Assembly: GCA_963662625.1 (NCBI GenBank)
Contig: OY759726.1
Location: 64,001 to 128,000 of the forward strand
Origin: Nitrosopumilus sp.
GTDB taxonomy: Archaea > Thermoproteota > Nitrososphaeria > Nitrososphaerales > Nitrosopumilaceae
Length of the DNA stretch: 64,000 bases
Direction of reading: 5' to 3'
The notes beneath the pieces were generated by a model, which worked only from the letters and a program-made list of their open reading frames with translations, was not told the DNA's origin and did not search any database. Shown in pieces: positions 1-64,000 of this stretch (the first letter of the stretch is position 1; each line of letters begins with the position of its first letter). A program made the translations under genes and the position numbers.

Positions 1-1583
1 TTCAGGTCGAGCAGCGTCCCGTCGTCGTACTTTACCCGGTAAAAGCCGTACCGGCCGTAGTTTGCCACGAACCCGGGGGCCCCCTTGGGGAGGGTGGCGG
101 TCCCGGACCTCCCTGCGAGCATCGTCCTCGTGACGCTGCCGGGCAGCCCCAGGGACACCGGGACGCGCCACAGGCCCCCGGCCCGCCCCCCGCCGGGCTC
201 CAGCGTGTACCGCCCCTGCCTGAGCGACAGCCGCCTCCCCTTCTGCCCGATCTCCACCAGCGGGAACCCGGGCTGCGAGAGCCACGAGTTCACCATGGGG
301 CCGACGGGCATCTTCGAGGCCCTGCCTATCGCGTCCCAGAGGTCCTGCCCCCTCGCGTTGCCGTACTTGAAGTCCCGGAGGTACTTCCTGAGCCCCCGCC
401 GGAAGTTGGGCTCCCCGACGTAGTGCTCCAGCATCCTCAGGACGCAGCCGCCCTTGTCGTAGGATATGGCGTCGAAGATCTCCCGTATCTCCGCCGGCGA
501 GTCCACCTTGACGTCTATCGGGTGGGTGGACTTTAGGGCGTCGAGCCCCATGGCCGTGTTCATCGCCGTCTCGACGAACTGGTCCCACAGGTCCCACTCC
601 GGGTGCATCATGTCGACGAACTTCGTGGCCATGAACGTCGCGAAGCTCTCGTTGAGCCACAGGTCGTTCCACCACTCCATGGTGACCAGGTTGCCGAACC
701 ACTGGTGCGCGATCTCGTGCGATATGACCTCGGCGATGAACTGCTTGGTCCTGGTGGACGACGTCGCCGGGTCGTAGAGCAGTATGGTCTCGCGGAACGT
801 TATCGCGCCCCAGTTCTCCATGGCTCCCGCGGCAAAGTCGGGCACCGCGATCAGGTCCAGCTTGGGCAGCGGGTACCGTATCCCGAAGTACTCCTCGTAG
901 GCGGCCAGCAGCCTCTTGCCCAGGTCGAGGGAGAACCTGCCCTTCGACTTGTTGCCGCGGGTCGTGACCACGCGGACGCGGGTCCTGCCGGCCCTGCCCG
1001 AGACGTACTCGAACTCCCCCATCCCGAGGTACACCAGGTACGTGGACATGACGGGCGTCCTCTCGAACCTGTAGGCCGTCTTCCCCCCCGCCCTGCGCGC
1101 GGAGCGCACGGGCATGTTGGATATCGCGTCGAACCCCCTCGGCGCTATTATGGTTATGTCGAACGTCGCCTTCGCGGCGGGCTCGTCCCAGCACGGGAAC
1201 GCGCGCCTCGCGTCGGCCGCCTCGAACTGCGTGGTCGCCAGGAACCTGGTCCTGGACCCCTGCCTGTACCGGCTGCGGTAGAACCCGAGCAGCCTGTCGT
1301 TGAGGGCCCCCCGGAACTCCACGCGTATGGCGGCCCTGCCGCTGATCTTCCGGCCCAGCTTGATCCGCAGCTCCTCCTTCCCCTCGTCCGTCTCCGCGGC
1401 GCACGGCACGTCCTTCCCGCCCGCCGTCACCCGGCAGGACAGGATCTCTATCTCGGCGCAGTGCATCCTGATCGTGCCGGTGGGCCTCGCGCACTCCACC
1501 GTGATCTTCTCCCTCCCGCCAAACACCGCCTTGGCCAGGTCGGGCTCGAACTCGAGCTCGTAGTTCTTCGGGGTTACGTCCAC
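1..1583 (-). CDS. M1 family aminopeptidase (PepN/tricorn-interacting-factor-like), 3' end outside window
   Basis: Not in the ORF track because it runs off the edge. Minus-strand frame from GTG 1583 (VDVTPKNY...) contains TQFEAADARRAFPCWDEP, GAMENWG, HEIAHQW (HExxH), NDLWLNE and YDKG motifs. Confidence 0.93.
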   Translation of the reverse strand, partial: MDVTPKNYELEFEPDLAKAVFGGREKITVECARPTGTIRMHCAEIEILSCRVTAGGKDVPCAAETDEGKEELRIKLGRKISGRAAIRVEFRGALNDRLLGFYRSRYRQGSRTRFLATTQFEAADARRAFPCWDEPAAKATFDITIIAPRGFDAISNMPVRSARRAGGKTAYRFERTPVMSTYLVYLGMGEFEYVSGRAGRTRVRVVTTRGNKSKGRFSLDLGKRLLAAYEEYFGIRYPLPKLDLIAVPDFAAGAMENWGAITFRETILLYDPATSSTRTKQFIAEVISHEIAHQWFGNLVTMEWWNDLWLNESFATFMATKFVDMMHPEWDLWDQFVETAMNTAMGLDALKSTHPIDVKVDSPAEIREIFDAISYDKGGCVLRMLEHYVGEPNFRRGLRKYLRDFKYGNARGQDLWDAIGRASKMPVGPMVNSWLSQPGFPLVEIGQKGRRLSLRQGRYTLEPGGGRAGGLWRVPVSLGLPGSVTRTMLAGRSGTATLPKGAPGFVANYGRYGFYRVKYDDGTLLDL

Positions 1584-1732
1584 GCCATGGTTGCGCCGGA
1601 AGGCTTTATGTAGATTTAGGATCCGCCGCGCGGGAGGGGCGCGGCTCCCGCGGCCCGGCGCGGCGCCGGGCTTGGGGACGCCCCGACAGAAAATCAAATA
1701 AACCCCGCCGCGCCATAGATGGCAGGCACACG

Positions 1733-2155
1733 ATGAAGCAAAAGGCTGCACCGAGGAGCATCAAGGTCCTCGTCGCGAAGCTGGGGCTGGACGGCCACGA
1801 CAGGGGGGCGCTCGTCCTCTGCAGGGCGTTCAGGGACGCTGGGATGGAGGTGATCTACTCCGGGCTGTTCGCCACCCCCGAGAGGATCGCCCAGATCGCC
1901 GAGGACGAGGACGTCGACGCGGTCGCGATGAGCCTGCTGAACGGGGCCCACGGGACGCTGTTCCCGAGGGTGGTAAAGGCGCTCAGGAAGAAGGGGCTCG
2001 CCGACGTCCTGGTGGTGGGCGGCGGGGTCATCCCGGAGGTGGACCACGCGCGGCTGGTAAAGTCTGGGGTGGACCACGTGTTCGGCCCCGGCACCCCGCT
2101 GCCGGCCATAATCGACCACGTGACGCTCGGGGTGTCGAGGCTGAGGAAGATCTAG
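1733..2155 (+). CDS. Methylmalonyl-CoA mutase small (cobalamin-binding) subunit
   Basis: KLGLDGHDRGA (DxHxxG) B12-binding motif; VVGGGVIP; FGPGT. Confidence 0.9.
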   Translation: MKQKAAPRSIKVLVAKLGLDGHDRGALVLCRAFRDAGMEVIYSGLFATPERIAQIAEDEDVDAVAMSLLNGAHGTLFPRVVKALRKKGLADVLVVGGGVIPEVDHARLVKSGVDHVFGPGTPLPAIIDHVTLGVSRLRKI

Positions 2156-2284
2156 CGCCGTTGCATCGCCGGATCCGGCGTCGGGCACCCCCATACCGAC
2201 GGCAAGGCGGGGAGGCTCCGCCGGGAGATCCGGCGCGAGCCGCACGGGTCCGGGGAGATGGCGGGGGGCTTTGGTCTGAAGCAG

Positions 2285-2394
2285 GGTGGCAAGGCTGGCA
2301 CTTTTAGCATGTTATTTCCAGGTTCAGGAAGGCGCCGAAGATCATCGAGCACGTCAGGTAGCAAGGCTGGCACTTTTAGCATGTTATTTCCAGG
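2285..2394. repeat. Repeat-insert-repeat unit A: 38-bp direct repeat (1 mismatch) around a 34-bp unique insert
   Basis: ggtRgcaaggctggcacttttagcatgttatttccagg at 2285-2322 and 2357-2394; insert 2323-2356; period 72. Confidence 0.9.
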
Positions 2395-2395
2395 G

Positions 2396-2910
2396 TTGGC
2401 CGCGGGCAAGGCCGCGATCTTTGTTGGTGCCGGGCGTGCCTAACTGCAGTGACTCGCAAAAAAAGCAAGGGGGCTGATCCTGTAAAACCATCCGAGGCCC
2501 TTGCAAAAGACCCGCGGGAGAAGACGGCGTTTTATGATGCGCTGCCAAGGTCTGGAACCAGCACGCATTCAAACGCGCAAAGATTTCGCAGCAGGACATC
2601 CAAATCGGACGAGTGCGAAGTACGCCTTGGAAGGCTGCAGCGTGGCGGGCGCGGCAGGCCAACGCAAAGGGTGGTCGGCGTGAGGCCGGGGGTCGATCTG
2701 GTTCAAATGAGCGTGAAGGGGGACTTTGACGCTGAAATCCTAACCACGGGCGATGGCGATTTCCCGCATGCCGTGGAAAAGGCTCTGGAAGTTAGCGCGA
2801 AGGCCAAGCTGGCCTATTTCCCAGGCTCGCCAATCAACGAGGAATTTCGACGGCCTTTTGACGGATGTGGGATTCTTCATGACGCATTGTTAGGTGCGTG
2901 CGAGCTGTGA
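2396..2910 (+). pseudogene. Degenerate NYN (LabA/DUF88, PIN-like) nuclease
   Basis: N-terminal KAAIFVG (expected AIFxD) followed by TAA at 2441. A downstream frame has FYDALP, VRLGRLQ, QRVVG (decayed QKGVD), GVDLV, ILTTGDGDF and LAYFP. Confidence 0.7.
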
Positions 2911-3122
2911 TGCAGGATCACTTATGAGCAAAAACTTAGCCCCGGATCTGTACTGTAGCGACGCGCGTAAGCCCACGGGATCAATTTTGTCAGACCGAGA
3001 CGCATTTTGATCGCGGCGTCCCGCGCAAGCCATGGCCACAACCGCGCCGGAAGATCCCGGGAAGGCGCGCAAAAAAGGGAAGGGCCAGAACCAGCCCCGG
3101 CCGCAGCGCATCCGTCTTCGCG

Positions 3123-4121
3123 CTACTCGGTCGAGCCGGGCCACATCATCTTCCGCATCTCCCTGCCGACCTTCTCGATCTGGTGCCCTTCGTACCGCCG
3201 CATGTGCCTGTCAAACGAGTCCCTGCCGCTCTTCCCGTACTCCGACACCCACTCGTCGTTGAACGTGCCGTCCTGGATCATCGCGAGGACCTTCCTCATG
3301 TTCTCCTTGCTCGCGGCGTCCATCACCATCGGGCCGCGCGTCAGGCCGCCGTACCTGGCTGTCTCGCTGACGCGCCTCCACATCCCGTTTATCCCGTACC
3401 TCTGGATCATGTCCACGATGAGCTTCAGCTCGTGCAGCACCTCAAAGTAGGCGATCTCCGGCTGGTAGCCGGCCTCGACCAGCGTCTCGAACGCGTTGGT
3501 GACCATCGACGCGGCGCCGCCGCACAGGTCGGCCTGCTCGCCGAACCAGTCGGTCTCCACCTCCTCCTTGAAGGTGGTCTGGATCAGCCCCGCGCGGGCG
3601 CTGCCTATGGCCTTGGCGATCCCCAGGGTCCTGTCCCAGGCCTTCCCGGTAAAGTCGCGCTCCACGGCCACGATCGACGGGGTCCCGAAGCCCTCGAGGA
3701 ACGTCTCGCGCACCTTGGATCCCGGCCCCTTGGGCGCCACCATGATCAGGTCGACGTCGCCCGGGGGCTCTATCCACTTCCAGTGGATCGCCGCGGCGTG
3801 CGAGAACGAGAGCGCGTTCCCCTCGGAGAGGTTCGGCCCTATCTCTTCCCGGTACGCGCGGCCCTGGACCATGTCGGGGATCAGCACGTGGACTATGTCC
3901 GCGCCCCTCACGGCGTCTGCCACGGGCGCCACCCTGTGGCCGTCGGACTCGGCCGCCTTCCAGCTGCCGCCGCCCTCCTTGAGCCCCACGGTCACGTCCA
4001 GGCCGGAGTCCTTCATGTTGTTTGCCTGCGCCCTGCCCTGGATCCCGTACCCGATTACCGCTATCGCCTGGCCCCTCACGGGGTCGAGGCTGATGTCCGC
4101 GTCCTTCCACGTCGTCGCCAT
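3123..4121 (-). CDS. ilvC: Ketol-acid reductoisomerase
   Basis: IGYGIQG Rossmann motif, MVAPKGPG, EEVETDWFGEQ, AYFEVLHE, SETARYG. Confidence 0.97.
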   Translation of the reverse strand: MATTWKDADISLDPVRGQAIAVIGYGIQGRAQANNMKDSGLDVTVGLKEGGGSWKAAESDGHRVAPVADAVRGADIVHVLIPDMVQGRAYREEIGPNLSEGNALSFSHAAAIHWKWIEPPGDVDLIMVAPKGPGSKVRETFLEGFGTPSIVAVERDFTGKAWDRTLGIAKAIGSARAGLIQTTFKEEVETDWFGEQADLCGGAASMVTNAFETLVEAGYQPEIAYFEVLHELKLIVDMIQRYGINGMWRRVSETARYGGLTRGPMVMDAASKENMRKVLAMIQDGTFNDEWVSEYGKSGRDSFDRHMRRYEGHQIEKVGREMRKMMWPGSTE

Positions 4122-4298
4122 CAGGGATCACTGGCGATTACTGCAAATATTAACTATTGAGTTCCGGGGCGCCGGCGGCCTAGAGCTCGGCCTCCCTCCC
4201 GCACCGCCTGCACCTCACCCTGACCCCCGGCCCGGGCAGCCTCTCGAACCGCTTCGAGCCGCAGCCGGGGCATATGGGGCACGCGCGCGCGGGCTTCA

Positions 4299-4829
4299 TC
4301 AGTGCTCCGTCGGCCTCGTGTCGGACCCGGAGATCGCCTCCAGGCGCCCCCGGCCGCCCGCCTCCCGGATCATCCGGGCCACGGGGGGAGGCACCAGCCC
4401 CTCCCAGTCGCCGCCAGAGGCGATCTTGGCGCGGATGCCGCTTGCGTTGTACCTCCCCCTGTCCAGGAAGTCCGGCCTGGCCACCTCGATCGACGAGTCG
4501 GCAAGCAGCATCGAGACGTAGCCGTTGCCGCTGTACACCCTGTCAAACGACGGCAGCGCGGCCCTGAGGTACGAGGCCCACGTCGCGATGTTGGGCTGGT
4601 TCTCGACTGCCGTTATGAAGCACCTCGAGAGCGGCAGCCCGGCGTCCAGGAGCGACGCGTGCACCATCTCGAGCCGCTCGCCGGCGGTGAACGGGTCCTT
4701 TTCCATGTAGTTGAACTGCGCGCTGGTGACCGCGATTATGGCCTCGTCGCACTCCGAGAGCACCTGCCTTGCCAGGTCCAGGTGCCCCAGGTGGAAGGGC
4801 TGGAACCGGCCCATCATCAGTCCCCGCAT
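4299..4829 (-). CDS. Nicotinamide-nucleotide adenylyltransferase (archaeal NMNAT)
   Basis: GRFQPFHLGH, PFTAGER, YSGN, ASGIR motifs. Confidence 0.92.
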   Translation of the reverse strand: MRGLMMGRFQPFHLGHLDLARQVLSECDEAIIAVTSAQFNYMEKDPFTAGERLEMVHASLLDAGLPLSRCFITAVENQPNIATWASYLRAALPSFDRVYSGNGYVSMLLADSSIEVARPDFLDRGRYNASGIRAKIASGGDWEGLVPPPVARMIREAGGRGRLEAISGSDTRPTEH

Positions 4830-5351
4830 GGGTTTGGGTGAGGCTTGATTTTATTAAAACCAGCCTATTTGGCGCCGCGCGGGGCCGCGCGGCCGGCCGG
4901 GGGGCGAAGCCGGCAGGGACGGTGCTGCGCACCGGCGGATCACGGTCGCCGGGACGGGCGATCGCCTAGCGCGATCACTGCGCAACGCGCCAGGCATTTT
5001 TGGGCCTGCCCCGGCCCGCGCGGGCCGGACCCGGCTCCGGCGCCTCAGCCGCGCAAGATGAGGCAGGTTTTGTGGCTTTTTTGGCGGGTTTTTATCCTCG
5101 TCTGGCCGTTTCTCTTCAAATCAATGGTCTTTTGCCTGCCATTGAGCGCTGCCAGGCATTTGGCGAAGAGGCCGCCGCGGCCGGCCAAGATGTCTCTTTC
5201 GCGTTCGATTCCTGCCGGATCGCATTCTGGGAACGCGGCGCCTACGGCGCCCATGCCGACGCGGCGGCCTCCGTACAGCATTTCCAGGTCCCCGCATGCG
5301 CGTGGCCCGGATCCTTCGGTCAAGGAATGCTGTCACGGTGGTTTGGACGGT

Positions 5352-5660
5352 TCAACGGGGAACCGGCGGCGGGGCCTGCCCTAATTGATCTGTTGCGGTT
5401 TGGATCGCTTCCTGCCGCCGTAAAGACCGGAATTGCCGCCCAAGTTTAATCATCGAAATGCCGCCGGCGATCATACAAATGCCTATCAAGAGATTGGCAA
5501 AGATCAGGTAATCGCCGCCTTCAAAATCGACAGGGGGGGTGACCGAGGCGGATGTCATGGCACCATATAGAAACACGAACAGCATGATCGGAAATGCCCA
5601 CAAAAAGTACGCGGATGCCACAATCAGAACGACGCCCAGCGCTCGAGGGTATTTGCTCAT
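5352..5660 (-). CDS. Hypothetical membrane protein in a low-GC islet
   Basis: ATG at 5660 overlaps the upstream stop (ATGA); two hydrophobic segments. Confidence 0.6.
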   Translation of the reverse strand: MSKYPRALGVVLIVASAYFLWAFPIMLFVFLYGAMTSASVTPPVDFEGGDYLIFANLLIGICMIAGGISMIKLGRQFRSLRRQEAIQTATDQLGQAPPPVPR

Positions 5661-6510
5661 AAATAAAAAAGCTGCCAGGTAGCAAGCAGCGTTACCCCTG
5701 TCCAACCTAGTTGCGTTGTTTTCCCGTTCGGCCTTTCGTACTCGTTAGTGGTCGTGATCAGCGTTAATCTGTCTGGACCAAATGCGTCGCAATTGATTGC
5801 GTCAAAGGTTTCAGAACTGTTGCTTGTCTTCAGCGTGCATATTTGTGTTTTTATGGGGCCGTTGCCCGGAATTGCGGCAGCCAGTACGTAATGTGTCTTT
5901 TTTGTCTCTTCATGCTCTATTGTTTCACACGTTCGGCTCCTTCGCTCTTTGAATTTCTTGTCCATTTCATCAGGATGTGTGAATTCGCCTGAAATTTCAG
6001 CAGTTCCATCCGTGTATGATATTAGCGTGGATTTTGCGTTACCATATGCGTATTTTTTGTCTTTACAGTCGTATTGTGATTGCCGATGCCAGTTCTTTTT
6101 GTACACGTCTATGGTTTCCCCTGCGATTTTGCAACATCGCCCGATGGCTCCGTTACGTTTTCGCTGTCTGGTTGCTTTGGATAGGTGTCTTCCAGCAGTC
6201 GTGTCAGGTTATTGATTTTCTCTAGTCGCAGTTGCTCCGTTTCATAACCCTCATCTGGTTTGTCTGACTGTTCAGAAGTTATGATTATTTCTTTGGCAAT
6301 GACCAGCCTGTCAGGTGATTTCTGCAACCCGGTTCTTTGTTCAGAATCTGCATTTTCGATTGCTTGCAGATATGTTGCTATCGCCGAGTTTATTTCTTCG
6401 ATGTCAGTGGCCCCGTCGGATCCAGACGCGGCGTTCATGGTACTGAACGGCAGGATCATCGCAACGATCAAAGTGGCAAACAGGATTGTTTTCGAGTTTT
6501 TTCCCGCCAT
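5657..6510 (-). pseudogene. Secreted hypothetical protein, apparently split by a frameshift (ORFs 6109-6510 and 5657-6106)
   Basis: Signal peptide MAGKNSKTILFATLIVAMILPFS. The downstream frame is open across the stop (IAGETIDVYKK). GC is much lower than in the flanks. Confidence 0.55.
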
Positions 6511-6620
6511 TGCGTGGGGTTACTCGCCTTCGTTATATAGCAATTGACATCTGTTTGCGGCGTGCCTTTTGGGCGTGAAAACGCAGGAAGCCGCCGGCGC
6601 GGGCCGCCAGCGCCCCGGGA

Positions 6621-7376
6621 TCACGGGAACGACTCCAGCACCGCCGCGTAGCTCGCGAACCTGTGGTTCTCCGGGACGACCCTCACGTCGCGGTACCTGG
6701 GCATCGCCCTGCCCGACGCGCCGCGGAGCCCGAGGGGGGGCCACGCGAGGCCGGCCCCGCCCGCCGCGGAGAGGACCTCGTCGGCGGGGCTGTAGTAGTT
6801 GACCACCTCCCCGGCCACCACCAGGCCCAGGTTCCCCGAGTGCCCCGGGGACGACGGGACGCCGCTGGGTATGGACGCGCCGAAGAGGTGCACGCTCTCT
6901 ATCGCACCCCGGTTGCCGGGCCTCCTCGCGAGCCGCTCCACGGTGCTCAGTATCACCTGCGATCCCAGCGAGTGGCCCAGCAGGCGGATCCTCGTGCCGG
7001 GGCTGGCCGCCCTGAAGTCCTCCACGAACAGCGAGAGGTTGCGGCCGTTCTTCGCGGCGATCCTCTGCCCCGCCGCGAGCGCGCGCCTCGCGTGCCGGGC
7101 CAGGTGGGCGCCCCTCGTGTTGGAGTCGTAGCTCAGCCCCACCACGGGGTGGCGGTAGCCCAGCTCCGCCAGCCTGCCCCTGGCGATCTCCACCTTGTCG
7201 GCTGCCCCCCTGCTGTCGTTTCTCAGGCCGTGGATCATTATCGCCAGCTCCCCGGATCCCACGAGCCCCGCGAAGGCCCGCCTCGGGTACAGGTAGTACC
7301 TGTTCCTCTTGAGCGTCCTGCCCGTCGTCAGGTCGTAATAGCCCCGGGTCGACACCCTGGGCACGGCGCGCCTCAC
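6621..7376 (-). CDS. Alpha/beta hydrolase (DUF726/DUF900-like)
   Basis: GTG start overlaps the metG stop; IHG oxyanion motif, GHSLG nucleophile elbow, NYYSPADEVL, terminal NH. Confidence 0.8.
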   Translation of the reverse strand: MRRAVPRVSTRGYYDLTTGRTLKRNRYYLYPRRAFAGLVGSGELAIMIHGLRNDSRGAADKVEIARGRLAELGYRHPVVGLSYDSNTRGAHLARHARRALAAGQRIAAKNGRNLSLFVEDFRAASPGTRIRLLGHSLGSQVILSTVERLARRPGNRGAIESVHLFGASIPSGVPSSPGHSGNLGLVVAGEVVNYYSPADEVLSAAGGAGLAWPPLGLRGASGRAMPRYRDVRVVPENHRFASYAAVLESFP

Positions 7377-9031
7377 GGCCGGCGCCGCCCCAGGCGGCCC
7401 TTGTGCACCTCGATGTCCTGCGGCTCCACCCTGGCAAACAGCGGCGACGGCGTCCCGATGCGGCGGCCGGGCTCCATGCCGCAGTCGGACATGTCGGCCC
7501 ACCCGCGGTCGGCGACGCCCCCCTCCAGCCCCAGCTGCCCCCAGATCCTCTGCGACGACCCCGGGATGAACGGGTACAGCGCTATGGCCAGGCTCCGCGC
7601 CGCGTTGACCGAGAGGTAGACGCAGTTGGCGGTCCCGGGGCCGCCCTCCCACGGCTTTTTGTGCTGGAAGTACTGGTTGAACGAGGAGGAGAACTCCATG
7701 GCCCCCCTGAGCGCCCGGTCCAGGCGGTTCTCCCGCATCAGCGGCTCCAGCCGGCCCGCGAGCGACCCGATCCTGGACTCGGCGTCCCTGTCGGCGCCGT
7801 CGGGCTCCCCGGGCTCGGGGACCACCCCGCCGAACGCCTTCCTGGCGAACCCGAGCGCGCGGTTCACGAAGTTCCCCGCGTTCCCTATGAGCTCCGAGTT
7901 TATCCTGGCGGCAAACTCGTCCCAGTCGAAGTTCAGGTCGTCCTGGGAGTACGGGTTGATGGCGACCAGGTAGTACCGGAGGTAGTCGGCCGGGTAGTAT
8001 CCCAGGAACTCCTTCAGCCCGATGTACCAGTTCCTGCTCTTCGATATCTTCCGCGACTGCAGCGTGAGGTAGCCGCGCGTCGGGATGTGGTCGGGTAGCT
8101 TGTACTCGCGCCCGATCCCCATCCGTACCGCGGGCAGGAACAGGTAGTGGTGGTACGCTATGTCCTTGCCGATAAAGTGGTAGATGTCCGCCGAGTTCCA
8201 GAACTCCTTCCCGTCCACCCCCCGGCCCCTGAGGAACTCCACCGCGGAGGTCATGTACGCCAGGTGGTTGTCGAACCAGCCGTAGAACACCTTCCCCCCG
8301 GCCCCGTCCAGCGGGACGGGCACCCCCCACGGGATGTCCCGCGTGATGTCCCAGTCGATCAGGCCCGACCCTATCCAGTTCTGGACGTACTTTTTGACGT
8401 CCTTCTGGAGGTTCTGGTTCCCGTCGAGCCACTCCGACAGCTCGCCCCCGAAGTCCTTCAGCCTGAAGAAGTAGTGCGTCGTCCTCTCCTTGGTGGGCGG
8501 GCGGCCGCAGATCGAGCACCGCGGGTCCGAGATCTCCTCCGGGACGCGGCCGCAGTCCTCGCACAGGTCGGAGTACTGGTCGGCCGCGCCGCAGTGGGGG
8601 CACGTGCCCTTGACGTACCTGTCGGGGAGGAACTTCCCGTCGTTGGCGCAGTAGAACTGGATGATCTCCCTCTCGTACACGTGGCCCGCCGAGCGCAGCT
8701 TCCTGAAGACGTCCTGCACGAAGGCGGCGTGCTCGGGCGAGCTGGTCCTGTGGAAGTAGTCGAAGGCGATGCCGAACGCCGCAAAGTCCTCGCGGTAGCG
8801 CCCGTTCCAGTACCTGACGTACTCCCCCGGATCCCTGCCCTCCTTCTCGGACTGGATGAGGATCGGGGTGCCAAAGTCGTCTGACGCGCAGACGTGGTAC
8901 GCCTCGACCCCGGTCATCCTCAGGAACCGGGTGGTGACGTCGGCCGGCAGGTACGTGGAGGCGACGTGCCCCAGGTGGATCTCCCCGTTGGCGTAGGGCA
9001 GCGCGCTGGTCACTATGGCCTTCCTTCCCAT
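7373..9031 (-). CDS. metG: Methionine--tRNA ligase
   Basis: SALPYANGEIHLGH, zinc knuckles, DWDITRD, FIGKDI, KISKS. Confidence 0.97.
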   Translation of the reverse strand: MGRKAIVTSALPYANGEIHLGHVASTYLPADVTTRFLRMTGVEAYHVCASDDFGTPILIQSEKEGRDPGEYVRYWNGRYREDFAAFGIAFDYFHRTSSPEHAAFVQDVFRKLRSAGHVYEREIIQFYCANDGKFLPDRYVKGTCPHCGAADQYSDLCEDCGRVPEEISDPRCSICGRPPTKERTTHYFFRLKDFGGELSEWLDGNQNLQKDVKKYVQNWIGSGLIDWDITRDIPWGVPVPLDGAGGKVFYGWFDNHLAYMTSAVEFLRGRGVDGKEFWNSADIYHFIGKDIAYHHYLFLPAVRMGIGREYKLPDHIPTRGYLTLQSRKISKSRNWYIGLKEFLGYYPADYLRYYLVAINPYSQDDLNFDWDEFAARINSELIGNAGNFVNRALGFARKAFGGVVPEPGEPDGADRDAESRIGSLAGRLEPLMRENRLDRALRGAMEFSSSFNQYFQHKKPWEGGPGTANCVYLSVNAARSLAIALYPFIPGSSQRIWGQLGLEGGVADRGWADMSDCGMEPGRRIGTPSPLFARVEPQDIEVHKGRLGRRRP

Positions 9032-9082
9032 CCCTGTCAGTCCCGCCCGAGGGCTTAAGAAGCTTCTCAAGCGCCGCTGCGG

Positions 9083-10330
9083 CTACCAGCTGCTCGCGTA
9101 CCTGGCCTGCTCCCGGGTCAGCCTGTCGATCCTGACGCCCATCGCCCTCAGCGCGTCGACTGCCACCTGCCGGTCTATCTCCTCGGGCACGTTGGTCACG
9201 GCCCTGCCCATCTTCCCGTGGTTCTCAAGGATGTAAAGGACCGACAGCAGCTGGTTGGAGAACGACTGCGCCATGACCTCCGGCGGGTGCCCCTCGGCGG
9301 CGACGAGGTTTGCCAGCCTCCCCTCCCCCACGAGGTACACGCGCTTGCCGCCCTTGAGCGTGCACTCGTCCAGGCTGGGCCTCACCCTCCGGACCGACCT
9401 CGACTTTTTGAGCAGGAAGTCGCTGTCGATCTCCACGTCAAAGTGCCCCACGTTGCCCATGATCGCGCCGTCCTTCATCCTCTCTATGTGCCGCCTCCCG
9501 ATCACCCCGGTCATGCCGGTGCACGTCACGAATATGTCGCCCAGCGCGCACGCGCGGGACATCGGCATGACGTCGAACCCGTCCATGTGCGCCTCCAGCG
9601 CCTTCACGGGATCGACCTCGGTCACTATGACCCTGCAGCCCATCCCCCTGCAGCGGGCGGCCACGCCCCTGCCGACCCAGCCGTACCCGGCGACCACGAC
9701 GCGCTTTGACGCCATCAGCAGGTTCATCGCCCGGAGGTACCCGTCGATCGTGCTCTGCCCCGTCCCGTACCTGTTGTCAAACATGTGCTTCGTGTACGCC
9801 TCGTTTACCAGGATCACCGGGTAGCGCAGCATGCCCTTGGCCTCCACCGCCCTTATCCGCGTGACGCCGGCGGTGGTCTCCTCGGTGGCCCCCAGTATCT
9901 CCAGGTCGCGGAACTTCTCGTCAAAGTGGGCCCTTATGTTCATGTCGGCCCCGTCGTCGACCAGGACCGAGGGCCCGTGCCCCAGCACCTGCCCGATGCA
10001 CCAGTCGTACTCCCTGGCGGACTGGCCGTTCCACGCGTACACGTGGATCTTCTGCGACGCCAGGAACGCCGCGACGTCGTCCTGCGTGGTGAGCGGGTTG
10101 CCGGCGCAGCACGCGACGGTGGCGCCGAGCTCCCTGGCGCCCATCAGCAGCACCGCCGTCTCCTTCGTTATGTGGAGGCAGAACCCGACCGTCACCCCCC
10201 TGAGCGGCCTGGACTTCCTCAGCCGCGCGAGCGTGTTGTCGAGTATCGGCATGTGCGACCTCGCCCACTCGTAGGACAGCCGGCCCTCCCTGACCAGCCT
10301 AGCCGAAGTCTTCACCTTGCTCAACACCAT
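9083..10330 (-). CDS. ahcY: Adenosylhomocysteinase
   Basis: GATEETTAG, KHMFDNRYGTGQS, GYGWVGRG, GHFDVEID, GHPPEVM. Confidence 0.96.
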   Translation of the reverse strand: MVLSKVKTSARLVREGRLSYEWARSHMPILDNTLARLRKSRPLRGVTVGFCLHITKETAVLLMGARELGATVACCAGNPLTTQDDVAAFLASQKIHVYAWNGQSAREYDWCIGQVLGHGPSVLVDDGADMNIRAHFDEKFRDLEILGATEETTAGVTRIRAVEAKGMLRYPVILVNEAYTKHMFDNRYGTGQSTIDGYLRAMNLLMASKRVVVAGYGWVGRGVAARCRGMGCRVIVTEVDPVKALEAHMDGFDVMPMSRACALGDIFVTCTGMTGVIGRRHIERMKDGAIMGNVGHFDVEIDSDFLLKKSRSVRRVRPSLDECTLKGGKRVYLVGEGRLANLVAAEGHPPEVMAQSFSNQLLSVLYILENHGKMGRAVTNVPEEIDRQVAVDALRAMGVRIDRLTREQARYASSW

Positions 10331-10420
10331 TGCACGGCCCGCGGACGAATAAAACTCTTGAGATCCCACGGGGGCCGCGGCACCAAAGGCTAGAAATAGC
10401 CAGCGCCCCGGTACATTACC

Positions 10421-10723
10421 GTGGCTTGGAGGAAGATCGCCGAGAACGGCTCCGTGGCGGAGGGCAGGGGCAAGGCGTTCGAGGTCGGCGGCAGGAAGAT
10501 AGCCGTCTTCAACCAGGGCGGGTACCACGCCGTCGACGACCTGTGCGTGCACCAGGACGGCTCGATCGCGCCCGGGAAGCTGGACGGGGACATCGTGGAG
10601 TGCCCGCTGCACTTCTGGCACTACAACATCAGGACGGGCCAGCTGACGGACTACCTCAAGGACGTGAAGCTGCGGACGTACCCGGTGGAGTCAAGGGACG
10701 ACGGCATCTACGTCGACGTCTAG
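10421..10723 (+). CDS. Rieske [2Fe-2S] ferredoxin
   Basis: CVH and CPLH Rieske ligand motifs. Confidence 0.9.
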   Translation: MAWRKIAENGSVAEGRGKAFEVGGRKIAVFNQGGYHAVDDLCVHQDGSIAPGKLDGDIVECPLHFWHYNIRTGQLTDYLKDVKLRTYPVESRDDGIYVDV

Positions 10724-10780
10724 CGCGGGGACTGGCCGCCAAGACAATTCTTAATTGTGGCGGCTGGCCCACGTACACTG

Positions 10781-11578
10781 TTGGACCAGAAGGTGCTCGG
10801 GGAGATCAAGTCCGGGGACTATCCCGCGATAGCCCGCTCGATCGGGGGGTTCCTCTCCGGCGAGGCGGAGAGGCGCGGCTCTGCGGGGGTCACGTTCGGG
10901 CTTAGCGGGGGGATCGACTCGGCGGTGCTGGCATTCATCTGCGGGCGCGCCATGAAGGGGAGGACGCTGGCCATGATAATGCCCGACACCGACGTCACGC
11001 CGGGATCGGAGACGGAGGACGCCCTGAGGGTGGCAGAGATGGCGGGGATCGACTACAAGCTCGTCGACATCAGGCCCATAGTGGGGGAGTACTCGCGGTA
11101 CGTGGAGCCCGACGGGAGGGCCAGGGGGAACCTCCGCGCCAGGGTCAGGGCCAACATCCTCTACTACTATGCCAACGCCAAGGGCTACCTCGTGCTGGGC
11201 TCCAGCGACAGGAGCGAGCACCTGCTCGGGTACTTTACGAAGTTCGGCGACGGCGCGGCGGACCTGGCCCCGATAGTCTCGCTCTACAAGCTCCAGGTCA
11301 GGGAGATCGCCGGGTTCCTGGGGGTCCCGCCGGGGATAATAGCGAAGAAGAGCAGCCCGCACCTGTGGGAGGGCCAGACGGCGGAGGGCGAGATCGGGGC
11401 GACGTACGAGGAGATAGACGCCGTGCTGTACTGCCTGTTCGACAGGGGGATGTCCGAGGCGCAGGCCGCCGACGCCACGGGGCTCGGCGAGGCGCTGGTC
11501 GGGAAGGTGCGCAGGGCCTGCGACGCGGGGCGGCACAAGAGGGAGCCCCCCGCGAGGCCTGGGGGCGCGCCGGCGTGA
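10781..11578 (+). CDS. nadE: NH3-dependent NAD+ synthetase
   Basis: GLSGGIDS, GNLRAR, GYFTKFGDG. Start is probably TTG 10781. Confidence 0.95.
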   Translation: MDQKVLGEIKSGDYPAIARSIGGFLSGEAERRGSAGVTFGLSGGIDSAVLAFICGRAMKGRTLAMIMPDTDVTPGSETEDALRVAEMAGIDYKLVDIRPIVGEYSRYVEPDGRARGNLRARVRANILYYYANAKGYLVLGSSDRSEHLLGYFTKFGDGAADLAPIVSLYKLQVREIAGFLGVPPGIIAKKSSPHLWEGQTAEGEIGATYEEIDAVLYCLFDRGMSEAQAADATGLGEALVGKVRRACDAGRHKREPPARPGGAPA

Positions 11579-13005
11579 GGATCCACGACACCCTGAGCGG
11601 CTCGGATGCCGGGGTGGGGACCTCCGGGAGGGTCAGGATCTACCTCTGCGGCGTCACGGTCTACGACGAGTCGCACGTGGGGCACGCGAGGACCATAGTC
11701 GTCTTCGACGTGCTGAGGAGGTACCTAGAGGACAGGGGGGCGGACGTGGAGCTCGTCCAGAACTTTACCGACGTGGACGACAAGATAATAGCGCGCGCGG
11801 AGGCCGAGGGGGTCGAGCCCGGGGAGATAAGCGCCAGGTACATCGAGGGCTACTTCAGGGACTTTGACGGGCTCAACGTGAGGCGCGCCGCGGCGTACCC
11901 GAGGGCGACCGACCACATAGGAGACATCATAAGGTTCATCGAGGGGCTGCTGGAGAGGGGGGCGGCGTACGCCGCCAGGAACGGGGTGTACTTTTCGGTG
12001 TCGGGGTTCCAAGGGTACGGGAAGCTGTCGAAGAAGGACACCGGCGAGCTGCGGTCCGGCGCGAGGGTCAGCATCGACGGCTCCAAGAGGGACCCGCTCG
12101 ACTTTGCGCTCTGGAAGTTCGCCGGGACGGGGCCCGTGTGGGACAGCCCGTGGGGCGCCGGCAGGCCGGGGTGGCACATAGAGTGCTCGGCGATGAGCAC
12201 GAAGTACCTCGGGGAGAACTTCGACGTCCACGGCGGTGGGAGGGACCTGATCTTCCCGCACCACGAGAACGAGATCGCCCAGTCCGAGTCGTTCACCGGC
12301 GCCCCTTGCGCGAGGGCGTGGATGCACGTGGGGATGGTGACGATCAACGGCGAGAAGATGTCAAAGTCCCTCGGCAACGTGAGGTCGGTGAGGCGCGTCA
12401 TGGCGGACTGGGGGCCCAACGTGGTCAGGCTGTTCTGCCTCTCGGGGCACCACTCAAAGCCGATAGACTACTCCGAGGAGATGCTCGGCGAGAGCCTCGC
12501 GAGGTGGAGGCAGGCCGAGGCGTGCTTCCACGAGCTGGACCAGGCGGGCGGGGGGCCCGGCGGGGGCCCGGCCGCGGAGATCGCCGGCAGGTGCGCCGCG
12601 GAGTTCGACTCGGCCCTGGAGAACGGATTCAACACGCACCTTGCGCTGTCGTCGCTGTTCGTGCTTGCCAGGGAGACCAACCGCCTGGCCGCCGAGGGGA
12701 AGCTCGGCGCCGGGGGCGCCGGGGCCGCCGGGAGGGAGTTCGGCAGGATGCTTGGGATCCTCGGGCTGGCCGTCCCGGAGCTTGCCGGCGGGCAGAAAGA
12801 GGAGATCGCCGGGCTCGTGGCCGACAGGGAGAGGCTGAGGCGGGAGGGGAAGTTCGCGGAGGCCGACCGCGTGCGGGCCCGGCTCAACGGCATGAACGTC
12901 GAGCTGATAGACCACGGCGGGAGGACCACCTGGGTGAAGAGGGAGGAGATCGGGGCGGGCGGGCCCGGCGCGCGGGGATGGCCCGGTCCGGCTAGCCGCG
13001 CCTGA
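11575..13005 (+). CDS. cysS: Cysteine--tRNA ligase
   Basis: CGVTVYD, HVGH, GRPGWHIECS, GGGRDLIFPHHENE, KMSKS; GTGA overlap with nadE. Confidence 0.97.
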   Translation: MRIHDTLSGSDAGVGTSGRVRIYLCGVTVYDESHVGHARTIVVFDVLRRYLEDRGADVELVQNFTDVDDKIIARAEAEGVEPGEISARYIEGYFRDFDGLNVRRAAAYPRATDHIGDIIRFIEGLLERGAAYAARNGVYFSVSGFQGYGKLSKKDTGELRSGARVSIDGSKRDPLDFALWKFAGTGPVWDSPWGAGRPGWHIECSAMSTKYLGENFDVHGGGRDLIFPHHENEIAQSESFTGAPCARAWMHVGMVTINGEKMSKSLGNVRSVRRVMADWGPNVVRLFCLSGHHSKPIDYSEEMLGESLARWRQAEACFHELDQAGGGPGGGPAAEIAGRCAAEFDSALENGFNTHLALSSLFVLARETNRLAAEGKLGAGGAGAAGREFGRMLGILGLAVPELAGGQKEEIAGLVADRERLRREGKFAEADRVRARLNGMNVELIDHGGRTTWVKREEIGAGGPGARGWPGPASRA

Positions 13006-13343
13006 CCTTCGGCCGTTTTGGGAGGCCCGGGCGCGCGGAAGGCGTCCCGGGGCTGGCACGGGGGCGGGATCCGGGGAGCGTGACCGCGGTCGCGGCGGCA
13101 CGGCTCACCCGGGCGCCGCACGCGGCGTGGAACGCCGGCATGGCGCCCGGGGCGGGGGCGGCGTCCGGGATCCCCCCTGCGATCGGCGGGTTCCCGCACG
13201 GGGCGGGCCTGATCGAGATCGCGTCCGCAGCGGGCTCCCGGATGGCGGCGTGCGGCCTGGCGAAGAAGGGGCGCGGGGGAAGCGCGGCGCGGGGAGCTTG
13301 CGGTTGCGGCAGCGCGCCGCGGCCGGCGGCCCGGCACGTGGGC

Positions 13344-13586
13344 TCACGCCGCGGGCGGGATCGGCAGGCATGACGCGAGGGCAGAGATGCCGGCCATGAC
13401 GTGCGCGAACGCCGCCACGGCGGCCCCCGACAGCGGCTCGTGGATGAAGGGCGGGGTGGAGGCGGCAAACTCCGCCATCCCCAGGATGAGGAGCACCGTG
13501 GACAGCCCCGGGAACGCCGCCATGAAGAGGAGCGGCGCCGCCAGGCAGCACGCCGGGATCCACACCTTCCTCGGGACGCGGGCCAT
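13344..13586 (-). CDS. Small hypothetical membrane protein
   Basis: Hydrophobic 80-aa ORF with a TTTAAA box about 25 bp upstream. Confidence 0.4.
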   Translation of the reverse strand: MARVPRKVWIPACCLAAPLLFMAAFPGLSTVLLILGMAEFAASTPPFIHEPLSGAAVAAFAHVMAGISALASCLPIPPAA

Positions 13587-13656
13587 GCGGTACCTGGGCG
13601 TCGCTGCTTTTTAAACCCGGGCGGGCCCGTGTCCGGCCGCGCCGCCGGCGGGCCCA

Positions 13657-13696
13657 TTAGCACTAGTCATGCAAGTTAGCATTAGTTAAATAGCAT
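13657..13696 (+). promoter_or_regulatory. Promoter with TTAGCAYTAGT direct repeats
   Basis: ttagcactagt 13657-13667, ttagcattagt 13676-13686 and tagcat 13691-13696 around the TTAAATA box. Confidence 0.5.
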
Positions 13697-13713
13697 CGCG
13701 GCGCACGTACGCC

Positions 13714-14583
13714 GTGGTGTACCTCAGGGCCAAGAAGGTAAAGTCCGACAGCTACCTGTACCTCGTCAAAAGCGTCTGGGACAGGGACAGGGGCACTTCG
13801 AGGCAGGAGATCATAAAGTACCTCGGCAAGGCCTCCGAGGTGACCATGGGGGACATCCCCCGGGACTACCGGGACGATCCAAAGATCGCCTCGGCGCTGG
13901 CATCGCACAGCCCGGGCAACGCCAGGGCGAAGGACGGCATGGCAAGGAGGTCCAGGGACGCGCTGTACCGGAGGCTTCTGGAGGGGGACATCGCGGGATC
14001 CGGGAGGGTCTGCGCGGACTATTCCAAGGCGTTCGGCGCGGGCGATTTCCTTGACAGGGTGCTGAGGCCGGTCATGTACAGGATCGGGGACGACTGGGAG
14101 GCAGGGAGGATCGACATCGCCTCGGAACACGTCGCGAGCAACATGGCGGTGGCGCTCGTCAAGGGCATCGGCGCGCCGGCGCGGCAGGGCGGGTCCAGGG
14201 GCAAGGTGATGATCTGCGTCCCCTACGGCGAGGAGCACCACCTGGGGTGCGACATGCTGGAGGTGGCCCTGGCCAAGAGGGGGCTCACCGTGTTCAACAT
14301 GTCCACGCCCATGCCGACAGAGTCCATCCTGGGCTTCATCGGGGACAACGCGCCGGACTGCGTGCTGGTCTCGATAACGCTCGTGGACAACCTGGCCGCC
14401 GGCAGGAGGCTGGTGGCCAGCATACGCGGGCTGCACGACGTCCCGGTGTTCGTGGGCGGGCAGGCGTTCCAGTATGGCGACGCCAGTGGGTTCCAGGCAG
14501 AGATCATTCCAGACGCGGACGCGGAGCGCGTGGCAAGGGAGATCGGCCAGAGGGCCGCAGCTGCCAGGGCCGCGCAGGCCTAG
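13714..14583 (+). CDS. Cobalamin-binding protein (B12-binding_2 + B12-binding) with a basic N-terminal domain
   Basis: W-x9-EH (WEAGRIDIASEH), EEHHLG (ExHxxG), VFVGGQAF. Confidence 0.85.
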   Translation: MVYLRAKKVKSDSYLYLVKSVWDRDRGTSRQEIIKYLGKASEVTMGDIPRDYRDDPKIASALASHSPGNARAKDGMARRSRDALYRRLLEGDIAGSGRVCADYSKAFGAGDFLDRVLRPVMYRIGDDWEAGRIDIASEHVASNMAVALVKGIGAPARQGGSRGKVMICVPYGEEHHLGCDMLEVALAKRGLTVFNMSTPMPTESILGFIGDNAPDCVLVSITLVDNLAAGRRLVASIRGLHDVPVFVGGQAFQYGDASGFQAEIIPDADAERVAREIGQRAAAARAAQA

Positions 14584-14596
14584 CCGCCCGGCGCCG

Positions 14597-14776
14597 TCAC
14601 TCCTCTACCTTCAGCGCGCCCGACGGGCACCCGGCGACGGTCTCCCGGATCCTGTCCTCGGGGGCGCCGTCCTGTGTTATGACGAACTTGCCGTCCTCGA
14701 CCTTGAACACGGACGGCAGGCCCTGGACGCACTTGCCGGAGTGCGTGCAGGTGCCCTCGTCCCAGCTTACCTTCAT
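14597..14776 (-). CDS. Small divergent ferredoxin (Fer4_19/YjdI-like)
   Basis: MKVSWDEGTCTHSGKCVQGLPSVF...CPSGAL. Confidence 0.85.
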   Translation of the reverse strand: MKVSWDEGTCTHSGKCVQGLPSVFKVEDGKFVITQDGAPEDRIRETVAGCPSGALKVEE

Positions 14777-14841
14777 GGAATACGTGCCCGGGCAGCCTAC
14801 AAAAACCTGCCGGTGCGCCAGCTGGGGAGGCGCGCGGGAGG

Positions 14842-16053
14842 TCACTTCCTCGAGGCGCTGACCAGCAGCACCACGTCCCTGTCCCTCAGGCGGTAGTCCA
14901 CCGGCAGCCTCGCGTTGTACCTCAGGTCCTTGCCGTAGAGGAGGCCCTTCGGGAGGTCCGTGTGGATCTCCCTGGCGAGGTCGCTTATGGTGGATCCGTC
15001 CTTCAGCAGGATCAGGTCGGGCAGCACCCTGCCGCTCCCGTCGGCGAGGCTCTTCTCGTCGGCCACGGGGTAGACGGAGTTCATCTTCAGCAGCTTGAAG
15101 ACCGCCGCGTTGATCGCGAACTGGACGCCGGTATGCATGTACTCGCCCATGATCTCCCGCGTGATAAAGTCCAGCGCGTCCACCTGCCTGGGGTTGAGGC
15201 CGTCGGGCCTTACCACCTTGAACTGCTCGAACCCCGGAGAGTACTCTATCAGGCCCCTGCCCTCCGCGCGCCTCAGGCTCAGCTCGCTGTCGGCGCTGGC
15301 GGGGACCACGATCGAGTCGGCGTACCGCTCGCGCAGCCGCGCGAAGTTCTTGTCGGCCCCCTCGATGTCCACCTTGTTTGCCACGATCAGCGTGGGCTTG
15401 GAATGCTTCCTGAGGCTCGAGGTGAACCTCCGGCTGTCGCGCATGTCGAACTCGTCGAACCGCTTTTCCCCGAGCCCCGTGGACGCCATGGCCGCCTCGA
15501 CGTGCGCCCTGCCGACGCCTATCCCGCGGTACAGCGAGGTTATCGCGTCCGCCGCGTCGGTGCCCGACTGCACCAGCTTCGAGACCTTCTCGCGGTTGCC
15601 CTCGAATATCTTCTGGTACCACATCTCCAGCTCCTCCTCGATGTCCGCAAGGTCGGATATCGGGTCGCCGGCGCCCGCCTCGGTGATCCGGCCGGAGGCG
15701 TCGACCCCGCCTGACGCGTCGACCACGTGCAGCATGGCGTCTGACTGCGCCGCGATGGACATGAACTGGTTTCCCAGCCCCTTCCCCTTCCACGCGCCCT
15801 TGATGAGGCCCGGCAGGTCCATTATCTCCACCGGGACGTGCCGCCAGCCGCCGACGCACCGCGAGTTGTTCGGGTTGTCCTGCACGTCGAACTCGGGGTG
15901 GACGCAGAGCGTGATGGCGTGGGCCACTCCGGAGATCGGCCTCTTCGTGGTGAACGGGTACGACGAGATCTCCTCGGAGGACATGGTCGCCGCGTTGAAG
16001 AAGGTGGTCTTGCCGGTGTTCGTCTTGCCAATCAGGCCAAGCTTTATGGGCAC
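14842..16053 (-). CDS. ychF: Obg-family ATPase/GTPase YchF
   Basis: GKTNTGKT, YPFTT, DLPG, NKVD, C-terminal TGS domain. Confidence 0.9.
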   Translation of the reverse strand: MPIKLGLIGKTNTGKTTFFNAATMSSEEISSYPFTTKRPISGVAHAITLCVHPEFDVQDNPNNSRCVGGWRHVPVEIMDLPGLIKGAWKGKGLGNQFMSIAAQSDAMLHVVDASGGVDASGRITEAGAGDPISDLADIEEELEMWYQKIFEGNREKVSKLVQSGTDAADAITSLYRGIGVGRAHVEAAMASTGLGEKRFDEFDMRDSRRFTSSLRKHSKPTLIVANKVDIEGADKNFARLRERYADSIVVPASADSELSLRRAEGRGLIEYSPGFEQFKVVRPDGLNPRQVDALDFITREIMGEYMHTGVQFAINAAVFKLLKMNSVYPVADEKSLADGSGRVLPDLILLKDGSTISDLAREIHTDLPKGLLYGKDLRYNARLPVDYRLRDRDVVLLVSASRK

Positions 16054-16081
16054 ACTACACGTCCCATCCGAGAATATTTAT

Positions 16082-16456
16082 CTATGCCCTATCCCGGCGC
16101 GGGCCCGGGCCTTCCGGCAGCCGCTCGGCCGACCTGGCAAGCTCCCTTATGCGCCACCTGATCTCCTCGGCTTCGCGCGGCGACAGGTCGCCGTCCCACC
16201 TTTCCAGCACGTCCGCCGCGATCTCCGCGGAGTTGGCAAGCATGCCCCACAGCGGGTGGTGCTCGGCGGTGGCATGGGCAAGCTCCACCGCGTCGGCCAG
16301 GCCGCTTCTCGCCCTGGACAGGGGGGTCGCCCCGTCCCCGAACACCCGGACCGCGCAGCCCCGCGGATCGGACTCCACCTTCAGCGCGAGGCCCCTGCCG
16401 GCGTGCTCCCGCGCCAGCCCCTCCAGGTCGCGCAGAAAGTCCCCGAACTCGGCCAC
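16082..16456 (-). CDS. Hypothetical protein
   Basis: Co-oriented with and abutting the upstream gene; host-like codon usage. Confidence 0.7.
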   Translation of the reverse strand: MAEFGDFLRDLEGLAREHAGRGLALKVESDPRGCAVRVFGDGATPLSRARSGLADAVELAHATAEHHPLWGMLANSAEIAADVLERWDGDLSPREAEEIRWRIRELARSAERLPEGPGPRRDRA

Positions 16457-16457
16457 C

Positions 16458-16868
16458 TCAGGACAGCCTCCTGTGCTCGGCGAGCATGCACCGGTTGAAC
16501 ACCACCCGGATGCCCTCGGCCCTTGCCAGCCGCTCGGCCTCCGGGTCGTGGATCCCCTCCTGCAGCCAGATCACCCGGGGCCTCTTGCTGATCGCGTCCT
16601 TGACCACCGGCAGCACCTGGCCGGAGGGGCGGAAGACGTCCACGATGTCCACGTCCCCCTCGATCTCGGACACGGCCCGGTAGGATCTCAGCCCCATGAC
16701 GTCCGCCGCGTTGGGGTTGACGGGTGTCACCTCGAACCCGTGGTCGCGCAGGTACCGGGGCACGAAGTGGGCCGCCTTTGACGGGTCCCTGGACATCCCC
16801 ACCACCGCCACCGACCTCATGGAAAGGATCTCCCTGATCTCGTCGTCCGTGTGCGGATCGCGCTCCAT
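16458..16868 (-). CDS. CoA-binding protein (YccU-like)
   Basis: VAVVGMS, PVNP, DIVDVFR, WLQEGI, NRC. Confidence 0.92.
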   Translation of the reverse strand: MERDPHTDDEIREILSMRSVAVVGMSRDPSKAAHFVPRYLRDHGFEVTPVNPNAADVMGLRSYRAVSEIEGDVDIVDVFRPSGQVLPVVKDAISKRPRVIWLQEGIHDPEAERLARAEGIRVVFNRCMLAEHRRLS

Positions 16869-17051
16869 GGTGGTACCAGGCGCCGGAGGAATATAATTTT
16901 TGAAGGCGCGGGCCCTGATCCGCGGATGCGGCAGGCGTGGGGCCGGCGCGGCGCCATCCTCCCAGGCGCGGATCCGGCGCGGGCCCGGGCCCCGTGCCTC
17001 CGGAGACCGTAAAAAATTAAAAACGGGTGGTTTTACAGGTATTACAGCAAG

Positions 17052-17594
17052 ATGACCGACGCGGAAGAGCCCAAGGACCTCATGGTGCTGGGGGCCATAA
17101 GGAGGGGGATCAAGAAGTTCGACAAGATCGCGGGGGAGACCCACGTGGACCCGAAGGAGCTCAACTCGATCCTCGAGAAGCTCGAGGAGAGGGGGCTCAT
17201 ACGGGTCAGCCAGAAGAAGGGCTGGCTGGGCACGAAGATAGAGCTCGCCGTCACCGAGAGGGGCTCGAGGGAGCTGGACGAGCGGATCCACGAGATGCAG
17301 GAAAAATGGGGCACCATGACCGCCATGTACAAGAAGGGCGACAAGAAGGGGCTCAAGCAGTACATGGACGACAACAAGTCGTTCCTCCCCATGATGATGT
17401 TCTTCGGGATAATGGACATCATGATGTTCTCGATGATGTTCAGCATGATGGGGATGATGATGAGCGACTACGTTCCCGCGGAGAGCATGCCGGAGGGCGC
17501 AGGGGCCGACGGGGGAGACGGTGGCGGGGACGGCGGCGGGGCCGACGGGGACTTTGGCGGCGGCTTTGACGGCGGCTTCGACGTCGGGTTCTGA
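17052..17594 (+). CDS. Winged-helix protein with Met-rich and Gly/Asp-rich C-terminus
   Basis: N-terminal wHTH (LEKLEERGLI...VTERG); MMMFFGIMDIMMFSMMFSMMGMMM. Confidence 0.8.
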   Translation: MTDAEEPKDLMVLGAIRRGIKKFDKIAGETHVDPKELNSILEKLEERGLIRVSQKKGWLGTKIELAVTERGSRELDERIHEMQEKWGTMTAMYKKGDKKGLKQYMDDNKSFLPMMMFFGIMDIMMFSMMFSMMGMMMSDYVPAESMPEGAGADGGDGGGDGGGADGDFGGGFDGGFDVGF

Positions 17595-17630
17595 CCGCGC
17601 GCCCGGCGCCGGGGCAAGAGACGGTCCGCG

Positions 17631-18623
17631 TTGAGGTACAGTTCGGACGACCGGTCCGGGCTGGTCCGGGTGCTGTCGTTCCTAAAGTCGCACGACACCG
17701 AGTACCTCTCCGGGCAGGATCTCAGCGACGTCCTGAAGATCAGCAGGGTCGCGGTATGGAAGCACATCAGGAGGATCAGGGACCTGGGGTACGGCATAGA
17801 GTCGAGGCAGAAGCTCGGCTACAGGCTGGAGTCGGGAACCGACGAGCTGCTCCCGTGGGAGGTGACGTCGGGCCTGGGCACGGAGTCCGTGGGGAGGAAG
17901 GCGTACTACTTCAGGTCCACGGACTCCACCCAGTCCCAGGCCGCGAGGATCGCGTCCGAGGGAGCCGCCGACGGCACCGTGGTGGTCGCCGGAAGGCAGA
18001 CCGGGGGGAGGGGGAGGAACGGCAGGAGGTGGGTCTCGGCGAGCGGCGGGATATGGCTCTCGGTCATACTGCGGCCGAGCTTCGACGCCTCCGTGATCAC
18101 TCTGTTCCCGATGGCCGCCTCGCTCGCGCTGGCCCGCGCGATAAGGGGGTCGACGGGCGTCCGGACTGAGCTGAGGTGGCCAAACGACCTGACCGTGGAC
18201 GGGAAGAAGGTGGCAGGGATGCTGGTCGACGCCTCGCTGGAGTCGAACAGGGTGGAGAGCGTGATCCTTGGCGCGGGAATCAACTTCCGCGTGGACGCGG
18301 GGGAGGTCGAGAGGGAGCTCGCCGGCACGCCGAACTTTTACGGGGCGGCGTCGCTCGGGTCAAAGGAGAGGCCCCTGGCCATGGTGCAGTCCTTCCTTGA
18401 GGAGCTGGAGCGCGTCTACTTCCAGATGAACGCCGGCAGGACCGGGGGGATCGTGAGGGACTGGACTGGGATGTCGTCGACGATCGGGAGGGACGTGGAG
18501 ATCGGCACAGCCGGCGGCGTGGTCAGGGGCAGGGCTTCGAGGATCGACGGCGACGGCGCGCTGGTTGTGGTGGGGGACGGGGGGTCGGAGCGGGTCATGG
18601 CGGGCGACGTCACGCACGCGTGA
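17631..18623 (+). CDS. birA: Bifunctional biotin-[acetyl-CoA-carboxylase] ligase/repressor
   Basis: HTH SRVAVWKHI, DSTQ, QTGGRGRNGRRW, WPND, KKVAG. Confidence 0.95.
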   Translation: MRYSSDDRSGLVRVLSFLKSHDTEYLSGQDLSDVLKISRVAVWKHIRRIRDLGYGIESRQKLGYRLESGTDELLPWEVTSGLGTESVGRKAYYFRSTDSTQSQAARIASEGAADGTVVVAGRQTGGRGRNGRRWVSASGGIWLSVILRPSFDASVITLFPMAASLALARAIRGSTGVRTELRWPNDLTVDGKKVAGMLVDASLESNRVESVILGAGINFRVDAGEVERELAGTPNFYGAASLGSKERPLAMVQSFLEELERVYFQMNAGRTGGIVRDWTGMSSTIGRDVEIGTAGGVVRGRASRIDGDGALVVVGDGGSERVMAGDVTHA

Positions 18624-18626
18624 GGC

Positions 18627-18959
18627 CTACCGCTTCGAGTCCTTCCTGGCTCGCCTCTTGGATCCCGGCTTGGACAGCAGGGACGACTGCGCCCTGAGCA
18701 CATCCCTGAGGCCGTCCTGGATCTCAAACAGCGCCGAGAGCATCCCCTCCAGCGCGCGGGAGTACTCCGAGTAGGCGTCTGCCAGATCGGCCTGCTTGCT
18801 GGTCTTCTTTCCCAGGTACTCGTTGGAGCGCAGGAGGTTGGCAGAGTCGATCAGCTCCGGGACGGCCTCGAACTCCCCGAGGGAGTCCAGATCCGACCTG
18901 ATCGCCCGGATCCTCTTCCTGAGGCCGTAGATGTCCGTCCCCGCGCCGTCCTGCACCAT
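18627..18959 (-). CDS. Hypothetical coiled-coil protein
   Basis: ATG 18959 with an upstream TTTAAT box; host-like codon usage. Confidence 0.7.
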   Translation of the reverse strand: MVQDGAGTDIYGLRKRIRAIRSDLDSLGEFEAVPELIDSANLLRSNEYLGKKTSKQADLADAYSEYSRALEGMLSALFEIQDGLRDVLRAQSSLLSKPGSKRRARKDSKR

Positions 18960-19035
18960 CCTAGATACACCTAACGGCGGGCAGATTAAAAATTTGCTCA
19001 AGGCCGCGCTGGCGGGGTGAGGCCCGGATCCGGCT

Positions 19036-19140
19036 CCCGGGCGGGGGTTCCCGGGCGGGGGTTCCCGGGCGGGGGTTCCCGGGCGGGGGTTCCCGGGCGG
19101 GGGTTCCCGGGCGGGGGTTCCCGGGCGGGGGTTCCCGGGC
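19036..19140. repeat. 14-bp G-rich tandem repeat (cccgggcgggggtt) x7.5
   Basis: Read directly from the sequence. Confidence 0.95.
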
Positions 19141-19273
19141 GACGGTTCCCGCACGCAGGCGCGCCGCCGCGCGGACGCGGGGCGATCGGGCGCCCGTTAG
19201 CTGTGCCTACACACAATTAACCATCAGAAATTAGGTAAAACTGATAAAAAGCTAGGCGGCGTACACTCCAACG

Positions 19274-20185
19274 ATGCTAAGGAACGCGGCGGGCACGGGA
19301 TCAAGGTGTCCCTCGTGCGGCGGCAGGGGGATGGTCACCGACGAGGACACGGGGGAGCTCTTCTGCGGCAAGTGCGGCTTTGTGCTGACCGAGAAGATCG
19401 CGGACACGGGCGCAGAGTGGAGGTCGTTTGCAAGCGACGACGCCAACAGGGCGAGGACCGGGGCCGGCACGTCGCTTGCGATGCACGACATGGGGCTGTC
19501 CACGGTGATCGGCGCCTCGAACAAGGACTCCACCGGCAAGCCGCTTTCGGCCAGCATGAAGAACTCCATCGAGAGGCTGCGGACGTGGGACAGCAGGACG
19601 CAGGCCCACTCGTCGGCGGACAGGAACCTCAGGCAGGCGCTAAACGAGATGGGCAAGCTGAAAGACAAGCTGGCCCTGACCGACGCGGTGCTGGACAAGG
19701 CGGCGTACACGTACAGGAAGGCGATGGAAAAGAAGCTCGTCAGGGGCCGCTCGATCCACGGGATGGTGGCGGCGTGCATCTACGCCGCGTGCAGGGACAC
19801 CGAGACCCCCAGGACGCTCGACGACATCGCCGGCGGGATCAACATCAGGAGGAAGGACGTCGCGAGGTGCTACAGGCTGATCTTCAGGGAGCTCGAGCTG
19901 AAGATGCCGGTGGTGGACCCGGTGAAGGGGGTCGCGAGGATCGCCAGCATCGCCGACCTCAGCGAGAAGAACAAGAGGAAGGCCATAGCAATCCTGGACC
20001 AGGCAAAGAAGATCGGCATGGTGGCGGGGAAGGATCCCATGGGGATCGCCGCCGCCGCGCTGTACCTGGCGTGCATAAGCACCGGAGAGACAAAGTCGCA
20101 AAAGGACATATCCGTCGCCTCCGGGGTGACCGAGGTCACGATCAGGAACAGGTGCGCGGGGCTGCGAAGGATGCTCCAAAAGTAG
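19274..20185 (+). CDS. tfb: Transcription initiation factor IIB
   Basis: Zn ribbon CPSC/CGKC, GAEWRSF, HDMGLST, two cyclin repeats, GVTEVTIRNR. Confidence 0.96.
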   Translation: MLRNAAGTGSRCPSCGGRGMVTDEDTGELFCGKCGFVLTEKIADTGAEWRSFASDDANRARTGAGTSLAMHDMGLSTVIGASNKDSTGKPLSASMKNSIERLRTWDSRTQAHSSADRNLRQALNEMGKLKDKLALTDAVLDKAAYTYRKAMEKKLVRGRSIHGMVAACIYAACRDTETPRTLDDIAGGINIRRKDVARCYRLIFRELELKMPVVDPVKGVARIASIADLSEKNKRKAIAILDQAKKIGMVAGKDPMGIAAAALYLACISTGETKSQKDISVASGVTEVTIRNRCAGLRRMLQK

Positions 20186-20195
20186 GCGCGCACGC

Positions 20196-20588
20196 TCAGA
20201 ATATGCCCGCGTCGGCCTGCGTCAGCGGGGATGCCGCCCTGATGATCCTGAACGGGATCCTCCCGAAGCTGAGCCCCTTCTCGGCGGAGACCAGCAGCAC
20301 GTCGTCGCCCGGCAGCGGGAAGCTGATGATTATCACCTTGTCGCGGTACGACATGGAAAAGTGGACCGGCCCGAACTCCCTGTCAAACTCGTGCCTCATG
20401 CGCACCCGCAGCGCGATCTCCATGAACATCATCTCGTCCTGCTTCTTGGCCTCGAGGGACTCCAGGCCCTTCCTCATGCCGCCCGCCACCAGGTGGCCGC
20501 GGCCGTTGATTATCCGGGCGGACCTGATCTTGGGATCCATCCCGAGTATCTTCTGGCAGATCTTCTCGAGATCCTCGACGCGTGCCAC
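20196..20588 (-). CDS. Thaumarchaeal hypothetical protein (roadblock/DUF6659-like)
   Basis: IRSARII..GHLVAGGMR..G, EFDREFGPV...SYRDKV pattern. Confidence 0.75.
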   Translation of the reverse strand: MARVEDLEKICQKILGMDPKIRSARIINGRGHLVAGGMRKGLESLEAKKQDEMMFMEIALRVRMRHEFDREFGPVHFSMSYRDKVIIISFPLPGDDVLLVSAEKGLSFGRIPFRIIRAASPLTQADAGIF

Positions 20589-20638
20589 GGCGTGGGTTGG
20601 CGCGCGAGCTATTTATTGAGAGCTGTGCAAGTAGGCCC

Positions 20639-21220
20639 ATGGCCGCAGACGCGCAGAAGGACGCCACGGATTACTACAGGCACCTGTCGCTGTTCTGGAC
20701 GGACATAATCCACCTGATGGCCAGCAAGCCGCAGGCGCTGACCTCCATCGGCCCGATGAGGGCGTTTGCCGCCAACTCCAAGAAGATATCCACCGAGATC
20801 GTGGACATCAACGAGAAGCTCCTGGAGTTCAACGGGTACCTGACGGAGTACTACAAGCAGCTGTCCGAGACCTGGTCGGAGGCCCAGAACAAGTTCAACT
20901 ACAAGGCACCCAAGATCCCGCAGGACGTGGAGCAGGCGGACGCGTTCAAGCGGGTGTGGATAGACATATTCGACAACGACTTTACCGAGCTGTTCGACTC
21001 CAAGGAGTTCGGCGAGAACTACGGGAAGCTGGTGTCAAAGGAGCTGGAGCTTACGCGCCACTGGAACAACATCGCAAACGTGATCCTCCAGTCGGCAAAC
21101 CTCCCGAGCAAGGAGGAGATCGACGAGGTCTACAGGGAGATCCACGGCCTGAAGAGGCGGATCGCGAAGCTGGAACTGCGGGCGAAGAAGAAGCAGGGGG
21201 GCGGCAGGGGTGCAAAGTGA
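20639..21220 (+). CDS. phaE: Polyhydroxyalkanoate synthase subunit PhaE
   Basis: FKRVWID, NLPSKEEIDEVYREIHGLKRRI; overlaps phaC. Confidence 0.85.
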   Translation: MAADAQKDATDYYRHLSLFWTDIIHLMASKPQALTSIGPMRAFAANSKKISTEIVDINEKLLEFNGYLTEYYKQLSETWSEAQNKFNYKAPKIPQDVEQADAFKRVWIDIFDNDFTELFDSKEFGENYGKLVSKELELTRHWNNIANVILQSANLPSKEEIDEVYREIHGLKRRIAKLELRAKKKQGGGRGAK

Positions 21221-22277
21221 GTCCAGGGTAGACCCCAGGATGATCGAGGAGATCCTGAAGTTCGGCAGGAACGTCGTGGACGCCCCGAACCGGGTCGCGG
21301 CGCCCGACGAGATCAGCATGGAGGTGACCCCCCACGACGTCGTCCAGGAGATAGACAAGACCAGGCTGCTGCACTACAGGGGGCTGACCGACAGGCAGCA
21401 CAGGACCCCGCTGCTGATCTCGTACGCGCTGATCAACAGGTACCACATCCTGGACATCCAGCCCCAGAAGAGCTGGGTGAGGAACCTGCTGGAGCAGGGG
21501 TTTGACGTGTACATGCTGGACTGGGGCACGCCGACCAACATGGACAAGTACCTCGACTTTGACGACTACGTCAACGGGTACCTGGACAACTACATGGAGT
21601 ACGTGAAGAACGAGTCGTCCTCGGAGCAGGTGTCCCTGCAGGGGTACTGCACCGGGGCGACGCTGGCCACGGCGTACGCGTCGCTGCACCCCGAGAGCGT
21701 CCGGAACTTCGTCGCCACCGCGCCCGTGATCGACGGGTGGAGGGACACGACGGTGATCAGCAACCTGGCGAAGCACGTGGACGTGGACAAGATGGTGGGG
21801 GTCATCGGCAACATGCCCCCGGAGTTCATGTACTACTGCTTTTCCGTCCTCAAGCCGTTCGAGCAGGGGATCGAGAAATACGTCAACTTCTTCAAGAACA
21901 TAGACAACCCGAAGTTCGTCGACAGCTTCCTGCGCGTCGAGAGGTGGCTCGGGGACACGCCGGCGATCCCGGGCCAGCTGTTCAGGCAGTGGATCAAGGA
22001 CATCTACCAGAAGAACCGCCTGGTGCAGAACAGGATGTGGATCGGCGGCAGGCGCGTGGACCTGAAGAGGATCCGCATGCCGATATTCACCCAGGTCGCC
22101 GTGGGGGACCACCTGGTGTCCCCGGAATGCAGCATGCCGCTCCACTACGCGGTGGGCAGCCAGGACAAGACGCTCAGGGTATACCCGACGGGGCACGTCG
22201 GGATGATCGCGAGCTCGCTGTCCCAGAAGAGGGTGCTGCCCGAGCTCGGCCGGTGGCTCGCGGAGAGGTCGGACTAG
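21210..22277 (+). CDS. phaC: Class III PHA synthase subunit PhaC
   Basis: YALINRYHILD, DWG, GYCTG lipase-box Cys, DHLV, GHVG. Confidence 0.95.
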   Translation: MQSESRVDPRMIEEILKFGRNVVDAPNRVAAPDEISMEVTPHDVVQEIDKTRLLHYRGLTDRQHRTPLLISYALINRYHILDIQPQKSWVRNLLEQGFDVYMLDWGTPTNMDKYLDFDDYVNGYLDNYMEYVKNESSSEQVSLQGYCTGATLATAYASLHPESVRNFVATAPVIDGWRDTTVISNLAKHVDVDKMVGVIGNMPPEFMYYCFSVLKPFEQGIEKYVNFFKNIDNPKFVDSFLRVERWLGDTPAIPGQLFRQWIKDIYQKNRLVQNRMWIGGRRVDLKRIRMPIFTQVAVGDHLVSPECSMPLHYAVGSQDKTLRVYPTGHVGMIASSLSQKRVLPELGRWLAERSD

Positions 22278-22334
22278 GGCCCGGCGTAACGGATCCCGGC
22301 CCTGGCAGGGACGGTTCCGGGCGCAACCCGCGCG

Positions 22335-24500
22335 TCAGTGGCCGCCGTGCGCCGCGTGGGCGGTTCCCTGGAAGCCGAACATGACCGTCTTTTCATGGCC
22401 GCCGTGCAGCGAGTGGTACTCGAACCCGCCGTTCGAAGTGCTCGGGGCGAACCCCCCGGGGATCGCCGACTGGATCAGCACGTTGTCGGGCATCACGCCG
22501 GCGATCGTGAAGTTTCCGCCGGCGTCAGTCGAGCCGGCCTCCTGCTGGCCGGTGGTCAGGGAGGTGACGGTGACCGTGACTCCGGGCAGGCCCGGCTCGC
22601 CGGATTCCCGGACGCCGTTTATGTTGGCATCGTGGTACACCGTGCCCGAGACGGTCGCGGTGTCCCCCGCATGGATGTGGCGCATCGGGAAGTCGAGGGT
22701 CGACTGCTTGCCGGCGTGAAGCCGCTCGTACGCAAACGTGGAATGGCCCGCCTGCGGGAGGTGATCCGCGGGAATCAGGCCGGTCTGGACCAGTACCATG
22801 TCGGGCATCACGCCGGCAAACTCGTAGACGCCCCTCCAGTTCGTCTCGGTGGTCAGCAGCCTGCCCGAGGACAGCTCGTACAGGGACACCTGGACCCTGG
22901 GGAACCCCGCCTCGCCCGGATCGTGCAGGCCGTTCCCGTTGTCGTCCTCGTGGATGATCCCGGCCAGGGACGCGGCCTCGTCTGCCGTGATCTCGTCCAG
23001 CGGAAAGTCCACCGTGGCGGAGGAGGACGCCGCCAGCGTCTCGTAGGTGAAGAAGTCAAAGCCGCCGGCCATGAGGTATCCCACGGGAAGCGCGCCGACC
23101 TGTACCAGGTTCACGCCGGGAAGCAGGCCGGTTATGGAGTACGCGCCGCTGCCGTCGGTCGTGGTCCGGGTGACCTCCCCGGTCAGCAGATCGATGGCCA
23201 TCACGGCGATGCCGCCGACCCCGGGCTCTCCCGCGTCCTGCACGCCGTTCCCGTTGGCGTCGGAGAAAGCGGTGCCGCCCACTGCCGGGGCGGTCGAGGG
23301 GTCGGCCCTCTGCAGCGGAAAGTCCGCGGTGGCCGGCGCGTCCGCTGACACGGTTGGCCTGTTGAAGTAATCATGGCCGGGTGGCGTCACGTAGCCGTTG
23401 GGTATCGTGATCTGGACAAGGTAGCTGCCGGGGATCAGCCCGGTAAAGGAGAACCCGCCGTCGGGGCCGGTGATCGCCAGCGTGGCGGCCTCGGGTTCCT
23501 CGTAGTATATGACCAGCACCGTCGTCTCCACGCCGGGCTCCCCGGCGTCGGGGGCGCCGTTCCCGTTCGAGTCGACGAAGACCGTCCCGGAGACCGATCC
23601 CAGGGCCTCGATCACGGTCACGGTGACGCCGGGTGACGCCGCGGAGGAGTTCCCGAACCCGTCGGTCGCGGTGGCAGTCAGGATGTGGGCACCCCCCGCG
23701 AGCGGGGCTGCCGCCTGCAGTATCCACGCGCCCGAGGACGAAGATACGGCCGTCCCGATTGAATCCGTCCCGCTGAAGACCTCGACGAAGACGCCGGGGC
23801 CGGCCGTCCCGCGTATGGCGGGGGTGGGGGTCACCTTGGACGAGTCTGAGGGGCTTATGATCGTGGGGGCGGCCACGGCCGGGCCGTGCGCATGGTCGGA
23901 GGGGCACACGTCGGCCGCCATGATCGTCCCGGCGTAGGTCCCCTCCATGCTCGCGATGGGCCCGCCGGATACGCCGGGGATCAGCGAGGAGCTGCCCGTC
24001 AGGAGGTCTACCAGGCGGAGGCTGTTCTTCTCGCCTGGGGCGCCGTTGTGCACGTGTATCCCGGTCACGTTGCGCAGCCCGCTGGCCGTGATGCTAAAGT
24101 CGACGCTCGGGTGGTGGCCCGAGGCGTTGGCCGTGAATGCCAGGTCCGCCGTGGCCGTGACGCCCGCCCAGGGGGAGCTGTCCGCGCCGTCGCCAAACAC
24201 GTTCTGGGAGGCGTCAGCCGAGGCGGAGAACGTGCCGTGGCCTCCCTGCGCGATGTCTCCCCTTATCTCGCCGGGGGAGTCGAGGTCTCCGGGGCCGGTG
24301 TTTTTGGGATCCACGCCGTCGTCGGTGTGGAACTGGACGTAGGCGCGCCCGGCTGCCATCTCGCCCACCAGGTGGGCTATGGTGGCCGTGCATTCCCGGG
24401 GCTGGACCGGGGGGTGGTCCGCGAGGGACTGGCCCGGGGAGCCGGCCATCATGGACAGCGTGACTGCCAACACGAACGCCAGAGAGGTTTTCGCCCACAT
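22335..24500 (-). CDS. Secreted surface protein: permuted CHRD-like domain, Ig-like domain, four SdrD-B-like domains
   Basis: Signal peptide from ATG 24500; GEIRGDI and GIHVHNG motifs; ATATDGFGNSS Ig motif; repeated GTVFxDxNGNGxxDxGEPG. Confidence 0.85.
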   Translation of the reverse strand: MWAKTSLAFVLAVTLSMMAGSPGQSLADHPPVQPRECTATIAHLVGEMAAGRAYVQFHTDDGVDPKNTGPGDLDSPGEIRGDIAQGGHGTFSASADASQNVFGDGADSSPWAGVTATADLAFTANASGHHPSVDFSITASGLRNVTGIHVHNGAPGEKNSLRLVDLLTGSSSLIPGVSGGPIASMEGTYAGTIMAADVCPSDHAHGPAVAAPTIISPSDSSKVTPTPAIRGTAGPGVFVEVFSGTDSIGTAVSSSSGAWILQAAAPLAGGAHILTATATDGFGNSSAASPGVTVTVIEALGSVSGTVFVDSNGNGAPDAGEPGVETTVLVIYYEEPEAATLAITGPDGGFSFTGLIPGSYLVQITIPNGYVTPPGHDYFNRPTVSADAPATADFPLQRADPSTAPAVGGTAFSDANGNGVQDAGEPGVGGIAVMAIDLLTGEVTRTTTDGSGAYSITGLLPGVNLVQVGALPVGYLMAGGFDFFTYETLAASSSATVDFPLDEITADEAASLAGIIHEDDNGNGLHDPGEAGFPRVQVSLYELSSGRLLTTETNWRGVYEFAGVMPDMVLVQTGLIPADHLPQAGHSTFAYERLHAGKQSTLDFPMRHIHAGDTATVSGTVYHDANINGVRESGEPGLPGVTVTVTSLTTGQQEAGSTDAGGNFTIAGVMPDNVLIQSAIPGGFAPSTSNGGFEYHSLHGGHEKTVMFGFQGTAHAAHGGH

Positions 24501-24543
24501 GTGGGCATACGGGCACGCATAGGTTATAAGAAACTTTTTTCCC

Positions 24544-24606
24544 GTTCGAGAGACATACCAGTCTGTTCGAGGGACATGCCAGCCTGTTCGAGGGACATGC
24601 CAGCAC
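24544..24606. repeat. Three tandem 21-bp direct repeats upstream of the surface-protein promoter
   Basis: gttcgagagacataccagtct / gttcgagggacatgccagcct / gttcgagggacatgccagcac. Confidence 0.9.
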
Positions 24607-24618
24607 TGTGCCGGGGCG

Positions 24619-25140
24619 TCAGTAGTACGAGAAAGAGTCCGCGAACCTGTCCGCCAGGGAGTCGGCGCGCATGATCCCGGAATTTTCCAGGATCTCCCTC
24701 GCGAGGCGGCAGTCGCACAGCGAATACCTCCTCTGGAACCCGGGGACCACCATGACCACGCCGCCCCCGACCAGCTGCTTGAGCGTGTACGACACGGTGG
24801 CAGGGCTCTTGCGCACCGCGCGCGCGACCTCCGCAAACGTCGCGGCCTCCACGTCCAGGAGAAGGAGGATGATTCCCCTGCAGGTCTCCTTCCGCAGGCT
24901 GATTATGATGCCGTCCCTGCCGGGATCGGACATGGGCGGGAAGAACCAGGTCAGCCTCCCCTTTCTCATCACCCTAAGCCTCCCGCCCTCCTCCAGCTTC
25001 CTCAGGTGGTGGCTGAGGATCCCGTTGGCTAGCCCGGTGCGCCTGAGCAGGTCCTGGTAGTTGGATCCGGGGCGCCTTTCCACCAGCGCGCATATCATCC
25101 TCCTCCTCGACTCGGGGCGCGGGGCGGTTCCTCCGTCCAT
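24619..25140 (-). CDS. Double winged-helix transcriptional regulator
   Basis: PGSNYQDLLRRTGLANGILSHHLRKLE; second HTH KSPATVSYTLKQL. Confidence 0.85.
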   Translation of the reverse strand: MDGGTAPRPESRRRMICALVERRPGSNYQDLLRRTGLANGILSHHLRKLEEGGRLRVMRKGRLTWFFPPMSDPGRDGIIISLRKETCRGIILLLLDVEAATFAEVARAVRKSPATVSYTLKQLVGGGVVMVVPGFQRRYSLCDCRLAREILENSGIMRADSLADRFADSFSYY

Positions 25141-25141
25141 C

Positions 25142-25525
25142 CTAATCCGTCCTGAATATCCCCACGGAAAAAAACGCCAGCATCAGCAGGATCATCCCCG
25201 ACGTCACGATCGAGTCGGTGCTGGTATAGGATGCCCAGAACACGAACACGGTGTTCAGGGCAAACAGGATCTCCGCCGACGTCACGGCGAAAAACGCGCA
25301 CATCATCAGAAGCAGCCGAGTGGTCCTGTACCTGAGGTAGGCGATGGCGCCGACGACGGACAGGAAGGAGCCAAGTATGATGCTGGCCACGTGTATCCCC
25401 ATGTGCAGCCCGTGGCCGTGCATGAAATGGGGGAGGAACGCCGGGATCGAGGACGTCAGCAGGACCGCGGAGACGAATAACAGTATCCGGACCTTAGTCC
25501 TGCCGTCGAGCCGTACGTGCTGCAC
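25142..25525 (-). CDS. His-rich 4-TM membrane protein
   Basis: Hydrophobic helices; PHFMHGHGLHMGIH; directly upstream of the regulator. Confidence 0.75.
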   Translation of the reverse strand: MQHVRLDGRTKVRILLFVSAVLLTSSIPAFLPHFMHGHGLHMGIHVASIILGSFLSVVGAIAYLRYRTTRLLLMMCAFFAVTSAEILFALNTVFVFWASYTSTDSIVTSGMILLMLAFFSVGIFRTD

Positions 25526-25630
25526 GCATCAGGTCGGGCGCCCCCGCCTTATAAGGTGGACTGGTAGAAGCGTCAAAGCCCCCCGGGCGGACCGGCTCCG
25601 TTAATATTCTTGGACGTGCCGGGACAGTGC

Positions 25631-26533
25631 ATGATGCGCGCCGCAACGGCCCTGCCCCCCGTGCTCGGGCTGCTTCTCCTGGCCGGCGCCGCGGGCGCCG
25701 TGGCAGATCACGGCGGCGGCACCAGCGGAGGGTGCACCGGGGACTGCGTGCCGCCGACGCTGGGCACCGACAACGGCGGGAAGCGGCTGGTCAGCGGGGG
25801 GTTCGCGGTAAACGGCAACGCCTTTGACGTCACCTACTTCAAGCAGGACATCCCCACGCAGGAAGTCGCGGTGGGGGAGCCGGTCACCGTCACCCTGACG
25901 GTGTTTGAGGACGCCGGCCCGCAGTTCCTGAGGCACGTGGGGCTGATGATGGGCCTGGAGGACAGGCTCGTGGCGGGGGTCATGACCCAGACGTACCTGG
26001 TACAGGTCCACTGGGAGAGGGACTTTGCGGGGGACGTCACGGTGAGGACCGACGACCCGGGCGGCCTGGTCAGGGACGTCGGCGTGGAAGAGGCCGTCGA
26101 GGGGGACAACAGCGTCATAACGTTCGAGTTCACCCCGGCGCGGGAGTTCGACGCCGGCACCGTGGTCGTCCAGACTTGGGACGCCGAACGGAACCAGTGG
26201 AAGAATTATTTTTACGGCCCGCTGGGGATAACCGCCGCCGGGGCCGGCTCCGCGGGGGGCACCGTCCCGGAGTGGGTGAAGGCCAACGCCGGGTGGTGGG
26301 CGGAGGGCTCCATCGACGACGGCTCGTTCGTCCGGGGGCTGCAGTACCTGGTACGAAACGGCATAATCGACGTCCCGCCGGCCGCGCAGGGGCAGGGGCA
26401 GGGGCCGGGGCCGGACGTGATTCCGGAGTGGGTGAAGGCCAACGCCGGGTGGTGGGCGGAGGGCTCCATCGACGACGGCTCGTTCGTCCGGGCGATCCAG
26501 TACCTGATCACGGCGGGCATCATCGAGACATAG
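25631..26533 (+). CDS. Secreted protein with two thaumarchaeal PEWVKxNAGWW repeats
   Basis: Signal peptide, CTGDC motif, duplicated PEWVKANAGWWAEGSIDDGSFVR. Confidence 0.85.
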   Translation: MMRAATALPPVLGLLLLAGAAGAVADHGGGTSGGCTGDCVPPTLGTDNGGKRLVSGGFAVNGNAFDVTYFKQDIPTQEVAVGEPVTVTLTVFEDAGPQFLRHVGLMMGLEDRLVAGVMTQTYLVQVHWERDFAGDVTVRTDDPGGLVRDVGVEEAVEGDNSVITFEFTPAREFDAGTVVVQTWDAERNQWKNYFYGPLGITAAGAGSAGGTVPEWVKANAGWWAEGSIDDGSFVRGLQYLVRNGIIDVPPAAQGQGQGPGPDVIPEWVKANAGWWAEGSIDDGSFVRAIQYLITAGIIET

Positions 26534-26563
26534 CGCCGCGCGGCGGCGCGGGCCGGCGGGCCG

Positions 26564-27226
26564 CTACGGGCCGGGCGGGCCCTCCACGGTGAGGAGGCCG
26601 TCCAGGTTCCCGTAAAACTCGTCCACGAACGAGGGGAACCGGTCGACGGGCACGATCGGGACCCTGTCCACAAAGTCCACCCCGTCCTGGTGCAGCGTGA
26701 CGATCACGGGCACGGCCACTGCGCCCCGCGTCTTGGCCACGTAGTGCCTGGTCCTCCCGATCTGTTTTCGCACCGCGGCGGACAGCGCCGGGCGGCCCGA
26801 GCGCCTCCAGTGCTTGCAGTCGATCAGCATCGCCACCCCCAGGCGCACGCCGACCACGTCTATCTCCATCCTGGGCCGCGTCAGGACCAGGTTCCTCATG
26901 ACCGCAAAGCCCATGGAGGACAGCATCCCGGCGACCAAACCCTCGAAGTCCCTCCAGTCGATCGCCTCGGAGACCGAGCCGGCGGGGGCGCCGCACTTGA
27001 GCAGCTCTATGGCGGCCCTCAGCCTGTCGCCGTCCTCGAAGAAGTACTGCCCGCCGCGCCTCCTGCCGATCCCGGCGGCGGCCAGCCCGCCGAGGATCTC
27101 CGCGGACGCGTCCGCCCCGAGCCCGGTCGCCGCCGAAAAGTCCCGGACGGACACGCCGCCGGGTATCATCCCGGGCATGCCGGCCGCCACGTCCGGGGCG
27201 CGCCTTGCCAGGAACCCGTCTCGCAC
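26564..27226 (-). CDS. Mrr-like PD-(D/E)xK restriction-endonuclease-fold protein
   Basis: WRDFEGLVA, EIDVVG, IDCKHW. Start uncertain. Confidence 0.8.
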   Translation of the reverse strand: MRDGFLARRAPDVAAGMPGMIPGGVSVRDFSAATGLGADASAEILGGLAAAGIGRRRGGQYFFEDGDRLRAAIELLKCGAPAGSVSEAIDWRDFEGLVAGMLSSMGFAVMRNLVLTRPRMEIDVVGVRLGVAMLIDCKHWRRSGRPALSAAVRKQIGRTRHYVAKTRGAVAVPVIVTLHQDGVDFVDRVPIVPVDRFPSFVDEFYGNLDGLLTVEGPPGP

Positions 27227-27274
27227 AAGACACGGCGGGCCGCTGGAAATATTAATCAAGGGCCGGGCCGTGAG

Positions 27275-29776
27275 ATGGTCTTGTTGCGACCTGCCAGGAC
27301 AGCGGCCACGTGGGGGCTTCCGGCGGCGCTGGCGCTCCTGTGCGCCGCCGCGGCCTGCGGCCAGGCGCTAGCGGAGAAGGGCTCCTACGTCGACACGGTG
27401 AGGTTCGTCCAGTACCTGGACGAGAACACGGCGCTGGAGGAGGTGAGGAACGGGAACCTGGACGTGTACTACTCCAGGATCCCAGCGGACAGGCTCGAGG
27501 GCGCCCATGCCAGGGAGGGGCTGCGGGTGTACGACTCCACCGGCGGGTCCTACAGCATACTGGCCAACCCGGCCGAGTCGGACAGGTTCAACCCGTTCTC
27601 CATAAGGGATGTCAGGTTCGCGCTCAACTACCTGGTGGACAGGAAGCTCATCGTCAACGAGCTCATGGGGGGCCTCGGCTCGCCCTCCGTCTCGTACTAC
27701 GGCCGGCACGACCCGGGGTACCTCACGGTGATCGGGCAGCTGGAGTCCTACGACTTCAGGTACAACCCGAGGCTGGCCGGGGAGATGATCTCGGGGGCGC
27801 TGCTGGGGGCCGGCGCCGAGAGGTCCGACGGCCGCTGGATCCACGGCGGCGAGCCGGTCGGGATCACGATCTTCATCAGGAGCGACGACCCGGTGAGGAA
27901 GTCGATAGGGGAGATCCTGGCATCGGAGCTGGAGGGGATGGGGTTTGCGGTCAGCAAGGACTTTGGCGACCTGAACAAGGCGTTCGTCGTGGTGTACGGC
28001 TCGGATCCGGCCGAGCTGAGGTGGAACCTGTACACCGAGGGCTGGGGGAGGTCGGCGTTCGTGAGGTACGACTCGGCCGGGCTGGGGCAGATGTACGCGC
28101 CCTGGTTCTCCAACATGCCGGGGTTCAACGACCCGGGCTACTGGAACTACGAGAACGGCGGGCTGGACGAGGTCACCCAGCGGATATACACGGGGGACTT
28201 TGAGACCGAGGAGCAGAGGGCCGGGCTGGTCCGGGAGGCCGTCACCATGGGGATCGACGAGTCCGTGCGGATCTTCCTGGCAAGCAACGTGGACCGGTAC
28301 GTCACCAACGACGGGGTGTCGGGGGTCGTGAACGACTTCGGGGCGGGCGTCCCCAGCAGGTTCACCCCGATCAACGCCAGGACCGGCGGCGGCGAGCTGG
28401 TGGTGGGGGTCAAGCAGATCTACCAGGGCGCGTGGAACCCAGTGATGGGCCTGAGCGACAGCTACAGCACGCGCATCTGGGGCATCGTCGCCGACCCGGC
28501 CTCGTTCAAGCACCCGTTCACCGGGGAGGCGCTCCCGGTGCGCGCCTCGTGGGACGTCGAGACGGCGGGCCCGCGCGGCGGGGTGGAGGTGCCCGCCGGC
28601 GCGGTGATGTGGGACGTGGGGTCGCAGGCGTGGGAGGCGGTGCCCGCGGGCACGGAGGCCACCAGCAGGGTCACGTTCGACCTGGCGTTTGGCAACTGGC
28701 ACCACGGGCGGCCCATGGACATGCTGGACGTCCTCCACTCGCTGTACTTCGCGGTGGAGTGGGGGACGCGGGACGGCCCGGACGACAGGACGTTCGACTC
28801 CGAGTTCACGCCGAGGGCGGCGCAGGTCACCGACACGCTGGTCGGCGTCAGGCAGGTGGACGCCGACACGATAGAGGCGTACGTGGACTATTGGCACTTT
28901 GACGAGGGCGAGATAGCCGAGTGGGCGTCCCTCTGGAGCGTCGTCCCGTGGGAGATCTCGGCCGCCATGGAGCAGGCGGTGGTGGACGGGAAGGCGTCGT
29001 TTTCCAGGTCGGGCGCCACCGCCAAGAACGTGAGCTGGCTCTCCCTGCTGGTGCCAAACGACGCGCAGGTGCTGCGCGGCTACCTGGAGGGGTTCAGGGC
29101 CGAGGGGCGCGTCCCGGCCCCCGCCGGCGGCGCGGCGGGCCCGGGCTACGCCGAGGACAGGTACGACGCTGCCATAGGGTGGATAGAGGACAACGGCCAC
29201 GCCGTGATCAGCAACGGCCCGTTCTACGTGGACTCGTACTCGCCCGAGTCCAGGACCATAACCGTGCGCGCCTTTGACGACGGCACGTACCCGTTCGCCG
29301 CCGGCCGCTGGTCGGAGTTCGAGGACGCCAGGTACCCGTCCATAGCGGGGGTCGACGTCCCCGGCACCGTGCAGCGGGGCGGCGACCTGGCGATCACGGT
29401 CGCGTCGGAGAACGCCGACTCCGTCATGTACTTCCTGGCCGGCGGCGACGGCCGCATCGTGGCGTCAGGCGAGGTCGGGGCCGGCGGCGGGGTCTCCGAG
29501 GTAACCATCCCCGGCGCGGAGACGGGCCTGCTCGCCGAGGGCGGGGGCAGCGTCAGGGTGTTCGCGGTGTCCGCGGACGTGCTGAGGCCCGACGCCCACT
29601 CCGCGGGGTTCCTGGTCGTGGACGGGCCCGGCGGGCTCCCCGCCGTGCGGGGCGGCGGCGCCGTCGAGGGGGACGGGCAGGGGTGGTGGGCCTGGGTCGC
29701 GGTCCCGGCCGCCGCTGCCGCCGCGCTGGCCGCGGCGGCGAGGCTCGTCACGCGAGGCCGTACTCCCCCAGGATAG
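27275..29776 (+). CDS. ABC transporter substrate-binding protein (family 5, peptide/nickel)
   Basis: Signal peptide, VRFALNYLVDR, ISNGPFYVDSY, C-terminal membrane anchor. Confidence 0.88.
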   Translation: MVLLRPARTAATWGLPAALALLCAAAACGQALAEKGSYVDTVRFVQYLDENTALEEVRNGNLDVYYSRIPADRLEGAHAREGLRVYDSTGGSYSILANPAESDRFNPFSIRDVRFALNYLVDRKLIVNELMGGLGSPSVSYYGRHDPGYLTVIGQLESYDFRYNPRLAGEMISGALLGAGAERSDGRWIHGGEPVGITIFIRSDDPVRKSIGEILASELEGMGFAVSKDFGDLNKAFVVVYGSDPAELRWNLYTEGWGRSAFVRYDSAGLGQMYAPWFSNMPGFNDPGYWNYENGGLDEVTQRIYTGDFETEEQRAGLVREAVTMGIDESVRIFLASNVDRYVTNDGVSGVVNDFGAGVPSRFTPINARTGGGELVVGVKQIYQGAWNPVMGLSDSYSTRIWGIVADPASFKHPFTGEALPVRASWDVETAGPRGGVEVPAGAVMWDVGSQAWEAVPAGTEATSRVTFDLAFGNWHHGRPMDMLDVLHSLYFAVEWGTRDGPDDRTFDSEFTPRAAQVTDTLVGVRQVDADTIEAYVDYWHFDEGEIAEWASLWSVVPWEISAAMEQAVVDGKASFSRSGATAKNVSWLSLLVPNDAQVLRGYLEGFRAEGRVPAPAGGAAGPGYAEDRYDAAIGWIEDNGHAVISNGPFYVDSYSPESRTITVRAFDDGTYPFAAGRWSEFEDARYPSIAGVDVPGTVQRGGDLAITVASENADSVMYFLAGGDGRIVASGEVGAGGGVSEVTIPGAETGLLAEGGGSVRVFAVSADVLRPDAHSAGFLVVDGPGGLPAVRGGGAVEGDGQGWWAWVAVPAAAAAALAAAARLVTRGRTPPG

Positions 29777-30239
29777 CTGGTATCTGATCCTTGGACTCCA
29801 GCCGCGAGTACTCGGCCAGCAGGTTGCGGTTCAGCTCGTAGAACGTGTGCCCCCACCTGAACGGGTCGAGCAGGGAGGACGCCTGCCGGTCCCGGCCCAG
29901 TATGAACAGGGACGCGGCCAGCGCCTCCACGGTGGTCAGCTTGCCAAGCTTCGAGTAGTTCACCGGGTTGCCCGCGAGCAGCGGCGGGAGCCTCCTCCTG
30001 GCGCCTCCCAGGCCCCTCGGGAACGCCCGGGCGGCGAGCCTCCAGGAGCAGTCTATGCCCACGACGGCGCCGGCCGCCGGCGCGTCGGCCGGCAGCAGCA
30101 CCTCTTCCGCGAACGGGTCCAGCACGACGCTCCTTCCCCCCACGCGCCGGACGCTCCTGGCCAGCCCCAGCCTCACCATCCTGGCGGCGGTGCACTTTTT
30201 CGGGTCGTCCTGGTAGAGCATCAGCACCCGCAGCCTCAT
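29748..30239 (-). CDS. tsr3: 16S rRNA aminocarboxypropyltransferase (DUF367)
   Basis: DDPKKCT, IDCSW, LPPLLAGNPVNY, LTTVEALAA, FRWGHTF. Confidence 0.93.
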   Translation of the reverse strand: MRLRVLMLYQDDPKKCTAARMVRLGLARSVRRVGGRSVVLDPFAEEVLLPADAPAAGAVVGIDCSWRLAARAFPRGLGGARRRLPPLLAGNPVNYSKLGKLTTVEALAASLFILGRDRQASSLLDPFRWGHTFYELNRNLLAEYSRLESKDQIPAILGEYGLA

Positions 30240-30383
30240 GAAGTGGGTCGCGGGGGCGGCATTTTTGAATCATGCTGTACGCCTGGCGCGTTCCGTGGTG
30301 ATCCCGACTGGGAACCTCCCACAAAGCAGCCTGCAACGCCAGGCCGAAAGATCCGGATCGTGGCACGCGTGGGATGGCGCGCG

Positions 30384-30492
30384 TGGGGCACCGCCATTCC
30401 AACCCGGGGGAATTCCCAGTGTACTGCTCCACGTGCATGAGTTACGCGCTCTTCGATGGGGCACCGCCATTCCAACCCGGGGGAATTCCCAG
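30384..30492. repeat. Repeat-insert-repeat unit B: perfect 36-bp direct repeat around a 37-bp unique insert
   Basis: tggggcaccgccattccaacccgggggaattcccag at 30384-30419 and 30457-30492; period 73. Confidence 0.92.
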
Positions 30493-30685
30493 GGCGGGGC
30501 ACTGCAGGGGGCTGCTGGCCGGGGCATCCGCGCCGGCGTCCGAGGGGACGTTCGGGTGCACGCCGCGCCCGCGCGGGCGGGGGAGCGCGGCGCGGGAGGC
30601 AAGGCCCGTGCCGGGATCCCCCGCCGGGCTTCTCCGGGGGCCGGCAACCGGTCTGTCTGCCTTCTCGCACGTTTGCTGGGGCCGC

Positions 30686-33160
30686 CTAGCCGGCCACCCT
30701 GTAGTTTATCTTGTAGTAGAACCTGGACACCTGGTCGCCCTTGAGCACCTCCACCTTCCAGTCCGCGTCGGGCAGGAACTCCGAGGGATCCGACGGCACG
30801 ATGGAGAACTTTTCCAGGCGGGCGTCGGGGCCGCTGTAGCGCACGTCGAGGACGGCCCCGTCCACCCGCACCGTCTCGTAGACCGATCCCGGGCCGCGCG
30901 TGGGGCCAGTGACCAGGCACCCCGGGTACGGCCCCACCACGCACTTGCCGGATCCCGAGAAGACCGCCAGGTTCACCGCCGCCAGGTCCGACCTGGACGG
31001 GGTGGCCAGGGAGCCCGACAGGACGCGCGGGTTCATGGTCCCGTCGTCCCCGGACTGCTTGGCTGCAGTGCGGATGGCGATCTCGGAGTCCGGGATGCGG
31101 TTGACCTTCTCGATCACCTTCGACGGCGGCCCCGGCGCGTCGGCCGGCCGCGCCGGGACCACCTCGAACGTGGCCGACTCCGAGCCGAACGGCGCGTCCG
31201 CGGTGACCTCGTAGGTGCCCTCCGCCGACGGCGAGCCGCCAAGCGTGAACTCGTAGGTGAACGAGCCCGAGGGGCCCGGGACGACTGAGGCGGCCGGCAC
31301 GGCGGGTATCCCGCAGAACGAGGGGCCGCAGGCCAGCATGGTCCCGGACTTTTGGATCACGCTGACGCCGAACCGCTCGACGTACGTCGTCTTGCTGGGC
31401 TTGCCAGTCACCGTCACGGTGTCCCCCGGCCCGTAGGACTCCCGGTCAAGCGACATCACGAGGGACAGCCCGGGCCCCAGCGCGAGCTCGTTTGCCACGC
31501 CGAACGAGGACTCGGCCCGGAGGCCCGAGTAGGAGGCCCTTACCTTGTACTGGCCCTCCCCGAAGACGGTGGCGGGCAGCTCGAAGAGGCTCGAGAACCC
31601 GCCCCCCTGGTCAGGGTACACGGATGCCGCGTAGATCTCCGCGAATGGGGCCGCGCCCGACAGGACCGAGATCCTCACGCGCTCGGGGACCACTAGGCCC
31701 TCGGCCCCCTGGGGCCTCGCGATGACTGACCCCTCCACCTTGAGCTTCTCGCCGGCCTGGTACACCGGCTTTGACGGCCCCACCGTCAGGTGCTTCGTGG
31801 GCAGGCTGTCCCCGGCAGGGTCGGCGGACACCTTGAACAGGATGATCTTGCTGAGCCCCCCGCCCGACACGCTGATCTTGTAGACCCCGAGGTTGGAGCT
31901 CAGGACTGACCTGTCGTCGGCTGACTTTACTGGCGCGGGGCTTTCGGACGACGGGGTCTGCCACTGCCAGGAGAACCTCTGGTCGTCGGCCCTCGTGCCG
32001 GAGTTTATGACGGTGCCGTCGGGCTTGGTGACGGCGATCGAGACCGCGTTCTCCCCGGCCGGCGGGAGCAGGCCGGTCATGCGGACGGTCTCGCCCAGCC
32101 CGTAGACCTCCTTGTCGATGGAGACCGAGGTCTTCCCGGCGCCCACCGGATCCACCAGCTCGACCGTGACCGACCGGGAGAGGTCCCGGTAGTGCGCCTC
32201 CACCAGGTAGACGCCCTCGGAGTACGCGGCCCGCGGGAGGGCGATCTCGAGCGAGAACCGCCCGGACTTGTCCGGGATGGCCGTGTACTCTATCCCCACC
32301 GGGGCTCCGCCGGCGTCGGAGACGGCCAGCGCCACCCGGTCCGTCTCGAACGTCGGGGCAGAGGCGGGGCGCGCTATCTTGCCGCCGACGGTCATGCTGG
32401 CCCCCAGGTCGTAGGATGGCCGGTCCGAGGCAAGGGTCAGCTGCCCCCCGCCCGCCTCGTACGACCCCGGATCCGCGGCCACCACGAACGACTTCGTGGC
32501 CGACCCGACGTCCTGCGAGACCCTGATCAGGTAGTCCCCCAGCCGCGCGTCCGAGTCGGGTATGGAAAACGAGTACTCGAACCTGCCGGCGCCGTCCAGG
32601 CGGACGGCGTCCAGTATCTTCATGACGGAGCCGCCGCCGGAAGCGCCGCCTAGGGCGATGTTCTTGGTCTGCACGATCTCGATGTCCATGGACGGGATCC
32701 ACACGTCGTTGAGCCTGCCCGTGACGGTGACCGTCTCGCCCGGCCCGTACGCCTCCCTGTCGGTCCACAGCGAGATCGGCGTGTCCTCCTTGGCGTCGGC
32801 GACGAGCTCGAAGGACGCGGTCGCGGACTGGCCGGCATACGTGCCGGAGACCGCGTAGGCGCCGTACTCCGGCCCGACGGTGCTCATGAACACGCCGGTG
32901 GAGAACGCGCCGTCGGTGGGGAACAGGCTGCCCGAGGCGACGATCGAGCCGGAGGGGCCGGACACCTGGAACCGCAGCCCCTCGAGCGGGACCACCGTGT
33001 CGGTCTGGCCCGTGATCATGACCAGCTCGCCGGGCACGTAGGAGGCCTTGTCGGTGAGCAGCAGGAGGGTGCCGTCCCGGCCGGGCTCCTGGGCGTGGGC
33101 GGGGGCCGCGATCAGGGCTAGGAGTGATACCGAGAGTAGCGCGAGGACACTTGCATTCAT
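30686..33160 (-). CDS. Large secreted protein with repeated MG2/Ig-like domains
   Basis: Signal peptide; repeated TDKxxYxxGE/DxVxITG motifs. Confidence 0.85.
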   Translation of the reverse strand: MNASVLALLSVSLLALIAAPAHAQEPGRDGTLLLLTDKASYVPGELVMITGQTDTVVPLEGLRFQVSGPSGSIVASGSLFPTDGAFSTGVFMSTVGPEYGAYAVSGTYAGQSATASFELVADAKEDTPISLWTDREAYGPGETVTVTGRLNDVWIPSMDIEIVQTKNIALGGASGGGSVMKILDAVRLDGAGRFEYSFSIPDSDARLGDYLIRVSQDVGSATKSFVVAADPGSYEAGGGQLTLASDRPSYDLGASMTVGGKIARPASAPTFETDRVALAVSDAGGAPVGIEYTAIPDKSGRFSLEIALPRAAYSEGVYLVEAHYRDLSRSVTVELVDPVGAGKTSVSIDKEVYGLGETVRMTGLLPPAGENAVSIAVTKPDGTVINSGTRADDQRFSWQWQTPSSESPAPVKSADDRSVLSSNLGVYKISVSGGGLSKIILFKVSADPAGDSLPTKHLTVGPSKPVYQAGEKLKVEGSVIARPQGAEGLVVPERVRISVLSGAAPFAEIYAASVYPDQGGGFSSLFELPATVFGEGQYKVRASYSGLRAESSFGVANELALGPGLSLVMSLDRESYGPGDTVTVTGKPSKTTYVERFGVSVIQKSGTMLACGPSFCGIPAVPAASVVPGPSGSFTYEFTLGGSPSAEGTYEVTADAPFGSESATFEVVPARPADAPGPPSKVIEKVNRIPDSEIAIRTAAKQSGDDGTMNPRVLSGSLATPSRSDLAAVNLAVFSGSGKCVVGPYPGCLVTGPTRGPGSVYETVRVDGAVLDVRYSGPDARLEKFSIVPSDPSEFLPDADWKVEVLKGDQVSRFYYKINYRVAG

Positions 33161-33298
33161 GGCGGGGACCTACCTGAACGTGGAAGCGGTGTGATTTTAG
33201 AGGGGGATTGAGGAAAAGTTGAGCTAGTTGTTAAAGTCGGGCATGCGGGGTCCAACGGCAACGCTCCGCGCCCGCCCGCTTTAAGGCGTGCGCACGAC

Positions 33299-33538
33299 TC
33301 ATCCGGGGCCGCAGTCCGGGCACCTCCCCCCGCGCACGGGGGAGCCGCACTCGGCGCAGATCCCCTCGCCGGCGTCGCGCCTGACCGCCTGCCTGGTCCT
33401 CACGACGTAGAGCTTTATGCCGAAGAACATGGCTGCCACTATGGCGATGGCGTAGGCGGGCGCCATGAACGGGGTCAGGCCTACCGCGAAGAGGGCCAGG
33501 CCCGCGACCAGGATGGCGTCCCTTTTCTCAAAATTCAC
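33299..33538 (-). CDS. Small membrane protein with C-terminal zinc ribbon
   Basis: Two TM segments, then CAEC...CPDC. Confidence 0.75.
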   Translation of the reverse strand: MNFEKRDAILVAGLALFAVGLTPFMAPAYAIAIVAAMFFGIKLYVVRTRQAVRRDAGEGICAECGSPVRGGRCPDCGPG

Positions 33539-33570
33539 AGAGTCAGGGCCGGGGCGTGGCGATAAAAACG

Positions 33571-33639
33571 TGCCGGGCTCGGCCGTAGCAGTCATTCCAC
33601 CAAAAGTCAATTACTCTAACTCCTCCTCATCGCCCGGCA
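33571..33639 (-). ncRNA. Candidate box C/D guide sRNA
   Basis: Minus strand: tgccgggc-g-ATGAGGA-ggagttagagtaa-TTGA-cttttggt-GGAATGA-ctgctacgg-CCGA-gcccggca. It has an 8-bp terminal stem and spans 52 nt from C to D; all boxes are variant forms. Confidence 0.6.
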
Positions 33640-33675
33640 AGCCAGGTGCGCGCACGGCCCGGTAATAAGTGATCA

Positions 33676-33752
33676 TGGTGGGATCGGCGGGATTTGAACG
33701 CGCGACCTCTGCGTCCCAAACGCAGAATCATGCCATGCTAGACTACGATCCC
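33676..33752 (-). tRNA. tRNA-Pro (anticodon TGG), CCA encoded
   Basis: GGGATCG acceptor stem, CTGCG-TTTGGGA-CGCAG anticodon arm, TTCAAAT T-loop, ACCA end; one C:C mismatch in the T-stem. Confidence 0.93.
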
Positions 33753-33827
33753 CCGTAACACCTCAGGGCTGCCCAATTTAAGCTTGACAGGCAATCATTT
33801 TAAGTGCTGGCCCCCGGACAGGAAACC

Positions 33828-34724
33828 ATGCAGAGGGACGACTACCTCAGGGCCGGGAGGATCGCCGGGGAGGTGAGGGAGATTGTCAGGGGGAAGGACT
33901 GGGTCGGGAAGACGGTCTACGAGATCTGCGAGGGGGTGGAGGCCGAGATCGTCAGGAGGGGGGCCAGGTGCGCGTTTCCCGTGAACGCGAGCATCAACGA
34001 GGTCGCGGCCCACTACACGGCGGAGCCGGGCGACCCGACCGCCATAGGCGACACGGACCTGGTGAAGATAGACCTCGGGGCGCAGGTCAACGGCTACATA
34101 GCCGACACCGCCGTGACGGTGTGCTACGACGCGAGGTTCGACGGCATGGTGCGGGCGGCCGAGGCCGCGCTGGACAGGGCGATGTCGGTGGCCAGGGCCG
34201 GCGTGAAGGCCAGCGACATCGGCAGGGCCATAGAGGCGTCCATCAAGCAGGCCGGCTTCAAGCCCATCGCCAACCTGAGCGGGCACTCGCTGGACAGGTA
34301 CACCATACACGCCGGCAGGACCATCCCGAACATATGGTCCATCGGGGGGTTCTCGCTGTCCGAGGGCGCGGCGTACGCGTGCGAGCCGTTCGTGACGGCG
34401 TCCGACGGCGGGGGGTTCGTGAGGAACGGCAGGGCGAGGAACATATTCGCGATAAACTCCAGGAAGAAGACCGGGGACGCCGGGGCAGACGAGATGCTGG
34501 ACCACATCTGGAGGGAGTTCAACATGCTGCCCTTCGCCCTGAGGTGGCTCGTCGGGAGGTGGGACGAGGGGGAGGCAAGGGCGCTGCTGGGTCGCCTGGT
34601 CAGCAAGAAGGCGGTCCAGGCGTACCCCGTCCTGGTCGAGGTGAACGAGCGGAGGGTGGCGCAGGCAGAGCACACGTTCATCCCGGACGCCGGCGGGGTG
34701 ACGGTCACCACCACGGCGGGCTAG
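33828..34724 (+). CDS. map: Methionine aminopeptidase type II
   Basis: AFPVN, AAHYT, DLGAQVNGYIADTA, NLSGHS, IHAG, ACEPF, QAEHT. Confidence 0.95.
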   Translation: MQRDDYLRAGRIAGEVREIVRGKDWVGKTVYEICEGVEAEIVRRGARCAFPVNASINEVAAHYTAEPGDPTAIGDTDLVKIDLGAQVNGYIADTAVTVCYDARFDGMVRAAEAALDRAMSVARAGVKASDIGRAIEASIKQAGFKPIANLSGHSLDRYTIHAGRTIPNIWSIGGFSLSEGAAYACEPFVTASDGGGFVRNGRARNIFAINSRKKTGDAGADEMLDHIWREFNMLPFALRWLVGRWDEGEARALLGRLVSKKAVQAYPVLVEVNERRVAQAEHTFIPDAGGVTVTTTAG

Positions 34725-34736
34725 CCGCCGGCGGGC

Positions 34737-34910
34737 TCAGTCCTGCAGCTCCCCGAAGATCTTCTCGATCGCGGCGGCCCCGCCGCAGGAGCCGCACGCG
34801 GCGGCGGCAAACAGGACGTCCCCCTCCCTGAACCGCCTCTTCCTCTCGGCGCCGCACGACGCGCACCTCTCCAGCGTGTACGCCACGGTGGCCCTCTCCC
34901 GGGAGAACAC
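34737..34910 (-). CDS. Small zinc-ribbon protein
   Basis: CASC...RFREGDVLF...CGSC...IEKIFGE; start overlaps the upstream stop. Confidence 0.75.
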   Translation of the reverse strand: MFSRERATVAYTLERCASCGAERKRRFREGDVLFAAAACGSCGGAAAIEKIFGELQD

Positions 34911-36031
34911 TACTGCGGCACCCCCACGGTGTTCCCCACGCCCACCACCAGGACGGACTGGCCTGGCCTCGTGTTGTCGCGGATCATCTCGCGCACCTGC
35001 TCCCGCACGTTCTCCGCCTGGTACGCTATGTCCCTGGTCATCAGGGTGATGGCCTCCCCGACCGACTGCTTTACTATGATCGAGAACACCGGGATCCGGT
35101 TCCTCGTCGCGATCCCCTCGATCTGGTGCCTCTCGGTGCCGATCCCGCCTATGGCCGCGCCAAAGCCGCGGGCCACCGCGGCCGAGTCCTCCCCCTCCAT
35201 CTTCAGCGCCGCGTCGACCATTATGATCGCGTCGATCGGGCCCCGCTCGAGTATCGACTCGATCGCGTCGCCGGGCCTGCCCACCGCGGAGCCGGGCCCC
35301 TCGGCCTTCAGCAGGAGCAGCCGCCTCCCGTCGAACTCGGTGGTGCCGAGCACCGTCTGGAACGACACGGGCTCCTGCTTGGTTCCGAGCATCATCCCGC
35401 CCACCACCATCGGCCCTATCCCGTCGCCGATCGGCTGCCCCATCCTGAAGGCTGGGATGGCGCGGCTCATGGCCTTGGCCTCCTCCATCACGAAGGGGAG
35501 GATCATCTGCAGCGGCAGGATGAGCGGGTAGTTGTTCTGCTTCTTTGCGGTAAGGAACATGTGGTTGATGACCTTGTGCAGCATGTGCAGCGACGTCGCG
35601 AGTTCGAGCAGGGTGTGGACCCGGGTCAGTTCCAGGTCGCCGATCCCTGGCAGGAGCGACCTCACGTGCTCCCGGGAATAGTCCTCCCGGGAGCGCACCA
35701 TGTGCCGGATCTTCTCCATCACGCCGCCGGGATCCGTGTCGACGGGCATGATCGTAAAGTAGTCCAGGAACGTGTCGATTTTTTTGGACGGGTCGGCGCC
35801 CGGGCCGGCCGACTTGCGGACGTGGTCTATCAGCTCCGCCCTGGCGTCCGTCCTGTAGAGATCCAGCTTCTTGATCCCCTTCTTGATCTCCCCGGACGTG
35901 ATCTGGAGCTGGATCCTCTGCCCGTAGAACACGAAGACTATTATCGGGATGATCCACACCAGCATCATCAGGGGGTTGCTGTCGTCCCCGAACCCGAACA
36001 GCTGGTCGACGTCCAGGTTTGTAAAATCCAT
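34910..36031 (-). CDS. DUF1512 family protein
   Basis: PVDTDPGG, GQPIGDGIGP, KAEGPGS, VDAALKMEGE, GVGNTVGVPQ. Confidence 0.85.
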   Translation of the reverse strand: MDFTNLDVDQLFGFGDDSNPLMMLVWIIPIIVFVFYGQRIQLQITSGEIKKGIKKLDLYRTDARAELIDHVRKSAGPGADPSKKIDTFLDYFTIMPVDTDPGGVMEKIRHMVRSREDYSREHVRSLLPGIGDLELTRVHTLLELATSLHMLHKVINHMFLTAKKQNNYPLILPLQMILPFVMEEAKAMSRAIPAFRMGQPIGDGIGPMVVGGMMLGTKQEPVSFQTVLGTTEFDGRRLLLLKAEGPGSAVGRPGDAIESILERGPIDAIIMVDAALKMEGEDSAAVARGFGAAIGGIGTERHQIEGIATRNRIPVFSIIVKQSVGEAITLMTRDIAYQAENVREQVREMIRDNTRPGQSVLVVGVGNTVGVPQ

Positions 36032-36191
36032 GTGTGAGCCTCCGGCGGATCCAAATTAAATCATTCCTACGGGGGCCGGCCCCCCGGGACGCCAGGCGGC
36101 ACGGCCCGGCCACGGCCCGCGGATCGTGCCGGGTTGTGCAACAGGCCACGGGGCGGGGATCGTTTTTATCTGATCGGTGCCGACTTGTTGC

Positions 36192-36845
36192 ATGGACCGC
36201 CTTTACGCAGCGCTGCTGGCGGTGCTGGCCGGGTGCGCCTTTTCGGCGGCGGCGTTCGCGGAGGACGGCCGGCAGGTGCCAGAGTGGGTGAGGGACGCCG
36301 CCGTGTGGTGGGGGCTGGGCCTGGTGGACGACTCGGAGTTCTTCGGCCTGGTGGGGTTCCTGGTGGAGGAGGGCCTGATCGCGGCTGGGCCCGGGGCGCC
36401 GGAGATCCGGGACGCGTATGACCGGGGGTACGCCGACGGGCTTGCGGCCGGGGAGGACGCGCTATGGGAGTACGTGGACGGCTCGCTGGGGCGGCTGTCC
36501 TTCGTCGAGGGCGCGTCGCTGTCCGTGGTCACCGAGGGTTCCGCCTTTGGGAAGGGCGAGCGGGTGGCGGTGAGGATAGTGAACACCGGGACGGCGCCGC
36601 TGACGTTCGGGTCCGCCTCCTACGGGCTCGTGATCACCGGGCCGTCGGGCGGGGTGGTGTACGAGCCGGTCGCGGCGGCGGTGATGAGCCACCTGGGGCC
36701 GGGCGAGGAGGCGCGGGGCTCCTGGGACCAGATCCACAGCGACGGGCGGCCCGTGGGGAAGGGGCTGTACAAGATCCACGCCGGGGGGCACGACCAGAAC
36801 TTTAACGCCGTCGGCGGGTCGGCCACCGTGGCGGTACTGGGATAG
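36192..36845 (+). CDS. Secreted protein with PEWV repeat and BsuPI/Ig-like C-terminal domain
   Basis: Signal peptide, VPEWVRDAAVWW, WDQIHSDGRPVGKGLY. Confidence 0.75.
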   Translation: MDRLYAALLAVLAGCAFSAAAFAEDGRQVPEWVRDAAVWWGLGLVDDSEFFGLVGFLVEEGLIAAGPGAPEIRDAYDRGYADGLAAGEDALWEYVDGSLGRLSFVEGASLSVVTEGSAFGKGERVAVRIVNTGTAPLTFGSASYGLVITGPSGGVVYEPVAAAVMSHLGPGEEARGSWDQIHSDGRPVGKGLYKIHAGGHDQNFNAVGGSATVAVLG

Positions 36846-36976
36846 GGCAGCCTGCCGCGGCCCGCGCGCGGGGCGCGTTGCGCGCCGTCCGGCACCGCGT
36901 TGCCGCCCGGGGGCGGGGTGGCTTCGAATGCTAATATACGCGTCCCCCGTACTGCCCCCATGGTGCCGCCCGGGGG

Positions 36977-37435
36977 ATGAAGACCGTCTACCTCGCAAAC
37001 CCGTACGGGTTCTCAGGGCAGCAGCGGGACGGCCCCCTGCGGGACCTGGTGCGGGTCCTGGAGGAGATGGGCGCCGAGGTGTGGGAGCCTTTCGCCCGCA
37101 ACAACCAGGGAGGCACGCTGGGGCCCGGCGCCGCATACCGCATAGGCCAGAAGGACATGCGCGACGTGCGGGATTCTGACGGGATCCTCGCGGTGGTCAA
37201 CGGCGTGCCCCCTGACGAGGGGGTCATGGTGGAACTGGGCATGGCGGTTGCCTGGGGGCGGGAGGTGTTCCTCTTCAGGGACGATTTCAGGAGGTGCACT
37301 GACAGCGGCGAGTACCCCCTCAACCTGATGCTGTTTGCGGGGCTCCCGGAAAAGGGGTGGCGCGACAGGTACTATACCGGAATAGACGATCTCCGCGATC
37401 CGGACGGGGCCCTGGCCAGGTGGCTCGCAGGCTGA
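36977..37435 (+). CDS. Nucleoside 2-deoxyribosyltransferase family protein
   Basis: VYLANPYGF, DVRDSDG, PDEGVMVELG, NLML. Confidence 0.88.
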   Translation: MKTVYLANPYGFSGQQRDGPLRDLVRVLEEMGAEVWEPFARNNQGGTLGPGAAYRIGQKDMRDVRDSDGILAVVNGVPPDEGVMVELGMAVAWGREVFLFRDDFRRCTDSGEYPLNLMLFAGLPEKGWRDRYYTGIDDLRDPDGALARWLAG

Positions 37436-37638
37436 CAGGGCGGGGCCGCTTGGGAGATCCCCTCCCCCTGCCGGCTAGTGCGCGGGCAGCCGGCGCCCAG
37501 CCCGGGGCGTCCTGGCGCCTGATTTTTGGCCCATTTGCCGAATTCGTCCGGGCCGTGGCGCGTAAAATGACCCAAAGCAGGAAAAATGCGTGCCGCCTAA
37601 CACGCTTTTATTATAGTTAATATAAAAGAAGGCTGGAC

Positions 37639-38199
37639 ATGCCCCAGACGAAGCCCATAGTCAGCGTGGAAAACGTGGTTGCGTCGGCGTCCGTCGACCA
37701 GAAGATGGATCTCAACGAGATCACGAAGACGTTCCCGGACGTGGAATACCACCCCGACCAGTTCCCCGGGCTGGTCTTCAGGCTGAAGAGCCCCAAGACC
37801 GCGACCCTGATCTTCACGTCGGGAAAGATGGTGTGCACGGGCTCAAAGTCCGAGGAGATGGCCAGGAAGGCGGTCAAGACGGTGGTGCAGAAGCTCCGCA
37901 AGGGCGGGATCAAGGTGAAGAAGGACGCCGTGGTCGAGATACAGAACATCGTGGCGTCCATCAACCTGGGGGGGAAGATCCACCTGGAACAGGCCGCCAG
38001 GACGCTGCCCAGGAGCATGTACGAGCCGGAGCAGTTCCCGGGGCTGATCCACAGGATGCTGGACCCGAAGACGGTGATCCTGCTGTTCTCCTCCGGAAAG
38101 CTGGTCTGCACGGGCGCCAAGAAGGAGCCCGACGTGTACAGGTCGGTGAACAGCCTGCACGCCCTGCTCGAGGAAAAGGATCTCATGATTTACGACTGA
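37639..38199 (+). CDS. tbp: TATA-box-binding protein
   Basis: NVVAS/NIVAS, YxPEQFPGL, LIFTSGKMVCTG repeats. Confidence 0.98.
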   Translation: MPQTKPIVSVENVVASASVDQKMDLNEITKTFPDVEYHPDQFPGLVFRLKSPKTATLIFTSGKMVCTGSKSEEMARKAVKTVVQKLRKGGIKVKKDAVVEIQNIVASINLGGKIHLEQAARTLPRSMYEPEQFPGLIHRMLDPKTVILLFSSGKLVCTGAKKEPDVYRSVNSLHALLEEKDLMIYD

Positions 38200-38237
38200 G
38201 CGCGCCCTGCCGGGGGCCGCCGGGCCGGCTGCCCCGC

Positions 38238-39260
38238 TCACGCGATCTTCCTGGAGTTCACGAAGACCCCGCGGCCCTCGGTGACGGTCCCGATCTCCTG
38301 GCTTGCGATCCCGTGCCCCTTGAAGATCTCCACTATCCCCGCGGCCTCCCCCGCGGGCGCCACGACGCAGAACCCCACCCCCATGTTGAAGGTCCCGTAC
38401 ATCTCCTCGGGCCCCACGCCCTGCTCCTCGATCAGGCCCATGATGGGCGGGGGCCTGGGCAGCGAGTCTATCACGTACCCGGCCGCCTTCAGCCTGAGCA
38501 GCTTCGCGAACGAGCCGCCTGTGATGTGGGCAAGCCCGTGGACGCGGCACTTCCTCGCCGCCTCGAGGACTGGCCCGACGTAGATCTCGGTGGGGGCCAG
38601 CAGCGCGTCGCCCAGCGTCCCCACCCCCCTCACCCTGTCCATGGGCGAGTACCTCTGGAGCAGCGCCTTCCGCGCTAGCGAGTAGCCGTTAGAGTGGAGC
38701 CCGGTGCTCCTCGCGCCGACTATGACGTCCCCCGGCCCCACCTTGTCGCCCAGCACGAGCTCCCTCTTCGACGCCAGGCCCACCACCGTGCCGGCAAGGT
38801 CGAACGCGAAGCCGCTGCCCGCTATCACGCCGGGCATCACCGCGGTCTCCCCCCCGACTATCGGGACGGATGACTTTTTCGCGCCCTTCACGAGCCCCCC
38901 CACTATGCTCCTGAAGGCCGCCCGGTCGTTCCTGTTTGCCGCTATATAGTCCACGAACGAGACCGGGGTCGCCCCGATGCAGATCACGTCGTTGACGTTC
39001 ATCGCCACGCAGTCGATCCCGATCGTGCCGTACTTTTGCATCATGCTCGCGATCAGCACCTTCGTCCCGACCCCGTCGGTGTGGGTGGCGAGCATCTTCC
39101 CGCCCGGAATCTCCACGATTCCCGCGTAGTGGCCGAACCCGTGAGCGGTCCTGGCCCTCTCCCGGGGCCCGTGCGTGGACCCGATCAGCCTGCCCATCGC
39201 CCGCAGGCTTTCCTCGATCCCCGGCACGTCCACGCCGGCGTCCCTGTACGTCAGCCCCAT
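38238..39260 (-). CDS. purM: Phosphoribosylformylglycinamidine cyclo-ligase
   Basis: TYRDAGVD, TDGVGTK, GGETA, GLHSNGYSL, AHITGG, TFNMGVG. Confidence 0.96.
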   Translation of the reverse strand: MGLTYRDAGVDVPGIEESLRAMGRLIGSTHGPRERARTAHGFGHYAGIVEIPGGKMLATHTDGVGTKVLIASMMQKYGTIGIDCVAMNVNDVICIGATPVSFVDYIAANRNDRAAFRSIVGGLVKGAKKSSVPIVGGETAVMPGVIAGSGFAFDLAGTVVGLASKRELVLGDKVGPGDVIVGARSTGLHSNGYSLARKALLQRYSPMDRVRGVGTLGDALLAPTEIYVGPVLEAARKCRVHGLAHITGGSFAKLLRLKAAGYVIDSLPRPPPIMGLIEEQGVGPEEMYGTFNMGVGFCVVAPAGEAAGIVEIFKGHGIASQEIGTVTEGRGVFVNSRKIA

Positions 39261-39298
39261 GGCTTGTTGCGCCCCTGCTGCGCATAAAAGAATTTGCC

Positions 39299-39409
39299 CG
39301 GACGGGCGGTCCCGCTTCGTGACGCGCGTTCTGGAGTCCCTGGCCGCGGAACTGCACGCAGCATATGGCAGCGGACGGGCGGTCCCGCTTCGTGACGCGC
39401 GTTCTGGAG
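39299..39409. repeat. Repeat-insert-repeat unit C: perfect 38-bp direct repeat around a 35-bp unique insert
   Basis: cggacgggcggtcccgcttcgtgacgcgcgttctggag at 39299-39336 and 39372-39409; period 73. Confidence 0.92.
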
Positions 39410-39479
39410 CGGAAGGGGCGCGGGAGATCCCCCGTCAGGCGGGGCGTGCGGGGTGGCGCGGGCGGCGCCCGCGCGCGCC

Positions 39480-40205
39480 CTACATGTACATCCCGGACAG
39501 TTCCTTCCTGTGCTCCACGTACCGCTGGGACATGTCGCCAAAGTCGGCGTGGATCCGGTCCTTCTCATCCTGCAGCCCCGCGGAGTCTATCTCCATGTCG
39601 TAGAACCTGTTCACGGCCTCGATGAGTGTGGCCGCCGCGGTCGGGTCCGGGTGCGTCTGGCTCGCCTTTGCCAGCAGCGTCAGGCCCCGGATGTCCCTTA
39701 CCATGCACTCGTTGAGGATCCCGCCCGGGATCCCCGTGATGAACCCCTGCGGGATCATGCTGATGTCCTTGTCCGCCATGGTCCTGACCAGGTCCTCCTC
39801 CGCGGCGCAGTACGCCTTGTCGTCGTGCTCGTCGCTCGCGACGCCGTCTAGGATCACGATCTCCTTGGAGCCCTTCCCGGCCGCCCAGTCCAGTATGGAC
39901 GAGACCAGCGCGTACAGCCCCTCCATCCTGAGCGTGATCTCGCAGATTATCGCGCAGATGGTGCCCTCCCTGTTCGCGTAGAACCTGAAGGGGTGCCTCA
40001 GCCTCCCCCTGATGAACACCGTCGACGGGGGAAGGTGCCTAGACCGCATCACGCCGATCTCAGCCATCCCCAGCTCCTTTATTATGTGGTTTATCGCCAG
40101 CGGCCCGACGAGGCCGGCGCCTACGAACCCCGCGAACACCACTGGGCTCTTCAGGTCCGCATGCCCCGTCTCGAACACCTCCGCCTCGGGAAACCCGCCT
40201 TCCAC
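39480..40205 (-). CDS. Proteasome assembly chaperone PAC2 family protein
   Basis: GFVGAGLVG, HPFRFY, PDPTAAA, C-terminal MYM (HbYX-like). Confidence 0.9.
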   Translation of the reverse strand: MEGGFPEAEVFETGHADLKSPVVFAGFVGAGLVGPLAINHIIKELGMAEIGVMRSRHLPPSTVFIRGRLRHPFRFYANREGTICAIICEITLRMEGLYALVSSILDWAAGKGSKEIVILDGVASDEHDDKAYCAAEEDLVRTMADKDISMIPQGFITGIPGGILNECMVRDIRGLTLLAKASQTHPDPTAAATLIEAVNRFYDMEIDSAGLQDEKDRIHADFGDMSQRYVEHRKELSGMYM

Positions 40206-40227
40206 GGTTTACGTCGATCCGTCCCGG

Positions 40228-40575
40228 CTAATTACTCTTCTGGATGAACAGGCCCAGCATCGTCATCCCCCTGTCCGTGATGGAGTACATCATGTACGCG
40301 CCCGACGCCTCCTTTCTCACGAAGTCGTACTCCATGCACAGGTGCAGGTAGTTCAGGAACGACCGCTTCATCCTGATCTTCGACTTTAGGTACAGCTCCG
40401 AAAACGTCACCGGGCCCCCCCTCAGCTGGTACAGCAGCTTCAGGAGTGTCAGCGTGCTGTAGTCCCTCGTCTTCGCCCTCACCGCGTCGAGGACCTGCTC
40501 GTCCCTCCGGACGATAAAGCCCCCGAGCTGGTCCGCCACCTCGACGGGGACGTACGTCAGCCTGGCGCGCAACAT
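40228..40575 (-). CDS. Winged-helix hypothetical protein
   Basis: FSELY...FLNYLHLC...YSITDRG. Confidence 0.75.
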   Translation of the reverse strand: MLRARLTYVPVEVADQLGGFIVRRDEQVLDAVRAKTRDYSTLTLLKLLYQLRGGPVTFSELYLKSKIRMKRSFLNYLHLCMEYDFVRKEASGAYMMYSITDRGMTMLGLFIQKSN

Positions 40576-40595
40576 ACCGTATGGTACGGTACGTT
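40571..40595. promoter_or_regulatory. 11-bp inverted repeat over the start codon (operator-like)
   Basis: aacataccgta-tgg-tacggtacgtt, one mismatch. Confidence 0.5.
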
Positions 40596-40727
40596 ACCTT
40601 ATTAACCTTGCAGGGAGCTTTGTTGGCCCGGCTTGTCTGTTTTTTTACACCAGCGGCGCCGGCGGGGATCCCCGGCCAAGAGGGGGGCGGGGCATCGCTT
40701 TTAAGCAGTCCGGCGCGAACTAGTGGC

Positions 40728-41660
40728 GTGGAGCTGCTCATCAACGCCGCGCTGACCTGCGCAGGCATCGCAATGCTGTGCTTTGGCGGGAACTGGCTCG
40801 TCAGCGGCGGCGAGGCGGTCGCCAGGAAGTTCCGGGTGAGCAGCATGGTGATAGGCATGACCGTGGTGGCCTACGGCACGTCCACCCCGGAACTCGCCGC
40901 AAGCATAGCGGCCCTGGAACAGCACAGGGACGTGGTCCTGGGCAACGTCATAGGCAGCAACATAGCCAACGTGGGGCTCGTCGTCGGGCTGGCCGCGGTC
41001 ATGGCCCCGCTCGCGGTCCACAGGCCCACCCTGCGCAGGGAGGTCCCCGTGATGGTGGCCTTCGCCCTGCTGCTGATCGGGCTGTCGGTGGACGGCATGG
41101 TGTCGCGTTACGACGGGCTGCTCCTGATCGCGCTCCTGCTGTCGTTCACCGTATACACCTACAGGCGTGCCAGGTCCAGCCGGCGGGAGGACGGCGGCAG
41201 GCAGGAGGCCCCCCGGGGCTCCTACGCCCGCCCCCTGCTGTTTCTCGGGGTGGGCGTGGCCCTCCTGTACGTGGGCGCGGAGCTGACTGTGGACAACGCG
41301 GTGCTGATCGCAGAGGAGTTTGGGATCCCCAAGCGCGTCGTCGGGATAACCGTAATCGCCGTGGGGACCTCGCTGCCCGAGCTGATCACGTCGATCATAG
41401 CGATAAGGAAGGGGCACACGGACATCGGCATCGGGAACATAATCGGGAGCAACATATACAACATCCTGATGATCATGGGGGTGGCCTCGGCCATGGCGGG
41501 GATCGCCGTGCCGCCCGACGCCTTCTACGACTATGCCATCATGGTCGCCTTCAGCCTGGCCCTGTTCCTCGGGCTGGTCTCCGGGGTGATCGGCCGCAGG
41601 ACGGGGGCTGGGCTGGCCGCGGCGTATTTCGCGTACCTGGCGTTCAACCTGCTGCGGTGA
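40728..41660 (+). CDS. Calcium/sodium antiporter (CaCA, YrbG-like)
   Basis: GTSTPE/GTSLPE and GNVIGSNI/GNIIGSNI alpha repeats. Confidence 0.93.
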   Translation: MELLINAALTCAGIAMLCFGGNWLVSGGEAVARKFRVSSMVIGMTVVAYGTSTPELAASIAALEQHRDVVLGNVIGSNIANVGLVVGLAAVMAPLAVHRPTLRREVPVMVAFALLLIGLSVDGMVSRYDGLLLIALLLSFTVYTYRRARSSRREDGGRQEAPRGSYARPLLFLGVGVALLYVGAELTVDNAVLIAEEFGIPKRVVGITVIAVGTSLPELITSIIAIRKGHTDIGIGNIIGSNIYNILMIMGVASAMAGIAVPPDAFYDYAIMVAFSLALFLGLVSGVIGRRTGAGLAAAYFAYLAFNLLR

Positions 41661-41665
41661 CCGCC

Positions 41666-43018
41666 TCAGATCGGCTCCGCCGGGACGCCCTCGAACCTTA
41701 CCGCGGGCGCGATCGACGGCGACGACGCCCACTGCATGACGTTCCGCGCCTCCCTCCCCACGCCGGAGACGCCCCGCAGCATGGCCGGCAGGCTGTGGAT
41801 TATCCTGACCGGCTTTCCGGGGCCCGTGATCTCGCCGTTCTCTATTATCCTCGTCCCGCTCCTCGCGGTGCACGAAAAGTCCCCCCTGATCGGGTTGAGC
41901 GCGTACGTGTACCAGAGCCTCCCCACCAGCAGCCCGCGCCTAGTCTCCCCGACCAGCTCCCCCACGGACTGGTCACCCGCCTCGATGCGCAGGTTGTGCG
42001 GGGCCGACACCGGGACGGGATCCGCGCTCCTCCCCATGGGCAGGCCCGGCCTCGCGGCGTTTCCCGTGGAGCCCTTCCCGTCCCTGAACCCGTCGTAGAG
42101 GTTCGAGAAGACGTTCCGGAGGACCCCGCCGCCGATCAGCGTGTTCCTCCCGGTCCCCACGCCCTCGTCGTCAAACGGCTTCGTGCCGATCCCCTGGGGG
42201 GCGTGCGGATCGTCGACCAGGCTGAGGCGCGCGTCGGCCACCTGCCTCCCAAGCATTCCCGCGAAGCAGCTCCTCCCCTCCGAGAACGCCTTCAGGCCGA
42301 AGTTGGGGGCCGCGACGAACGCCAGGAGCTCCCCGACCGAGTACGGCTCGAGGATCAGCGTGTACCTGCCCCCCTCGCACCGCGCCGGGTTGGCCGAGCC
42401 GGCGCACATGTCCCCGGAGTCGAGGCCTACCGTTTCCGCGGAGAAGGCGTCCAGCGTCCTGCAGCACTGGTGCCCCATCCCCGAGGCGTGCTCCTCCCCG
42501 GACTCCGCGTCGACCATCGCCGAGATGTACGTGGCCCTGTCAGATCCGCGCAGGCCGTTCGAGTTGCAGATTTCAAACTTCTCCGAGACGACGTTGAGCG
42601 AGCCCGACACCGAGCCTGCCCCCCCGCCCAGCGCCGAGTTGATCATCTCCTGCGCGATGTCGGCCGCGCCGGCGCCGCTGATGCGTTCCAGCCTCCTGTC
42701 GAACGTCCCCTCCAGCGGGCCGGCCCCGCCGATCTCCTGCGGCAGCCGCTGCCAGAACCCCCTCTCCCTGGATCCCGGCGCGCGCAGCAGGCCCTCGACG
42801 GCACCCTCGAGATCCCCCTCGTCGCAGGTCCGGTACGAGGAGATCCTCTTCCGGTGGATCACCCTCGCCCCGAAGCACTCCTCCCCGGACTGCTTGAGCT
42901 CCGCGATCTCCGAGCCCGTGATCCTGACGGTGGTCGTCCTCCTTTCCACCGCCGAGACCTCGCACTCGTCTATGCCCAGCCTCCGGGCGCGGTTGAGCAC
43001 CCCGTCGAACTCCGGCAA
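41666..43018 (-). CDS. TldD/PmbA family protein (PmbA-like)
   Basis: PFDDEG, STGNA, NPIRGDFS, IENGEI; no HExxH noticed. Confidence 0.9.
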   Translation of the reverse strand: MPEFDGVLNRARRLGIDECEVSAVERRTTTVRITGSEIAELKQSGEECFGARVIHRKRISSYRTCDEGDLEGAVEGLLRAPGSRERGFWQRLPQEIGGAGPLEGTFDRRLERISGAGAADIAQEMINSALGGGAGSVSGSLNVVSEKFEICNSNGLRGSDRATYISAMVDAESGEEHASGMGHQCCRTLDAFSAETVGLDSGDMCAGSANPARCEGGRYTLILEPYSVGELLAFVAAPNFGLKAFSEGRSCFAGMLGRQVADARLSLVDDPHAPQGIGTKPFDDEGVGTGRNTLIGGGVLRNVFSNLYDGFRDGKGSTGNAARPGLPMGRSADPVPVSAPHNLRIEAGDQSVGELVGETRRGLLVGRLWYTYALNPIRGDFSCTARSGTRIIENGEITGPGKPVRIIHSLPAMLRGVSGVGREARNVMQWASSPSIAPAVRFEGVPAEPI

Positions 43019-44272
43019 TCACTGCCGCCTTGGGTTCTTGTAGCTGAACTTGCCCGTCCTCACCAGTTCCACGTACGAGCCGAACCTGCCCGCGTCGGCC
43101 ACCCTGTCCAGATCCTCGTCTTCGGGCGGGCCCTCGAACCTGCGCAGTATCTCGTAGTTCGTGTTCCTTTCTGCCGGCACCCTGCCGATCTCCCTCGCGA
43201 GCCTCTTGATCTCCCCCGGCCTGATCAGCTGCCCGTGGCCCGCTCCCGCGGACGTCGAGATGCTCTCGTTGATCAGCGTGCCCCCGAAGTCGTTGGCCCC
43301 CCACATCAGCAGCAGCTGCGACATCTTCGGGCCCTCCTTGACCCACGACATCTGGATGTTGTCTATGTGGCCGTTGAGCATGATCCTCGCCACCGCGTGC
43401 GTCAGCAGCACGTCGTTTCCGCTCCCGCCCTGCCTTATCCCCTCGTGGAGCCGGTGCTTGTACATGGGCGCCTCGGTGTGCACGAAGTTGAGCGGGACGA
43501 ACTCCGTGAACCCGCCCGTCTCCCTCTGGATGTCCCGGATCTTCGCGATGTGGTTGGCCCTGTCCTCCGGCGACTCGACGTGGCCGAACATCATGGTCGA
43601 CGTGGTGCGCATCCCCAGCCCGTGCGCGGTCTTTATGATCTCCACCCAGTCCTTCACGGATATCCGGCCCGGCGAGATCGCGTCCCTTATCCCCTGGTCG
43701 AGTATCTCGGCGGCGGTGCCGGGGAGCGTGTCCACGCCGGCGTCCTTGAGGCGCCCGAGGTACTCCGGGATCGAGGCCCCCGACATCCTCGCCCCGTACA
43801 GCACCTCCTCCGGGGAGAACCCGTGTATGTGGATGTCCGGCACCTCCGCCTTTATCGCCCGGCAGATCCCCTCGTACAGCCCCCCGTCCATGTCCGGGGG
43901 CAGGCCGGCCTGGATGCACACCTCGGTGGCGCCGAGCAGGCGGGCCTCCTTTGCGCGCCTTACTATCTCCCCGGTAGGCAGGAAGTAGCCCTCCCCCTCC
44001 CTGAAGTCCCTGCTGAAGGCGCAAAAGCCGCACTGCTTTACGCACACGTTGGTAAAGTTGATGTTCCGGTTCACGACGTAGGTCACCGTGTCCCCCGCCC
44101 TGCTCCTCCTGATCTCGTCGGCGGCCATCCCCACCATGTGGAAGTCGATCCCCCTCGCGCCGTAGAGCTCCGCCCCCTCCTTGGCGGAGACCTCCCTGCC
44201 GGACAGCGCCCGCGACAGGATGCCGGCGACGACCGGGTCCCCGTCCCTCAGCAGCCTTTCCACCCCGGTCAC
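43019..44272 (-). CDS. cofH: F420 biosynthesis radical SAM enzyme CofH
   Basis: NRNINFTNVCVKQCGFCAF, PGTAAEIL, TMMFGHVE, NIQMSWVK, GANDFGGTL. Confidence 0.93.
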   Translation of the reverse strand: MTGVERLLRDGDPVVAGILSRALSGREVSAKEGAELYGARGIDFHMVGMAADEIRRSRAGDTVTYVVNRNINFTNVCVKQCGFCAFSRDFREGEGYFLPTGEIVRRAKEARLLGATEVCIQAGLPPDMDGGLYEGICRAIKAEVPDIHIHGFSPEEVLYGARMSGASIPEYLGRLKDAGVDTLPGTAAEILDQGIRDAISPGRISVKDWVEIIKTAHGLGMRTTSTMMFGHVESPEDRANHIAKIRDIQRETGGFTEFVPLNFVHTEAPMYKHRLHEGIRQGGSGNDVLLTHAVARIMLNGHIDNIQMSWVKEGPKMSQLLLMWGANDFGGTLINESISTSAGAGHGQLIRPGEIKRLAREIGRVPAERNTNYEILRRFEGPPEDEDLDRVADAGRFGSYVELVRTGKFSYKNPRRQ

Positions 44273-45435
44273 CTCCAGTACCCCTCCATCACCAGCCCCC
44301 CGTCCTCGATCATGGCCATCTTGTCCCTTAGCTCTTTGCTCACCATCGGGAAGAATTCCGGGTACACGGGGAACCTGCATTTCAGCTCAAAGCCCTCCGC
44401 CCCGGTGAGCTCCCCCACCCTGCCTATGGCGGGCCACGAGAACTCGGGGTTCACGTGGTCGGCGGTCAGCGGCGATATCCCCCCCCAGTCGTTGATTCCC
44501 GCGGGCAGGAAGCTCTGGTACGAGCCGGGCGACAGGTTGGGCGGGACCTGTATGTTGGCCTCCGGCATCATTACGCGCGTGAGCGCCACCACCGCCCTGA
44601 AGTAGTCCCCGCCTGCCGGCGGGGCCCCGGCCATCGGCGTGCCCGGCTTTGGCCGGAAGTTCTGCAGGATCACCTCCTGTATGTTGCCGTGTTCCCGGTG
44701 CACGTCCCTGATCGCGGCGATCGAGTCCACGGCCTCCTCCGGCGTCTCCCCCATCCCCACGAGGAGCCCCGTGGTCACGGGGATCCCGAGGCTCCCGGCG
44801 TCCCTCAGCACCCCCAGCCGGGCCTCCGGCCTCTTGCTCGCGGCCAGGTGGTGCGGCATGCCCTCCCCGCAGAGCCTCTCGCTGGCGCTTTCCAGCATCA
44901 GCCCCACCGAGACGTTCGTCTTTTGAAGCTCCGCCAGGTCCTTCTTCTTCAGGTTCCCCGCGTTGGTGTGGGGGAACAGCCCCGCGTCCAGCGCCATCTC
45001 GGACGCGTGCGCCAGGTACTCCGCGGTGGATCCAAACCCGTCGGCGGCCAGCCACTCCCTCGCCTCGGCGTACCTGGCCTCGGGCTCCTCGCCCGTGACG
45101 AACAGCGCCTCCACGCACCGGTGCGCCCTGGCGAGCTCCAGCAGCCGCCGGGTGTCCCGCAGCGACATGGCCGAGAGCTTCGCCTCCCCGGGCTCCGCCT
45201 TGTACGTGCAATAGGAGCACGCGTCCCTGCACATGTTCACGACGTTGCAGAACACCTTCTTCGAGAACGTGACGCGCCTCCCCTTGGACCGGTCCCGCAG
45301 GCCCCGCGCCGCCGCGAAGAGCTCGCCGGGATCGCGCCTCGCGTCCTCGTATATCTGCACCGCCTCGCCGCGCGAGACGGCCTTGCCGTCCAGAACGTTG
45401 TTTAAACTCTCGGAGTTTAACACGAGCCTGCTCAA
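44269..45435 (-). CDS. cofG: FO synthase subunit CofG
   Basis: CRDACSYC, PHTNAG, QEVILQNF, QVPPNL, DWGGISP. Confidence 0.93.
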   Translation of the reverse strand: MSRLVLNSESLNNVLDGKAVSRGEAVQIYEDARRDPGELFAAARGLRDRSKGRRVTFSKKVFCNVVNMCRDACSYCTYKAEPGEAKLSAMSLRDTRRLLELARAHRCVEALFVTGEEPEARYAEAREWLAADGFGSTAEYLAHASEMALDAGLFPHTNAGNLKKKDLAELQKTNVSVGLMLESASERLCGEGMPHHLAASKRPEARLGVLRDAGSLGIPVTTGLLVGMGETPEEAVDSIAAIRDVHREHGNIQEVILQNFRPKPGTPMAGAPPAGGDYFRAVVALTRVMMPEANIQVPPNLSPGSYQSFLPAGINDWGGISPLTADHVNPEFSWPAIGRVGELTGAEGFELKCRFPVYPEFFPMVSKELRDKMAMIEDGGLVMEGYWR

Positions 45436-45523
45436 TAGGGTTGATGCCTGTCTAGGAGTATTTATGCTTGTGCCGGCCGGATCCCCGCCCGCGGTTCCGC
45501 GGGCCGGCCCCGGCGTGCCGCGC

Positions 45524-48500
45524 CTACCGTGCCGGCACCAGGCCCACCAGCATCTGCACCGTCGAGCCGGGCTCCGGCGCGGACACGGTGAGCGCGCCTG
45601 CCACCCCGGACGCCGGGTCGACCGGCGAGGTCACCCCGGAGTAGCCCTCCGGGACCACCACCTGCGCCAGGAAGTCGGCCGGGGCTATGTCCGACTTTGT
45701 GGCCGTGCCGTCGTTCCCGGTGGCCACCGAGTCCAGCTCGTTGGTGGTGTACGTGTACACGGTCACCGTCACGCCGGGGATGGCCGGCTCGCCCTCGTCA
45801 AGCGCGCCGTTGGAGTTGGAGTCGGCGTACGCCGTGACCTCGAGCGTCACGGCCTCCGACGGTTGTACGGGACGGAACCCGACGTCGAACGTCGCCGGCG
45901 CGTCGGCCGCGGTCTGGATGTACGCGAACTGGCTCCCGGTGGTTATGGTGTGGTCGAATGGGAAGTAGGTGGCCTGCACCAGCGTCGTCGCGGACGGGGT
46001 CAGGCCGTCAAAGTAGTACGTGCCGTCCGAGCAGGTGACGGCCTCCAGGACGCCCGAGTCGGAGGGGGGCGCGTCCTGGTTGTAGACGCCGCTGCCGAAC
46101 ACGTAGCCGTCGTGCAGCATCAGGAGGGACTTCTTGGGCTCCACCATGCCGGTCGCCGGGTTGGCAAAGTCGTAGCTCGCGGTGGCCCTGCCGTCGCGCG
46201 CCAGGTCGCGGAGGATGTCCGGCCATTCTGGAAGCATGGTGATCACCGAGACCGCGCCGACGCGTGCCGGGTTGGCGCCGTGCGACACTATTATGCGGGA
46301 GTCGGGGTCGATCACGAACGGGTAGGTGGGCTGCGTGCTCTGCATGGAGTTGATCGACGCGAATGCCTCCGCTGTCCCGAGCCGGTCGTACGTGGCGATG
46401 GCGTTCTGGATGACCACCTGCGGGCTCGCCAGGTCCACGGCGTACATGGAGTACCCTGGTATGCCGGCCTCGCCGGGATCCCGGACCCCGTCGCCGTCGG
46501 AGTCGGTGAAGACCGTCCCCGTCACCAGGGCGGTGTTGCCGCCGGCGTCGTTGCCGACGGTCACCGTCAGGTCCACGGAGTTGGGTGACGCGAAGCCGCC
46601 CACCGACGTTACGGTGATGTCGTAGGAGGGCTTGGAGTACTCGGAGGAGACCGACCGCAGGTAGCTCCCGCAGACCTCGAAGAGGTCGCCGTCGCCGCCT
46701 GGCGCCACGCCGTACGTCGGGGCCTGGGCCGCCAGGAAGGCGTTCTGGGCCATGACGGCGGCCACCAGGGTGTCGCCGGCGTTGACCGCCGTGTCTGCCG
46801 GGACGGCGTACCACGGGCCCAGGTCTTGGCCGAACGACGCGGCAAAGTGGAACATGCGGGTCATGTCGGCCGCGCCCGAGACGTCCCAGGAGCCGACGGG
46901 CTGGTTGAACGACGCGGCGTCGAGGAACATGTAGGACATGTCCCTCACGGACGAGACGTCCCAGGAGCCGATGGGTTGGTTGAACGACGCGGCGTGGGCG
47001 AACATGTTGTTCATGTCGGTGACGCTGGAGACGTCCCAGGAGCCGACGGGCTGGTCAAAGTAGGCGGTGTGGGCGAACATGGAGGAGGTGTCGGTGACGC
47101 TGGAGGTGTCCCAGCCGGAGACGTCGCCGTTGAAGGCCGTGGCGTGGGCGAACATGTCCGGCGCGTAGGCGACTGCCGAGGTGTCCCAAGAGCCCAGGTC
47201 CTGGTCGAAGAGCCTGGCGTCGAGGAACATCGACGTCATGTCGGTGACGTTGGAGGTGTCCCAGGAGCCTATTGGCTGGTTGAACGACGTGGCGTGGGCG
47301 AACAGGTAGGACATGTCGGTGACGTTGGAGGTGTCCCAGGAGCCTATTGGCTGGTTGAAGCGGGGGGCCACGGAGAACGTGGAGAACATGCTGGTCACGC
47401 TGGAGGTGTCCCAGTTCGAGACGTCGCCGTTGAAGGAGGCGGCGTGGGCGAACATCGCGGACATGTCGGTGACGTTGGAGGTGTCCCAGGCGGAGACGTC
47501 GCCGTTGAAGGCCGTGGCGAATATGAACATGTAGGACATGTCGGTGACGTTGGAGGTGTCCCAGGAGTCCAGCGGCTGGTTGAAGGAGACGGCCGCGTTG
47601 AACAGGCGGAACATGTCGGTGACGTTGGAGGTGTCCCAGGAGTTGAGGGGCTGGTCGAATGACCTGGCCTCGGCGAACATGCGCGTCATGGCGGTGACGC
47701 TGGAGGTGTCCCAGGAGTCTATTGGCTGGTTGAACGACGTGGCGTGGGCGAACATGCGCGTCATGTCGGTGACATTCGAGACGTCCCAGGAGCCGATGGG
47801 CTGGTTGAAGGCGGCAGCGCCGGAGAGCATGAGGGCCATGTCGGTCACGCCGGAGGTGTCCCAGGAGCCGATGGGCTGGTTGAAGATGTCGGCGTAGGTG
47901 AACATGTAGGACATGTCGGTGATGCCCGAGGTGTCCCAGCCGGAGACGTCGCCGTTGAAGGAGGCGGCGCGGAAGAACATGAACGAGAGGTTGGTGACGC
48001 CGGAGAGGTCAGGCATGTCGGTGGCGCTGTACGTCATGCGGGTCGCGCCATGGAACGCCGACTCCATCGTGGACCACTGGGCGGCGCCCCACTGGTCTAT
48101 GGAGCGGATCTTGGTGGCGTTGAATGGGTCGCCTCCCAGGTAGATCCTGGTAAAGTCGCCAGATATCCTGACCTGGTACGTGCCGGGGGCGTCGTACGCG
48201 TGCGCGGCGTCGCCCGTCTCCATGGTGGAGGCGCCGTCGCCCCAGTCGACCGTGTAGGTGCCCGTGGCGCCGCCGACGGGGATCCTGACGGACTCGCCGG
48301 GGCGCTTCGTCTCCCAGGTGGTGACGAAGTCGGCCTGGGAGGTGGTGGCGTACATCACGTATACCGAGGACGAGATCGGGGCACCCACCGCCAGGTCGGT
48401 GTAGCCGTCGCCGTCGAGGTCACCGAGGCTGGTGACTGACGCGCCAAAGTAGGCGTTTTCCGCCAGCGCCGGGCCGTTGGGGGTGTCCCCGTTGACCTCG

Positions 48501-51500
48501 ACGGTGCGCTGCGCTGTGCCGTCGGGGTTGAGGAAGATGACGTAGGTGGTGCCGGTGACGCCGCTCGCCACGGATCCGGTAGCGCCGACGGCGATGTCGA
48601 CCGTGCCGTCTCCGTTGATGTCGCCGATGCCGGAGACGGACTTGCCGAACCGGTCCTCGTTATCCAGGGACGGGCCGTTGGGGGTCTGGGATCCTATCTT
48701 GGCGGCCAGCTTGACGGTGCCGTTGGGGTTCAGGAAGACGATGTGGACATCGCCGGGCGGGATACGCTCCCCTGCTATGGGCCCGATCGCGCCGACGGCG
48801 ATGTCCGTCACGCCGTCGCCGTCGAGGTCGCCGATGTTCGCCGTCGACGTGCCAAAGCCTGCGTTCCTCGCGAGCGCCGGGCCGTTGGGGACGGTTCCGT
48901 TGACCTCGGCGGTGCGCTTGACGGTGCCGTCGGCGTTCAGGAACATCACGTACACGTCACCGGTGGCGGCGCCCCTCAGCAGGTGCCCGGTCGCGCCGAC
49001 GGCGAGATCCGCCACGCCGTCGCCGTCGAGGTCGCCGAGGCCGGCTACCGACTGGCCGAAGCGGTCACCGGTGGAGATGGCCGGGCCGTTGGGGACGGTC
49101 CCGTTGATTTCGGTGGTGCGCTTGACGGTGCCGTCGGCGTTCAGGAACATCACGTGGACGACGCCGCCGGTGGCGGGGCTCATCAGGGATCCCGGCGCGC
49201 CGACGGCGAGATCCGCGGTGCCGTCGCCGTCGAGGTCGCCGAGGCCCGTGACAGACGTGCCGAAGCGGTCGGCGCGCTGCAGTTGGGGCCCGTTGGCCGT
49301 GTCGCCGTTGATCACGGCGGTGCGCTTGACGGTGCCGTCGGAATTCATGAACAGGAGGTAGGCTTCGCCCGTGTAGACGTTCTCGCGTCCCTGTCCGGGG
49401 ATCCCGACTGCGACGTCGGTCGTGCCGTCGCCGTCGAGGTCGCCTATGTTGGCGAGCGACCACCCAAAGTAGTGGTTTACGTACGGCGGGGACGCGGTGT
49501 CCCTGCCCGCGATCTCGGCGGTGCGCTTGACGGTGCCGTCGGGGGCGGGGAAGATGACGTGCACGGTGTCGTCCCCGTACGTGCCGACGGCGATCTCCGC
49601 CACGCCGTCGCCGTCGAGGTCGCCGATGGCCGTGATTGACGAGCCGAAGCGGTGACCCGCGGCCAGGTAGGGCCCGTTGGCCGTGTCGCCGCCGATCCCG
49701 GCGGTGCGCTTTACGGTGCCGTCGGGGTTAAGGAGCATGACGTGTATGCTGCCCCGGACGGCCGAGCCAAAGTTCCCGGGCGCGCCCGCCGCAAGGTCCG
49801 CCACGCCGTCGCCGTCGAGGTCGCCGATGTTCGCGGCGGACTGCCCGAACCTGTCGTTGGCTGCCAGGGACGGGCCGTTGGGCGTCTGGCCGTTGACCCC
49901 GGCGGTGCGCTTGACCGTGCCGTCGGGGTTCAGGAAGATGACGTACAGGTCTCCCGTGGTGGCGCCGTCGATGTTATGCCCCGGCGCGCCGACCGCTATG
50001 TCCACGGTGCCGTCGGAGTCGAGGTCGCCGATGCCGGTGACGGACCTGCCGAACTGGTCGCCGTCGTCCAGGGACGGGCCGTTGGGCGTCTGGCCGTTGA
50101 TCTGGGCGGTGCGCTTGACGGCGCCGTCTGGGTTCAGGAATATCATGTGGATGTCTCCCGTGGAGTCGCCCCTGATCACGTGCCCCGGCGCGCCGACCGC
50201 TATGTCAGTGACGCCGTCGCCGTCAAGGTCGCCGATGGCGGAGACAGACTTGCCGAACTGGTCGCCGTCATCCAGGGACGGGCCGTTGGGGACGGCCCCG
50301 TTGACCCCGGCGGTGCGCTTGACCGTGCCGTCGGGGTTCAGGAACAGCACGTAGAGATCGCCCGTGGCGATGCCGTTGACGTTGTGTCCCGGAGCGCCGA
50401 CGGCGATCTCGACGGTGCCGTCGCCGTCGAGGTCGCCCAGGCTCGCGACCGACTGGCCGAAATGGGCGTTGTTCTCCAGCGTCGGGCCGTTTGGCGTCCC
50501 GCCGTCGATCGTGGAGACGTCCCTTACGGTGCCGTCGGCGTTGAGGAGCAGTATGTGCATTGCTCCCTGGCAATTGCAGCCGGTGGTTCCGGGCGCGCCG
50601 ACGGCTATGTCCGCGTTGCCGTCGCCGTCGAGGTCGCCGAGGCTTGCAGTCGAAAAGCCGAACGTGATATCAGGATTGGTCGCCATGGCTATGTCGCTGC
50701 CCTTGATCTGGTACGTCGACAGGAGCGACAGCGGATCCGCGGATCCCGCGCCGCCGTGTGCCGCGGACGTGTACGCGACGTACACGGATGCCGATGCCGG
50801 CGCCGCCACCGCGACCTCCACGTTGCCGTCGCCGTCGAGGTCGCCTATGCCGCTGACGGCGGCGCCGAAGCGGTCGCCCGCCGTCAGGGACGGGCCGTTT
50901 GGCGTCCCGGAGCCCATCTCGGACGTGCGCTTTACCGTCCCGTCGGGGTTCATGAGCAGCACGAACAGGGATTCCCTGCCGGGCTGCCCTATGACGGGGC
51001 CCGGCGCGCCGACGGCGACGTCGGTGACGCCGTCGGAGTCCAGGTCGCCTATGCCGCTGACGGCGGCGCCGAAGCGGTCGCCCGCGGCCAGGGACGGGCC
51101 GTTGGGGGCCGTCCCGTCGACCTGGGCGGCGCGCTTCACGGTGCCGTCCGGGTTCATGAACAGCACGTGCACGCCGCCCGTGCCGGTGCCGCGGGTGGCG
51201 TGCCCCGGCGCGCCGACTGCGACGTCGGGGACCCCGTCGGAGTCCAGGTCGCCGATCCCCGCGACCGACCACCCAAAGCGGGCGCCGGGCTCCAGCGCGG
51301 GGCCGTTCTGGGAGCCGGCGTTGACCGTCGCGGCGCGCTTCACGGTGCCGTCCGGGTTCATGAACAGCACGTGCACGTCGCCCGTGCCGGAGCCGCGGGT
51401 GGCGTGCCCCGGCGCGCCGACTGCGACGTCGGGGACCCCGTCGCCGTCGAGGTCGCCGATCCCCGACGCGGACTCGCCGAAGCGGGCGTCCGCGGCCAGG

Positions 51501-53263
51501 GACGGGGCGTTGGGCGTGCCGCCGTCGATCCTGGCCGTGTCCCTCACGGTGCCGTCGGGGTTCAGGAACATGACTGAAAGGTAGCCCGTGCCGGAGCCCC
51601 CCAGGACGTGCCCCGGGGATCCCGCGGCCATGTCGGCCGTGCCGTCGCCGTCGAGGTCGCCGATGCCCGCCACGGACGAGCCGAAGCGGTCGCCCGCGGC
51701 CAGGGACGGGCCGTTTGGCGTGCCGCCGTCGATCCTCGCCTGGTCCCTGACCGTCCCGTCGGGGTTCATGAACAGGACGTACGCCTCGCCCGTGTCCGAC
51801 CCCCCGACGTTGCGCCCGGGAGCGCCGACTGCGACGTCGGGGACCCCGTCTGAGTCCAGGTCGCCGATGCCGTCCACCGACCACCCAAAGTAATCGTTTT
51901 CCACCAGCGGGGGGACGACGTCCCTCCCCTGGATCTCGCCCGTGCGCTTTACCGGGCTCCCGGCATCCCCGCCCACGGACATCACGTGGATGGTGTCGTC
52001 GCCGTACGTCCCGGCCGCCAGTTCCACGTAGCCGTCGGAGTCCAGGTCCCCCAGGCTCGCCACGGACCACCCAAAGTGGTCGCCCGCGTCCAGGGACGGG
52101 CCGTTGGGGGTGTCGCCGCCGACGGCGGCCGCGCGCTTCACGGTGCCGTCGGGGTTCAGGAACAGGACGTGCACCTGGCCCGGGTACGCGGACCTGAGGA
52201 ACACGCCCGGCGCGCCGACGGCGACGTCGGCGGTGCCGTCGCCGTCGAGGTCGCCGAGGCCGGCCACGGACGCGCCGAAGTGGGCGCCTCCCGCCAGCGC
52301 GGGGGCGTTTGGCGCGCCGCCGACGGCGGCCGCGCGCTTCACGGTGCCGTCGGGGTTGACGGACACGAGGTACACGCCGCCCGTGTCGGCGGCGCCGGCG
52401 GCGTCCCCGGGGGCCCCCACCGCCACTTCCAGGGAGCCGTCGCCGTCCAGGTCGCCCAGGGCCGCCGCGGCCTCGCCGAAGTTGCCGCTTGCCGGGAGCG
52501 CGGGGACGTTGGGGGTCCCGTTGCCGATCTCCGCCGTGCGCTTCACCGTCCCGTCGGGCCTGAGGAACATTACGTACACGCTGCCGGCGCCGACGTCGTC
52601 CTGGTAGTGGCCCGGCGCTCCGGCGGCTATGTCGGTGACGCCGTCGCCGTCCAGGTCGCCGAGGCTCGTGACGGACTCGCCGAACTTGTCGTCGGCGGCC
52701 AGCGCGGGGCCGTTGGGGGTCTGGGAGCCTATCTCGGCGGTGCGCTTTACCGTGCCGTCCGAATTCATGAACAGTATGTGCAGGTCGCCCGCGCCGGCGC
52801 CGCCGCTCACGTGGCCCGCCGCGCCGACGGCGATGTCGGCCGTGCCGTCGCCGTCGAGGTCGCCGATGCCCGCCACGGACGAGCCGAAGCGGTCGCCCGC
52901 GGACAGGGACGGGCCGTTGGGGGTATCGCCGTTGACGGTGGCGGCTGCCCTTACGGTGAGATCCGGGTTCATGAACAGGACGTACGCCTCGCCCGTGCAC
53001 GTCCTGCAGGACGAGGCGCCCGGCGCGCCTACCGCGACGTCGGCGGTGCCGTCGCCGTCGAGGTCGCCGATGCCCGCCACGTTGGCCCCAAAGCTGCTGT
53101 CGGAGCTGAAGGCGCCCCCGCTGATGGCGACTCCGTCGATCTTCACCGTGGACGAGAGCGAGACGGGGTCGGCGTGGTCGGCGTATGCCGCGCCGGTGCC
53201 CGCCAGTGACGCCACCGCCAGGGCTACTGCTAAAAGAGACGGCCAGGAAGCTGGTTTTAGCAT
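45524..53263 (-). CDS. Giant adhesin-like surface protein (2579 aa): FG-GAP repeats, PKD, DUF285/BspA-type repeats, SdrD-B domains with an inserted Cache domain
   Basis: Signal peptide; many [25 protein letters not shown]; TVDWGDG; [16 protein letters not shown] repeats; [11 protein letters not shown]; YVFGSGVY. Confidence 0.9.
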
Positions 53264-53536
53264 CGGGATCTCCTCTGCAAGGGTACGAGCAGGCTGGAAT
53301 ACCGCGCGGCGATCGGATCAACCCCCGCGCTGCCACATGGCCATAACATGTCTAAACTCAATGGCATTATGCCCAATCGGTTGTATATAAAACATGAAAG
53401 CCGGCGGTTGGGCGCGGGATCCGTGCGGCCCGCGCGCCATTCCCGCCTGCCCACGCGGCGCCGGGGACGGCACGCCAGTCCCCTGCCGGCTTGCGCGCTT
53501 TGGCGGGGGGCCGGACGCATTCCGGGCATGGCGGGG

Positions 53537-54676
53537 TCAGTTCCGGGGCCTCTCTTCGAGGGTTATCGTAAAGCTCGTGGTGCGCCCGTCCCTGAGCACC
53601 TCCAGCACCATCTCGTCGCCGACCGACTTTGCCCTCTGGAGGTGGATCAGTATGTCGTCGATCTTCCGCACGTCCATCCCGTCGACGGAGAGTATGATGT
53701 CGCCGCCCGCCCGGAACGACGAGCCGCCGAGCTCCACGGTCCTGTCGGATCCGCGCAGCCCTGCCTTCGACGCCGGGCTGTCCTCCACCACGGTTATCAC
53801 CAGGAAGCCTATGGTATCGCTCAGGTTCAGGGCCCTCGCGATGTCGGGGTCTACGTCCTGCCCGGATATCCCGATCCACGGGTGCGCGTACCTCCCGTCG
53901 CTGATCAGGCTGGGCACGATCTTCACGAGGGTCTGCGACGGGACCGCAAACCCGACGCCCGTAAACTCCCCGGTCAGGGACTGTATGGCCGTGTTGATCC
54001 CGACCACCTCGCCCCTCGCGTTAAGCAGCGGCCCCCCAGAGTTCCCGGGGTTTATGGCCGCGTCGGTCTGTATTATGTCCGGTATCGAGAACCCCGCGTT
54101 GGACGGCAGCAGCCTGCCCAGCTGGCTGACGATCCCCGATGTCATGGAGCCCGACAGCCCGAACGGGTTTCCGATCGCCGCCACGCGCTCCCCCACCTTC
54201 AGGTTGGACGAGTCGCCGAGCTGCAGGGGGCTCAGCATCGGCATGTCCGCGTTAACCCTGATGACGCCGACGTCCGTAAACGCGTCCGTCCCCACGGTCT
54301 CCGCGTCGTAGGAGCGGCCGTCGAGGAACGTGACGGTTATCCTTCCCGCGTTCTCGACCACGTGCGCGTTGGTGATGATGTGGCCCTTCTTGTCAAAGAC
54401 GAACCCCGAGCCCACGTTGCCCGCGGCGTCGGGCATCTCGGCCCTCTGCACGTTGACCCTGACCACCCCGGGCTCGGTCCTCTCGAAGATCTCGACGAGG
54501 GACAGCGGCCCCGTGTATGCCGGGGCGGGCGCCCCCGCCGTGCTCGCGGCGTGCCCGTTGGTGACTACGGCCCCCGGCCCCGGCAGTTCGGGCGCCGAGA
54601 GGATCAGCGCCGCGAATACGACGCTGGCAATCGCCGCCCCCGTGATCCCGCCAACCACCACGCCGGAGCTTCCCAT
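53537..54676 (-). CDS. HtrA/DegP-like serine protease with PDZ domain
   Basis: GSGF, TNAHVV, IQTDAAINPGNSGGPL, PDZ. Confidence 0.95.
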   Translation of the reverse strand: MGSSGVVVGGITGAAIASVVFAALILSAPELPGPGAVVTNGHAASTAGAPAPAYTGPLSLVEIFERTEPGVVRVNVQRAEMPDAAGNVGSGFVFDKKGHIITNAHVVENAGRITVTFLDGRSYDAETVGTDAFTDVGVIRVNADMPMLSPLQLGDSSNLKVGERVAAIGNPFGLSGSMTSGIVSQLGRLLPSNAGFSIPDIIQTDAAINPGNSGGPLLNARGEVVGINTAIQSLTGEFTGVGFAVPSQTLVKIVPSLISDGRYAHPWIGISGQDVDPDIARALNLSDTIGFLVITVVEDSPASKAGLRGSDRTVELGGSSFRAGGDIILSVDGMDVRKIDDILIHLQRAKSVGDEMVLEVLRDGRTTSFTITLEERPRN

Positions 54677-54714
54677 GGGGATAGTGTTTCCCGCCCCGGG
54701 TGTAAAAGGTTTTG

Positions 54715-55923
54715 CTATATGCCTATCGAGTCCTGGGCGTGGTCCTTCACGGAGTACCTCCTGCCCCTCCATGACACGGCCCCGTCGGACTTTGCCTGCA
54801 GCAGCCCGCTCAGGAACCCCAGGACGACCACCAGTCCCCCCAGCGGCGCGAACGCCACGTGGGCCAGCCCCAGGGACAGCCCCTTCCTGGCCTCCACCGC
54901 CCCCCCTGCGTAGACGAGCGCCGACGCTGCAAGCGAGGCCCAGAGCAGGCTCTGGCCGGCGGCGCCTTCCTGCGGGAACGCCAGGGAGAGGGCCGCGAAC
55001 GGGAACGGCATGAACAGCAAGAACAGCACCGCGGCGAACACCCCCGCCGCGGTCCGCCCGCTCTGCAGGTAGAGCGGCACCATCAGGCGCTTCAGGCCGT
55101 TCCACAGCGTGGACCTGTCGCGCGCCCAGACGGCCTCCACCAGGTGCTCCCCCCTGACCATCCGGATCTTGTGCCCGGCCGCCTTGACCTTCCTGCCGAG
55201 CGCCCCGTCCTCGATGATCTCGCCCCTGACTCCCTCGTGCATCCCGACCCCCCGGTAGACGCCCTCCTTGATTATGAAGAAGCTGCCAAAGAAGTACCCC
55301 GTCTTTTTTGCGGGATCGTTCACCTTTACGGCCGAGAACCACGTGTGCAGGAACGTGGAGATCATCGGCATCGTTATCCTCGTCCACCAGTCGAGCAGGG
55401 CCATCCGGGGGATGACGGACAGGGCGTCTGACCCGGAGGACACCATGTGCGATACCGCCAGCGAGACCACCCCGGGCGAGTGCACGGTGTCCGCGTCGGT
55501 GAACAGCAGCAGGTCCCCCGTCGCCTTCCTGACCCCCTCCATGCATGCCCAGTTCTTGCCCATCCACCCGTCCGGTTTGGGGCCCGCGTCGACCCGGATG
55601 ATCCGCGGGTGCCTTGCGGCAAACTCCCCGATGATCTCCCCCGTCCGGTCGCCGGACGAATCGTTGATTGCTATCACCTCGCATTCCGCGTAGTCCTGTG
55701 CGGCCAGCGAGGCCAGGCACCTCCCGATGAACCCCTCCTCGTTCCTGGCCGGCACTATGACGGACACCCTGGGGTTCCCGTGCGCTCCCCCCTCAAACCT
55801 GTCCAGGTACGGCGTCTGCGTGAAGGAGACCGCCATGGACCTTATCAGGAATGCCCAGGCGCACGCCACGCCGGCCATGATGGCCGCCAGGGCGTAGTTC
55901 AGCGCATCGAAGAGCGGGTCCAC
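54715..55923 (-). CDS. Glycosyltransferase family 2 (membrane-bound)
   Basis: VPARNEE, GWMGK, FTDAD, IIED, VSWRGR. Confidence 0.9.
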   Translation of the reverse strand: MDPLFDALNYALAAIMAGVACAWAFLIRSMAVSFTQTPYLDRFEGGAHGNPRVSVIVPARNEEGFIGRCLASLAAQDYAECEVIAINDSSGDRTGEIIGEFAARHPRIIRVDAGPKPDGWMGKNWACMEGVRKATGDLLLFTDADTVHSPGVVSLAVSHMVSSGSDALSVIPRMALLDWWTRITMPMISTFLHTWFSAVKVNDPAKKTGYFFGSFFIIKEGVYRGVGMHEGVRGEIIEDGALGRKVKAAGHKIRMVRGEHLVEAVWARDRSTLWNGLKRLMVPLYLQSGRTAAGVFAAVLFLLFMPFPFAALSLAFPQEGAAGQSLLWASLAASALVYAGGAVEARKGLSLGLAHVAFAPLGGLVVVLGFLSGLLQAKSDGAVSWRGRRYSVKDHAQDSIGI

Positions 55924-56467
55924 GGATCATCCCTCGGAATCAATATGCTTTTAGTGCCATTAAATGTCAAACCTGCCACACCCCAAACAGATCTCCCCCA
56001 CAACCCACAACACCACGCCTTGCCGCCCAGAGCGGACTGCCGGCCACCGGTCCCCCCCATGTCCGTTACCCCATCCACGTTCCAGCTCCGCGCGTCGGCT
56101 TAAAAGCATGCCCTGCCGCCCCCCCCCCGGCACCCTGATTTGACGGCCAACACCCTAACTTAACGGCATGGGTGGATCCCCCCAAAACCGCCTAAGATTT
56201 ACCAGAGTACCTGCCGGGGTTCTGGCAAGTTACAGGGGCATGAAATCCCCTGGAAAGTGGGGGGACGTGAGTGACTTTGTCGCGGATCATACTGGCCATT
56301 TTAAGGCAAATGGCTCTGTTCAATCAGGGTGATGCGTCCTCCCCGCCGTTCTAAAGTGTGCCTTGTGGATCATCTCCCGGCCCGGCCACGGCCCGCGGAT
56401 CGTGCCGGGTTGTGCAACAGGCCACGGGGCGGGGATCGTTTTTATCTGATCGGTGCCGACTTGTTGC

Positions 56468-57121
56468 ATGGACCGCCTTTACGCAGCGCTGCTGGCGGTG
56501 CTGGCCGGGTGCGCCTTTTCGGCGGCGGCGTTCGCGGAGGACGGCCGGCAGGTGCCAGAGTGGGTGAGGGACGCCGCCGTGTGGTGGGGGCTGGGCCTGG
56601 TGGACGACTCGGAGTTCTTCGGCCTGGTGGGGTTCCTGGTGGAGGAGGGCCTGATCGCGGCTGGGCCCGGGGCGCCGGAGATCCGGGACGCGTATGACCG
56701 GGGGTACGCCGACGGGCTTGCGGCCGGGGAGGACGCGCTATGGGAGTACGTGGACGGCTCGCTGGGGCGGCTGTCCTTCGTCGAGGGCGCGTCGCTGTCC
56801 GTGGTCACCGAGGGTTCCGCCTTTGGGAAGGGCGAGCGGGTGGCGGTGAGGATAGTGAACACCGGGACGGCGCCGCTGACGTTCGGGTCCGCCTCCTACG
56901 GGCTCGTGATCACCGGGCCGTCGGGCGGGGTGGTGTACGAGCCGGTCGCGGCGGCGGTGATGAGCCACCTGGGGCCGGGCGAGGAGGCGCGGGGCTCCTG
57001 GGACCAGATCCACAGCGACGGGCGGCCCGTGGGGAAGGGGCTGTACAAGATCCACGCCGGGGGGCACGACCAGAACTTTAACGCCGTCGGCGGGTCGGCC
57101 ACCGTGGCGGTACTGGGATAG
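56468..57121 (+). CDS. Secreted PEWV/BsuPI-like protein, duplicate copy
   Basis: Translation identical to 36192-36845. Confidence 0.72.
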   Translation: MDRLYAALLAVLAGCAFSAAAFAEDGRQVPEWVRDAAVWWGLGLVDDSEFFGLVGFLVEEGLIAAGPGAPEIRDAYDRGYADGLAAGEDALWEYVDGSLGRLSFVEGASLSVVTEGSAFGKGERVAVRIVNTGTAPLTFGSASYGLVITGPSGGVVYEPVAAAVMSHLGPGEEARGSWDQIHSDGRPVGKGLYKIHAGGHDQNFNAVGGSATVAVLG

Positions 57122-57252
57122 GGCAGCCTGCCGCGGCCCGCGCGCGGGGCGCGTTGCGCGCCGTCCGGCACCGCGTTGCCGCCCGGGGGCGGGGTGGCTT
57201 CGAATGCTAATATACGCGTCCCCCGTACTGCCCCCATGGTGCCGCCCGGGGG

Positions 57253-57711
57253 ATGAAGACCGTCTACCTCGCAAACCCGTACGGGTTCTCAGGGCAGCAG
57301 CGGGACGGCCCCCTGCGGGACCTGGTGCGGGTCCTGGAGGAGATGGGCGCCGAGGTGTGGGAGCCTTTCGCCCGCAACAACCAGGGAGGCACGCTGGGGC
57401 CCGGCGCCGCATACCGCATAGGCCAGAAGGACATGCGCGACGTGCGGGATTCTGACGGGATCCCCGCGGTGGTCAACGGCGTGCCCCCTGACGAGGGGGT
57501 CATGGTGGAACTGGGCATGGCGGTTGCCTGGGGGCGGGAGGTGTTCCTCTTCAGGGACGATTTCAGGAGGTGCACTGACAGCGGCGAGTACCCCCTCAAC
57601 CTGATGCTGTTTGCGGGGCTCCCGGAAAAGGGGTGGCGCGACAGGTACTATACCGGAATAGACGATCTCCGCGATCCGGACGGGGCCCTGGCCAGGTGGC
57701 TCGCAGGCTGA
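57253..57711 (+). CDS. Nucleoside 2-deoxyribosyltransferase family protein, duplicate copy (L>P)
   Basis: Same as 36977-37435 except DGILAV>DGIPAV. Confidence 0.85.
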   Translation: MKTVYLANPYGFSGQQRDGPLRDLVRVLEEMGAEVWEPFARNNQGGTLGPGAAYRIGQKDMRDVRDSDGIPAVVNGVPPDEGVMVELGMAVAWGREVFLFRDDFRRCTDSGEYPLNLMLFAGLPEKGWRDRYYTGIDDLRDPDGALARWLAG

Positions 57712-57751
57712 CAGGGCGGGGCCGCTTGGGAGATCCCCTCCCCCTGCCGGC

Positions 57752-57962
57752 AGATGGTTCTGGCATGTCCCAAATGTACAAAGTGTGTCTTGAAGCAAAA
57801 AGCAAGATAGATTCTGGAAAAGTCACGGCAAGGGCTGTGGATGTTGGAGGTGTTGCCAGACATAGTAAAAAACACGAGTGTGAACATGCTATTGTGATAG
57901 CACCTGCGTTCCCAACCTCTGATGGGAAGAGCTCGGCTCTGGCGCAAGAGATCAATAATGCC
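57752..57962 (+). pseudogene. Low-GC fragment of a PD-(D/E)xK nuclease-like domain
   Basis: YKVCLEAKSK (ExK motif)...HAIVIAPAFP; abrupt composition change; no clear start or end. Confidence 0.5.
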
Positions 57963-58273
57963 AAAAAACCAGCCCCCGCAAAAGCCGGGCGCGGATCATC
58001 CCCCCGGCAAAAAAAAAATTCAACCCGCAAAAAACCGCACCCCGAAAAAATTGGATCAGGCCCGGGCCCGCGCGGCGCGTTCCAATCTTGAAGATTCGAA
58101 TTTCGAGGCGCGCCAACCCTGAAAATTAAATTTTTCCAGGGGATCGCCGGACGCCGGCCGTCTCCGGCAGGGCGGGGAAGCGCCGCGAGAGCGCCCCCCG
58201 GAACTCCCCGGGAACGGTCCCGGCGGAGGGCCTGAAAAAGCAGCCCGCCGGGATTCTTGCAAAGTCACTCCCG

Positions 58274-58445
58274 GGGAACGGTCCCGGCGGGACGGACGGG
58301 AAAACAACTCAAGGGAACGGTCCCGGCGGGACGGACGGGAAAACAACTCAAGGGAACGGTCCCGCCGGGACGGACGGGAAAACAACTCAAGGGAACGGTC
58401 CCCGGGAACGGTCCCGGCGGGACGGACGGGAAAACAACTCAAGGG
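58274..58445. repeat. 39-bp tandem repeat x4 (gggaacggtcccggcgggacggacgggaaaacaactcaa)
   Basis: Units at 58274, 58313, 58352 and 58404, with a 13-bp partial at 58391; further partial near 58210. Confidence 0.93.
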
Positions 58446-58691
58446 CGCGCGGCGGCGTGATCCAACTCGGAAGAATTGAATTTCATGGGGCCAGGTTCTT
58501 TGTGGGGCCGGGATCCAATTTTTGGGCCGGGAGGGGAGCGCGCCGGGGAGCGGAAAAGTGTGCCATTTTCCTAATATAAAACCCTGCAAAAATTTTTGGG
58601 GGGCCGTTGGAATTTTAGGTGCATAAAATCAAGACCCGGGAAAAAAAATCAACCAGGGTCAAATAAAACGGGTAGGTGCATAATTTGCGGA

Positions 58692-59048
58692 CTATGACGA
58701 TTTCCTGAAATCAATGGAGCATGATTTCCCGGTGTATGAGAACTCGGCGCCGTCGCCCTTCCTCAGGTCCATCATGGCGGCGAGCGCCTTCGGGATGGTG
58801 AGCCTGAGGGTGGTGTAGACCTCCCCCCTGTACCTCCTGGTCACGCTCTCGTCGAGCTTCACCTGGAAGTCGTCCACGTGCGTCCTTTCCCGGGACATCC
58901 TGACCGCGAAGCCCCCAGCCAGGGCGAGGAAGACCGCGTCGCCGGCGGCAAGGCGCATCTCCCCCCTGACGTAGCTCGGCACGTTCACGTACGTCCTGTA
59001 ATAGTCCCTCCCCTTCTGGCGGAACATCCTCATCACCTGGACCTTCAC
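58692..59048 (-). CDS. Tandem AbrB/MazE/SpoVT-like DNA-binding protein
   Basis: YVNVPSYVRGEMRLAAGD and LTIPKALAAMMDLRKGD motifs; TTATAT box about 25 bp upstream of GTG 59048. Confidence 0.75.
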   Translation of the reverse strand: MKVQVMRMFRQKGRDYYRTYVNVPSYVRGEMRLAAGDAVFLALAGGFAVRMSRERTHVDDFQVKLDESVTRRYRGEVYTTLRLTIPKALAAMMDLRKGDGAEFSYTGKSCSIDFRKSS

Positions 59049-59091
59049 GCAGTCGGGCAGCGCGTGTGGATATAAGGCCCGCCAGTCGCTG

Positions 59092-59118
59092 GACCACGTG
59101 CCAAATTGGCACGTGGTC
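59092..59118. promoter_or_regulatory. Perfect 13-bp inverted repeat
   Basis: gaccacgtgccaa-a-ttggcacgtggtc. Confidence 0.7.
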
Positions 59119-59123
59119 AGGCC

Positions 59124-59470
59124 GGCGCGGATCCTCCCGCTAGTAGCCTGGGACGGACCGTCCCCGGTTCCGTCATGGGGCGCGGATCCTCCCGCTAGTA
59201 GCCTGGGACGGACCGTCCCCGGTTCCGTCATGGGGCGCGGATCCTCCCGCTAGTAGCCTGGGACGGACCGTCCCCGGTTCCGTCATGGGGCGCGGATCCT
59301 CCCGCTAGTAGCCTGGGACGGACCGTCCCCGGTTCCGTCATGGGGCGCGGATCCTCCCGCTAGTAGCCTGGGACGGACCGTCCCCGGTTCCGTCATGGGG
59401 CGCGGATCCTCCCGCTAGTAGCCTGGGACGGACCGTCCCCGGTTCCGTCATGGGGCGCGGATCCTCCCGC
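59124..59470. repeat. 55-bp perfect tandem repeat x6.3
   Basis: ggcgcggatcctcccgctagtagcctgggacggaccgtccccggttccgtcatgg; identical units, no spacers. Confidence 0.96.
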
Positions 59471-59978
59471 CAGTCGCGTTGGGCACCCAACGATGGCGGC
59501 CATCTGGGCCGGAGGAGGGGGGGTTTCTTGGCCCTCCCGCTCAACTCGGGGGAATTGGGACGGCCGGGGATCCCCCCGACCACGTCCTAGAATGCCGGGG
59601 GAGCCAGGCAGGCCGCCCTCCCTGCCGCGCACTGCGGGCGGAGATGGGACGCCCCAGCTGGCCGGCCGTCGACGATGCTGGTTCTGGCCGGAGATGGCGG
59701 GTTGGTTTCTTATTTCCCCTACCGGAAGTGGGGACACGAGTCCCCCTCTCCCAGTTTCGGCAAGGCCCCTTGGGACCAAGCCAACCCGGCCTAAAGGCCG
59801 AGCCCCAGGAGGATGCCAGGATCCGTGACCGGATCCCGCGGCATCGTCGCCTGGGTCATCAGGGGGATTCCCTGGAATTTGCCCGCATTGGGGCGGTCGG
59901 CGCGTCAGGCGCTCGGTTCGATTCCGTCCGCCGGCGCTGGCCGGGCTGGACAGTGGAGGGACCTTGGGCCCCCGCCAT

Positions 59979-60425
59979 TCAGTTTCCGGAGGGGGACACA
60001 GTCCCTTCCCCGGTCCGGCCGCCGAACAGCCACAGTTCTAGGAGGCTCATGAACTTGCCGTGCCTCATGTTGGCCACCATCGGGCGGTCGAACCTGACGC
60101 CGACGTACTCGACGCCATCCTCGATCCTGTCCCCGATGGCCAGCGTCGGATCCACGACCTTGCCGCCCTCCACGAGGAAGGCGTGCTGGACCCGGATCCC
60201 GAGCGACGGGAGGCGGACGAAGCCCTCGTAATAGGATCGGCCCGCGGAGTGCATGGCGGCGTTACGGTAGCACTCCCTGATCCTGCACCCCCGCGAGGAG
60301 ATGGCGGACGACTTCTCCCTGTCCACGGCCGTGAAGCGCCGGGCATGAGAGGAGAACTTCTCCGCCTCCACGCCTCCGAACGGGATGGAAGTCAGCCCCG
60401 CCGCCCCATTCCCTTCCATTTTCAT
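59979..60425 (-). CDS. Hypothetical protein with a papain/transglutaminase-like C-H-D pattern
   Basis: ECYRNA...YYEG...QHAF...VVDPT. Confidence 0.7.
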   Translation of the reverse strand: MKMEGNGAAGLTSIPFGGVEAEKFSSHARRFTAVDREKSSAISSRGCRIRECYRNAAMHSAGRSYYEGFVRLPSLGIRVQHAFLVEGGKVVDPTLAIGDRIEDGVEYVGVRFDRPMVANMRHGKFMSLLELWLFGGRTGEGTVSPSGN

Positions 60426-60535
60426 CCGACCACCTTGTAGTATGACATTTTCCGGCACCTGGGGCACCGGGTGGGCGACGGGCCGTCGCGCTGCCTGCCC
60501 AGGTACTCGCACGAGAGGCACACGTTCCGGTGCAT

Positions 60536-60967
60536 CTAGTCCTCCGCCTCCAGGTACTGCGTGGAGGGGCCGTAGAAGTCTATGACCGCGTCATCACGCA
60601 GTTCCAGCGCCTCGACATGCCCGCATTTGCAGACCCACGTGTCATGGACCGCGCCGCCGTCGCGGCGGTACAGCTCCGTGGTGGGCTGGTTCGCCCTGCA
60701 CGCGCGGCAGTTCTTGCCCCGCACCAGGGTGATCGTCTCGCTGTCCCTGTCGTCGCTGTCGGCTCGCCCCGGCGCGCCCCCCGCCACCGCGGGGATCCCG
60801 CACACCTGCCCGGACCCGTCCAGGACTATCTCCGCCGTGGCCGGCACCCGCGCCCGAAGGCACGCGGCGTACGACCTGGCGCCGTGCCGCACGATGACGG
60901 CCGCGACGTTGCCGGGCCTGAAGCCCTCCGGGAGGAGGCTCGCCGCCTCCACCGTCTTACCTGCCAT
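60536..60967 (-). CDS. Hypothetical zinc-ribbon protein
   Basis: CRAC...WVCKCGH. Confidence 0.6.
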   Translation of the reverse strand: MAGKTVEAASLLPEGFRPGNVAAVIVRHGARSYAACLRARVPATAEIVLDGSGQVCGIPAVAGGAPGRADSDDRDSETITLVRGKNCRACRANQPTTELYRRDGGAVHDTWVCKCGHVEALELRDDAVIDFYGPSTQYLEAED

Positions 60968-61158
60968 GGGGATCTCGCCCCACTCTAGTTCTCCCCTGTA
61001 CTTTGCTACCTGTTCCAAGGAACCACCTCCAGTGATCCGTTGTCCTGCCGTGACGGCAGTGGCTGCCGCGGTTCCGCGGCGGGGGCCTGGCGGCCCCCGG
61101 TCTCGTCCCCTTCCGGCCGCGCTTGGCGGCCAGTCCCGGCAAGTGCCGGCCGGCGCAT

Positions 61159-61791
61159 CTACGTTTCGGGGCCTTGGCCCCTTCCGGCCGCGGGCCCGCC
61201 AGTGGGCGGGCCGCCCGCAGCCACGCCTGGGGGGCTTTCCCCAGACCTGAGGAACTCGATTAGTTCCAGGTGGTTTTTTCGCATGGAGGACTCGAGCGAG
61301 TTGAGGAGACTGGCAGTCTCCTTCCTCGAAGCCTCGAGCGAGTTGAGGAGACTGGCAGTCTCCTTCCTCGAAGCCTCGAGCGAGTTGAGGAGACTGGCAG
61401 TCTCCTTCCTCGAAGACTCGAGCGAGTTGAGGAGACTGGCAGTCTCCTTCCTCGAAGCCTCGAGCGAGTTGACGATGCGCTCATTAGACTCCTCAATTGA
61501 AGCCCCTAGCGCGTTGATGGCCCGCGTATTCGCCACGGCTTCCGCCATCAACTCCTCGTTCCCCCTGATGACCTTCCCGAAGTTATCATTGATGTCCTTG
61601 GTGATCTGCTTCGTGGTGAACTTCATCACTAGACCTACCACCCCCATCAATATAAAACTCGACGAGACACCGAGCAGCGGCGGGTGGAACGTGTGGAGGC
61701 CCATGATGACACACCCCGCCACGATCATGGGCGTGTGGAACCTGGAGTCCCTGAACACGGCAAGGAAGGAGCTGAGTTCCTTCCTATCCAT
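61159..61791 (-). CDS. Membrane-anchored coiled-coil protein with 14-aa repeats
   Basis: Two TM segments; NSLEASRKETASLL x4, encoded by 42-bp repeats at 61291-61472. Confidence 0.75.
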   Translation of the reverse strand: MDRKELSSFLAVFRDSRFHTPMIVAGCVIMGLHTFHPPLLGVSSSFILMGVVGLVMKFTTKQITKDINDNFGKVIRGNEELMAEAVANTRAINALGASIEESNERIVNSLEASRKETASLLNSLESSRKETASLLNSLEASRKETASLLNSLEASRKETASLLNSLESSMRKNHLELIEFLRSGESPPGVAAGGPPTGGPAAGRGQGPET

Positions 61792-62164
61792 GCCGGCTCA
61801 CATTCCCACCGCGCATGGCCGACGACACGTACCCGCGCAGCGACGCCGGGCAGCACCTCAGCACCGGCCCGGGAGCCACCCCGCTGGCCAGGAACGCCTC
61901 CCGGAGGAGTTCCGGGTTCCGGCACCTCCCGAGCCCGGCGATCGCCAAGGCGATGGTCCTCTCCCGCACCGCCTGCCTCCCGGCAGGGATGCCAGACGGC
62001 GGGAACCCCCGGATCACCTCCATGGTGCGGTTCGCGACCAGCGAGAGTGCCATCCTGCCGTCGTGCCCGGATTCCCGGAACAGGCGCCTCAGGCACCTGC
62101 CCGTGACACCGTGGCCCACGAGCTCGTCGAACACCCTGGCCAGCAGTTCCGGCGGCAGGGTCAT
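61784..62164 (-). CDS. Hypothetical protein
   Basis: ATGA overlap with the upstream gene and overlap with the downstream start. Confidence 0.6.
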   Translation of the reverse strand: MTLPPELLARVFDELVGHGVTGRCLRRLFRESGHDGRMALSLVANRTMEVIRGFPPSGIPAGRQAVRERTIALAIAGLGRCRNPELLREAFLASGVAPGPVLRCCPASLRGYVSSAMRGGNVSRHG

Positions 62165-64000
62165 CCCCGCCCGTCCCCGAGCTCGCACAGCCGCTTGTCG
62201 AACTCCTCGATAACCCACGGGCTGTAGTCCCGGCCGTTGCCGCTGCCGTCGTGGATCTCCTCGATCACCCTCCTCGCGGTGTCGCTCTTGAGCCCGTGGT
62301 AGAAGGCGTACCTGCCAAGCATCCGGCTGTCGACCATGGGCTCGTCCGTGCCGTCCTCCCCGACGCCGGGGGTCCTGGCGAACTTTGGCAGCATGTCCCC
62401 AAGGTGCAGGTGTGGGGGTTGCCCGGCCCACCCCGCGGCGAACACGAGGGGGAAGGCGTGGATCCCGGCCGCGTAGAGGACCAGCACCCCACTCTTGACC
62501 AGGTGGCCTACCTTCCCCTTCGGGATGTCGCTGTGCCTGACCGTGGGGGCCTTCCCAGGCCTGCCGCCGGCACGCTCGATTATCTGGCCGACCGTCATCA
62601 CCCCCTCGCTGGTCTCATAGACGTAGTTCCCGAGCGACTTGCGCCACTCCGCGAACGGGATCCCCGAATATCCGGAACCCCGGACGGAGTTGGCGCACAC
62701 CATGTCGACCGGGAACGCGCCGCCCCGGCGCATGTGCTTCCCGGTGTCCTGGACCAGCGTTATCTCGTCCATTCTGGCCATGACCATGCCGGGCCGGACG
62801 TCGTCGAGCTGGAATGACCAGTAGCCGTCATCGCCGTACGTCCTGGGGATCCGGTACACCCTGACATTCCTCTTCCCGGAAGTGGAGCTCCTGTCAGACT
62901 TGATCCCGTTGGCGGACATGTACGATTTCACGCTCATTACCCCGTTGGACTCGAAGAGTGGGATCATGTCCGGATCGACCTTGAAGACCTTGATCTTGGG
63001 GTCGCGCCTTAGCACCGGGTCTATCTGCGCCGACCTGCAGGAGTCGGTCACCAGGATGCCGCGGCGTTTTCCGGCCACGAGCCTGAGCCCGATCTCCCAG
63101 GGGGAGCCGTTGGGGCTGTCCGGCTCCCTCGCATCGCACGTCAGCATCCTGTGGTAGTCATCCCACTCCGAGATCCCGTCCAGGTCGTCCTGGACTGGCC
63201 CATGGATGAGCCCGTCGATCAACCGGCATTCCGGGGACATCACGTACTCCTCGAACGACCCCTTCTCGATCGAGGATACGAACCCGGTGATCATGGAGTC
63301 TATCTCCCGGTCGACCCTCTCGCGGGCCTCGTCGCTGAGCCTCTCCCTGTCAGGCGTGGGCTTGTACTTGCGCTCGTCCCTGACGTTGACAGACAGCAGC
63401 CCGATGTGTCCGCGGTACTTGCCAACGTAGTCGTACTGGATTGGTATGCCGCACAGGTATGCCACCGTCACATCGCCCCCTACCGCTCCGGTCCCGCTGT
63501 AGGTTATGCACACGTCGATGTCGTCACCATCGATCGTGCTGGCATGCAGCCTCCTCAACACCCCGCAGTCAGGGCTGCCGAAGAGCCGCCTGTCGTAGGA
63601 TTTGAGGCTCTCCAGCGCCAGCGTCTCCAGGTCCCCGGCCGGCACCATCCCGGAAAGTTCCCGGCCCCACTCGGTGGTGGCGGCGCTGCCGGTGATCTCG
63701 ATCTCCGTGGGGACTCCGCTGAGCCTGGCGCAGTCATGCACCATCCTGACGATCTCCCCCAGGTCGACGTCCTCCCTGGCCGTCAGGGAGACCCTGGTCC
63801 CAAAGTCGCCCTTATCGGGCGTGGGGAGCCCCGTCTGGAACCCCTCCCCGGCCTTGCCCATCACGGCGTACCTTTCGCCGGTCTCGCGGCAGTGCGTCTC
63901 CAGGATCATGATGTCGGAGATGCACATGTACGCCGCGCGCCCGAAGCCGAACTGGCCGGACTCCCGCCCGTCGAAGTTGGTGCTGCGCCCGAGGACGCAG
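62161..64000 (-). CDS. GHKL/HSP90-like ATPase domain protein (rIIA-like), 5' end outside window
   Basis: Frame is open to the window edge: VLGRSTNFDGRESGQFGFGRAAY (GxFGxG), FGTRVS (G3 box), PTPDRERL. Confidence 0.75.
   Translation of the reverse strand, partial: CVLGRSTNFDGRESGQFGFGRAAYMCISDIMILETHCRETGERYAVMGKAGEGFQTGLPTPDKGDFGTRVSLTAREDVDLGEIVRMVHDCARLSGVPTEIEITGSAATTEWGRELSGMVPAGDLETLALESLKSYDRRLFGSPDCGVLRRLHASTIDGDDIDVCITYSGTGAVGGDVTVAYLCGIPIQYDYVGKYRGHIGLLSVNVRDERKYKPTPDRERLSDEARERVDREIDSMITGFVSSIEKGSFEEYVMSPECRLIDGLIHGPVQDDLDGISEWDDYHRMLTCDAREPDSPNGSPWEIGLRLVAGKRRGILVTDSCRSAQIDPVLRRDPKIKVFKVDPDMIPLFESNGVMSVKSYMSANGIKSDRSSTSGKRNVRVYRIPRTYGDDGYWSFQLDDVRPGMVMARMDEITLVQDTGKHMRRGGAFPVDMVCANSVRGSGYSGIPFAEWRKSLGNYVYETSEGVMTVGQIIERAGGRPGKAPTVRHSDIPKGKVGHLVKSGVLVLYAAGIHAFPLVFAAGWAGQPPHLHLGDMLPKFARTPGVGEDGTDEPMVDSRMLGRYAFYHGLKSDTARRVIEEIHDGSGNGRDYSPWVIEEFDKRLCELGDGRG

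Follow-up and report, generated by a model that had tools for sequence, protein, structure and literature searches.

The window (the whole stretch of DNA that was analysed, 64 kb long) contains three sites that share one layout: a repeat, an insert, and a second copy of the repeat. An earlier note on this DNA had described three sites with a common geometry and unrelated repeats. We confirmed all three at the coordinates given below and found that the repeats of sites A, B, and C are mutually unrelated in sequence.

2285..2322, no strand assigned: target copy 1 of site A (37-38 nt), repeat family D11, 97% identical to copy 2
2323..2357, no strand assigned: insert of site A, a 35-nt spacer, copy of a chromosomal CoaBC-like gene 47 kb from cdc6
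2358..2394, no strand assigned: target copy 2 of site A, repeat family D11
30384..30419, no strand assigned: target copy 1 of site B (36 nt), family D13, copies 100% identical, spacing 73
30420..30456, no strand assigned: insert of site B (37 nt), no source found
30457..30492, no strand assigned: target copy 2 of site B, family D13
39299..39336, no strand assigned: target copy 1 of site C (38 nt), family D10, copies 100% identical, spacing 73
39337..39371, no strand assigned: insert of site C (35 nt), no source found
39372..39409, no strand assigned: target copy 2 of site C, family D10

For site A, the repeat search returned two 38-nt repeats (2285-2322 and 2357-2394) with one mismatch and a period of 72. 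The match to the source sequence fixed the borders, giving a spacer of 35 nt (2323-2357) and a duplication of 37 nt. This insert matched positions 886359-886393 of the genome, on the minus strand, in 35/35 positions, with a TTT flank on the match strand; the source gene has DFP and Flavoprotein domains. Site A itself is situated within a ~1-kb repeated element without a Pfam-recognisable gene. In a paralogous element, at ~10.4 kb of the genome, the site A pseudo-repeat is also duplicated, with the same borders and a different insert between the copies.

Site B is flanked by a 404-aa ORF without a Pfam match and by an MG2-domain gene. Site C is situated between genes. It is upstream of an AIR-synthase-family gene (38238-39260, minus strand), at 39 nt from its start, and downstream of a PAC2-family gene. 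The insert of site B had no match of at least 20 identical bases elsewhere in the genome, and the insert of site C had no self match in the genome. Searches of viral_contigs with the cores of these inserts (30 nt for site B, 29 nt for site C) gave 0 exact matches for either.

Three public runs of one study contain the stretch. Runs X1 and X2 may be the source sample.

Genome-wide set of sites and the resident CRISPR-Cas locus

The whole genome under study (G000, 1,858,698 bp) contained 32 candidate repeat-spacer-repeat insertions, 27 of them clean, with the three sites of the window included. They are spread over the whole chromosome, as expected from the genome-wide process that the earlier note had proposed. 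The candidates had periods of 70-74 bp, duplications of 32-43 bp (mostly 36-38), and inserts of 30-42 bp. The periods of the 27 clean sites were distributed as 70:4, 71:4, 72:7, 73:9, and 74:3, with duplications of 32-43 nt. Where protospacers fix the borders, the duplication lengths were ~34-39 and the inserts were 31-38 nt long.

A genome-wide scan of periods, which the earlier note had called for, showed a sharp peak at 70-74. Among 55 isolated interspersed direct repeats with periods of 40-200 in the whole genome, 28 had periods of 70-74. In the period spectrum made with windows of 34 nt, of which 27 or more had to match, with the canonical array left out, the counts were 69:2, 70:5, 71:5, 72:15, 73:11, and 74:4; between 45 and 130, the remaining periods that are not multiples of 3 gave 0, except 115 with a single count. 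The signal at period 75 and a few of the matches at period 72 came from repeats within the coding sequences of a DUF285 protein family. The clustering of the sites by period is far beyond chance.

The pseudo-repeats differ at every site, show graded decay, and have no similarity to the canonical repeat. Each site having its own repeat, and no flanking motif being shared, the sites do not form a bona fide CRISPR array. A locus at 463591-463770 of the genome has two inserts between three copies of a repeat, and this repeat has a 9-mer in common with the canonical one. The inserts lack terminal inverted repeats and coding capacity. Slippage, which gives abutting copies and which the earlier note had judged inadequate, was ruled out: the copies are 30-42 nt apart and the DNA between them comes from distant loci.

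With respect to the choice of targets, an orientation-aware search for a motif at the borders gave 7.76 bits in total versus 6.55 +/- 0.49 in controls, an information excess of ~2.5 SD over random segments that we treat as no motif. The mean folding energy of the pseudo-repeats was -11.2 versus -8.7 kcal/mol (p=0.008), the pseudo-repeats being also GC-richer (68.7% versus 63.4%). A preference for AT-rich or promoter targets was rejected, since the flanks are GC-rich (69%). Many of the sites are hosted by repeated elements, in which Pfam gave no match. At 63% GC, all reading frames of this genome stay open and are no guide to gene disruption at its sites.

The window has no cas gene, as had been observed before. 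A type I-G CRISPR-Cas locus is present on the same chromosome, 1.6 Mb from the window. The search for cas genes suggested by the earlier note produced a single Cas1 match in the whole genome (1/1 candidates), an intact, full-length Cas4g/Cas1g fusion (NF049935, 727.6 bits versus a cut-off of 560). Cas2 (PF09827, 63 bits) and the array adjoin the Cas4/Cas1 gene, and the effector genes of type I-G are present. To our knowledge, type I-G integrases work without IHF.

The canonical array consists of 135 identical 36-nt repeats and 134 spacers with lengths distributed as 34:1, 35:22, 36:41, 37:44, 38:17, 39:8, and 40:1, which corresponds to periods of 70-76. The duplication and insert lengths of the dispersed sites agree with the lengths of the resident repeat (36 nt) and spacers (34-40 nt). 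The array repeats are all exactly 36 nt long, whereas the duplication length varies among the dispersed sites.

Origin of the inserts and empty sites

Matching of the inserts was another step that the earlier note had proposed. The inserts of sites B and C had no exact core match among the viral contigs; 13/32 inserts, that of site A included, matched another place in the chromosome exactly or nearly so. Twelve of these matches were 35/35, 33/33, 31/31, 36/36, 33/33, 36/37, 37/38, 34/35, 33/34, 30/31, 28/28, and 32/36, while the thirteenth insert matched 6 IS copies. Many of the self-derived inserts correspond to host housekeeping genes, and the sources are hundreds of kilobases away from the insertion sites. 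For 19/32 inserts, those of B and C among them, no source was identified. The chromosome was matched by only 2/134 spacers of the real array compared to 13/32 scar inserts. Save for the two self-matches, the 552 canonical spacers of this genome, the second species described below, and related loci had no match outside arrays in the sequence examined.

Half of the unique self-protospacers (7/14, from 12 dispersed inserts and two array spacers) were within 50 kb of cdc6, a replication-origin gene (p=3e-6). A published type I-G Cas4/1 system is described as having a TTN PAM and favouring 36-bp spacers (PMC6547450). With TTN taken from that other type I-G system, the flank was present at 4/13 self-protospacers (5 with one ambiguous case) versus 7.2% expected (p=0.011 and 0.0015, respectively).

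The earlier note had also pointed to empty copies of the sites as informative. Nine sites have single-copy paralogs that run without a break from the left flank through one copy of the repeat into the right flank. These empty paralogs, which are not orthologous alleles, show insertion together with target duplication at the 9 sites. Orthologous empty alleles were not found among 30 relatives because these are too distant, with at most 79% identity in the flanking genes and no alignable intergenic DNA.

Sites in other genomes

A second species (G031, 36% GC) has a related I-G system with a Cas4/1 that is 74% identical. We found 29 isolated sites there, with periods of 70-76 and duplications mostly of 36 nt, compared to its 36-nt repeat. 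Seven of the sites had exact or near-exact self-protospacers, 3 of them at most 52 kb from the cdc6 of that genome; in both species, the sources of the scar inserts cluster around the replication origin. Insertions in the second species split genes, namely those for an ABC permease, a surface protein, and a transposase. The same genome has a second class of scars, with a period of 63-68 and a duplication of ~27-32 nt, and also the remnant of a second Cas1 gene. This co-occurrence fits a geometry that follows the integrase.

Of 46 loci around related cas4/1 genes, 5 also had isolated non-canonical sites, and one such site is within a cas4/1 gene itself, in a bacterial relative. The negative control was a part of one genome: in the first 800 kb of G003, which belongs to the same family and has no Cas1 match, there were 0 sites at periods 68-77. 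The identical pipeline found 20 sites in the first 800 kb of the genome under study.

The tie between the sites and Cas4/Cas1-Cas2 comes from geometry and co-occurrence, and one genome can have more than one geometry, as is evident from the second class of scars (period 63-68). One may therefore think of a different enzyme, be it another integrase, a transposase, or a casposase-like Cas1, in place of the type I-G adaptation module. We consider this very improbable, since the genome under study has one Cas1 homologue only, the lengths of inserts and duplications equal those of the resident spacers and repeats in both species, the inserts have neither terminal inverted repeats nor coding capacity, and the second class of scars is itself accompanied by the second Cas1 remnant. 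Of the two agents named in the earlier note, a Cas1-type or an unknown integrase, the first is supported and the second is not needed.

A fixed duplication of ~36 bp around an insert of ~36 bp, both matching the CRISPR array, is not what one has reason to expect from accidents of replication or repair, for example template switching or microhomology-mediated templated insertion. Still, in the genome under study the source flank and the target end share 4 nt at 3/18 junctions and at least 2 nt at 7/18 (p about 1e-4), which would suit such an origin without any integrase. In the second species, however, the junctions share 0-1 nt at 14/14; the sources are hundreds of kilobases off, and the 800 kb of the relative without a Cas1 match had no sites. 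An accident of this type is extremely unlikely. Microhomology as a mechanism was dropped, as it was significant in the genome under study and not seen in the second species.

The genome was apparently assembled from a mixed sample, and the sites could in principle be artefacts of assembly. This is scarcely credible given 32 sites with unique sequences, graded decay, and empty paralogous copies, as well as the same class of sites in independent assemblies of other species. Moreover, at sites B and C the short-read contigs of runs X1 and X2 end 30 nt inside every repeat copy, as one would expect of a genuine repeat that exceeds the 31-mer word in length. In 31-mer contigs of this type, an empty allele would have no unique word.

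Probable off-target integration and known systems

The matching geometry, the intact Cas4/Cas1 with Cas2, the self-origin of inserts, the insertion and duplication seen against the empty paralogs, the recurrence in a second species, and the disruption of genes make it very likely that the sites are scars of off-target spacer integration ("neo-CRISPR") by the chromosome's own type I-G Cas4/Cas1-Cas2. The checks taken from the earlier note (period peak, intact Cas4/Cas1 with Cas2, empty paralogs, self matches of inserts) all support its idea that an integrase of the Cas1 type inserted fragments of ~35 bp with duplications of ~37 bp. Geometry and co-occurrence in three genomes point to Cas4/Cas1-Cas2 as the probable catalyst.

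Each site would represent one off-target integration event by the type I-G adaptation complex. The complex would capture a prespacer of ~35-37 bp, very often from host DNA and preferentially near the cdc6-linked origin; origin-proximal DNA appears to be the preferred prespacer source. Two strand-transfer cuts, ~36 bp apart on opposite strands, would be made in ordinary DNA instead of at the leader-repeat and repeat-spacer junctions, and gap repair would leave the ~36-bp target duplicated on either side of the insert. Since ordinary local sequence serves as pseudo-repeat, crRNAs are probably not produced from the inserts, and self-derived inserts, autoimmune in a real array, would therefore persist and decay neutrally.

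The repeat-spacer-repeat layout, the two-insert locus at 463591-463770 with a 9-mer of the canonical repeat, and the use of the site A pseudo-repeat in two paralogous elements might also suggest functional, dispersed one-spacer CRISPR units that would undergo transcription and processing and would serve as guides or a recording system. The repeats, however, are all different and unlike the canonical repeat, which is the sequence expected to be recognised by a type I-G processing nuclease. Many inserts target host housekeeping genes, 4-5 with a TTN flank, and would be autoimmune if used; the repeats decay, and insertions in the second species split genes. Functional units are thus highly unlikely, and the sites appear not to be processed. 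The earlier note had allowed for either a mutational scar or a distributed guide or recording system; the scar agrees with our results, and of a guide system we saw no sign, the pseudo-repeats sharing no sequence with the canonical repeat.

The site A pseudo-repeat used in two elements, as well as the two-insert locus with the canonical 9-mer, raises a further possibility, which we regard as doubtful: some off-target sites may be re-used and may be nascent CRISPR arrays, with natural array birth under way in this lineage. Such loci, if transcription and processing do take place there, would be examples of how new arrays and repeat families arise.

Off-target integration would here be a frequent natural mutational process, the density of scars in the two archaeal genomes being about one per 60 kb. 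If, as is probable, the scars are not expressed as guides, they preserve what the adaptation machinery captured, unaffected by the selection acting on the array. The in vivo accuracy of array finding by type I-G integrases, and the place where naive spacers originate in archaea, are now directly testable.

The duplications of casposons are about 14-15 bp long; the element between them spans several kilobases, has terminal inverted repeats, and carries genes of its own. The sites described here resemble casposons and transposons in the integrase-type direct duplication of the target; unlike casposons, they have an insert of ~35 bp of ordinary chromosomal DNA and a duplication of ~36 bp. Ectopic acquisition in Streptococcus type II-A is similar in that the integrase bypasses the leader-proximal repeat and acts at another site. 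Those events, as described, still use genuine CRISPR repeats within the array (PMC8265633), whereas the targets here are unrelated chromosomal sequences.

The fused Cas4/Cas1 with Cas2 is shared with the type I-G (formerly I-U) adaptation systems of Geobacter sulfurreducens and Methanosarcina barkeri, for which mainly 36-bp spacers and a TTN PAM are reported (PMC6547450). In vitro, spacer-side integration is given as 60-70% correct compared to 80-90% for the leader side (PMC10504553), and the lower spacer-side accuracy fits the variable duplication lengths observed here. These studies deal with integration into leader-repeat substrates; no mention of off-target chromosomal integration was found in the passages covered, with 0 occurrences of "off-target" in PMC10504553.

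As in E. coli neo-CRISPR, a spacer-length insert is found here in a repeat-length duplication of non-CRISPR DNA, outside the array; the resident integrase would be the agent in our case. Nivala, Shipman and Church reportedly described this "neo-CRISPR" off-target integration in 2018 (Nat Microbiol) for Escherichia coli type I-E, and the two species with circumstantial natural cases are said to be Yersinia pestis and Sulfolobus islandicus. According to PMC7054753, the E. coli work relied on over-produced Cas1-Cas2 and on supplied oligonucleotides, and the evidence presented for natural cases, in two other species, is circumstantial only (bioRxiv 10.1101/148544). In the portions of the literature that our search covered, off-target integration is documented in engineered E. 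coli, with natural cases circumstantial only. Unlike E. coli neo-CRISPR, the sites described here are natural, archaeal, and of type I-G, they number 27-32 per 1.86-Mb genome, they recur in a second species, and 13/32 of their inserts are self-derived.

Dispersed sites in the window and in the genome

The genome of Nitrosopumilus sp. (G000) is a single contig of 1,858,698 bp with 63.4% G+C, in which the window occupies positions 64001-128000. The earlier note had described three window sites, each with two copies of a local sequence (the pseudo-repeat) around a spacer-like insert; we found the same coordinates, copy lengths and periods.

Repeat-insert-repeat sites of the window
Site A: window 2285-2394; 38-nt copies with 1 mismatch; period 72
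Site B: window 30384-30492; 36-nt copies, exact; period 73
Site C: window 39299-39409; 38-nt copies, exact; period 73

An exact-run scan of the whole genome showed a sharp surplus of interspersed direct repeats at periods 71-74, made up of a canonical CRISPR array at 1,683,981-1,693,746 and many isolated two-copy sites elsewhere. When periods from 40 to 200 were considered, 28 of 55 isolated sites had periods of 70-74. With a mismatch-tolerant window, the numbers of sites outside the array were 2, 5, 5, 15, 11 and 4 for periods 69 to 74, respectively, and zero for the other periods between 45 and 130 that are not multiples of 3 (save one site at 115). The genome-wide period distribution proposed as a check thus has a sharp peak at 70-74, outside the canonical array too.

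After curation, the list comprised 32 candidate insertions, spread over 31 loci. In 27 of them the duplication is 32-43 nt long with no more than two mismatches (18 are exact), and the periods are 70 (4 sites), 71 (4), 72 (7), 73 (9) and 74 (3). The other five are decayed; a match to the source validates three of them, and an empty paralog a fourth. Older events are suggested by about ten weaker candidates and by a degenerate site near genome position 10.4 kb. A paralogous element 56 kb away carries the site A pseudo-repeat too, duplicated at the same borders but with another insert between the copies, and one locus carries two inserts; these cases give a hint of preference for, or repeated use of, some sites.

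At window ~2123-3123, between a gene with a B12-binding domain and ketol-acid reductoisomerase, we observed ~1 kb of extra DNA; the gap between these genes is only ~50-110 bp in three relatives. This additional stretch is a repeated element: a paralog at genome 9747-10550 is 81% identical, and pieces of the element occur at several other places.

The period-75 hits and a few period-72 hits are coding repeats of a DUF285 family. Window 46829-48028 has at least 15 head-to-tail 75-nt units (67-79% alike), and this unit also occurs at more than 15 loci across the genome. A paralogous gene (locus L067, 2421-3860) scores 542 bits for Pfam DUF285 and has PKD domains, and we therefore assign these repeats to a large family of repeat-containing surface-type proteins. 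Other window repeats are a 55-nt tandem repeat at 59069-59563 (~9 units, the central ones 100% identical), five ~39-nt units at 58210-58454, each starting with the palindrome-like GGGAACGGTCCC (spacings 64, 39, 39 and 52), a 42-nt tandem repeat at 61244-61495 (~6 units; the unit is inverted at genome ~1,777,272) and a G+C-rich 14-nt tandem unit at 19004-19185 (~9-13 copies).

The resident type I-G system and the sources of the inserts

The canonical array has 135 identical 36-nt repeats and spacers of 34 (1), 35 (22), 36 (41), 37 (44), 38 (17), 39 (8) and 40 nt (1). From the listed lengths, its mean period is ~72.6, compared to ~72.1 for the dispersed sites.

Features of the CRISPR locus
Adjoining the array, minus strand: full-length Cas4g/Cas1g fusion (NF049935, 727.6 bits)
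Adjoining the array, with Cas4g/Cas1g, minus strand: Cas2 (profile match)
Past the array's other end: type I-G effector genes Cas7g/Csb1, Csb2, Cas3g and Cas8g1/Csx17
Same side as the first effector set: IS481 transposase and a second, partial type I-G effector set
Genome 1,692,138: canonical spacer 113, matching 837,999-838,035 (37/37), beside the origin
Genome 1,693,522: canonical spacer 132, matching 1,799,688-1,799,725 (38/38)

The search for cas genes and array dimensions, also proposed earlier, thus found a Cas4/Cas1 fusion (the sole Cas1 match in the genome), Cas2, 36-nt repeats and 34-40-nt spacers. Because the repeat has the orientation ATTTCC...CCCCATTGAAGC downstream of cas4/1-cas2 in related loci, the leader was placed at the cas2 side, with which a degenerate repeat at the array's far end agrees. 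In the whole locus (1,664,000-1,696,000; L001 and L002), the array sits between adaptation and effector genes, and the latter are doubled (two Csb1, two Csb2, two Cas3g), with the IS481 transposase between the sets.

Comparison of the inserts with the genome itself, a further check of the earlier note, identified exact or near-exact chromosomal copies for 13 of the 32, including the 35-nt insert of site A, which matches 886,359-886,393 within a CoaBC-like gene (35/35). TTN lies beside the protospacer in four of these 13 sources (five with one ambiguous case) compared to 7.2% expected (p=0.011 and 0.0015, respectively). In the Geobacter type I-G system the PAM is TTN, which accompanied 50% of the unique spacers newly acquired, and spacers were predominantly 36 bp long (PMC6547450). 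Of the 134 spacers in the canonical array, only 2 have a chromosomal match, neither with a TTN flank; one of the two is third from the leader end. Such a difference (2/134 vs 13/32) would be expected if selection against autoimmunity acts on the array and not on silent off-target sites.

The protospacers are concentrated around a locus where the genes for the two PolD subunits and the genome's only Cdc6/Orc1 gene are found. Among the 14 unique self-protospacers (12 belonging to scars, i.e., isolated sites outside the array, and 2 to array spacers), seven map no more than 50 kb from cdc6 (p=3e-6, post hoc), and one is ~170 nt upstream of its start. Two otherwise unrelated dispersed-site protospacers have the same 8-nt upstream flank CTTGCCAC (genome 925,979-925,986 and 1,512,141-1,512,148).

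Targets and integration

Ten pseudo-repeats fall in repeated DNA. For nine sites there is a single-copy paralog in which one repeat copy joins the two flanks without interruption, and the filled site adds the insert and a second copy; the empty copies that the earlier note had called for do exist, as paralogs, not alleles. The relatives compared were too diverged to yield orthologous empty sites. Where a source match fixes the borders, the duplication length is 34-39 nt, while the array repeat is a constant 36 nt. Neither a target-site motif nor an AT-rich preference was found at the dispersed sites of this genome, and the weak surplus of secondary structure in targets is confounded by GC content. 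The scars are enriched at gene edges and in repeated DNA, which is probably dispensable, a pattern suggesting that their persistence is influenced by purifying selection. At 3 of 18 junctions, the source flank and the target end have 4 nt in common (p=1e-4).

Judged from sequence, the best explanation of the dispersed sites, and a very probable one, is off-target integration by Cas4/Cas1-Cas2. Two strand transfers ~36 bp apart in target DNA, followed by gap repair, would yield a repeat-length duplication around a spacer-length insert. For a Methanosarcina type I-G Cas4/1 in vitro, 80-90% of leader-side integration was correct and only 60-70% at the spacer side (PMC10504553); the varying duplication length fits these data. 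The proposal that a Cas1-type integrase inserted ~35-bp fragments genome-wide gains support from the geometry, the resident Cas4/Cas1-Cas2, the self-derived inserts and the empty paralogs. This analysis found no evidence for a guide function of the sites.

Related systems and known off-target integration

Cas4/Cas1 relatives were found in assemblies titled Nitrosopumilus or Nitrosopumilaceae, Cenarchaeum, Caldilineaceae and Dehalococcoidia; 5 of 46 loci flanking related cas4/1 genes have isolated non-canonical sites with periods 71-75. A Caldilineaceae cas4/cas1 gene (L051, 10951-11067) has an internal 73-nt repeat-insert-repeat insertion, giving two frames with 12 residues duplicated; the target in this case was apparently the gene of the integrase itself.

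We scanned the whole of G031 (1,871,224 bp, 36% G+C), the smaller of the two complete genomes with the closest Cas4/1 (74% identical). At periods 70-76 the scan yielded 29 isolated sites, corresponding to 28 unique events; at 77-116 there was none, save one at 81. Self-protospacers were identified for seven inserts (39/39, 32/32, 37/37, 37/37, 36/36, 37/37 and 34/35); three of these lie within 52 kb of its cdc6 (p=0.005), and one of the three is 76 nt upstream of the gene. Junction sharing of the G000 kind was not seen in G031. In this AT-rich genome, the interruption of genes by insertions can be seen directly: the two parts of an ABC permease match profile positions 1-85 and 66-174, an fn3/Big_9 protein is in parts of 257 aa and 439 aa that form a single 666-aa frame once the insert is ignored, and an IS1595 transposase is likewise interrupted.

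G031 also has a second class of ~10 isolated sites (period 63-68, duplication ~27-32 nt, insert ~34-39 nt; e.g., 1251065, 1265409, 1448839 and 1573079) and, at 1123019-1123234, what remains of a second Cas1 gene (83 aa). These may be scars left by a system that has since been lost and had repeats of ~30 nt.

Of 41 genomes of the same family, 13 gave a Cas1 match. In G003, the closest complete relative that gave none, the first 800 kb had no isolated repeat at periods 68-77, compared to 20 isolated sites in the first 800 kb of G000; this correlation of Cas1 with scars spans three genomes, with one partially scanned genome as control.

In the openly searchable full texts, we found neither abundant natural events nor off-target integration by a type I-G system described, nor any such sites in archaea associated with sponges, and abstracts on sponge Thaumarchaeota and CRISPR held nothing relevant. 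Off-target integration of spacers into non-CRISPR DNA (neo-CRISPR) is known in E. coli over-producing Cas1-Cas2, and natural cases are described only as circumstantial, in two other species (PMC7054753; 10.1101/148544). The G000 sites are alike in kind but natural, while those of E. coli arose under Cas1-Cas2 over-production. The kind of event is already known, and G000 is a new, unusually rich natural case.
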